Made by a program: the position numbers and the translations under genes
Virus record (IMG/VR): IMGVR_UViG_3300017971_002799
Span: 64,001-87,793 of that record
Origin: a virus
Taxonomy: Duplodnaviria; Heunggongvirae; Uroviricota; Caudoviricetes
Direction: 5' to 3' (one strand)
DNA: 23,793 bases
Notes under the pieces: generated by a model
Database searches by the model: none
Told to the model about the DNA's origin: nothing
What the model saw: the letters and a program-made list of their open reading frames with translations, nothing else
Shown: one piece after another, positions 1-23,793 of the stretch
Layout: each line of letters starts with the position of its first letter
How positions within the stretch are numbered: the stretch's first letter is position 1

Positions 1-1867
1 GAGAATGGTCATTATCCTGTAATCCCGATAAGGCACCGTGGTCTTGCGCCCCAACGCCAGGGGTTAACTTAGCAGTCCTCCAGTCTACATAATCAGCACC
101 TTCATCTGTAGTACGAATTCGGGCCTTAACAGCGTTACCGTAAGAATCCCTAGTTTGGAAAATAACTGAGGCTATAGGGTGCATCTCAGGAGATATAATT
201 TCATCTATTATTATGTTATTTATCTCAACCTCAGCACCTTGCCTCGCAGATATTACATTCCCATAAGTAGACTGGCCTACTAAGACTATAGGTTTCAACT
301 CCACGTTATTAGTAGCAAACACGTGACACAAAACGAAGTCACCATTAGCCACTTCTGTAAGAGTACCTCCATTGTCCCATGCTAGGCGTCCAGTTCCTGT
401 GGTAAGAACTGAATACCCAGCATTAGTAGCCCATCGCATACCATCCAAGCCTGTATTCCTATAATAGATTTCAAGCCCAGATGCAGAACCTACTGCAGTT
501 AAATTATGTCTAAGATCCTCATCATAGATCTCTCCAGCCTCAACTCCAAATTGAGCATGAGAGTTTACATCACCACTCTGGTCTGCCTGAATATCACTAA
601 GAGCTAAACCATATGCATAAGTTGTACCAGTAGACTCATGAATCCACAAGTGCGTCCAAGGAGACATAACTATGCCGTGACGTTCCTCCATCAATCTATT
701 TGTATTATTATCATCATCCCAATAAACGTAGGCAACTAAAGCTGTGCTCAGAATAGCATTCTCAAGCTGGTCATGATTAGGATTGTATACTGCTGTAAGA
801 GTACCTCCATCATAGTAAATAACGTGAAGACCTTCATCATCAGTAATAGCAACAGAGTCCGTACCACTTACAACATATCTAAATCCATCTATATAATAAC
901 TAAATGTTCCACTAACAGGAGTTATAGAAAAAGTACGAGAGGCATCATCAAAGCTGAAGGTAGAATCTGTTGTGTTAGGAAACCCTGATGGTGACAATGT
1001 TTCCTGACTATTCTGGGCTAAAAGGTCTAAAGCCGCTTCCACATTAGTACCAGGATTATAGTAACTATATGTATCAACAATCGAGACATCTTCTGCAGCC
1101 ACAGATGGGACTGCCGGGCCCCAATCTGTACCATCAAAGGTAAGTACTTCATTCACACCTGCACTGGCGTTATTAGTACCTGTATCCGTATCTGTAAGAT
1201 TCCACAACGATGCACCGATAAAGGCTGGGGCCGAAATACTGTTCGTAGAAGTAAGACCACCAGTAAGCCCTATATCACCAATAACGGTCATATTACCGTC
1301 AAAGGCTGAAATGCCTGTAACTTGTACGCCACCATCTAGCCAAGCTACAGCATTAACCTCTAACTCATCAGACACCAGAAAATCGTCAGCATCAGACAAC
1401 CCGTGACTCGTAGTACCAGTACCCACTCTTACATAAGTAGCATTCCCTAATAACGAATCCACAGCATTCAAATCTTGCCCACTCATTTCAACACTGGAAG
1501 TAATGTCAAAAGAGATATCAAGAGTCTTACCGCTTATAGCAGTAGCAATGTTAGTACCACCTAAAACATTCAGTACATCTTCTACAGCAGTAGCCTCTAC
1601 GGATCCGCTATCCGATATATACTTAAACCAAGTAAGCTGAAGACCTCCCGACCCAGAATTAACAAAGGTTAAACCCGTGGAAGTGGCGTTAACAGCTACT
1701 ACATAATCACTAGAGCCAGTATAAGAACCTGGAGTATCAGTCAAATCCAGAAACGACTCGAGAGTTGACCCTCCACCTCCAGACTCCTCACCATAAAAGA
1801 TGAGAGCACCGAGAACGATGACTATAACGATAAATATAGCAGCTATTACTGTAAAAGAACTATTCAT
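1..1867 (-). CDS. Tail-fibre/receptor-binding-like protein with N-terminal TM anchor (622+ aa, runs off the window; absent from ORF track)
   Basis: ATG at 1867 after AGGAG SD. Read by hand: MNSSFTVIAAIFIVIVIVLGALIFYG (TM), then FLDLTDTPGSYTGSSDYVVAVNATSTGLTF and, at the edge, DHGALSGLQDNDHS; both motifs are familiar from phage fibre proteins. Both ends translated exactly; the middle was read through without noticing a stop. Confidence 0.8.
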   Translation of the reverse strand, partial: MNSSFTVIAAIFIVIVIVLGALIFYGEESGGGGSTLESFLDLTDTPGSYTGSSDYVVAVNATSTGLTFVNSGSGGLQLTWFKYISDSGSVEATAVEDVLNVLGGTNIATAISGKTLDISFDITSSVEMSGQDLNAVDSLLGNATYVRVGTGTTSHGLSDADDFLVSDELEVNAVAWLDGGVQVTGISAFDGNMTVIGDIGLTGGLTSTNSISAPAFIGASLWNLTDTDTGTNNASAGVNEVLTFDGTDWGPAVPSVAAEDVSIVDTYSYYNPGTNVEAALDLLAQNSQETLSPSGFPNTTDSTFSFDDASRTFSITPVSGTFSYYIDGFRYVVSGTDSVAITDDEGLHVIYYDGGTLTAVYNPNHDQLENAILSTALVAYVYWDDDNNTNRLMEERHGIVMSPWTHLWIHESTGTTYAYGLALSDIQADQSGDVNSHAQFGVEAGEIYDEDLRHNLTAVGSASGLEIYYRNTGLDGMRWATNAGYSVLTTGTGRLAWDNGGTLTEVANGDFVLCHVFATNNVELKPIVLVGQSTYGNVISARQGAEVEINNIIIDEIISPEMHPIASVIFQTRDSYGNAVKARIRTTDEGADYVDWRTAKLTPGVGAQDHGALSGLQDNDHS

Positions 1868-1881
1868 AGCAAGTACTCCTA

Positions 1882-2457
1882 CTACATACCCTTAACTAAA
1901 TCTTCCAAATGGCCAATCTCTGCCCCCATACCATTCAACTTTGTAATAAGGTAAAACATGAAAACCAGGATCGCTACTACAATCCCTAAAGTTACAGCCG
2001 GCAACCATTTCTTTACCCTGTTATCTTCAATAGAAGCACCCTCACGAGTACCTCTAACAATCTGTGCTAACCATCTAGGTTCCAAAATAGCGCTCATCTC
2101 AACAGCGGAATCCTTGCTACCCACTAAGTTAACCCAATCAGTGGGCTCATTCAAATCCAACGGCTGAAAATCCTCCCTCTGATACATACTACAAGGAATC
2201 ACCTGCTGAAAAAGCTTCGGCCACCCTAAAGGGAAACCCATAAACCTTATTCTACTAGGTGACACCCCATATTTCTCATCCTCAACTTGAACGTAAGGCC
2301 CCTCAACCTTGTAAAGCTTAAAAGTTATTGACTTATCCTTCTCGAGAAAGAAACAACCCATCTTACCGATTGTCCTCGCCTTTGTAAGAGCGTACACAGC
2401 AACCGGTGCTAGCATAAAGCATGCTAACATGAACAACATTCCACTTGCGGCAACCAT
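1882..2457 (-). CDS. Membrane protein, N- and C-terminal TM helices (191 aa), putative virion/morphogenesis protein
   Basis: ORF track; AGGAGGAGG SD; hydrophobic segments at both ends; lies in the structural operon. Confidence 0.7.
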   Translation of the reverse strand: MVAASGMLFMLACFMLAPVAVYALTKARTIGKMGCFFLEKDKSITFKLYKVEGPYVQVEDEKYGVSPSRIRFMGFPLGWPKLFQQVIPCSMYQREDFQPLDLNEPTDWVNLVGSKDSAVEMSAILEPRWLAQIVRGTREGASIEDNRVKKWLPAVTLGIVVAILVFMFYLITKLNGMGAEIGHLEDLVKGM

Positions 2458-2523
2458 ACAACCTCCTCCTAAATTAAAAACAACCTACTTAAACAATGAA
2501 TAAGTTATATCTCATAATAAACA

Positions 2524-2616
2524 TCACCTCTCTCTTTTATAAAATACAATCCAATTAAGAACAATCCACAACGAAACTAAAAAAGCTATGAAAAGAACAT
2601 CCTCCCAATCAAACAA
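2524..2616 (-). CDS. Putative 30-aa single-TM micro-protein (TTG start)
   Basis: Hand translation (M)FDWEDVLFIAFLVSLWIVLNWIVFYKRER*; fills an operon gap; below ORF-track cutoff. Confidence 0.4.
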   Translation of the reverse strand: MFDWEDVLFIAFLVSLWIVLNWIVFYKRER

Positions 2617-2640
2617 CGAACCGTTGTTAACTCCAAACCC

Positions 2641-2715
2641 TCAATCACCAAAAGTACGAAGCCAATCATCTTGCGGAAGTTTGTGATGTATGAATTCAAT
2701 GGGTTCTTCCTCCAT
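2641..2715 (-). CDS. Putative 24-aa acidic micro-ORF
   Basis: ATG 2 nt after the upstream stop: MEEEPIEFIHHKLPQDDWLRTFGD*. Confidence 0.3.
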   Translation of the reverse strand: MEEEPIEFIHHKLPQDDWLRTFGD

Positions 2716-2717
2716 CG

Positions 2718-3068
2718 TTAACTCACATTCCTACTAAATATTCCAGCAAGAGTCATTATAGCTCCGTATACAAACAATCCTACAAACGGAGCAATAACAA
2801 ACCACCGATAAAGCTCCCAATCTGTACCTTGAATAAATGCAAACTTTAGAGTTAACATATCAAACATACCCTGGAAGAAGCCAGGCACAGATCCTATAAC
2901 CTCCCAGAACCCCCAATCCTGTTCCTCCGAAATGGTTTGCCAGAAAGCTATTTGGTTTAACACACCTCCCTCTCCCTCTCCGAGGTAAGCACCCTCCATT
3001 ACAGCACCCAGCATACTACCGCCAAGCCACACAAAAATCAAGAACGCAACATATTTTGCTGGAAGCAT
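2718..3068 (-). CDS. Small integral membrane virion-type protein (116 aa)
   Basis: ORF track; GGAGGTG SD overlapping the upstream TAG; N- and C-terminal hydrophobic helices. Confidence 0.75.
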   Translation of the reverse strand: MLPAKYVAFLIFVWLGGSMLGAVMEGAYLGEGEGGVLNQIAFWQTISEEQDWGFWEVIGSVPGFFQGMFDMLTLKFAFIQGTDWELYRWFVIAPFVGLFVYGAIMTLAGIFSRNVS

Positions 3069-3080
3069 CTATCTCACCTC

Positions 3081-5132
3081 CTAAGTACTCCTACTAACCC
3101 ATAAGTAAAGACTACCCGCGAGTAGGTAGACTAAGAATATCCAAAGAGGAAGTACTCCAGTACCAGCAGCAGCGAATAACAAGATAGCACAAGCCGCCCC
3201 TCCTAAAAGAGAACTACCGGTCGCAATCACAACACCTACGCCAAATCCGATAGCCGTTGCAACCATTACAAAAGCATACAACTGATTACTTCCCCAACCC
3301 ATATCCTCCGAAGCCTCAGAAACTAACTCATAAACAGGTAAATTCTCCCCTTGTCCCTCTTGATACATTTTATCAGACTGACTAACTGGCCCAAACATAT
3401 CTTCAAACTCGTACTCACCAATACCAGAAGACTTGTAGGAGGTACTTTGTGTAATTGCTCCCTCAACTACCGACAAATTCGAATTCATAGCTCCTAAGAG
3501 ACAAAAAAGATCATTCCCGTTAACAGACTGATCTTCTATCTTAATACTCCCAAAAGTAATATCCTCAGCATAGAAATCCCAATTAGCTACCTTAGTATTA
3601 TAAGCAACCAATGTAAAAAACTTATAATCAGCACCATAACCAGTCCCCGAAGGATTTGTAGCATAAGACCTAACATAGTAAATAGTACCAGTAGACAAAC
3701 CACTTAAGGATCCTGTAAAGGAACCAGTACCCCAACTACCTGCTTCTGCAGTCTTACTACCAGCTACTGTAGGAAATCCAGTAGTATTCCAACAAAAGCC
3801 ACGAACCGTGGGAGCTGATGCACCCAAATCCGTTATGGTACCTCCGGCAACTGCACTCGTTGACGTTACACCCGTTATACTATCCGTTGTTAGTATTGGG
3901 GGTACATAACTTTGAGTTAAATATATAGTGCCAGGTGAATATTTACCCCATAAGTTAGAATAATATGAGCCATCTCCATAAACTATCATTGATGGCATAC
4001 CACCAGCACCTATATCCCCCCCAGAAGCCCATGCAGTTCCTACTTTTGTACCAATACCCACACTTCCATCAGTAGGAATACGCAATAACTGTAAATAAGA
4101 ACCTAAAGCAGAATCAGAAATAATTGACAAAAAATAAGGTTTAGCTACTTCACCAAATCTATAAAGTCTATCTGCTTTGCCATCAGTAATAAATTTATAA
4201 GAATCAACTGATGTAATAGTTCCGCTAGCTACAAGATTAAACGTTTCTATTTGTGCATTACCTGTATCTATTTCATGTGTATAAGCTCCTATTTTTGGAT
4301 AATCAGTTAAGTTAGATACCACAGCAGGTTTTGATACTGAACCAATAGATATAGTAGCATCAGAGAGTATAGTTTTATTTTGTTCAATACTTATAACTCC
4401 TGATGTATTTATATATACAGAAGTGAGCCCTGTATGAGCAGTTCCTGTTGAATTATTCCATGCTGTAACCCATTGATTATGTCCAAAATATTCAGTGTAA
4501 GCTCCATAAGTATTAGTTTTACCTGTACTAGCTACAGAGGTAACAGTTTGTACATCTCCAGCAGAGGTTATTTTTAAAGTTGAATATCTTAAATCTTGAG
4601 ACGCTGAAATGTCAACCCATGATACTCCGTACCAATCGCTAGAATTTTCTATGAAAAATAAATTATTATCTTCCGATTCATGCCACGCAGTTGTGAATCT
4701 ATCCGAATCTAAAAAATTATCGTTTGCTTGTGATATTGCACCACCATCAGAGATATTTAAAGTAAAAACTTTTCCGTAAGTAGCATCATGATCATTAAAA
4801 GCAAATGCCCATATATCACTTGAACCGTTAACAAAAACTCCGGCAGTTAAATCGCAACCATTTACGTTGTACGACCATGAATCAATAGCTGTAAAGGTTC
4901 CTGTATTAGAAACGCTGAAGGTCTTAACATACAGAGGATCATTACAATCACATGACGCCGCTCCGTATACATCCCCATCAATATGAAACACTTGTGGATT
5001 TTTATCATCAGTAGCTATACTACCTAAAGTAATACCCTGATCTGCAGCAAGCACAACTGAAGGTATTAACAAAGGTATAGCTAGAGATAACAGAAAGAAT
5101 AGTACTAAAAATATTCTTACACTATTAAGCAT
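3081..5132 (-). CDS. Secreted spike/adsorption protein: signal peptide, beta-rich domain, FN3-like domain, 3-TM C-terminal anchor (683 aa)
   Basis: Signal peptide ending VVLA; FN3-like module (TTDSITGVTSTSAVAGGTI...RGFCWNT...LSGLSTGTIYYVRSYATNPSGTGYG); three terminal hydrophobic helices. Confidence 0.75.
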   Translation of the reverse strand: MLNSVRIFLVLFFLLSLAIPLLIPSVVLAADQGITLGSIATDDKNPQVFHIDGDVYGAASCDCNDPLYVKTFSVSNTGTFTAIDSWSYNVNGCDLTAGVFVNGSSDIWAFAFNDHDATYGKVFTLNISDGGAISQANDNFLDSDRFTTAWHESEDNNLFFIENSSDWYGVSWVDISASQDLRYSTLKITSAGDVQTVTSVASTGKTNTYGAYTEYFGHNQWVTAWNNSTGTAHTGLTSVYINTSGVISIEQNKTILSDATISIGSVSKPAVVSNLTDYPKIGAYTHEIDTGNAQIETFNLVASGTITSVDSYKFITDGKADRLYRFGEVAKPYFLSIISDSALGSYLQLLRIPTDGSVGIGTKVGTAWASGGDIGAGGMPSMIVYGDGSYYSNLWGKYSPGTIYLTQSYVPPILTTDSITGVTSTSAVAGGTITDLGASAPTVRGFCWNTTGFPTVAGSKTAEAGSWGTGSFTGSLSGLSTGTIYYVRSYATNPSGTGYGADYKFFTLVAYNTKVANWDFYAEDITFGSIKIEDQSVNGNDLFCLLGAMNSNLSVVEGAITQSTSYKSSGIGEYEFEDMFGPVSQSDKMYQEGQGENLPVYELVSEASEDMGWGSNQLYAFVMVATAIGFGVGVVIATGSSLLGGAACAILLFAAAGTGVLPLWIFLVYLLAGSLYLWVSRST

Positions 5133-5143
5133 AACAAAACTCC

Positions 5144-6412
5144 CTAGGGCGTCGATATACTCACATCATTAAACTTACCAGCAACCATTAAAGCATATAC
5201 TGGATCTTCGTTTACAAAACATAAAGCACCAGTAGGAGTTCCAACACTCTGGCCAGCAGCCGCTTGTATAAAGATGTTAGAACCATCAAACCAACCAAGT
5301 ACAGTCTCTTCAGTTCCGGTAGCAGCTGCAACAGCGACAGTTGACTTTGATCCTGGATTCAACACATCAGTGTCTAACCAAAGTCTTGAACAAAGAACAG
5401 GCGAGCCGGATCTCCACTCAAGCAAGATTCCAGCCTGAACATCACTACCACCTGGAAAAGGTATAGCATCGCTATAAGTAGTCATAGCCGACGGAACAGC
5501 TTGTGTTCCTCCCCAAGATATCCCATGCTGAGGTGAATATGCATAAGGGGTAGCAACACCTGTACCAGAATTCCCTCCAAAACCTACTCTATAAGTAACA
5601 TCTACAGCTGCAACCGTTATTGTGCAGCCTTCTGGTAAAGTAGTTTCAAAAGAGCTCCGACCCGAAACAGTTACAGGAGGTGAGCCTGATTGGATTCCTA
5701 TCCAGGTATTATCACTCGAATCAGCAACCAATTGCCAAGGCTCACTACCGCTATTGGAAGTATAAGTTAAACCCTGATCGTAACCATTGTAATTCGGAGT
5801 CCCTACCTCATCTGATGTGGCTGCTCCAGTACCAGTCCATACACTAAACTCATAAGATGGACTAGCCGGGTTCAACCAAAGTTCATAACTGCCCTTCTTA
5901 CTAATAAGAGGCCTACCCCTACTAGGAACATCAAACAACGTCATGGTAGTACGAAGCTCGAAGTCGTCCGTTAAATCAAGCGTAGCAGAATCAGCAGCCC
6001 AAGTATAATCATCTACATCACCTAACCAAGCTTGTGAACGAGTACCTGCAGCTGGGAAACCCATCCAAAGCGTAATCTCTTTATGAGAATTACCATTAAT
6101 ACTAGACAACAAACCAGTCCAAGTAACATTTTGTGTTCCACTTAACTGCATAGCAACATGATCAAGTGTTGTAGAACCGTCCTGCAAATATGTATCGTCT
6201 GCATCCGACAACATCATACCCAAATCGACTAAAGACGCAGGCGAGATCTCAAACTGTACCCTAACGTTAGTTAAATCAGTCGAGCCCTCATTCTCAACCG
6301 TTATAGGCATACTAAAAGCGCAATTAACGTAATTAGCTTTAACTACAGGAATTGAGACAATCGACAATACGAGACAGAAAAATAAAAGAATAGCTAAAAA
6401 CCGCACGCTCAT
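5144..6412 (-). CDS. Secreted adhesin-like protein, DUF2341-like N-terminus plus interrupted LamG/ConA-like domain (422 aa)
   Basis: Signal peptide ending VVKA; MPITVENEGSTDLTNVRVQFEI resembles DUF2341; LDLTDDFEL..LISKKGSYEL, GWFDGSNIFI and GKFNDVSI resemble LamG motifs. Confidence 0.6.
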   Translation of the reverse strand: MSVRFLAILLFFCLVLSIVSIPVVKANYVNCAFSMPITVENEGSTDLTNVRVQFEISPASLVDLGMMLSDADDTYLQDGSTTLDHVAMQLSGTQNVTWTGLLSSINGNSHKEITLWMGFPAAGTRSQAWLGDVDDYTWAADSATLDLTDDFELRTTMTLFDVPSRGRPLISKKGSYELWLNPASPSYEFSVWTGTGAATSDEVGTPNYNGYDQGLTYTSNSGSEPWQLVADSSDNTWIGIQSGSPPVTVSGRSSFETTLPEGCTITVAAVDVTYRVGFGGNSGTGVATPYAYSPQHGISWGGTQAVPSAMTTYSDAIPFPGGSDVQAGILLEWRSGSPVLCSRLWLDTDVLNPGSKSTVAVAAATGTEETVLGWFDGSNIFIQAAAGQSVGTPTGALCFVNEDPVYALMVAGKFNDVSISTP

Positions 6413-6416
6413 AGCC

Positions 6417-6578
6417 TTACCCCCAAGAACTCTTCATGTTCCCCTTCATTCGAGTTAAATTCTTCTGCAAGTTCTTGCCGGCCTTCTTCCTCTTAGCAGA
6501 ACTGCTAAAGAAATCGAGACTACCTAATACTCCCCCAGTTGATTTTCTGCTCCCCGATTTTTTCCTTCTCTTTTTCAC
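6417..6578 (-). CDS. 53-aa highly basic micro-protein (GTG start; absent from ORF track)
   Basis: AGGAGAG SD then (M)KKRRKKSGSRKSTGGVLGSLDFFSSSAKRKKAGKNLQKNLTRMKGNMKSSWG*; fills the gap before the 422-aa gene; overlaps the upstream ORF by 59 nt. Confidence 0.55.
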   Translation of the reverse strand: MKKRRKKSGSRKSTGGVLGSLDFFSSSAKRKKAGKNLQKNLTRMKGNMKSSWG

Positions 6579-6723
6579 TCAAATCTCTCCTAAAAGTCAT
6601 TCGAGTTCTTCCAAAACCAAGTAATCCCTCACTTGTGTGATCGTGTCGAACTCGTGCCCCTTTATGATCGTGAGAAAGAAACTCCCAATCATCTCCAAGG
6701 CTCTTACAATGCCAGTGAGGCAT
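6520..6723 (-). CDS. His-rich small hypothetical protein (67 aa)
   Basis: ATG directly after the upstream TAA, with GAGG SD; HxH and HDH motifs. Confidence 0.5.
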   Translation of the reverse strand: MPHWHCKSLGDDWEFLSHDHKGARVRHDHTSEGLLGFGRTRMTFRRDLSEKEKEKIGEQKINWGSIR

Positions 6724-8454
6724 TTAGGATAGCCTCGCTAATATGAACGTTATACCAAAGAGTAGAATTACAATGAATACCACCGCAAAGATGACATACA
6801 GAGGTATCATTCCTAAATAAGAACCTATAAGCAAAAACGGAATCGAGAGAGCTATAGCAGCCTGCACATTTCCTGTAGCGACAAAGATCCTGCCTGCTAA
6901 TAGCAGATATACAATAAAAGCACCAATACCAGCAACAATGGTACCTGGAACACCTATCCACTCACCGAAACCATTCATCGCCTGAGTCAAACGATTACCC
7001 ATATTGTCTTTCAAACCACGCGCGTAAGCGCCTGTCCAATCCGGTACTGTGTAAACAATCTCTACGAAAACTCTATCAATACGAACTTGACTAACTCCAT
7101 CACCAGAATAAACCTCAATACCGACTTGCAAATCTTCTATATCAGAGGTACGCCAAGTAGAATCTTCACTAGGCCTTGCCATCTTCTCCGCCGCGTGTAG
7201 TTTCTGATTCTCTCCAGCAGCCATTCGCCACTCACCAACAGTTTCTAGACCAGACAAACTAATAAAAGGCCTACCGTAAACTTCTCCATCATCACTACTC
7301 TGTAAATTGAAATGAACGGTAACACTCTTTAGACTTGAATCACTAACAAAACTAAAAGAGTCTAAGTGATAGAGGTCCGCTTGTAAGGAAGTGCTAGATG
7401 TATATACATAAGTATCACTATAGTCCAAACTAAACCTATCAGTCGCTTGTACCGCCGCCGACAGTGTACCTGATAATATAAACTCTCCAGTAGTACCATT
7501 AAAACTAGAAACATACTCAGATTCATTTTGTGGGGGCCCTCCATCTGCTGTCTGTGTTATCGTAAGAGTTGCACTATTCCAAAAATTATCTGCTTGATTG
7601 AAGGTAGCATCAACAACAGCTGTAGGCGAGCCGCTATCAGCTACCCCTCGAGAATTAGGCATGTTTCGTGTCCAATTCACCTTATCGTAGTGTGAGTTAA
7701 TATTTGGGAACTGTGATGCTATAGCAGTCTCAGAACCACTAGCATTCGGATAAAGATAAGACACTTTAGTTATATCAGGAACTTCTGCTACAGATAAAGA
7801 AGACTCGAAAGACTCAGGAGTCAACTGATCCATACCAGGTATAGCAGTCTTAAAAGCCAAAGAACCTGCGGTGTTTAATCTACCACTATCCGTTAAAAGA
7901 TCAATACTCCATACATCTTCAATTACGCCCGCCCTTATAAGCATCAGCTCACCAAGGAGAGATCTATTATAATCCATCGGGTTATCATAAACGTCAGCGT
8001 TAGCATCAACAGCATAGGTATCCTGATTACAATTAGCGGCAGGACATTCAACTAGAGGAGCGAAATAAGCAGGATTGCCGGACACCTTTATTGTATAATT
8101 ATCCAACTCATCCCAGTCAAGACCTTTCGTAGATATTTGTGAGGGTGTTAAATACACAGAAATGATATTATAATCATAATAGTTTAGAGGATTGGTGGCA
8201 ACAAGATTGTCATTTTCGTCATAAATAACCACCAAGTAAGTATCTTCCGCAGACTCTGTAGGTGTAACAGTATAATCTATATCATACTCAACATAAAACA
8301 ACCAATCACCATTCACCCATAAATTATTCCAAACAAAAACCTTCTCAATCGAGACGTCGTTTGGATTAGATATAGCAAAAGCCGACCCCGATAACACCAG
8401 AGTCAGTACTAAAACAGTTAGTATCGAAACGTTTAAAATCTTAGCTTTCCACAT
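6724..8454 (-). CDS. Secreted spike/adaptor protein with signal peptide and 3-TM C-terminal anchor (576 aa)
   Basis: Signal peptide ending SAFA; large beta-rich ectodomain; three C-terminal TM helices similar to those of the 683-aa protein. Confidence 0.75.
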   Translation of the reverse strand: MWKAKILNVSILTVLVLTLVLSGSAFAISNPNDVSIEKVFVWNNLWVNGDWLFYVEYDIDYTVTPTESAEDTYLVVIYDENDNLVATNPLNYYDYNIISVYLTPSQISTKGLDWDELDNYTIKVSGNPAYFAPLVECPAANCNQDTYAVDANADVYDNPMDYNRSLLGELMLIRAGVIEDVWSIDLLTDSGRLNTAGSLAFKTAIPGMDQLTPESFESSLSVAEVPDITKVSYLYPNASGSETAIASQFPNINSHYDKVNWTRNMPNSRGVADSGSPTAVVDATFNQADNFWNSATLTITQTADGGPPQNESEYVSSFNGTTGEFILSGTLSAAVQATDRFSLDYSDTYVYTSSTSLQADLYHLDSFSFVSDSSLKSVTVHFNLQSSDDGEVYGRPFISLSGLETVGEWRMAAGENQKLHAAEKMARPSEDSTWRTSDIEDLQVGIEVYSGDGVSQVRIDRVFVEIVYTVPDWTGAYARGLKDNMGNRLTQAMNGFGEWIGVPGTIVAGIGAFIVYLLLAGRIFVATGNVQAAIALSIPFLLIGSYLGMIPLYVIFAVVFIVILLFGITFILARLS

Positions 8455-8776
8455 ACTCCCCAGGGACCTCCAAAAGCTTGCGACGCACGAATCCTAACTT
8501 CTGCAACTTTTCTAAAGCAACACTTACTCTTCCCGATGGTAACTCTGTCGCCTCCGGCAAATCAGCCTCTTGATAGCCTTCTTCATACAACTTCTCCCAC
8601 ACAACATGCATATCAGGATCCCAATACCCTGTATGCTCATAAGTTTCCAACTGACTTACAGTATCAGCTGGTAACTCCTGTCTAACAAGACTGCTCCTAA
8701 CTAGCTTAGAAACAAAACCAGGATCCACCTTCTGGAAACGTTCAGATATTCTTACAACATCCTTCATCTCTGCCAC
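8441..8776 (-). CDS. Winged-helix DNA-binding protein (111 aa; GTG start re-assigned from 8785)
   Basis: C-terminal LPEATELPSGRVSVALEKLQKLGFVRR fits a wHTH recognition helix and wing. Confidence 0.55.
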   Translation of the reverse strand: MAEMKDVVRISERFQKVDPGFVSKLVRSSLVRQELPADTVSQLETYEHTGYWDPDMHVVWEKLYEEGYQEADLPEATELPSGRVSVALEKLQKLGFVRRKLLEVPGEYVES

Positions 8777-8788
8777 TGTAAACAACCT

Positions 8789-9115
8789 CTAATCTTCTTC
8801 GTCCACTTCTTCTCGAGTACTCTCAACTCTTTCTCGCACGGCGTCTCGATACTGCTCACCTGTAATATCCCCTAACAACTGTGCTTTTACAATTCCTGGA
8901 ACAAACTCCCACTCCTCTGGTAAATCCTTTTTCTTAACTTCTGTTAACTGCCAATCCGGAAACCAAACGAGAGTACCCTTCTCTAAAAGAGCTACTTGAT
9001 AACTCTCGTCCGTAGACTCTGGCTTCATATCGACTTCCATAACAACACCCAAAGAACTTTTATGCTTCCCACTATCAACCTTAACTGTGTCGCCAGGAAC
9101 TAAAGCAACGGCCAT
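8789..9115 (-). CDS. KOW/SH3-like motif protein (108 aa; ATG start re-assigned from 9121)
   Basis: LVPGDTVKVDSGKHKSSLGVVMEVD matches the KOW pattern. Confidence 0.55.
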   Translation of the reverse strand: MAVALVPGDTVKVDSGKHKSSLGVVMEVDMKPESTDESYQVALLEKGTLVWFPDWQLTEVKKKDLPEEWEFVPGIVKAQLLGDITGEQYRDAVRERVESTREEVDEED

Positions 9116-9117
9116 CT

Positions 9118-9324
9118 TCAAACCCTCTCTATCAAACCAAACTCTTCCAAACGCAGAACCTCTTTATAAGAAGTTTCCGGTAGAAAACCCGCCTCCCTAA
9201 CGGAGTCAAGCAAGGCGTAATCATAAGGAACATTTTTAAACCAGCTATAAGGCCCAAACCTCTCGCTATAAGAATCTAAACGCTCCTCACCATCAGGAGT
9301 TAGGATAACTTCAATAACAGGCAC
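9118..9324 (-). CDS. Hypothetical protein (68 aa, GTG start)
   Basis: ORF track; preceded by the GAGGTTGT-N5 start motif. Confidence 0.65.
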   Translation of the reverse strand: MPVIEVILTPDGEERLDSYSERFGPYSWFKNVPYDYALLDSVREAGFLPETSYKEVLRLEEFGLIERV

Positions 9325-9645
9325 CTAAAACAACCTCTTCTTCTTTTTAAAAAGTCTCGTCTGCGCTAAAGGTCCCCCAACATACAAATCCAAGTTACGA
9401 ATCGACTCATCAGGGTTTCTTATACCCTTCGGCACTGACTTCTTCAGAACTGAGGTAACAGCATCCATCTGCCTCTGGCGTCTCTCACGTCCACCCTCGC
9501 GCTGGACAGCCTCCAATCTTTTATTAAGAGATTCTATCTCAGCCCTCAATTCTGACGTACTAGCAGAGACGTCATCAGCGGTAGCATACTTGCTAACAGG
9601 AAGCTCTTGCTTCTTACCCTTAATAAGATCTCTAAGCTTTCCCAT
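9325..9645 (-). CDS. Coiled-coil protein with basic C-terminus (106 aa; start re-assigned to MGKLRDL)
   Basis: Heptads SELRAEIESLNKRLEAVQRE; ends KKKKRLF. Confidence 0.6.
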   Translation of the reverse strand: MGKLRDLIKGKKQELPVSKYATADDVSASTSELRAEIESLNKRLEAVQREGGRERRQRQMDAVTSVLKKSVPKGIRNPDESIRNLDLYVGGPLAQTRLFKKKKRLF

Positions 9646-9865
9646 GTTTAAAATTCTTCCCCCAAGCAGCATTATTCTGCTGAGCCATTTGCGCTCTGAT
9701 CTCTCTAGCAGCTACTTTACGATCCCAAGAATCGGTTTCAAAAGTATCACCATTTCCTCCGTAATACTTCTCTAAATGTCGATCGGCCCTATCTTGAGAA
9801 CGGAAAGGAGTATCAACCATAAAACCTCTGCCAGTGTTTGTATAACGTATGGCCCACCAAGGCAT
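9632..9865 (-). CDS. Hypothetical protein (77 aa)
   Basis: TAATG stop/start overlap with the upstream gene. Confidence 0.65.
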   Translation of the reverse strand: MPWWAIRYTNTGRGFMVDTPFRSQDRADRHLEKYYGGNGDTFETDSWDRKVAAREIRAQMAQQNNAAWGKNFKHGKA

Positions 9866-10098
9866 TACCTTCCCTCTCTAAGCATGTTGCGCACGAAGAA
9901 GCCTTCAGACTCCGAACTTAAAGGACCTACAGCTCTGGCATCTCCTCTCTCCTGCCAAGCCTCCAAGGGACCAACTATCCCCTCGTAACAACTGTAACAA
10001 GTAACATCTTGGACTTCTCCGCCTTCATCTGTAGGTGATCCAGGCAAAGGCATAAACGGTCCTTCTTGCCTACCACAAAATGCACATTCTCGGTTCAT
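9865..10098 (-). CDS. CxxC-CxxC zinc-finger protein (77 aa; ATG start re-assigned from 10107)
   Basis: CAFC ... CYSC. Confidence 0.65.
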   Translation of the reverse strand: MNRECAFCGRQEGPFMPLPGSPTDEGGEVQDVTCYSCYEGIVGPLEAWQERGDARAVGPLSSESEGFFVRNMLREGR

Positions 10099-10110
10099 TT
10101 CAAACAACCT

Positions 10111-13100
10111 CTATATCTCAATTAGAGTCTCGGCAGTTTCAGTAGGAATCCTCTTCTTCTTTCCCTTCTTCTTCTTTTTCCTAGACACCTTAGTTCTGCC
10201 TAACTCTTTCGCACCATAGGGAACAGCAATACCACCACCCAAAATCCGCTCAATTGTTCTACCAGTCCAAGGATCTCTAAAGTGGGCAGCAAGTGTAGGA
10301 ACTCTCCAATAACCACCCGCCATCCTCCGGGTAAATCGTCCACCAGCAACGCCTCCACCGGCTCCCATTATTCCAGCGCCAAGAGGTAAGAATGGCAGGA
10401 ATGGTGGAGTCGTCAAAGGAATTTGTGGAGTACTAACAGGAGCGAAACCTGGGCCACTAATTGGCGGCCTCGGGTAGTAATCAGGGTAATCAACAGTTAC
10501 CTGCGGAATCGTCTCTGGTATCTCCGTAGGTATCGTCTCCGGAATAAACGTCGGGACCTCTATAGGTGTAACTTCCGTAATCCCAGGCACTACATCCACG
10601 GGAGCAATCTCTGGAATCCCAGGCTCAGCAATTGTAGGAACTCCTGGCTCTACAGGAGGCTCGAATACTGGTACAGGTCTTACAGTAGGCGCTATATCAA
10701 CCCTCGCGGCAGCCGGCTCATAAGCCCTTGTAGGCATTACATCGTAGACGGTAGGAACCTCAGTTGTAGCTACTGTCGGCCTCGTAGTCACCCTAATCAT
10801 TGTAGGCGCAACCCTTGCAGTGGGGATGCTGGGAGCTGTTACGGTCGCAGGAACTCTTGCAGTTACACCGGGTCTAGCAACATATCGCCGCGCCTGCTCA
10901 GGAGTCAATCGCCCCGCCTCTACCATTCTATCTAACATACTTAACTCAGCGGGACTTATCTCAGAAGACACCCCCACCATTTCAAACGGGGCAGCAGCAA
11001 CGACTCCTGGGAAAGTGGTAATAGCTGCTAGTCCGGCCCTCTGCAACGCGAGACTGGAAACGCCGGGTAAACCAGGCACGCTAGGAAGGCCTATACCCCT
11101 TACTTGTCCGGGAAGACCCGCAAGCGTCTGTCTCCAGCTGGCGAACCTACTAGGAACACTAGGAGCAACCTCAACAGGACGAACTATAGCAGGTCTTTCA
11201 GCAACAGGAGATACATAACCAGTTCTAGCATAAGAAGGAGCACCCCAAACCTTGGGATCGTAACGATACCCAGGATAATAAATCTGAGGAGACGGTATAT
11301 CCATTCCAGCTACAACCTGACCCGCAGCTCTTGTAAGAGGAGCTCCAGTAGGTGCTTTAGGTGTTAATCCAAACGGGTCAACATCAATAGCAGGACCTGC
11401 AGGTCTAAACTGTCCTGGATACTCATACGCAACCTGAGCCATCGGCCTTGAAGGAGTTATAGGTGCTCCCCTAGGAGCTAGCGTAACAGGAGCAGCCTCC
11501 CCTGGGACTATATAAACAGGCTCACCAACACCCGCACCTGGTACGGTTGCTCTCATGCCTGAAGGCTCTAAAGGTACATCAACACCAGGTCGAGTAGGTT
11601 CTGCAAGCGTATATCTAACCCTACCAGTACCAGTAGGAGTTACTTCATAAGGAGCCATTCCTGTAACTCTTTCAGAAACAGTCCGAAGAGGATCAATTCC
11701 TCTAGGCCGCATCATAACAGTAGCGGGCTGACCCCCTAGAGCAGCTTTCTCCCAAGAAGGTCTAAACGGTGCATATGTAGCAAGACCAACATCAGTTAAC
11801 CTTTGCTTAGCCCACTGAGCAGGAACTCTCACCGGAGTCGTTACCCTTTGCACCGTGGGTGTTTGATAAAACTTCCCAATTTGCGCTCTCGTAGTTGGGG
11901 CTGTCTGTATCGCAGTCGACGCAGCAGCTCCCTTAATACCTTCTCTCGCCAAAGCAGCCGCGTGAGGATCATAAACACCCCTACCTGTAGCTATTTTCCA
12001 AGGAGCTTTCACAGTCTCAACAAAACCAGTAGGTGTAAACGGGTACTTGAAAGAAGCCCCAAACTCTCTAACAGCTCCCGTGACAGTTCCCTTTAAAGGT
12101 TGTGCACCAGTAACAACTCTCATACCTTGTCTAGCCATCTGAATAGGAAATAAAGGTACATCTCTGACTAATCCGTAACCAGAATAAGCCACCCTACCCA
12201 CAGGGCTCCTCACTAAAGCTCCAGCTACTCCTGTAGTCCTAGCACCCATAGCAATCCCAGGAGAAACAACTCCCCTAGCAACTGCACCGGCAACAGGTAT
12301 AACAAGAAGAATATCTCCTGCTATAGATAAATACGTCCAACCGCTTTTTAAACCTCTCTCCTTAATTGTCAAAGCAGTACCGTAAACGGGAATCATATAC
12401 TTCCCAATATCCCAAACACCACTACCCTTAAAGTAATCTTCTTTATGTTCCTCAAAGGGCTTATACTCCAATCGCTCCCTGTTTTCAGTTGCAATAGTAT
12501 AAGACTCATAAGCCTCTTCCGCTCTAGGATCACCAGGCTCTCCAAACAAACCCTCTGAGTAAGCCTCGTCTATAACATCCTGTTGTCCCTTATTAACAGC
12601 ATCTACGATGAACATGTGATTTCTGTACTCATTCATCATAGAATCCCAGTCATAAGCCTCCGTGCGAGCCTCGCCGCCAGTCATTATTTCAGTAAAACGA
12701 GCACCGGACTGTTCCCAGAAATCAGACTTCTCACCTTCCTCTAAAGCCCTATAGTAATCAGGATCTCTCACCGGCTCTGTCTCGACCCACTCTTCCAAAC
12801 CCATAAACTCTGGCTCGCCTTCTCGAATGACTCCTCCAGGAAGATTAACACCGTCAGCAACAGACGAACCGAAAAGCTTTCGCGCATCTCCTAGAGAGAT
12901 CAAACCCTCTTGATAAGCCCCCCTCACATCACCAAGAGACACACCACCAAGATTACCCTCGGCATCTTGAGTACCATAACCGGCATCAACCATATCTTGA
13001 AGAACATCAGTTAACCTGTAAGCATCAGCAGCAGTAGCGGCAGCAGTCCTCCGAACAACACTCTCAACAGGTTCTATACCTTGCTCAGCGAACATCTGAA

Positions 13101-15405
13101 AACCCCAACCCGGCTGACCGAAAGTTAACTGTTTTAGATAATCACGACTCACCCACTCCCCAGTAGCTGGTGACTGAATCATAACTTCGTCTTTAGCCCT
13201 ATCGATGTAAGAATACTCCTCAGGCTTGACTGTAATATCAAAAGACTGATCCCAACCCTCAACCTGATTCCTAATAAACTCATCACGACTAACAGCCATC
13301 GTCTGGCCTTCAAGAGCAACTTGAGCGGCAACCTGATCCCAATTACGTCCAGCATCCTCAGCTATATCAGACAACTGAGATTCAACTCTATCTTGGGCTT
13401 CGTCTAAGGATATACCCAAAGCAGTAGCTAACTCCTCAGCACCGTAAGCAACCTCTCTTCTAGTAGGAAGTAAAGCGGAAATCTGATCTCTATCAAGACC
13501 AGTAACATCCAATCTTTGAGTCTCGCCGCCCCACTCAAACTCAACAAACTGACCCGCTTGCTCCACCTTAGTCGTCATCTTAGGAACAGCCACCCAAGTA
13601 GTTCCTTCGGCAGGAACCTCTGCGGGGGCATGCATACCCGAGACAGCTACAAGCTCTGTCCTTGCAGGAATAGCATCCATCTCACCTGCAGCTATTAATC
13701 TCTCCTCCTCCAAAGCTCCTCTAATAACCTCAGCCTGACCCAAAGTAGGAAGAATACCTCTTTGAGCCTCTATAATATCCGCTTGACTGTAAGGAATAGC
13801 CGCATCTTCGTATCCAGGTGTAGGTCTATAAGGAACAACCCAACCTGTTACACCTCTATCCCGAGAACCAAAGAAAGTAGGAGTAGCCGTTAACTCACTA
13901 ACAGGTGTTAAAGAAGGACCAGTTGGAGTAGCCCATGTACCCTTAGGACCCCAACCGCCAGTAAGAGGAGAAACAGGAGCAACAGGAGAAACCTCGCCCT
14001 CAAGCACAGGAATTACGTTAGTAGCCTGACTAGCTCTTATCTTAGCCCCGACAGGAGTTGTAACCCAATCACCCTCTATTTCATAACCGGGAGGAAGATA
14101 AATATCCTCTCCTTTGTAACCAACTACCTGACCACCTACACGAAAACCCTCCGGGAGATCGACTTCAGCACCTTCAACGGGAACTTCCATAGGTACTCTT
14201 AAAAGCATACCAAGAGGAGTACCGCCAATCTCAACCGTTGTAGTAGATTTAGGAAGAGGCGTCGGAGGTCCAACTCTACCAGCAGCTACATCCAACTCAT
14301 AATCGTAAAAAGCAGGGGTTACTTGTGTAAGAGTCGGAGGAGTTACAGCCGCTCCCAGTCTAGTACCAACAGGAATCACAGAAGGAGTAGGCGTAACAAG
14401 TGGTGGTCTAGTGACTACAGGAGCAACAGGTATCTCTCTTCCCTCGATAACAGCCTGCATAGCTCTCTCATCACCAGAAGCCACCAACCCAGCCCATTCT
14501 CTATGAGTAACACCCGCAGGTTTGTGATAAGTAACACCACTCTCAGCTGTAAACTTGTCAGGAACAACAGCTGCAGCTAACTGCTCCGCTCTGGCTTCAA
14601 CAGCAGCCACCTCTATAGACTCTCTTTCACGTATCTCAGCTAAAGCGGTAGCGTCAGTAACCTTTTGTTGGGGAGTAAGAACTACTCCGGCTTGTATAGC
14701 TGCAACAGTAGAAGATACTACACCAGGATCAGGAGTAATACCAGCAGCTACCTGCTGAGCAGCCTGTGTCTGCCTTTTGGACATCTCAGCAACGGCAGGA
14801 GCAAACTCTGGCTTACTAGTATCCGCCTCCCTAATAGTTTCCCACAACTCAACATTAGAAGCAGTCTCTAACCCCGTCTCCCTTACAGGAGAAGGTTGAA
14901 CTACAACTGCGGGTGCAGCATCTACAGGCAGTATACCTCCAGGCATGGCAATACCGCCACCAATTAACTGCTGCTGACTCTCATACTGCTCCATAGCAGC
15001 AACATACGACTGCGGCACCATAGTCCCGTACTTGTTAGAGTACGTAAGTCGCGTTCCAGGCGTCCTATAGGCCTCCTCTAGATACTGAGTCAATACTGGG
15101 GCTTGAACATCTGCAACGCCTCTAACAGGAGCAACCGTTGTGCCTGAGATAACACCTGCAGTAACATACTCTTGAGTAAGCCTCTGTTTCTCAGCCTCTG
15201 TCTCAGCGGCAGCGACCTTACTAAAAGCGGCCCACTGCTCCGGAGTGCCCCCATGTTGCTCTGCAGCACTAATCGCCTGAGCCGCAACAGTTGGAGTAAC
15301 ACCCGTAGCCGCAGCTTGAGTTGCTACCTGTTGTACAGCTTGAGCTGAAGTTCCCAAACCAGCAGCCTGAGCCGCAGCAACTGCTTGTTCTAATGCCGTA
15401 GTCAT
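10111..15405 (-). CDS. Giant low-complexity protein (1764 aa), putative internal virion / DNA-delivery protein
   Basis: Long ORF; Ala/Gln-rich N-terminus, Pro/Thr/Val-rich tracts, central hydrophobic segment YLSIAGDILLVIPVAGAVARGVV, Gly-rich stretch and SRKKKKKGKKKR tail. Function is inferred. Confidence 0.7.
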   Translation of the reverse strand: MTTALEQAVAAAQAAGLGTSAQAVQQVATQAAATGVTPTVAAQAISAAEQHGGTPEQWAAFSKVAAAETEAEKQRLTQEYVTAGVISGTTVAPVRGVADVQAPVLTQYLEEAYRTPGTRLTYSNKYGTMVPQSYVAAMEQYESQQQLIGGGIAMPGGILPVDAAPAVVVQPSPVRETGLETASNVELWETIREADTSKPEFAPAVAEMSKRQTQAAQQVAAGITPDPGVVSSTVAAIQAGVVLTPQQKVTDATALAEIRERESIEVAAVEARAEQLAAAVVPDKFTAESGVTYHKPAGVTHREWAGLVASGDERAMQAVIEGREIPVAPVVTRPPLVTPTPSVIPVGTRLGAAVTPPTLTQVTPAFYDYELDVAAGRVGPPTPLPKSTTTVEIGGTPLGMLLRVPMEVPVEGAEVDLPEGFRVGGQVVGYKGEDIYLPPGYEIEGDWVTTPVGAKIRASQATNVIPVLEGEVSPVAPVSPLTGGWGPKGTWATPTGPSLTPVSELTATPTFFGSRDRGVTGWVVPYRPTPGYEDAAIPYSQADIIEAQRGILPTLGQAEVIRGALEEERLIAAGEMDAIPARTELVAVSGMHAPAEVPAEGTTWVAVPKMTTKVEQAGQFVEFEWGGETQRLDVTGLDRDQISALLPTRREVAYGAEELATALGISLDEAQDRVESQLSDIAEDAGRNWDQVAAQVALEGQTMAVSRDEFIRNQVEGWDQSFDITVKPEEYSYIDRAKDEVMIQSPATGEWVSRDYLKQLTFGQPGWGFQMFAEQGIEPVESVVRRTAAATAADAYRLTDVLQDMVDAGYGTQDAEGNLGGVSLGDVRGAYQEGLISLGDARKLFGSSVADGVNLPGGVIREGEPEFMGLEEWVETEPVRDPDYYRALEEGEKSDFWEQSGARFTEIMTGGEARTEAYDWDSMMNEYRNHMFIVDAVNKGQQDVIDEAYSEGLFGEPGDPRAEEAYESYTIATENRERLEYKPFEEHKEDYFKGSGVWDIGKYMIPVYGTALTIKERGLKSGWTYLSIAGDILLVIPVAGAVARGVVSPGIAMGARTTGVAGALVRSPVGRVAYSGYGLVRDVPLFPIQMARQGMRVVTGAQPLKGTVTGAVREFGASFKYPFTPTGFVETVKAPWKIATGRGVYDPHAAALAREGIKGAAASTAIQTAPTTRAQIGKFYQTPTVQRVTTPVRVPAQWAKQRLTDVGLATYAPFRPSWEKAALGGQPATVMMRPRGIDPLRTVSERVTGMAPYEVTPTGTGRVRYTLAEPTRPGVDVPLEPSGMRATVPGAGVGEPVYIVPGEAAPVTLAPRGAPITPSRPMAQVAYEYPGQFRPAGPAIDVDPFGLTPKAPTGAPLTRAAGQVVAGMDIPSPQIYYPGYRYDPKVWGAPSYARTGYVSPVAERPAIVRPVEVAPSVPSRFASWRQTLAGLPGQVRGIGLPSVPGLPGVSSLALQRAGLAAITTFPGVVAAAPFEMVGVSSEISPAELSMLDRMVEAGRLTPEQARRYVARPGVTARVPATVTAPSIPTARVAPTMIRVTTRPTVATTEVPTVYDVMPTRAYEPAAARVDIAPTVRPVPVFEPPVEPGVPTIAEPGIPEIAPVDVVPGITEVTPIEVPTFIPETIPTEIPETIPQVTVDYPDYYPRPPISGPGFAPVSTPQIPLTTPPFLPFLPLGAGIMGAGGGVAGGRFTRRMAGGYWRVPTLAAHFRDPWTGRTIERILGGGIAVPYGAKELGRTKVSRKKKKKGKKKRIPTETAETLIEI

Positions 15406-15417
15406 ATCCGACAACCT

Positions 15418-15882
15418 CTACACAAACTTAAAGGTGCGACCTTGTATCAAAATCCCACCTTTCTTTCTCTTCTTATCCGAAGTAAACCCATTTCCTTTAG
15501 GAGGGGTTATTGTAGAAGGGACACCTGAAGCGACAGCGCTAGACTTAACACCCTTCCTTCCCATACTTCCTTTTATATGTCCAGCCATAGCCTCAGCAAC
15601 ACCTGAAGGACCAACTATTTTCTTCTCCCTACCAGTTCTTGCACCAGTCGGACCTACCCTCCTCTGAGTAACCTGCTTAACCTTTGGAGCCTTCGGTTTC
15701 GCTCCCAATCCAGGCTTGCCAGGCGCTTTATGTTTTCGTTGAAAACCTGCACCCTGCCTTTTAGAAGAACGCGCGTCAAGTTCCTCAACCTGACCAGCAG
15801 TAAGCGTTGCACCTGTAGAAGCTGCAAGCATTCTCTTCATCTGCACGTCACTCATTCCAGTTCTCGGATCTAATCCAGCCAT
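15418..15882 (-). CDS. Lys/Arg-rich basic protein, candidate nucleoprotein (154 aa; start re-assigned from 16032)
   Basis: GGGGTTGT-N5-ATG follows the upstream stop and removes the overlap; very K/R/G-rich. Confidence 0.65.
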   Translation of the reverse strand: MAGLDPRTGMSDVQMKRMLAASTGATLTAGQVEELDARSSKRQGAGFQRKHKAPGKPGLGAKPKAPKVKQVTQRRVGPTGARTGREKKIVGPSGVAEAMAGHIKGSMGRKGVKSSAVASGVPSTITPPKGNGFTSDKKRKKGGILIQGRTFKFV

Positions 15883-15895
15883 TACAGACAACCCC

Positions 15896-16201
15896 TTATC
15901 CCATTCTATCGACAGCTTGTTGTATTCTGCCGTAATTGTTCTCAACAAAAGTTCTAGACCAGATAGCAGTACGAGGCACTCCCTTCGGCCAACCAGCCTC
16001 AATAAATGCAGCATTCGCGGCGTTGTAAACATTTTCCCCCATAAATACCCGCTGCGCTATATCGTCAACCATATCTTGTTCAGGGTCAGGAGCATCAGGC
16101 ACATCATCCCAATAAGGATTATACTTTCCCTCGGCCTTTAGTATATCCTTCTCCCGGCGAGTTAACGCCCCACTCTTTCCAAAGTCGCGAATATCTGACA
16201 T
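15896..16201 (-). CDS. Hypothetical protein (101 aa; ATG start re-assigned from 16210)
   Basis: GAGGTTGT-N5-ATG start motif; abuts neighbours. Confidence 0.65.
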   Translation of the reverse strand: MSDIRDFGKSGALTRREKDILKAEGKYNPYWDDVPDAPDPEQDMVDDIAQRVFMGENVYNAANAAFIEAGWPKGVPRTAIWSRTFVENNYGRIQQAVDRMG

Positions 16202-16213
16202 GATAAACAACCT

Positions 16214-16729
16214 CTAAAAAATTTGCCTCGCCCTTATACGTAATCCTGCAGGCTTCTGTCTTTGAGGCCTCCTCATTCCAAGTCTCATTTGAGGCAGAGC
16301 CGCTCTCCCCAGAGCAGGCATAGCAATTAATCCAGGAGAAGCTGCGGGTTGGGGAATTCTAGTCCTCCGGGCAGTTGGTTTTATGGACATAAAAGGATCG
16401 CTAGCTTGAGGCGTTACCATTTCCGAAGAAACAGCCGGAGTGCCGTGCAACATGAACTGCTGACTAGCTCTAGTTTCGGGCTCTTGGCCAGAAGCAATCA
16501 TCGCAGCCTTCTGCTCGCGTAACCTTTCAAAGGCATCTGAAGGATCTGAGGGGTCCAATCCTGTAGCGGGAAACTCTTGCTGAGGAGGTTCAGGAGGCTC
16601 ATATCCCGTAGCAGGCAACAGTTCTTGCAAGCTGGGCTTTGTTGTCCCAGGCCCGAAGACAAATCTTGGAGGACCTTCCATATCACTCGACATAGAAGCT
16701 ATATTAGGTAACACACTCGGTACAGGCAT
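16214..16729 (-). CDS. Pro-rich, probably disordered protein with Arg-rich tail (171 aa)
   Basis: GGGGGT SD 8 nt before ATG; first gene after an AT-rich intergenic region. Confidence 0.65.
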   Translation of the reverse strand: MPVPSVLPNIASMSSDMEGPPRFVFGPGTTKPSLQELLPATGYEPPEPPQQEFPATGLDPSDPSDAFERLREQKAAMIASGQEPETRASQQFMLHGTPAVSSEMVTPQASDPFMSIKPTARRTRIPQPAASPGLIAMPALGRAALPQMRLGMRRPQRQKPAGLRIRARQIF

Positions 16730-16741
16730 TTAACCTAACCC

Positions 16742-16753
16742 CCTTATATAAGG
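16742..16753. promoter_or_regulatory. Perfect 12-bp palindrome CCTTATATAAGG, possible operator upstream of the late operon
   Basis: Seen directly; sits in an AT-rich promoter-like gap between the terminator and the next gene. Confidence 0.35.
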
Positions 16754-16830
16754 AAGGATCTTTTATATATAATATACAAGAATATTGAACAGACCTACAA
16801 TTCGATACTAAATCTTTTCGGGGCCATATA

Positions 16831-16869
16831 GTAGAAGAGGCGCCGAGCTAAATTCAGCCCAAGCGCCCC
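16831..16869 (-). terminator. GC-rich hairpin after the capsid gene (terminator or RNA-stabilising stem)
   Basis: Minus strand GGGGCGC-TT-GGGCTGA...TTAGCTC-G-GCGCCTC then TTCTAC; the U-tract is weak. Confidence 0.55.
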
Positions 16870-16898
16870 TACCACTAATATATTTGAGGAACCAACCT

Positions 16899-17096
16899 CT
16901 AGCCTTGGCCGCCAATCCATGCGACGGCACCCAGGAGTATCACGGCTACGAAGACATACGGCAGTACGTCAACGAGCGCGGACAGTCCACTGGGGGTGTC
17001 CGTCGGCAGTGCATCGATGGTGGTCAAGATGGTGGGAATCAAGCTGACACCTACAACGATAGATATCATGATTCCGATCAGCACCGCTACCAACAT
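16899..17096 (-). CDS. Putative major capsid protein, spindle-shaped-virus (SSV1 VP1/His1-like) two-helix type (65 aa; ATG start re-assigned from 17105)
   Basis: MLVAVLIGIMISIVVGVSLIPTILTTI-DALPTDTPSG-LSALVDVLPYVFVAVILLGAVAW: two hydrophobic helices with G-x-x-L-h-P-x-I and L-h-x-h-h-P signatures around a polar turn; own GGAGG SD and terminator, as expected for a highly expressed gene. Confidence 0.7.
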   Translation of the reverse strand: MLVAVLIGIMISIVVGVSLIPTILTTIDALPTDTPSGLSALVDVLPYVFVAVILLGAVAWIGGQG

Positions 17097-17256
17097 TCGA
17101 GACAACCTCCGGTAAGATTTAGAAAAACGTTAGTCTTTCGGTACATTATAATTATCCCCAATATATCTGGACATTTCCATAGTCATATTATAAAGGACCA
17201 CTAAAAAATCACAGCTAACCTATACAACCAGTCAATGAGCCTTAATACGATGACTA

Positions 17257-17285
17257 TTGATTTTCTTCTTCCTATATGCTATAAT
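17257..17285 (+). promoter_or_regulatory. Bacterial sigma70/sigmaA promoter for the right arm
   Basis: TTGATT (17257-62), 17-nt spacer, TATAAT (17280-85) with extended -10 TG at 17277-78; AGGGAG SD and ATG at 17312 follow. Confidence 0.75.
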
Positions 17286-17311
17286 AATTACAACAGGGAG
17301 AACCAATACGT

Positions 17312-17539
17312 ATGGAAAAATGGACTGTCACAATCTTCGGACGGGAAATCACGGTATCCGCAGAAGACCGCTACAGAGCTAAGAGAGAGGCTGCTAAATC
17401 CTTTAATGCAACCACGGGTAACAACATAGCTATCTCTTCTCTTGTTGCCGTAGCTAGAATACGTAAACATAAAGACAACAGAATAAAATATGCGGACGTC
17501 CTCATTGATGATGTTAGTCTAGAAGGTTCAGAAGAATGA
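17312..17539 (+). CDS. Hypothetical protein, first early gene (75 aa)
   Basis: ORF directly after promoter and SD. Confidence 0.7.
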   Translation: MEKWTVTIFGREITVSAEDRYRAKREAAKSFNATTGNNIAISSLVAVARIRKHKDNRIKYADVLIDDVSLEGSEE

Positions 17540-17751
17540 TGTGTCAACACTGCCAAGACGCAATCATGACCTATAAGGAAACAAGCTTCGAAGCTGAAGC
17601 TCAACAAGGACAAAACCCTAGACGCCCCAATCACTTAATAGTCTTTATCTTCGAAAACTACGAGTGTGAATCATGTGGGACACAACTACAAACAAAAACA
17701 CAACAAACCTACGAACTGAAAACAGAAACACGCTTACGACTGAAGCTATAA
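17536..17751 (+). CDS. Zinc-ribbon protein (71 aa)
   Basis: CQHC ... CESC; ATGA overlap with the upstream gene. Confidence 0.65.
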   Translation: MMCQHCQDAIMTYKETSFEAEAQQGQNPRRPNHLIVFIFENYECESCGTQLQTKTQQTYELKTETRLRLKL

Positions 17752-17823
17752 TCAGACAATTCATAGCTCTCACCGTAGGTGTAATGTTATTAAATACAGC
17801 CGCAAAATATACGAAGGAGAAAT

Positions 17824-18384
17824 ATGTCAGACTATATACAACAAGAAATCTTAAAAGCCTTGAAGAGCGTCGACCGTCCTGGAATGGAGGACGTGGTAGA
17901 GTTTCTCATCACGAGAAACTTCTTCAAATGTCCAGCCTCTACCAAATTCCACGGCAACTACGAAGGAGGCCTCGCAGAGCACTCCTTGAATGTGTGCAAG
18001 AACTTCACGGAGCTTTTGGAAGCTACCAATCTCTTGGAAGAAGTGCCAGCAGATACAATCATAATATCTACAATACTCCACGACATCTGCAAAGTAGGAG
18101 CCTACATACCTAATAACAACGGAGGCTTCAAATGGAACAGAGAACATCCCAAGGGTCACGGCACCCTTTCAGTCAAACGTCTCATGTCTCTTATTGAGCT
18201 CACTCCACTAGAGAGAGACTTAATCAACTTCCACATGGGACCTTGGAACACCTTCCAGATGATCGGAACAGACAAAGGCGACTACACAGTTATGGACCTA
18301 AAAGAAGCCTGGAATCGAAACCTAGCCACACGCTTCCTATACTTCGCAGACGAAATCGCCACCGTTACCGAACCGGTAAAATAG
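17824..18384 (+). CDS. HD-domain metal-dependent phosphohydrolase (186 aa)
   Basis: KFHGNYEGGLAEHSLNV, ILHDICK, HPKGHG, FHMG and YFADE motifs typical of phage HD proteins; GAAGGAG SD. Confidence 0.9.
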   Translation: MSDYIQQEILKALKSVDRPGMEDVVEFLITRNFFKCPASTKFHGNYEGGLAEHSLNVCKNFTELLEATNLLEEVPADTIIISTILHDICKVGAYIPNNNGGFKWNREHPKGHGTLSVKRLMSLIELTPLERDLINFHMGPWNTFQMIGTDKGDYTVMDLKEAWNRNLATRFLYFADEIATVTEPVK

Positions 18385-18385
18385 T

Positions 18386-18586
18386 ATGGCCTTTGCGCTT
18401 TATCAACTAGCACTACAGAACCCGAACACTAGAAAGAAGTGGGAAGATTTTGATAGAAGACATCCAGGACTACTAGATAAATGTCCCGAATGTAATTCTC
18501 CCATGCTTAGATTCTCCAACAACCCTCGCATGGGCATCATAGAATGTATCTGCCCAGACCACGGACTAATTTTACTAGAACCATAG
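18386..18586 (+). CDS. Zinc-finger protein (66 aa)
   Basis: CPEC ... CICPDH. Confidence 0.6.
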   Translation: MAFALYQLALQNPNTRKKWEDFDRRHPGLLDKCPECNSPMLRFSNNPRMGIIECICPDHGLILLEP

Positions 18587-18590
18587 ACAA

Positions 18591-19211
18591 ATGAAAGAAC
18601 TCACTCTTGAAATAACGAACAAGTGTCAACTAGAATGTCCCTGGTGCAGCTCAGTCTCTCATCCTGGAGGACCTGACACACCTGAAGACATCTTACACAA
18701 AAAACTTATCGAACACAGAGACACAGTTAATGTAGTACGAATGTCAGGAGGAGAACCTACTCTACACAAAGGACTACGTAGATTACTAGCTCGAGCTAAA
18801 GACTTCAGTGCGCACACCCAACTTCTAACAAACGGACAAATCGAATTTACCAGTAGGTTCATCGACGAATATATAATCCAGATAGTAAACAACAAAGCTT
18901 GCAGGACAGCTACACAACTACACGATAAGGGCTATAAAGTATCTACACACGTAGTAGCTGTACAAGGTAACGAAATCAATCTCATTAAAGCCATGGAACT
19001 AATGAGAGAAGAACTCATTCCACTTAGAATACTAAGTCTACAACACCAAGGCAGAGGAACAGCTTGTACTCCTATGTACAGTCTATCCTGGACAGGAGAC
19101 AGAGGCTGCAAGAAAACCCAAAAAATAACATTCACAACCCAACAAGAAGAAATAACGTGTAGCGCTTTAAAAGAAGGCCCTTGCTTAATCAGTGGCCTCT
19201 ACAGAACATAA
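18591..19211 (+). CDS. Radical SAM protein (206 aa)
   Basis: ITNKCQLECPWC (CxxxCxxC), SGGEPTLH, TNG; extra Cys residues near the C-terminus. Confidence 0.92.
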   Translation: MKELTLEITNKCQLECPWCSSVSHPGGPDTPEDILHKKLIEHRDTVNVVRMSGGEPTLHKGLRRLLARAKDFSAHTQLLTNGQIEFTSRFIDEYIIQIVNNKACRTATQLHDKGYKVSTHVVAVQGNEINLIKAMELMREELIPLRILSLQHQGRGTACTPMYSLSWTGDRGCKKTQKITFTTQQEEITCSALKEGPCLISGLYRT

Positions 19212-19215
19212 TTAT

Positions 19216-19288
19216 GGGGAACCCAGGTCGACGATTCGACCGCGCCTACCCAGACGTAGAGATTCTAATCGCCTGGTAATCCCCACCA
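19216..19288 (+). ncRNA. 73-nt tRNA/tmRNA-TLD-like structured RNA candidate ending ACCA
   Basis: GGGGA pairs with TCCCC-ACCA; CCAGG/CCTGG, GGTCGA/TCGACC and CTAC/GTAG stems; intergenic; not a canonical cloverleaf. Confidence 0.45.
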
Positions 19289-19295
19289 AAAGAAA

Positions 19296-19475
19296 ATGGG
19301 CGTAACAATCTTACCATCAACTCTCGACGGATCATATACTCCAATCTGTAACGACTGCGGGGTTGCACTCTGTTGGGATATATCAGAAGAAGAATACCAA
19401 GAAAAGAAAGAAGCCTGGGACAACTGGATCTGTAAAGATTGTAAGGAGCACAATGCCAAACATTTACGAGTATGA
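19296..19475 (+). CDS. Zinc-finger protein (59 aa; absent from ORF track)
   Basis: Hand translation MGVTILPSTLDGSYTPICNDCGVALCWDISEEEYQEKKEAWDNWICKDCKEHNAKHLRV*. Confidence 0.7.
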   Translation: MGVTILPSTLDGSYTPICNDCGVALCWDISEEEYQEKKEAWDNWICKDCKEHNAKHLRV

Positions 19476-19797
19476 AGGAGACTCTTACGAAGACATATAT
19501 CTCACCTCCGGAATGTTAATATCCCACGGCTTCACTCGAATTGTTCACGGAGACAGAGGGGCCTACGTAGAGTTTGACCCAGAACAAATCCTCCACGAAA
19601 ACCTCTTCGTGCCGGATGACAAGAAATGGAAACTCAGACATGAAATGGTTTACTTCGTAGAACATAGAACAAACGACGGAACCTTCTCTCTCGTGTACGA
19701 ACAAAGAAGAGAAGTAGACTACGCAGACTACGTACCCGGAATGTTTTACATCTCACCAACAAAACTAAAAGGATTTGTCGTCACAGACAAGTATTAA
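19453..19797 (+). CDS. Conserved-looking phage hypothetical protein (114 aa; start re-assigned to MPNIYEY)
   Basis: AAGGAG SD before ATG at 19453; aromatic-rich, globular-looking sequence. Confidence 0.7.
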   Translation: MPNIYEYEGDSYEDIYLTSGMLISHGFTRIVHGDRGAYVEFDPEQILHENLFVPDDKKWKLRHEMVYFVEHRTNDGTFSLVYEQRREVDYADYVPGMFYISPTKLKGFVVTDKY

Positions 19798-19800
19798 GAC

Positions 19801-19916
19801 AGAGCTGGGAGTATAACTCAGTAGGTAGGAACTTGCCGGGTTCTTTCTAATTGAGATTCGTGCTCGTGACACATAGCCTACTTGGGGTGAGTGCAAGTTT
19901 TAACCCCGCCAGCTCT
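19801..19916 (+). ncRNA. ~116-nt structured RNA / leader upstream of the lipoprotein gene
   Basis: AGAGCTGG/CCAGCTCT closing stem; CTCAGTAGG/CCTACTTGGG inner stem; GGAACT/GGTTCT hairpin; tRNA-like D-loop and T-loop look-alike segments. Confidence 0.45.
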
Positions 19917-19934
19917 CAACAAAAAGGAGGAATC

Positions 19935-20426
19935 ATGAAAAGAATACTCACCATCGGAATAATCCTAATAACCCTCAGTCTCCTAATGTCTCTTATGATA
20001 ACAGCCTGCGATAAGAACGTAAGAGTGGAAGTCACTGGAGGCACACCAGAAGAAACTCCCGAAGTAACACCAACAGAAACAGAAACGCCGTTTCTTCCTA
20101 TAGACACAGAAACACCTTTACCAACAGTAACAGGCACTGGTCCCGGCACACTTCTACCCATGCCTACAATTATAGCGCCGACACCTACTGAAGAACCAAC
20201 ACCACCTATACCTACAATGACTTTGGTTCCCATCCCAACAGAAGAACCGTTACCAATAGTTACACCCGGCACTATAATGTTCCCAACACCAGAACCTACA
20301 ACTGTAAAACCTACACCGACTATCGAGTTACCACTGCCGTTACCAACAACTGATCCAGGAACGCCTGTAATAACACCTATACCAACAATCGAAGGACCAA
20401 TAATCGAGCCGTTACCGGGGATTTAA
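19935..20426 (+). CDS. Pro/Thr-rich lipoprotein (163 aa; start re-assigned from 19851)
   Basis: AGGAGG SD; MKR + hydrophobic core + ITAC lipobox; imperfect TP/PT repeats to the end. Confidence 0.8.
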   Translation: MKRILTIGIILITLSLLMSLMITACDKNVRVEVTGGTPEETPEVTPTETETPFLPIDTETPLPTVTGTGPGTLLPMPTIIAPTPTEEPTPPIPTMTLVPIPTEEPLPIVTPGTIMFPTPEPTTVKPTPTIELPLPLPTTDPGTPVITPIPTIEGPIIEPLPGI

Positions 20427-20672
20427 ATGCGATCACAGAACACTACCAAAAGATTTACCGAAAAGCACAAACAGATAATGATACGAGTAGGCCAGGGAAA
20501 AGAGCAAAAAGAAATAGCCGCAGAACTCGGAGGCTCCCACAGAACTATAGGAAACCATATAATGGTTATTTGTGACGTTCTAAAGGCTAGAAACAAAACT
20601 CATGCCCTACTCCTTGCAATAAAACAAGGTTACATAGACCTGGAAGAAATAAAGTTATCAGTGGAGGCCTAA
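20427..20672 (+). CDS. Stand-alone LuxR/GerE-type HTH regulator (81 aa)
   Basis: GKEQKEIAAELGGSHRTIGNHI...LKARNKTHALLLAIKQGYI matches the LuxR HTH pattern. Confidence 0.88.
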   Translation: MRSQNTTKRFTEKHKQIMIRVGQGKEQKEIAAELGGSHRTIGNHIMVICDVLKARNKTHALLLAIKQGYIDLEEIKLSVEA

Positions 20673-20674
20673 AC

Positions 20675-20977
20675 ATGTGTGAAGAACTCGCATGCATGAT
20701 ATGTGGAGAATCAGCTGCCGAGAGAACATTAAGAGGAGGCTACGTCGCTACTCTTTGTATTACTCACCAAAACGATTGGAATAGGCATAACTTCGATTAC
20801 ACAAAAGCAGAAAGAAGATCGCGATTTGACTTCCTCCAAGAGAAAGCAAACAACTACGACATAGAAGAATCCGAATATCTAGAAATGACAAACTTCTACG
20901 AAGAATTCTTCCGCATAGCAGACGACTGGATTATAGAAGAAATCAACAAGTACGACCTAATCGGTCACCCAAATTAA
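20675..20977 (+). CDS. Zn-binding phage hypothetical protein (100 aa)
   Basis: CMICG...GYVATLCITH motif; GGAGG SD. Confidence 0.6.
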   Translation: MCEELACMICGESAAERTLRGGYVATLCITHQNDWNRHNFDYTKAERRSRFDFLQEKANNYDIEESEYLEMTNFYEEFFRIADDWIIEEINKYDLIGHPN

Positions 20978-20980
20978 AAC

Positions 20981-21079
20981 ATGGACGCCGCTAGTATAGC
21001 TCTTATAGTCCTTATGGGATTACCTTCACTAGTCGCCATCATCGTCATCATAGTAATTTACACAGGAGACAAAGAATAA
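20981..21079 (+). CDS. 32-aa single-TM micro-protein (absent from ORF track)
   Basis: MDAASIALIVLMGLPSLVAIIVIIVIYTGDKE*; TAATG overlap with the next gene. Confidence 0.6.
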   Translation: MDAASIALIVLMGLPSLVAIIVIIVIYTGDKE

Positions 21080-21306
21080 TGATATACCTAGCAATAGCCC
21101 TTAGCTACCTGCTTATAGGCATTTCTATATGCTCTATCATTGTCTACGCCACCAGGCAAAATCCTCACCCTGCAACAGTCGAGGAAATGCCCATACTCAC
21201 AGCCATCAGTTTAAGCTGGCCGATGGTCATCCTCTCAGCTCTTATATGGTTACCCTTAAAACCTCTTACCATTAAATGGTTTCAATTCTTAAGCTGTAGG
21301 AGATAA
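21079..21306 (+). CDS. Small 2-TM membrane protein (75 aa)
   Basis: Two hydrophobic segments; AGGAG SD. Confidence 0.65.
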   Translation: MIYLAIALSYLLIGISICSIIVYATRQNPHPATVEEMPILTAISLSWPMVILSALIWLPLKPLTIKWFQFLSCRR

Positions 21307-21307
21307 T

Positions 21308-21499
21308 ATGCACTTGTTATATTCGATACTAGGAAACATTATTCCAGCCATCGTCTTGCTTATCTTCTTCTACAAAGGATGTTCTAACGATCCTATGGGC
21401 TATACCGTTGCAATATCCGGCACTCTGTGGCTCATACTCATCGTCTTTGAAGCCCACCGTTACGACCGAATACAGCTAAAGGAACGCGAAAAGAAATGA
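21308..21499 (+). CDS. Small 2-TM membrane protein (63 aa)
   Basis: Two hydrophobic segments; abuts neighbours. Confidence 0.6.
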   Translation: MHLLYSILGNIIPAIVLLIFFYKGCSNDPMGYTVAISGTLWLILIVFEAHRYDRIQLKEREKK

Positions 21500-21678
21500 G
21501 TAAAAACTGGAGAGGTCTCTGGTGTCTAAAATGTTCTCGCTCCTACGAAACTGGGAAGCTTAAATGTCAAAAATGCGGAGGCCCACTTGTAACCATACAA
21601 ACATTCAAAACATATAAATCGGAGGAAGAAAATGACGGCAGCGAGAGACCCGAAGGTTATAGAAACCCTAACACCTAA
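21496..21678 (+). CDS. Zinc-ribbon protein (60 aa)
   Basis: CLKC ... CQKCGG. Confidence 0.65.
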   Translation: MSKNWRGLWCLKCSRSYETGKLKCQKCGGPLVTIQTFKTYKSEEENDGSERPEGYRNPNT

Positions 21679-22021
21679 AGAAGTACTAGTCATAGCTCAA
21701 ATAGCCAAAGGACGAAAAAATGCTGCTATAGCCAGCGAGGTTAGTACCACAACAAAAACAGTCGAAAAACATATCAACTCCATCTACGACAAACTAAACA
21801 TACAATACAATGAACACGCTAGAATAATAGCAGCGTTAACATACCTAGCCTATCAACGACTCCACAACAACCACACAATCAAAATATACATAAGCTGTGG
21901 ACGTAGCACCGGCTTCGTTGACGAGTTCCATGTAACAGACATAAACGACGAACCTCTTAAACCTCAAGAGTTCCCAAGCAGTTGGGCCGGTAAACGCTTT
22001 CAACTTATCGACGCGCCATGA
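21632..22021 (+). CDS. LuxR-type HTH regulator with C-terminal extension (129 aa)
   Basis: LTPKEVLVIAQIAKGRKNAAIA...TKTVEKHINSIYDKL...HARIIAALTY. Confidence 0.88.
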   Translation: MTAARDPKVIETLTPKEVLVIAQIAKGRKNAAIASEVSTTTKTVEKHINSIYDKLNIQYNEHARIIAALTYLAYQRLHNNHTIKIYISCGRSTGFVDEFHVTDINDEPLKPQEFPSSWAGKRFQLIDAP

Positions 22022-22230
22022 AAATTGCAATCATCGTGCTGGATGCTTTCCCGGTCAACTGTGTCTTCTGTATGAAAGACATCTGGCCTAGCAAAAGTCC
22101 TTGCGTGTCTTTCTTTGAAGGCGAACTCGTAGATCCAGACATAGCAGAAGAATGGGCAGGAGGTTGGGCTTGTCCTGAATGCTACTTAGAGAAAAGCTCA
22201 AATGAAAATCCGACTTACCGCAGCTATTGA
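22018..22230 (+). CDS. Zinc-finger protein (70 aa)
   Basis: CVFC ... CPEC. Confidence 0.55.
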   Translation: MKIAIIVLDAFPVNCVFCMKDIWPSKSPCVSFFEGELVDPDIAEEWAGGWACPECYLEKSSNENPTYRSY

Positions 22231-22453
22231 TCTCTACTTACTCATAGCCTTCATCGCCGCTCTGGGAAACGTTACGACCATTCTTATCCTAAGCGAAGCA
22301 CGAGACCAACCAGTACTTATTTACACAAACAACTATCAAGAAAGATGGCCTGAGATAATATTCTTCACAGGAGCTTGTATCCTAGCTATCTATCGACTAC
22401 CCAAACTAATCGGACGCACCCTAATCAAACTAGTTCTAGGAGACACCAAGTGA
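22202..22453 (+). CDS. Small 2-TM membrane protein (83 aa)
   Basis: Two hydrophobic segments. Confidence 0.6.
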   Translation: MKIRLTAAIDLYLLIAFIAALGNVTTILILSEARDQPVLIYTNNYQERWPEIIFFTGACILAIYRLPKLIGRTLIKLVLGDTK

Positions 22454-22731
22454 GTCCAAATAAAAAAGAACCCGTAGACAACAGACTAGCTCTCATACTT
22501 ACATTCATTGTGGTATTCTTCTACACAATCGACCAACTAAGAGAAGCCGGTCTAACATGGCTCATCTACATAATCATGCCACTCGCTACAATAGTGTTAA
22601 CTGTAGGCTTTTTCTATCGAAAGCATCAGTCCACACAAAACCTAATAGAACGACTTCAATCCCCTAAAGGAATGTCCATTGCCATAGCCCTCATTGGCTT
22701 AGCTATAGTAATGCACTTCGTAATAAGATGA
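22450..22731 (+). CDS. 3-TM membrane protein (93 aa; GTG start re-assigned from 22375)
   Basis: GTGA overlap with the upstream stop; three hydrophobic segments. Confidence 0.6.
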   Translation: MSPNKKEPVDNRLALILTFIVVFFYTIDQLREAGLTWLIYIIMPLATIVLTVGFFYRKHQSTQNLIERLQSPKGMSIAIALIGLAIVMHFVIR

Positions 22732-23354
22732 AAGAAGAACTACCCGGAAGCACAGAACACACAAGAGGAACCACCATGCGAACAACCATAAGAACAAGAA
22801 TCAACTACGGAAAACTCGGGCACTTAACTTGTTACAGTGGGCCACCCAACTCAGGACTCACCCTTGCATCCGTTATACATGTCTGCAAACTGCACAAGCT
22901 CGACCCAAGTAGACAAGTTATATCTAACACTCACCTAACAAAAATTCCCTACAAACCCTTTTCAATCTTCGAACTAGATCAATACACCCACAGTATTATC
23001 TTTATAGACTACATCCACTCCCTTGTAGATTCTCGAACAAGCGAACAAACCATTTCTCAAGCTATAACGAAATTCATGCAAGCCCTAAGAGCTTGGGACT
23101 GTATTGTCGTAATGAACGCCCCTAACCATGTACTAATACACGAACCCATACGAAGACAAATAACTGATATCTTTAGACCTACCTACTACCAAAACAAACG
23201 AGGCACCCCCTACCTAAAACTCTTTAAACTCCCGAACCCCCTCAAAGAAAACTACCAGATAGCTTATAAACCAATTCGTGTACGCAAATACTTCAAACAC
23301 TCCAACACTCGAGAAGTCTTTAATCCTTTTATATCTAAATGGCAACATGTATGA
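22728..23354 (+). CDS. Zot/pI-like P-loop ATPase homolog with degenerate Walker A and B (208 aa)
   Basis: GPPNSGLT, VISNTHL, IIFIDYIH..DSR, FMQALR and IRRQ follow the Zot-family motif order, but Walker A K is L and Walker B E is Y. Confidence 0.7.
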   Translation: MKEELPGSTEHTRGTTMRTTIRTRINYGKLGHLTCYSGPPNSGLTLASVIHVCKLHKLDPSRQVISNTHLTKIPYKPFSIFELDQYTHSIIFIDYIHSLVDSRTSEQTISQAITKFMQALRAWDCIVVMNAPNHVLIHEPIRRQITDIFRPTYYQNKRGTPYLKLFKLPNPLKENYQIAYKPIRVRKYFKHSNTREVFNPFISKWQHV

Positions 23355-23586
23355 GCAACTACAACTAAACATGGATCTCTTATTAACATATCTACCATTC
23401 GATCTCCCTAGGCAAAACCCTATAAATGAAAGACTCCTCTACCAACTAGGACACAAGCCCCCAGAACTTATAATGTTAGACGAATTCTATCTCCTCTGGA
23501 GTACTGAAGCCACTCTACACCTACGAAAAGCACACCGAATATTAAACCCTCACCTATACGAAGAACCAACACCTCCAACCCTTTAG
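23347..23586 (+). CDS. Hypothetical protein with Walker-B-like LIMLDEF (79 aa; start re-assigned from 23278)
   Basis: ATG at 23347 overlaps the ATPase stop. Confidence 0.5.
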   Translation: MYEQLQLNMDLLLTYLPFDLPRQNPINERLLYQLGHKPPELIMLDEFYLLWSTEATLHLRKAHRILNPHLYEEPTPPTL

Positions 23587-23762
23587 AACCGGCCCCTCCC
23601 CTCACCTGCCGCATTGCGATAAAGGACCAAACAAACCTCCCTACCTAGGTCCCTACGTGGCTATTTGGGCCGAGCTGATAGTCCCCTGTTCAGACCTCTC
23701 ACACAATCTGGTCGTCTAGATCACTCCCCCGTGTGGGTATTCGTCGTTGGCCCCAATTTAAA

Positions 23763-23793
23763 CCACCCCCCCCACCACCCACCGCCCACCCCC
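23763..23793 (-). repeat. G-run tract able to form a G-quadruplex at the window end
   Basis: Minus strand GGGGG-T-GGG-CGGT-GGG-TGGT-GGGGGGGG-TGG. Confidence 0.7.

Follow-up and report, generated by a model that had tools for sequence, protein, structure and literature searches.

Does the right arm of this viral genome encode a virion-building module of the archaeal spindle-shaped type, and does the virus carrying it infect a bacterium or an archaeon? The window, by which we mean the whole analysed stretch of 23,793 nt, is the right arm of a linear dsDNA virus genome of ~88 kb (87.8 kb) from anoxic marine sediment. By blastn of both contig ends, positions 23586-23681 are an exact inverted copy of contig bases 1-96 (96/96 identical), forming an inverted terminal repeat, and the right genome terminus (23586..23793, strandless) extends 112 nt beyond the left end. 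CheckV estimated a completeness of 96%. The contig is a nearly complete linear genome of an uncultivated non-tailed virus. Pfam and PHROGs searches of essentially all ORFs of the 87.8-kb contig found no HK97, portal, terminase, DJR or peptidoglycan-hydrolase families, in agreement with a preliminary description that had seen no recognisable tailed-phage head genes; neither a lysis enzyme nor an integrase was found in the virus genome. Our main reading, to which we assign as a whole a probability of roughly 0.75, is that a virus lacking tailed-phage genes here carries a morphogenesis module of the kind seen in archaeal spindle-shaped viruses. It is based on sequence profile, fold, synteny and an ATPase link to wyrdviruses. 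On these grounds the module proposed in the preliminary description stands, whereas the bacterial host proposed with it is about as probable as not.

The late operon opens with its best-conserved gene, separately promoted (16899..17096, minus strand), which encodes a candidate major coat protein of 65 aa of the His1/SSV1-VP1 type, with two hydrophobic helices and a polar turn. Both helices and the gene's own Shine-Dalgarno sequence, GGAGG 8 nt upstream of the ATG, are present as first described. The protein scores against Pfam His1_capsid with an E-value of 0.007, under the cut-off (16.7 vs 27 bits), and 15 of 35 coat family members match this model, the best with 2.8e-5. Its relatives form more than 159 clusters, and a profile built from them matches only SSV19 VP1 (7xdi_A) in the PDB (E 2.7e-7). 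The same chain is the top Foldseek match of the AF2 model (pLDDT 89.7), which superposes on it with a TM-score of 0.82 and an rmsd of 2.4. By profile and predicted fold, the assignment of this ORF to the His1/SSV1-VP1 coat family holds. Hhalign gave no significant score between the coat family and the coat sequences of WyrdV1 and Muninn taken singly. One related contig carries two tandem coat paralogs, like SSV1 VP1/VP3, and in relatives no more than ~1 kb separates the coat gene from the contig end, a placement also seen in Muninn virus. As a counterpoint to such assignments, hydrophobic hairpins can match through composition; separately, one distant family member matches PRD1_DD weakly. The terminator previously ascribed to the coat gene was not retained: a stable hairpin lies right after the stop codon (about 16829..16877, minus strand), yet it has no clean T-run as in intrinsic terminators and was not called by the terminator scan. 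RNAfold gave -40.7 kcal/mol for the whole 86-nt stretch containing it (16820-16905, minus strand).

The remainder of the late operon follows on the same strand, to which all coordinates in this paragraph refer. A block of coat gene, large variable protein, membrane-anchored adhesin-like proteins, small membrane proteins and pI/Zot-like ATPase is conserved in relatives, with its gene order kept in five related contigs. Three small genes of 171, 101 and 154 aa (15418..16729; starts set by motif) had no family matches; the 154-aa product is strongly basic (32 K+R), and by composition the three are candidate DNA-condensing or internal proteins. Next lies a gene for a 1764-aa A/P/T/V-rich protein with a polybasic C-terminal tail (10111..15405), its start set by an GAGGTTGT-N5-ATG motif. 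Relatives keep a protein at this place behind the coat gene (759-1053 aa there) without conserving its sequence, and the 1764-aa protein has no Pfam or PHROG match; by synteny it is a candidate internal, tape-measure-like or fibre protein. Six further small genes (8441..10098) encode a Zn-ribbon protein of 77 aa, another protein of 77 aa, a basic protein of 115 aa that is conserved in relatives, and proteins of 68 aa, 110 aa (KOW-like) and 111 aa (wHTH-like). The module core gene at 6724..8454 encodes a 576-aa membrane-anchored adhesin-like protein (~330 aa in relatives, 36-41% identity) with a signal peptide, a conserved Ig-like N-domain (about 30-215), an inserted beta-sandwich (about 340-470) and a 3-TM C-terminal anchor. 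The AF2 model of the N-domain (pLDDT about 75) gave middling VIA Z-scores of 7-8 to adhesin/FN3-like and CBM-like sandwiches. A 422-aa secreted protein (5144..6412) has a weak CARDB-like N-terminus (Pfam CARDB, E 0.066) and weak matches in relatives, and a 683-aa secreted protein with a C-terminal multi-TM anchor (3081..5132) is conserved in relatives (764-799 aa there) in its C-terminal third. Signal-like N-termini and multi-TM C-termini are thus found in the large secreted proteins, but the three segments once assigned to their anchors apply to the 576-aa protein and hydropathy counts two in the 683-aa protein, in which Pfam also detected no FN3 family where a bacterial-type FN3 module had been proposed. 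Two small membrane proteins of 116 and 191 aa with two TM each (1882..3068) are module core genes as well (tblastn to relatives, E 1e-8 to 1e-24). The window begins within a 1003-aa fibre-like protein, of which it holds the N-terminal 622 aa with an N-terminal TM anchor (2..1867), the gene running left to contig position 62856; beyond the window edge the block goes on with fibre genes and the ATPase. This protein matches PHROG 677 (baseplate/tail-fibre connector; E 1.6e-9) and has a 60-aa motif in common with cyanomyovirus gp9-like proteins.

The Zot-like ATPase first reported in the window (22728-23354, plus strand) proved to be a degenerate paralog, which has a weak AAA match (E 9e-4) and lacks the Walker-A lysine. 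An intact pI/Zot-type P-loop ATPase, with Walker A and B and no membrane segment, is instead encoded outside the window at contig 58991-59659, 4.3 kb to its left. It is 45% identical to its counterpart in a relative, and its best GenBank virus matches are WyrdV1 (E 1e-9) and Muninn virus at 31-36% identity, ahead of inovirus pI. The other module proteins had no tblastn match to wyrdvirus proteins.

The right-arm operon (17312..23586, plus strand) is transcribed toward the genome end. It encodes an HD hydrolase (17824-18384) and a radical-SAM protein (18591-19211), both domains being real by domain search, a lipobox protein (19935-20426), two LuxR/GerE HTH proteins (20427-20672 and 21632-22021; GerE E 1.4e-8 and 4.9e-11), the degenerate ATPase paralog, Zn-ribbon proteins and small membrane proteins. 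A third GerE/LuxR protein is encoded elsewhere on the contig. LuxR domains, lipobox and a near-consensus sigma70 promoter had been taken as bacterial signals. The promoter (TTGATT-17-TGc-TATAAT, 17257-17285) is there, but a single match cannot discriminate the host; LuxR HTHs are not bacteria-specific, occurring in 2 archaeal control genomes and 6-7 of 61 Bathyarchaeia; and the lipobox (..LMITAC) was seen by eye only. Such generic signals, Shine-Dalgarno sequences included, do not discriminate between a bacterial and an archaeal host. Within the window, neither sigma-70-like sites (35 vs 30.8+-5.1) nor terminator-like sites (14 vs 16.4+-4.2) are commoner than in shuffles.

Genome-wide, a 23-nt element ending in a -35-like hexamer (TTGAAA, TGGAAT, TGGAAA or TTGATT) occurs in four copies, all intergenic, each with a [T/G]ATAAT box (TATAAT or GATAAT) exactly 17 nt further downstream and two with an extended TGn. 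One copy belongs to the coat gene and late operon (CCTTTATAATATGACTA + TGGAAA, 17 nt, GATAAT; 17151..17196, minus strand) and another to the right-arm operon (CCTTAATACGATGACTA + TTGATT, 17 nt with TGc, TATAAT; 17240..17285, plus strand), the latter followed by GGAG and the ATG at 17312. The centre of the element falls near -44, the binding position of LuxR-type activators, and three GerE proteins are encoded in the genome. In addition, a perfect TTGACA-17-TATAAT lies 19 nt upstream of the BRCT gene start (~0.03 such sites expected genome-wide), and matches of at least 11/12 number 5 vs 1.4+-1.2 simulated, with no enrichment in archaeal controls. This statistic is low in power because real bacteriophage controls likewise show no enrichment, and each promoter is also compatible with an archaeal TATA box preceded by an activator site.

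The odds between a bacterial and an archaeal host are roughly even. A bacterium, most plausibly of a sediment lineage lacking a thick peptidoglycan wall such as Dehalococcoidia/Chloroflexota, has in our estimate one chance in two; the virus would then rely on the host's sigma-70 RNA polymerase with the aid of its own LuxR-type activators. The four-copy promoter of sigma-70 geometry, the perfect consensus promoter and the phage-type replication module lean this way. The genome encodes a protein-primed PolB (pPolB) together with PolA, the latter found in 0 of 41 Bathyarchaeia and in no archaeal control, and the replication and nucleotide module is phage-like (UDG-PolA, Rad52/Sak, UvrD, BRCT, RNR and 7-deazaguanine genes). 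TFB, PCNA, MCM and other archaeal information-processing families were not found on the contig, the fibre motif is common to the virus and cyanophages, and Dehalococcoides IME1 elements combine a pI-like ATPase with SSV1-VP1-like proteins in bacterial viruses (bioRxiv 10.64898/2026.09.15.751708). Against this, the analysis turned up neither a bacterial provirus nor a bacterial spacer or host-derived gene.

An archaeon of anoxic sediment (Bathyarchaeia or Asgard), infected by a giant wyrdvirus relative that acquired a phage-like replication module, is a serious candidate at a little under even odds. The relative binned with Bathyarchaeia, the archaea-associated DUF5658 and the affinity of the ATPase to Asgard viruses lean this way. 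CRISPR-assigned Asgard viruses have the same coat family, gene order and ATPase, and in relatives the coat gene's position near the contig end recalls Muninn virus. A search of 185,579 species genomes gave a single match, a contig that is viral throughout and was binned in a Bathyarchaeia MAG; this MAG lacks a sigma-70 gene. The binning of such elements is, however, error-prone (bioRxiv 10.64898/2026.09.15.751708). DUF5658 was detected in 3 archaeal controls but in 0 of 10 bacterial ones, and among 41 Bathyarchaeia in 4-6; a homolog of the DUF5661 gene, 40% identical, is carried by a contig of that MAG that looks cellular. Bathyarchaeia would also be compatible with the Shine-Dalgarno use and GC content, and no peptidoglycan hydrolase was found in the virus genome. 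However, a CRISPR spacer check of limited sensitivity came up empty both for the MAG itself and for 401 Bathyarchaeia genomes. The two tRNA insertions are without the archaeal bulge-helix-bulge splice motif, and in a search of 81 Bathyarchaeia genomes no tRNA gene exceeded 80% full-length identity to the tRNA-Met.

Whichever the host, the late operon would be the virion-building module and the plus-strand right-arm operon would supply regulators and accessory genes, both probably driven from the shared divergent promoter region. The basic small late proteins probably condense the DNA. If assembly resembles that of fuselloviruses, His1 and wyrdviruses, the hairpin coat protein would accumulate in the cell membrane and wrap the DNA-protein core as a lipid-associated lattice. 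The secreted adhesin-like proteins may be held in this shell or membrane by their multi-helix C-terminal anchors, possibly at one particle end, while the pI/Zot-type ATPase would power assembly or extrusion at the membrane, so that particles may exit without lysis. Against this explanation count the sub-threshold Pfam score and the composition of hairpins, the non-significant single-sequence comparisons, the ATPase as the only tblastn link to wyrdviruses, and large proteins (538, 691 and 1764 aa) without an assigned fold.

Virion shape (lemon, filament or pleomorphic) is not readable from sequence. To our knowledge, every virus with this coat family whose structure has been characterised is spindle-shaped (cf. 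PDB entry 7xdi), and we regard the same module in a filamentous or pleomorphic particle as rather unlikely, even though the assembly ATPase is of the filamentous-phage pI type and SSV-type coat lattices can form tubes. Filaments were also contained in IME1-rich viral fractions (bioRxiv 10.64898/2026.09.15.751708). Because 88 kb is far above known viruses with this coat type, a different, profile-missed capsid is conceivable, but a hairpin that is a mere membrane or accessory protein beside an unrecognised icosahedral shell (e.g. double jelly-roll with inner membrane) is highly improbable: the tectivirus-like polymerase (pPolB matches include tectiviruses, autolykiviruses and Methanosarcina spherical virus), the PRD1_DD match and the unassigned large proteins speak for it, whereas contig profile searches found no DJR capsid or FtsK/HerA packaging ATPase families, the sole structural-block ATPase is of the pI/Zot type common to spindle-shaped Asgard viruses, and the hairpin, first in its operon, has a spindle-virus coat protein as its only PDB relative.

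Among known systems, the spindle-type module most resembles that of WyrdV1 (MZ666939) and Muninn virus (OM716000) of Asgard archaea. As described, the wyrdvirus module comprises an MCP, an adhesin, five genes and a pI-like ATPase lacking TM segments; Zn-finger proteins are numerous, and some members have pPolB (bioRxiv 10.1101/2021.07.29.453957). As here, a His1-like hairpin coat gene (1-2 copies) heads the block, followed by adhesin, small genes and ATPase; Zn-finger proteins and deep sediment are further likenesses, some members are linear with pPolB, and in Muninn, whose linear genome has an ITR and pPolB, the coat gene adjoins the genome end. In contrast, those genomes measure 12-26 kb, their adhesin and five-gene block have no detectable similarity to ours, our virus has no TFB-like gene, and it has the extra large replication/nucleotide module (PolA plus pPolB, RNR, 7-deazaguanine).

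Halspiviridae (His1) and Thaspiviridae (NSV1), which infect haloarchaea and ammonia-oxidising archaea, share the hairpin coat family (Pfam PF25665) and linear dsDNA with inverted terminal repeats and a protein-primed family-B polymerase, but have genomes of 14-29 kb, to which this virus adds PolA and about 100 more genes, and differ in the ATPase, here pI/Zot type. Fuselloviridae (SSV1, SSV19) have the same predicted coat fold, a VP1/VP3 tandem matched by the tandem coat paralogs of one relative, membrane-anchored terminal proteins and, as we infer here, non-lytic budding; their circular, integrating 15-24 kb genomes encode a tyrosine integrase as well as a DnaA-like ATPase, and these features were not found here. 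Inoviridae/Tubulavirales likewise combine a pI/Zot-family assembly ATPase, a small hydrophobic coat and presumably lysis-free extrusion, but their genome is circular ssDNA of 5-12 kb, their coat protein has a signal peptide and a basic C-terminus, and their pI has a membrane segment; none of this holds here.

A 2026 preprint (Nesbo et al.) reported a pI-like ATPase and SSV1-VP1-like proteins in Dehalococcoides IME1 (bioRxiv 10.64898/2026.09.15.751708), so that the spindle-type module is already known to exist in Bacteria. The pointer to IME1 in the preliminary description was apt in this respect. By description, IME1 of Dehalococcoides/Dehalogenimonas are non-tailed dsDNA elements with a CARDB-type secreted protein and several small TM proteins, one structurally like SSV1 VP1. 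Unlike this virus, they are 21-28 kb, circular or integrated, encode a tyrosine recombinase, resolvase and primase-helicase, and place the ATPase first and the TM proteins next. The present virus is not an IME1, because its genome is linear, four times larger and without an integrase. Its 88 kb are several times the genome size of described viruses with a His1/SSV1-VP1 coat.

The first gene of the minus-strand late operon (window 16899-17096, minus strand) starts with an ATG 8 nt downstream of a GGAGG and encodes a protein of 65 residues. It was modeled by AlphaFold2 as an alpha-hairpin with helices at residues 2-28 and 36-63 (pLDDT 89.7). Both helices are hydrophobic according to the hydropathy profile, and size and layout fit the His1/SSV1-VP1 coat protein family (PF25665 / PF06281), whose members are about 60-90 amino acids long, with two hydrophobic helices joined via a short polar turn. 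Searched alone, the protein matched the Pfam family His1_capsid with an e-value of 0.007 (16.7 bits, under the 27-bit cut-off), and its sole match in the whole PDB was VP1 of SSV19 (e-value 0.07). With a profile built from the 35-sequence family, SSV19 VP1 was the sole significant PDB match (e-value 2.7e-7), and 15 of the 35 members matched His1_capsid (best e-value 2.8e-5). A Foldseek search of the PDB again placed SSV19 VP1 (7xdi_A) on top, with a TM-score of 0.82, an rmsd of 2.4 and a probability of 1.0, while all other structures reached at most 0.6. The family profile and the fold comparison support the preliminary description, in which this ORF was called capsid-like; a resemblance to pVIII or to a pilin, named there as contrary outcomes, was not seen.

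Clustering of the coat protein's relatives gave at least 159 clusters at 90% identity; at 50%, 116 representatives remained. Many of the latter are 100-300 amino acids long and carry additional sequence after an N-terminal hairpin, which gene fusion, read-through in gene calling or a different genetic code could explain. No match to the coat protein was found among GenBank phages by tblastn, and hhalign gave no significant match between the family and single wyrdvirus coat proteins. For both the coat protein and the ATPase described below, the only taxon assigned in the ESM Atlas was “Viruses”.

Seven late genes (window 8776-17109, minus strand) begin at an identically spaced motif, (T)AGAGGTTGT-N5-ATG/GTG, in which the start codon lies exactly 13 nt after the G of (T)AGAGGTTGT. 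The TAG of this motif frequently doubles as the stop codon of the gene before it, an arrangement that suggests translational coupling. The motif also shifts several start codons, giving, for instance, proteins of 1764, 154 and 101 amino acids.

Five related contigs share the gene order of the module: after the coat gene come a gene for a large protein that is not conserved, genes for small proteins, those for homologs of the 576-aa protein (there ~330 aa) and the 683-aa protein (~770 aa), and then the counterparts of the two membrane proteins of 116 and 191 aa. Related contigs of sufficient extent also encode a 104-aa homolog and the pI/Zot-like ATPase (45% identity, e-value 2e-62). The 576-aa and 683-aa proteins have signal-like N-termini and multi-TM C-terminal anchors. 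In the former, modeling suggests an Ig-like sandwich for the conserved N-domain and a CBM-like one for the insert, each with middling Z scores only, and the AlphaFold2 model of the whole protein was poor (pLDDT 51). An FN3 module proposed earlier was not found by Pfam in the 683-aa protein, and the secreted proteins showed no enrichment of N-glycosylation sequons.

Looking at the relatives individually, L016 possesses two tandem coat paralogs (L016:27-473), which are 75% and 68% identical to the coat protein of the window and resemble VP1/VP3 of fuselloviruses and the coat pairs of some wyrdviruses. In four contigs (L005, L007/L018, L016 and L017), the coat gene lies at most ~1.1 kb from the contig end and is transcribed inward; here, a 6.7-kb operon transcribed outward separates it from the terminus.

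Three pI/Zot-like paralogs are encoded in the genome (contig 57155-57718, contig 58991-59659 and window 22728-23354), among which only the second, a 222-aa protein called P0261, has intact Walker motifs. Located 4.3 kb left of the window, P0261 combines a GAGKS Walker A and an LDE Walker B motif with a Zn-ribbon insert, lacks TM segments and matches Pfam Zot (e-value 1e-4) and the PHROG for pI (e-value 3.5e-6). The ORF within the window kept an hhhhD..L.DSR motif but lost the Walker-A lysine and is therefore a degenerate paralog. Hence, the Zot-like ATPase postulated for the module exists as the intact P0261 outside the window, and the copy inside is dead. With this amendment, the interpretation of the window as a spindle-virus-type morphogenesis module is supported and the preliminary description was largely right.

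The virus is represented by a single contig of 87,793 bp, an IMG/VR record of which the window covers bases 64001-87793 and which is 96% complete according to CheckV; a second assembly of the same virus comprises 87,816 bp. An exact inverted terminal repeat of 96 nt (contig 1-96 is the reverse complement of 87586-87681, window 23586-23681) shows that the molecule is linear. The right end continues for 112 nt past the repeat and terminates in a C-rich run (repeat and extension: window 23586-23793); the left contig end is therefore truncated by ~112 nt. Across the whole contig, Pfam identified a pPolB (DNA_pol_B_2, e-value 2.9e-34), to which bacterial and archaeal viruses score alike, as well as UvrD-like, Cas4-like, Rad52 and BRCT proteins, FolE/QueD/QueE/QueC and a flotillin. 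Searching essentially all ORFs of at least 55 amino acids against Pfam, and the large unknown proteins against PHROGs, we found no HK97 capsid, portal or terminase, no jelly-roll capsid or FtsK/HerA ATPase, and no integrase or peptidoglycan hydrolase. Pfam families of tyrosine recombinases, resolvases and primase-helicases were likewise absent from the whole contig. The sequence is present in two public DNA sequencing runs from sediment-related (sediment/seawater) work; no RNA run was among the listed runs containing it.

Two of the tRNA genes, both outside the window, carry insertions, of 103 nt at position 37/38 in tRNA-Pro(TGG) (contig 12676-12872) and of 40 nt in tRNA-Leu(TAA) (contig 23883-24000). 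Neither insertion has an archaeal bulge-helix-bulge motif at a usable position, nor is either long enough to be a group I intron. The 3′ CCA is genome-encoded in at least the tRNA-Met and tRNA-Leu genes. Compared over its full length, the tRNA-Met shares no more than 80% identity with Bathyarchaeia tRNAs and is uninformative for the host. The tmRNA-like RNA previously suggested at window 19216-19288 is not supported: it received no call from ARAGORN, and Rfam yielded nothing there or anywhere in the window even at e-values up to 1, and only tRNAs elsewhere on the contig.

A virus-specific promoter element of 23 nt (CCTTAATAATATGACTAT-TGAAA, with variants) was detected four times, always between genes and with TATAAT or GATAAT exactly 17 nt farther on; two of the copies carry TGn. 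Two copies (window 17151-17196, minus strand, and 17240-17285, plus strand) lie back to back in a divergent region (17151-17285) and would act there as promoters of the late operon and of the right-arm operon, respectively; the others are located at contig 21227-21285 (plus strand) and ~53510-53566 (minus strand). Moreover, a perfect TTGACA-17-TATAAT precedes the BRCT gene by 19 nt, with ~0.03 such sites expected genome-wide. An alternative reading of every one of these promoters is an archaeal TATA box preceded by an activator site. Sigma-70 matches of at least 11/12 occur five times genome-wide versus 1.4 ± 1.2 in simulations, a weak statistic because real bacteriophage controls were not enriched either. 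Within the window, sigma-70-like and terminator-like sites are no more common than in shuffled sequences, and the terminator ascribed to the coat gene stays a putative one. The virus encodes three GerE regulators, a family also detected in two archaeal controls and in 6-7 of the 61 Bathyarchaeia. The use of Shine-Dalgarno sequences is strong in the virus and moderate in Bathyarchaeia, and hence not discriminating. The generic bacterial signals from which a bacterial host had been proposed do not discriminate between the domains.

Evidence leaning toward Bacteria includes the four-copy promoter, the perfect consensus promoter and a replication module of bacteriophage type, together with PolA, which was absent from 41 Bathyarchaeia and from the archaeal controls.

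Leaning toward Archaea is the outcome of a search through 185,579 species genomes, whose sole match was a contig of entirely viral content that had been binned with a Bathyarchaeia MAG lacking a sigma-70 gene. On the same side are a DUF5661 protein, 40% identical to a homolog that this MAG encodes on a contig of cellular appearance, and a DUF5658 membrane protein (contig 34510-34830, outside the window), encoded just upstream of the RNR gene. Three archaeal control genomes contained the DUF5658 family, but none of the ten bacterial ones did; the viral protein itself has no close homolog among 5.8 billion proteins, the search returning only itself. Comparing 20 kb of the window with 401 Bathyarchaeia genomes by blast, with few candidates scored per genome, yielded only chance matches of 18-37 nt, as did a blast comparison of the window and the binned relative with the MAG for CRISPR-type matches. 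Neither these comparisons nor the splice motifs and sequons gave a usable signal on the host.

Taken together, the two host domains are about equally likely, Bacteria being slightly favored. We assign a probability of roughly 45% to the reading that this 88-kb virus and its 80-115-kb relatives infect Bacteria with the coat and assembly-ATPase kit of archaeal spindle viruses. If so, an archaeal-style virion would belong to a widespread large-genome bacterial lineage in sediments, beyond the small integrating IME1 elements. To our knowledge, viruses with SSV1/His1-type hairpin coats have long been regarded as restricted to Archaea, and all described genomes are well under 40 kb; we found no spindle-type virus with this coat near 88 kb in the described literature. 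The lineage presented here is represented in public metagenomes by more than 150 clusters of coat proteins, and its contigs reach 115 kb. In the 88-kb linear genome, two DNA polymerases and a DNA-hypermodification pathway are combined with the coat and a filamentous-phage-type ATPase, which raises the packaging capacity known for this type of virion several-fold. With its mixed host signals, the lineage offers a concrete case in which to test whether the design crosses the divide between Bacteria and Archaea, and the four-copy promoter provides a direct experimental handle on which RNA polymerase reads it.

Among known viruses, tailed phages (Caudoviricetes) have only a 60-aa fiber motif in common with this genome, in which their HK97 capsid, portal and large terminase were not found. 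Tectiviridae-like viruses rely on a DJR capsid and an FtsK/HerA packaging ATPase, neither of which was found in sequence-level searches against Pfam and PHROGs. Inoviridae have small circular ssDNA genomes and a coat protein with a signal peptide and a basic C-terminus, in contrast to the 88-kb linear genome with terminal repeats and a coat without a basic tail. The IME1 elements of Dehalococcoides, 21-28 kb and integrative, encode a pI-like ATPase, small SSV1-VP1-like proteins and a CARDB protein, and were proposed to be budding or filamentous bacterial viruses (2026 preprint, bioRxiv 10.64898/2026.09.15.751708). However, they are circular or integrated and possess a tyrosine recombinase, resolvase and primase-helicase, families that Pfam did not find in this linear virus with its inverted terminal repeats. 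Linear dsDNA, inverted terminal repeats and pPolB are all shared with Halspiviridae and Thaspiviridae, but those genomes measure 14-29 kb, and no common genes were detected beyond coat and polymerase.

The closest parallel is found in wyrdviruses. They are described as carrying a His1-like coat gene in one or two copies, an adhesin gene, a set of five conserved genes and a gene for a TM-less pI-like ATPase; their replication modules vary, with pPolB among them, and Zn-finger proteins are numerous (bioRxiv 10.1101/2021.07.29.453957). Among GenBank viruses, the best match of P0261 was Lokiarchaeota virus WyrdV1 (MZ666939; e-value 1e-9), which scored together with Muninn virus (OM716000) of Odinarchaeum ahead of an inovirus pI. 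As in wyrdviruses, a TM-less pI-like ATPase, here P0261 outside the window, closes the morphogenetic block. Their adhesin and five-gene block corresponds to the one here in order and kinds of genes but without tblastn similarity, and none of the module proteins other than the ATPase resembled wyrdvirus proteins in this search. In Muninn virus the coat gene adjoins the genome end, as it does in the relatives of this virus. Wyrdvirus genomes are ~10-26 kb in size and their Asgard hosts were shown via CRISPR spacers, compared with 87.8 kb here. This virus is a large-genome variant of the wyrdvirus/His1-like viruses, notable for its genome size, its abundance and the question of its host domain.

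Follow-up and report, generated by a model that had tools for sequence, protein, structure and literature searches.

The probable virion block of a phage from a previously undescribed, uncultured lineage bears a short octamer, GRGGTTGT, just ahead of many of its start codons. We tentatively read this octamer as the ribosome-binding site itself, i.e., a Shine-Dalgarno (SD) core with a conserved 3′ extension, with the host 16S tail taken as canonical. The motif is confirmed as real, non-random, strand-specific, and start-associated. In the window (the whole stretch of 23,793 nucleotides that was analyzed, positions 64,001 to 87,793 of the 87.8-kb virus record IMGVR_UViG_3300017971_002799), it occurs eight times, always on the minus strand and always where a preliminary description of this DNA had placed it, vs 1.94 copies expected on both strands, and 0 of 100 dinucleotide shuffles reached eight. 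Strand composition, named in that description as a possible source of the signal, does not account for it: on the late coding strand (34.9 kb; T 30%, G 26%), GAGGTTGT was found 10 times vs 1.2–1.9 expected under Markov orders 0–3 (1.9 at order 3; Poisson p ~3e-5), and TTGT is the commonest 4-mer after the 288 GAGG of this strand. Although the coding strand is rich in G+T, a composition artefact or chance has a negligible probability in view of these counts, the extreme concentration of copies at starts, and their recurrence in relatives with diverged coding sequences. The 87.8-kb virus has 16 exact copies in total; 11 of them, all in coding-strand orientation, precede a start codon by 0–5 nt. 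Nine of these 11 belong to the minus-strand virion block and two serve plus-strand genes (contig positions 25746 and 26090), so the late specificity proposed earlier holds for most start-associated copies but not for all. The features of the window are as follows.

2–17096, minus strand: tightly packed gene block served by the motif, probably the virion or late block
17145–17179, minus strand: candidate sigma-70-like promoter by consensus match (TGGAAA, 17 nt, GATAAT, then TATAAT)
17102–17109, minus strand: copy 1, CG-GAGGTTGT, ATG at 17096 (spacing 5 nt) of the 65-aa first gene of the operon
16892–16899, minus strand: degenerate copy GAGGTTGG; overlaps the stop (TAG) of that 65-aa gene and lacks a start codon downstream
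16207–16214, minus strand: copy 2, begins with the final G of the upstream TAG; ATG at 16201, 101-aa gene
15888–15895, minus strand: copy 3, GGGG variant, abuts the upstream TAA; ATG at 15882, 154-aa gene
15411–15418, minus strand: copy 4, first G shared with the upstream TAG; ATG at 15405, 1764-aa protein
10104–10111, minus strand: copy 5, overlaps the TAG of the 1764-aa gene; ATG at 10098, 77-aa gene
9330–9337, minus strand: copy 6, inside the preceding gene at its 3′ end; the TAG of that gene is immediately followed by the GTG at 9324
8789–9115, minus strand: 108-aa ORF with a marginal KOW match at 9020–9097 (23.3 bits vs a cut-off of 22.3)
8782–8789, minus strand: copy 7, first G shared with the upstream TAG; GTG at 8776, 111-aa gene
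2458–2465, minus strand: copy 8, spacing 0, abuts the ATG at 2457 of a 191-aa gene

The block would be expressed late and has nearly no family matches, the one tail-fibre-connector PHROG match being on its 1003-aa protein. Copy 1 lies in the operon leader, without an upstream ORF, and the promoter candidate is found ~45 nt upstream of the operon's first ATG, in a scan that overall did not rise above shuffles. The degenerate copy is followed by a 170-nt gap, and copy 8 is preceded by a longer SD run, AGGAGGAGG. The motif often overlaps or abuts the upstream stop, as had been pointed out before: this applies to five of the eight copies, four sharing the G of a TAG (16214, 15418, 10111, and 8789) and one abutting a TAA (15895).

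Seven of the eight copies have an in-frame ATG (17096, 16201, 15882, 15405, and 10098) or GTG (9324 and 8776) exactly 5 nt downstream, in agreement with the preliminary description, and this arrangement bears on start-codon assignment. The TTG starts of the mechanical ORF list (8785, 10107, 15414, 16210, and 17105) coincide with the TTG that the motif itself contains, and gene calls made independently for this phage in a database begin at the ATG or GTG 5 nt after it. Across the relatives, TTG is excluded as the start at 8 of 17 spacing-5 sites because an in-frame stop intervenes between it and the start codon. Gene calls and stops thus both favor the earlier suggestion that the motif corrects TTG start calls; in practice, it settles the start codons of at least five genes for which naive ORF calling picks TTG.

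Four relatives from at least three studies, with 33–54% identity in a 576-aa protein, keep the octamer before late-gene starts. It lies 0–5 nt before starts at 7 of 8 octamers in L005, 3 of 3 in L009, 3 of 3 in L011, and 4 of 6 in L162. For example, the 2208-aa L005 orthologue of the 1764-aa gene has the identical motif and spacing, and orthologues of the 191-aa gene carry the octamer at spacing 1 (L009), 3 (L011), and 1 (L162), with GGAGGTTTT in L163. The L005 junction orthologous to copy 5 has GAGGTAGT in place of the motif. Because the window and L005 bear the motif at partly different junctions, and have TTGT vs TAGT at an orthologous one, the motif appears to be kept by selection rather than descent. 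Nine junctions of L008 and L010 have no octamer, which at its frequency elsewhere is not significant evidence of absence. This family was opened up by an exhaustive profile search; a word-indexed protein search yielded only one or two relatives per query. Nothing came from megablast and tblastn of the phage collection or from four back-translated scans of viral contigs (single proteins and alignment A1), for which a second alignment, A2, was too diverse.

Based on 77 SD-bearing late starts, TTGT follows the GRGG core at 24, vs three for the canonical TGAT or TGAG, which bears out the earlier remark that TTGT departs from the canonical SD. The purine core is complementary to 16S CCUCC; it is GAGG or GGGG in all copies and GGAGG in 11 of the 24 sites. 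All 24 are on the coding strand within the SD range of about 4–12 nt upstream, the core-to-start distance being 9 nt in 17 and 4–7 nt in the rest. Other SDs in these operons stand 4–11 nt from the start (mode 8–9), and 9-nt spacing is significantly more frequent at TTGT sites (17/24 vs 11/53, p = 7e-5). Spacing is therefore fixed, as first claimed, for 17 of 24 sites, but the octamer is also used at 0–3 nt. Among the 77 sites, T5 is present in 53, a purine at position 7 in 54, and T8 in 45; after TT, G7 is favored over A7 by ~26 to 5, and position 9 is a pyrimidine in 17 of 23 sites (p = 0.008). The flanks show no conservation, no upstream half-site, and no inverted repeats. Avoidance of restriction sites was rejected as the cause of the scarce canonical extension, since neither GATC nor GGTGA is depleted.

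Start placement, SD-like geometry, fit to the tail, duplex energy, and junction turnover, all drawn from sequence, suggest that the octamer serves the ribosome. The site would act in the mRNA as a GAGG core (GGAGG where no stop codon intrudes) followed by TTGT and usually a pyrimidine. In the packed late operon, the upstream TAG or TAA would stand where a full AGGAGG has its 5′ half, leaving only the four-base core, and the extension may compensate by continuing the helix with the 16S 3′ tail (T5 with A1534, G7 with U1532 as a wobble, T8 with A1531, and Y9 with G1530; T6 is opposite C1533 and cannot pair). Modeled duplexes on the canonical tail are consistent with such pairing (motif: −10.4 kcal/mol; GAGG: −6.5; GAGGT: −8.1; early AGGAGGA type: −11.6). 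The outcome would be a medium-strength site in a fixed register, 9 nt from core to start codon, open to a ribosome that has just terminated or to a free 30S subunit. Translation coupling, as originally proposed, would be at best part of this role. The first cistron, with no translated gene upstream, carries the motif in three genomes (the window, L005, and L011; an orthologous 65-aa gene), hence the motif is independent of an upstream ribosome and coupling is not the whole story.

Several observations count against a plain ribosome-binding site. T6 faces C1533, so the extension is not fully complementary to GAUCA as in a canonical extended SD, yet TTGT far outnumbers the fully complementary TGAT and TGAG. 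In addition, G7 is preferred though A would pair better with U1532, and TTGT spacing is tighter than that of other SDs. Pairing of the extension is also not general, because in non-late genes of the phage GGAGG is mostly followed by A (28/47), which is unable to pair with A1534. Taken together, T6, G7, the tight spacing, and the non-late A are at least equally compatible with a more specific reader, be it a dedicated factor or a variant 16S tail.

If the host 16S ended in ...GGA(C/U)AACCUCC, not ...GGAUCACCUCC, then GGAGGTTGT(C) would be a perfect 9–11 bp extended SD, and the phage lineage would have adapted its most demanding genes to the host tail. Such a tail accounts for T6 and, in the CA form, also for the G7 preference; the matching C or CC follows at several sites, and the predicted duplex on the variant tail (−16.1 kcal/mol) equals that of the canonical extended SD on the canonical tail. 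Natural 16S tails ending in ACAACCUCC, the perfect partner of the octamer, do exist: genuine bacterial 16S genes contain GGACAACCTCCTT in L138, L140, and L157, and GGATAACCTCCTT in seven further loci, none of them linked to the phage. However, the genes adjoining the CA-tail operons (L140 and L157) are without SDs and the G1533 group is also SD-poor, whereas the phage carries strong SDs on nearly all genes; these tails therefore look like drift in SD-independent lineages. No such tail is among the variants with >40 occurrences in published surveys (PMC6107228), and in a 401-genome sample of Bacillota_A, an SD-using phylum, 150 of 150 tails listed were canonical. TAGT/TAAT, the second commonest extension in the phage, would mismatch the A1533 tail, and its non-late genes do not use the extension. 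The unusual host anti-SD put forward in the preliminary description is thus unsupported, and we consider it quite unlikely. The metagenome tail pattern required GTGCGG in helix 45 and did not cover lineages with CTGCGG. The one genome match with a CA 'tail' (L054) is not rRNA. In an rRNA comparison with few named loci, only L157 and L141 were placed, near Bacteroidota; ribonucleotide reductase look-alikes point to many phyla. In CPR bacteria with a GAUUACC tail, reliable SD-bearing genes were too few for SD/tail co-variation. It is not rare for metagenomic 16S tails to differ at 1532–1533, and those that could be checked come from SD-poor organisms, a useful background for host prediction from phage ribosome-binding sites.

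A dedicated factor is conceivable, though unlikely. TTGT, 5 nt from the start, would bind a protein or small RNA of the phage or host that either activates or represses translation of the late genes as a group, which agrees with a TTGT more invariant than rRNA pairing needs, an unusually exact spacing, a gene-class-biased distribution, and the precedent of start-associated sequences with conserved 3′ positions unable to pair with 16S (PMC3203893). The site of the first gene also has an identical 15-nt copy, containing ACAACCUCC, that lies antisense to plus-strand transcription (L002:5063-5077), in an unannotated RNA-rich stretch near the tRNA genes. This copy, however, is one of about ten repeats ≥15 nt involving start regions, its fold is unremarkable (z = −1.4), Rfam gave no family match in the region beyond a tRNA and a tRNA-like gene, and the gene anchoring it has its sole relative on a contig that ends too early for comparison. 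No candidate reader was found: S21 is absent, and the KOW protein, suggested earlier for this part, is unsupported because its match is marginal and motif-keeping relatives have no orthologue. Octamer spacings of 0–3 nt would also be strange in an operator recognized by its distance to the start codon. Phage T4 RegA has sites that overlap ribosome-binding sites, and it represses early messages as a known protein reader. The octamer resembles RegA operators as a short U/G-rich element by the start, common to a set of phage mRNAs, but no reader was found for it, nor any sequence or protein relation to RegA.

It is highly improbable that the motif acts at the DNA level and only happens to coincide with the ribosome-binding site, whether as a late promoter, a site for a transcription factor, or a boundary at which gene modules recombine. 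The sites do lie at gene boundaries, the 5-nt spacing of a −10-like element could give near-leaderless transcripts, and the phage reuses whole start cassettes. Against this, the sites are strictly on the coding strand, their core is an SD without a conserved upstream half-site, a transcription start at 0–3 nt spacing would fall inside the gene, and seven promoters within one packed operon are implausible. Strand, spacing, and flanks led us to reject the promoter, and the flanks of a recombination boundary would be conserved, which they are not.

Beyond the extended ribosome-binding site that we prefer, it is a possibility, if a somewhat doubtful one, that the octamer forms one side of a non-canonical SD/anti-SD pair occurring in nature or of an initiation code specific to the phage. 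An SD-using host with a ACAACCUCC tail would then make the first matched variant pair, which surveys have sought and not found; alternatively, a phage-made factor, possibly an RNA with the ACAACCUCC-containing antisense copy, would time late translation via TTGT. Phage start-associated motifs have been known since 2011, and we know of no reader or mechanism found for them. The present motif offers a tractable case, being short and conserved in a deep uncultured virus lineage that occurs in several environments. Each position of its extension can be set against the 16S tail (canonically GAUCACCUCC), and T6 vs C1533 alone divides an ordinary extended SD from another reader.

Literature matches to the motif string were microRNA papers only. 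Among known systems, the closest analogue is the start-associated sequence (SAS) of Cluster K mycobacteriophages (Pope et al. 2011, PMC3203893), a 13-bp element, GGGATAGGAGCCC, located 3–7 bp from the start of non-structural genes, half of the copies having a 17-bp inverted-repeat extension (ESAS). Both are short, asymmetric, one-orientation motifs a few nt before many starts, with an SD core and conserved 3′ positions unpaired with the canonical tail (here T6); in both, the upstream stop may fall inside the motif, and one class of non-orthologous genes is served in diverged relatives. In the octamer, a canonical tail leaves T6 and the G7 preference unaccounted for, whereas a rare natural tail would explain both. 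Unlike SAS, the octamer spans 8–9 nt, differs in sequence, serves mainly the virion block, lacks flanking inverted repeats, and belongs to an unrelated uncultured lineage, and most of its extension positions can pair with rRNA. It is therefore not a Cluster K SAS proper, given the different sequence and length, the unconserved flanks, and a virus unmatched in the phage collection.

The anti-SD of B. subtilis is UCACCUCCU (PMC10783764), and extended SD sites are described for S. aureus, also of Bacillota (PMC13009471). The octamer likewise combines a core with a 3′ extension at the mRNA positions of GGAGGTGAT, ~7–9 nt from core to start. It differs in having TTGT vs TGAT, i.e., at two of four positions, with one C1533 mismatch and one wobble, and the canonical GGAGGTGAT-type form is rare in octamer-bearing operons. 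'Shifted' SD motifs (e.g., GAGGT and GAGGTG) are enriched in some prokaryotes; the survey describing them (Amin et al. 2018, PMC6107228) found no case in which a variant SD and a variant anti-SD went together. Like these, the octamer has its register moved 3′-ward and includes the T that can pair with A1534, whereas the shifted motifs are fully complementary to the canonical tail.

The window makes up the right-hand 23.8 kb of a single virus record of 87,793 bp. The genome, judged linear and ~96% complete, encodes a family-A DNA polymerase, a family-B polymerase of the protein-primed type, and a class II ribonucleotide reductase. The large minus-strand gene block had almost no matches in Pfam or PHROG, and nothing resembling this virus was found in the phage record collection searched. 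We label this block 'late' or 'virion' only as an inference, drawn from a single match to a tail-fibre connector, the great length of one protein, a first gene that is tiny and hydrophobic, and the close packing of the genes.

All eight copies of the octamer G(A/G)GGTTGT in the window lie on the minus strand, as given in the preliminary description (1.94 expected; eight reached in 0/100 shuffles). The fixed spacing reported there was recovered, with an ATG or GTG exactly 5 nt downstream of seven copies, and the eighth adjoins its ATG. The described overlap with upstream stops was also found: the first G is common to the TAG of the upstream gene in four copies, one copy abuts a TAA, another falls within the terminal part of the gene before it, and a further copy is in the operon leader. 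Markov models (orders 0-3) of the late coding strand predicted 1.2-1.9 occurrences of GAGGTTGT and ten were seen, and TTGT was the commonest 4-mer after GAGG; therefore, strand composition does not refute the motif. Of the 16 exact copies in the genome as a whole, 11 stand 0-5 nt before a start codon (5 nt, n = 6; 0 nt, n = 2; 2 nt, n = 2; 3 nt, n = 1), two of them before genes on the plus strand. The TTG codons from which the mechanical ORF list starts genes proved to be the TTG within the motif, as had been proposed, and database calls for the same phage pick the ATG or GTG. An in-frame stop separates the motif TTG from the start at 8/17 sites with 5-nt spacing across the lineage. In practice, the motif with a downstream ATG or GTG sets the start assignment against TTG calls. 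The features concerned, in the window and elsewhere on the contig, are:

Window 16899-17096, minus strand: 65-aa hydrophobic product, first cistron of the operon
Window 16729-16899: 170-nt non-coding gap after the 65-aa gene, opened by a degenerate motif copy (GAGGTTGG) with no start codon behind it
Window 15418-16210, minus strand: 101-aa ORF (16201-15896), which shares ~137 nt with ORF 16032-15418, the next frame extended upstream
Window 6724-8454, minus strand: 576-aa protein
Contig 23063-23077 (L002:5063-5077), minus strand: exact repeat of 15 nt of the site of the 65-aa gene
L001:12650-12671 and L001:14597-14618, contig minus strand: exact copies of a 22-nt cassette, AAAAGTATAGGAGGAACCAACA, before two non-late genes
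Contig 46.3-59 kb, minus strand (L003, L004): genes dominated by a second extension dialect, GAGGTAGT / GAGGTAAT / GAGGTAGA

The check for conservation proposed earlier showed that related viruses share the motif before late starts. One distant homologue of the 1764-aa protein (35% identity) was found on a syntenic 17.5-kb contig (L005), where the octamer precedes seven late genes at the same 5-nt spacing, among them those orthologous to the 65-aa gene and to the very long gene. A profile search with the 576-aa protein returned 1140 relatives, and the signal recurs on the contigs of some of these. All three octamer copies in L009 and all three in L011 are just ahead of starts; L162, from another sample (~33% identity), has four copies before starts together with the variants GGAGGTTAT and GGAGGTTAG, and L163 uses GGAGGTTTT. 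Among 77 SD-bearing late starts from five genomes, TTGT follows the GRGG core 24 times, the next extension four times, and the canonical TGAT/TGAG three times. In four genomes, the ~190-aa gene has retained the octamer at a short distance from its start. The motif junctions of the window and L005 differ in part, and at one orthologous junction TTGT in one genome is replaced by TAGT in the other; on these comparisons, the motif is maintained by selection, not simply inherited site by site.

The extension is also module-specific within one genome, because the second dialect dominates at contig 46.3-59 kb and TTGT predominates from contig 58 kb onward.

The octamer has wholly the placement of a ribosome-binding site: it occurs on the coding strand only, contains an SD core, and has a core-to-start distance of 4-9 nt, inside the range of the other SDs of these operons. 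The first cistron also carries the motif, therefore an upstream terminating ribosome is not needed. Along the canonical 16S tail, T5 fits A1534, the purine at position 7 fits U1532, T8 fits A1531, and the pyrimidine at position 9 (17/23 sites, p = 0.008) fits G1530. The modelled duplex of the motif (-10.4 kcal/mol) is near that of the early AGGAGGA type (-11.6) and well stronger than that of bare GAGG (-6.5). Based on the placement, positional fit, and modelled energy, our preferred reading is that the 3'-side extension would compensate for a stop codon within the SD: the upstream stop would occupy the place of the SD 5' half, and the site would be lengthened on its 3' side instead.

A host with a variant 16S tail complementary to the motif is possible in principle and has no support yet. 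Such a matched pair, if true, would be an SD-using lineage with the tail ACAACCUCC and with GGAGGTTGT before its own genes. In a scan of metagenome contigs (the pattern covered one helix-45 variant), three loci carried authentic bacterial 16S genes with the tail GGACAACCUCCUU, which is exactly complementary to AAGGAGGTTGTCC; the same scan gave GGAUAACC at seven loci and GGAUGACC at thirteen. Two A1533-type loci place near Bacteroidota. However, the protein genes flanking CA- and UG-type 16S lack SDs, every tail among those listed from 401 sampled genomes of an SD-using phylum is canonical, and the phage itself, with TATAAT-like promoter matches and strong SDs on most genes, is ill-suited to an SD-blind host. 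A published survey reported no such tail among common variants and no matched variant SD/anti-SD pair (PMC6107228).

Tails differing at 16S positions 1532-1533 (AU, UU, UG, CA, UA) occur in many lineages (metagenome loci L133-L160; genome loci L013-L132). Among the matches listed from the reference-genome scan, these positions vary, with GAAUACC in Sphingobacteriia and Chitinophagia, and GAUUACC in SAR11, Rickettsiales, Saccharibacteria, and Fibrobacter. The genes that could be read beside CA- and UG-type 16S lack SDs, which suggests drift at these positions after loss of SD use.

The KOW protein, earlier put forward as a viral reader of the motif, is not supported in that role: the match is genuine, though marginal, and lies in a 108-aa late ORF whose product has no orthologue in L005 or other relatives. 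No S21 gene is present in the phage. The 15-nt copy of the first gene's site lies in a ~500-nt stretch (L002:4860-5400) upstream of tRNA-Met and tRNA-like genes, in which no supported ORF or Rfam family was found. Local transcription runs opposite to the copy so that, if transcribed, plus-strand RNA would be perfect antisense including ACAACCUCC. A CAACCUC-GAAA-GGGGUUG hairpin adjoins it, the fold of the region is unremarkable, and about ten repeats of such length involve start regions. As a link to how the motif is read, this copy is only a lead.

The closest parallel on record is with the start-associated sequences of Cluster K mycobacteriophages, for which no reader is known (PMC3203893). 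The present motif works like one of these, but its sequence, length, gene class, and virus lineage are different, it has no inverted-repeat extension, and it is outside that family. Compared with the extended SDs of Bacillota (PMC10783764 and PMC13009471), it is a non-canonical relative; what is new here is its association with late genes, how deeply it is conserved, and how nearly it matches rRNA. The octamer is a real, conserved, and functional translation-initiation element with a partly explained mechanism. Pairing with the ribosome does not explain why T6 stands opposite C1533 although the fully complementary G is rare, why G7 is favoured over A7 after TT, why spacing is tighter in TTGT sites than in other SDs (9 nt in 17/24 versus 11/53, p = 7e-5), or why the other genes of the phage mostly have A after GGAGG. 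Restriction avoidance was rejected as the cause of the shunning of canonical extensions.

Several further features of the genome were observed. The 22-nt cassette, possibly an early-class promoter/leader cassette, is partly repeated before several more genes, and shorter copies precede those that start at contig 618 and 1039; the bases that extend GGAGG in it are not complementary to the 16S tail. The 170-nt gap stands out, since the operon is elsewhere tightly packed. Lying immediately ahead of the gene for the very long protein, the overlap around the 101-aa ORF is reminiscent of the two-frame chaperone pair found upstream of tape-measure genes; here the frame offset is +1, not -1, and the second gene is also served by a motif copy and an ATG of its own. 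Over its C-terminal 45 residues, the 65-aa product shows 100% identity to its counterpart in L005 (3223-3357) and 87% to that in L011 (4999-5133), whereas neighbouring proteins are only 35-57% identical; on this contrast, the protein is under very strong constraint. The 576-aa protein is one of a large family that has no annotation (90 profile matches below 1e-30), and since most members are ~320 aa and match its N-terminal 220 and C-terminal 100 residues, its central part looks like an insertion.

Follow-up and report, generated by a model that had tools for sequence, protein, structure and literature searches.

The best explanation of our data is that a 65-residue, very hydrophobic two-helix protein encoded by an 87,793-bp virus record is probably the main coat protein of the virion and, to judge from sequence profiles and a predicted fold, is a divergent homologue of the spindle-virus coats SSV1/SSV19 VP1 and His1 VP21. 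The stretch that we analysed (hereafter the window, 23,793 nucleotides) is the right-hand 23.8 kb of this record, and the features in it on which our argument draws are collected in Table 1. What is surprising here is not the coat family itself but the setting of the coat gene, namely an 88-kb linear virus of bacterial style.

Table 1. Features of the window (window positions; genome positions in brackets where they are given).
Feature	Position	Strand	Basis
Right copy of the inverted terminal repeat	23586..23681 (genome 87586-87681)		100% identical to the reverse complement of genome 1-96
Promoter-like region: conserved block TCCTTTATAATATGACTA, then TGGAAA, 17 nt, GATAAT	17151..17197	-	Consensus scan, 9/12
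Shine-Dalgarno GGAGG, 9 nt 5' of the ATG	17106..17110	-	Read from the sequence
Candidate major coat protein gene, 65 aa, two-helix, hydrophobic	16899..17096	-	ORF and homologue starts; stop codon included
Strong stem-loop just 3' of the stop codon, without T-run	16829..16877	-	RNA fold of 16800-16905 (-): -40.8 kcal/mol, z -3.5
Basic protein, 171 aa, pI 10.1, next gene	16214..16729	-	ORF list; no Pfam or PHROG family
Lys/Arg-rich protein, 204 aa, pI 11.2, 39 K+R; candidate DNA-binding partner	15418..16032	-	Composition and position; no family match
Low-complexity giant protein, 1767 aa	10111..15414	-	ORF list; in the place of the large adhesin-like protein of relatives and WyrdV1
Lineage-conserved protein, 576 aa	6724..8454	-	tblastn to relatives, 35-41% identity

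The open reading frame is a real gene and lies far beyond what chance would produce. We found 157 relatives among 5.8 billion proteins, almost all of them 63-77 amino acids long, and because the homologues (about 150) all start at the residue equivalent to the ATG (MLVAVLIG or MLVGVLIS), the 65-residue reading is correct rather than the longer reading of the same frame from a TTG codon (window 16899-17105, minus strand; 68 residues). A previous reading made from the sequence alone had proposed the same start and length as well as the absence of a propeptide, and the homologues, which begin directly at this residue, agree with it on all these counts. Its term 'leaderless' applies in the sense that there is neither leader peptide nor propeptide; as a statement about the mRNA it is wrong, because a GGAGG sits 9 nt 5' of the ATG, with a promoter-like site farther 5' of it. 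Synonymous sites between relatives are saturated (pS 0.60-0.87) at pN values of 0.02-0.29, and one pair of relatives has identical coat proteins at a pS of 0.62, so purifying selection on the gene is very strong. One copy is present in the whole 87,793-bp genome (a single match at E<=10), which confirms that the gene is without paralogue here; relatives carry it in one, two or three tandem copies. The coat protein had no tblastn match among 50,697 phage and archaeal-virus records, the ESM Atlas returned only clusters labelled 'virus', and the matching sequencing runs were two DNA runs (sediment, seawater), with no RNA run among those listed.

The succession of a first helix, a polar turn and a second helix, described before from the letters, is present in the protein and is reproduced by an AlphaFold2 model from a 54-sequence alignment (helices 2-28 and 36-63, mean pLDDT 90). 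Without a single Lys or Arg (pI 4.1, GRAVY 1.69) the protein has no basic C-terminal tail, just as had been claimed, and the claim that it has no pilin motif likewise holds, since Met stands directly at the helix and inspection of the sequence shows no G-F-x-x-x-E or similar prepilin cleavage motif before it. Both helices are near-invariant among relatives, helix 1 being the most conserved part with 10 invariant positions, and the polar loop, rich in Thr, Ser, Ala and Gly, varies in length (20-44 residues between the conserved helix motifs). Lys or Arg is found among the last eight residues in 1 of 101 close family members versus 14 of 18 distant relatives. N-glycosylation sequons in the loop, considered as a clue to an archaeal host, are not enriched (29 observed, 28.9 in shuffles) and were dropped. 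Some relatives (P0124, P0134, P0142, P0146, P0257) are 200-310 residues long and continue after the coat hairpin into a conserved soluble domain with the motifs NNLD.LLGI, YDWY..DK and FKVVGLHK; these may be minor proteins anchored in the shell, a candidate assignment to which a gene-calling artefact is the alternative.

Relationship to spindle-virus coats is indicated by profiles and by fold. Against 177,635 PDB sequences, the profile of 54 family members matched only 7XDI_A, which is SSV19 VP1 (E 1.6e-4), and a second profile, built from 20 more distant relatives that a search of 1.8 billion cluster representatives had yielded, found the same chain at E 1.5e-7; the match between the two profiles stands at 99.6%. 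Alignment with hhalign reached SSV1 VP1 at 94% (E 1.4e-7) over residues 76-139, that is the mature part only, and His1 VP21 at 71.6%. When the profile was run against 225 six-frame ORFs from SSV1, His1 and WyrdV1, SSV1 VP1 ranked first, His1 VP21 second and SSV1 VP3 third, and the other two- or three-helix membrane proteins of these three viruses scored at noise level. Real VP1 and VP21 scored 41.5 and 28.6 versus 10.4±2.3 and 9.9±2.0 for their shuffles (z of about 13 and about 9); reversed and shuffled VP1/VP21 gave about 10±2. Foldseek, queried with the AlphaFold2 model, put 7xdi_A on top (probability 0.99, TM 0.70/0.67, 66 columns) with an E-value that is only 0.16, as one would expect of a small and simple helical hairpin, and is about 20 times better than that of the next match. 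Fainter signals come from Pfam His1_capsid (PF25665), where the 68- and 65-residue forms score 16.7 and 15.0 bits, below the curated cut-off of 27 (some match to this family is seen in 36 of the 54 members, with a best member E-value of 1.9e-4), and from PHROG 11172, the SSV1 VP1 family (E 0.08). The two 'His1-like' coat proteins of WyrdV1 did not match the family profile, from which it follows that not just any hydrophobic hairpin passes such a test and that the coat family is heterogeneous. Counting against the assignment are the sub-threshold Pfam score, the lack of a WyrdV1 match and the simplicity of the hairpin fold. With profile alignments to VP1 and VP21 above controls and a fold match to 7xdi_A, both a profile and a structure match were found, and the kinship with SSV1 VP1 proposed by the sequence-only reading stands: on profile and model evidence, the 65-residue protein is a genuine, divergent relative of the spindle-virus hairpin coats (SSV1/SSV19 VP1, His1 VP21).

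With VP1 of SSV1 and SSV19 (Fuselloviridae) it has in common the two hydrophobic helices, the polar Thr/Ser-rich loop, the helix 1 motif LIG..I.I.VG..L.P.I and, in helix 2, L.P followed by hydrophobic residues. Unlike SSV1 VP1, it comes without a 65-residue propeptide, without basic residues at either end and without a VP3 paralogue; the SSV1 genome is 15 kb, circular and integrating, whereas the one here is a linear molecule of 88 kb that has repeats at its ends, encodes a protein-primed polymerase and has expression signals that, unlike those of SSV1/SSV19, look bacterial. His1 VP21 (Halspiviridae) and the coats of Thaspiviridae are likewise unprocessed and about 70 residues long, and their genomes, too, are linear, have inverted terminal repeats and encode a family B polymerase that is protein-primed. 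Yet the present genome is 3 to 6 times larger and has a family A polymerase in addition, our coat protein lacks the basic C-terminus of VP21, and the hosts of His1 and Thaspiviridae are archaea. As in the described spindle-virus families, the coat gene goes together with genes for a morphogenesis ATPase and for a large end or adhesin protein; described Fuselloviridae, Halspiviridae and Thaspiviridae, however, have archaeal hosts and genomes of about 14-30 kb, compared with 45-118 kb in this lineage. The protein is, to our minds, a new, divergent and tail-less variant within a known coat family.

The genome that carries it ends in a perfect 96-bp inverted repeat whose right copy lies 112 nt inside the right end of the record, which implies a linear genome with terminal repeats and a left end that is about 112 nt short in the record. 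It encodes two polymerases, one protein-primed and one of family A (PolA), together with UvrD, BRCT and four GerE/LuxR domains. An Rfam scan of the whole genome found tRNAs only, and ARAGORN called tRNA genes at genome 12676-12872 (minus strand) and 23807-24000 (plus strand): the tRNA-Pro is interrupted by 103 nt and the tRNA-Leu by 40 nt, the tRNA-Met has a U-U mismatch at 1:72, and CCA is encoded in the tRNA-Met and the tRNA-Leu. Genomes of relatives span 45-118 kb: the same coat gene occurs on contigs of 44.8-48.2 kb and of 99-119 kb and is often less than 1 kb from the contig end. Nine independent contigs of 44.8-48.2 kb (L111, L112, L104 and L018 among them) have two coat genes about 250 nt from the end, the ATPase and the protein-primed polymerase, and are probably complete, smaller genomes of the same lineage. 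A 13-kb relative labelled 'provirus' in IMG/VR proved to be the end of a contig of about 48 kb that is viral in make-up and has no host flank.

Around the coat gene, the signals for expression look bacterial, and they do so across relatives rather than in this genome alone. The motif GGAGGTT is invariant in 24 aligned upstream regions, and among 52 dereplicated upstream regions from independent metagenomes, TTGNNN-17-TANNNT occurs in 17 (shuffles, mean 4.8 and maximum 11; antisense strand, 3). The spacing of the hexamers peaks sharply at 17 with a spacer sequence that is free to vary, and at its free positions the pattern settles on TTGA and TATAAT, some of these positions admitting C or G. 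TBP would not tolerate C or G at those positions of its box. The coat gene's own promoter copy (TGGAAA-17-GATAAT) is weaker than the TTGAnn-17-TATAAT of relatives; it is one of three paralogous blocks (window 17151-17197, minus strand; genome 53538, minus strand; genome ~21250, plus strand) that have in common TCCTTWATAATATGACTAT, then TKGAAW, 17 nt and KATAAT, and that look like a common regulator site before three operons. Downstream, 14 of 55 relatives have a perfect GC-rich hairpin with a T-run after the coat gene, versus 0.18 in shuffles and none antisense. Scans of this genome alone for sigma-70 and terminator consensus sequences gave no enrichment over shuffles; the signal emerges only when relatives are compared. 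A full 12/12 sigma-70 consensus, TTGACA-17-TATAAT, is found once (genome 9097-9125, minus strand; L009), before a gene at 8205-9077 (minus strand), and at L009 7426-7449 there is a clean two-way hairpin that carries a T8 run. In a 109.6-kb relative (L006:110-1280) about 975 nt of inserted sequence interrupt the coat gene after codon 9, and the 3' part of this insertion is a group I intron (RF00028, 52.3 bits, above the Rfam cut-off). To our knowledge, group I introns of this sort are a feature of bacteria and phages and not of archaea. At loci L067, L068 and L084 the same first exon is missing; the coat gene in the window is intact.

Because of the promoter, GGAGGTT, the terminators and the group I intron in relatives, and of the bacterial-looking genes of this genome, we read the host as most probably bacterial. 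The converse, that the protein and its role are as we propose but the host is archaeal and the bacterial-looking genes and signals are acquisitions or coincidences, we consider unlikely, even if several observations speak for it. Every relative of the coat that has been characterised comes from an archaeal virus, as do the nearest viral relatives of the ATPase; two tRNA genes carry insertions; and one related contig of 15 kb was binned in a Bathyarchaeia MAG. In addition, the split into a structural and an enzymatic arm, the que genes and an asparagine synthase recall the large spindle viruses of ANME-1 (PMC9894754). Set against this are the convergence of the promoter pattern on TTGA/TATAAT, the hairpin and T-run terminators, the group I intron in the coat gene of one relative, and the PolA, UvrD, BRCT and GerE/LuxR genes of this genome. 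As for the Bathyarchaeia contig, it holds viral genes only and therefore says little about the host, and when 20 kb of the window were compared with 401 genomes of that MAG's class, spacer-like matches stayed at chance level. No host information can be had from the polymerase, as its relatives in bacterial and archaeal viruses are equally distant.

A role of the protein as coat is in keeping with its position. The gene stands at the head of a long operon for large proteins anchored in the membrane and opens a minus-strand arm of about 34 kb with the 1767-residue giant, several large proteins and, at the module's end, a pI/Zot-like ATPase (genome 58991-59659). The best viral matches of this ATPase come from WyrdV1 (1e-9) and Muninn virus, two Asgard viruses predicted to be spindle-shaped. 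Linkage of the coat gene with the genes for the 576-residue protein, two small proteins and the ATPase is kept in relatives, among them the compact viruses of about 48 kb, and WyrdV1, an Asgard wyrdvirus, has the same order of coat gene(s), large adhesin, small ORFs and ATPase; wyrdviruses and Muninn virus differ in having genomes of 12-16 kb and 'His1-like' coats that the family profile does not match. Pfam scans of every ORF of at least 85 residues in the genome, to which PHROGs were added for the structural arm, left most ORFs of that arm without a family. The Pfam scan of these ORFs found no capsid, terminase, portal or tail/tail-tube family and no recombinase anywhere in the genome, and neither it nor the PHROG search of the structural arm found a peptidoglycan hydrolase. 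The 576-residue protein, the best-conserved partner of the coat, likewise had no tblastn match among phage and archaeal-virus records; its 332-residue homologue in relatives, on which the AlphaFold2 model and fold search were made, has neither a jelly-roll nor an HK97 fold but is Ig-like (Ig/CARDB-like ectodomain) and membrane-anchored through C-terminal helices. Elsewhere in the genome, the 106-residue product of an ORF at 34510-34830 (plus strand) is homologous to SSV1 p18 (DUF5658 in Pfam); a phmmer search of the genome's ORFs gave it E 2e-7. Two polytopic membrane proteins of the structural arm at genome 54219-57034 (minus strand) resemble O-antigen ligase (Wzy_C, weak) and TMEM260-like GT-C glycosyltransferases, and as a candidate role they may glycosylate virion proteins or the Thr/Ser-rich loop of the coat.

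The following mode of assembly may be envisaged. The hairpin would insert into the cell membrane with its loop outside, and many copies would pack side by side through their hydrophobic faces into a shell, as VP1 does in SSV19; the pI/Zot-like ATPase would drive assembly or extrusion at the membrane. The resulting particle could be a spindle, a filament or pleomorphic. The linear, protein-primed genome would be condensed by separate small and very basic proteins, which we infer because the coat protein itself has no basic residue. A need for separate DNA-binding proteins had already been put forward in the sequence-only reading, and it gains support from a coat without Lys or Arg, from neighbours with pI values of 10.1 and 11.2 and from a conserved basic protein of 31-52 residues with the motif GY.YKR.GK.V.V.GY.RG.P. 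In 10 of 45 relatives a small ORF of this kind (31-45 residues, 33-46% Lys+Arg) ends 40-62 nt 5' of the coat gene; loci with this arrangement include L020, L033, L039, L043, L050, L057, L101, L107 and L109. The homologue in the present genome has 52 residues and lies at the far end of the structural arm (genome 46692-46847, minus strand). Together, a coat lacking basic residues and a tiny, dedicated basic protein suggest that the tasks of building the shell and condensing the DNA are split differently than in SSV1 or His1.

Two other readings of the protein need to be weighed against that of a main coat. It might be a small integral protein of the membrane that serves another purpose, whether holin-like, in exclusion or as a minor part of a lipid envelope, with the real shell made by one of the ORFs that we fail to recognise. 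Its two helices, strong hydrophobicity and holin-like size would suit this, most structural-arm ORFs have no family, and the polymerase has its nearest counterparts in tectiviruses, which contain a membrane and have capsids of jelly-roll type. We nevertheless hold this to be distinctly unlikely, since the controlled match is specific to VP1 and VP21 and does not extend to the other proteins with two or three helices in His1 and SSV1, both helices hardly vary among viruses of 45-118 kb, and the gene has strong expression signals of its own at the head of the structural operon. Moreover, the one to three tandem copies in relatives resemble the VP1/VP3 pair, and no capsid family was found in the genome. 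The protein might also be a coat of inovirus type, in which helix 1 would be cleaved off as a signal peptide and the mature single helix would line the DNA, a thought invited by the pI/Zot-like ATPase and by the filaments seen in related-looking IME1 elements (10.64898/2026.09.15.751708). This we regard as highly improbable: helix 1 begins at residue 2 without a charged n-region and runs over 27 residues, and, having 10 invariant positions, it is better conserved than any other part of the protein. Signal peptides are not conserved to such a degree. Further, the basic C-terminal tail is missing, and both helices align to mature VP1 of the SSV19 particle. Hence the reading as main coat protein, a relative of VP1 and VP21, is the one we prefer.

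How this coat compares with reported systems bears on the reach of the finding. Reviews and taxonomy papers know spindle-shaped viruses with archaeal hosts only and call them archaea-specific (PMC10848233, PMC12451623). The large spindle-type viruses of ANME-1, with a structural and an enzymatic arm, reach up to 72.6 kb (PMC9894754), and those we compared by description, Tepeuviridae (PBV144, 72.6 kb, one MCP) and Pletoitzamnavirus, are like our virus in their two arms, queuosine-precursor genes and asparagine synthase and, for Tepeuviridae, in the single coat gene; they differ by an RNA-primed PolB and by CRISPR spacers that tie them to archaea (PMC9894754). Closer in setting are the IME1 elements of Dehalococcoides (Nesbo et al., preprint, October 2026), which have a pI-like ATPase and small hydrophobic proteins with SSV1 VP1 as best structural match and were proposed to be budding or filamentous bacterial viruses (10.64898/2026.09.15.751708). 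Compared by description, they agree with our lineage in the bacterial setting, the pI-like ATPase, small proteins like VP1/PHROG 11172, CARDB-like membrane proteins and the lack of tailed-phage genes, but they are circular and integrating, 21-28 kb in size, with a tyrosine recombinase and a primase-helicase (10.64898/2026.09.15.751708), unlike the linear genomes of 45-118 kb with terminal repeats and protein-primed polymerase found here.

Taking coat and host together, we lean, by a little, towards the view that a widespread lineage of sediment viruses with linear genomes of 45-118 kb builds its particles from a hairpin coat of the archaeal spindle type and yet infects bacteria, so that this type of coat may not be confined to archaea. 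If true, the hairpin virion design would not be archaea-specific, and it would carry genomes larger than the 72.6-kb tepeuvirus, the largest reported that we found for this coat type. The context of the coat gene thereby makes a long-standing question testable, namely whether this virion architecture is confined to archaea, and the gene itself is a marker for abundant, unclassified large viruses without tails, which automatic pipelines now file under tailed phages.
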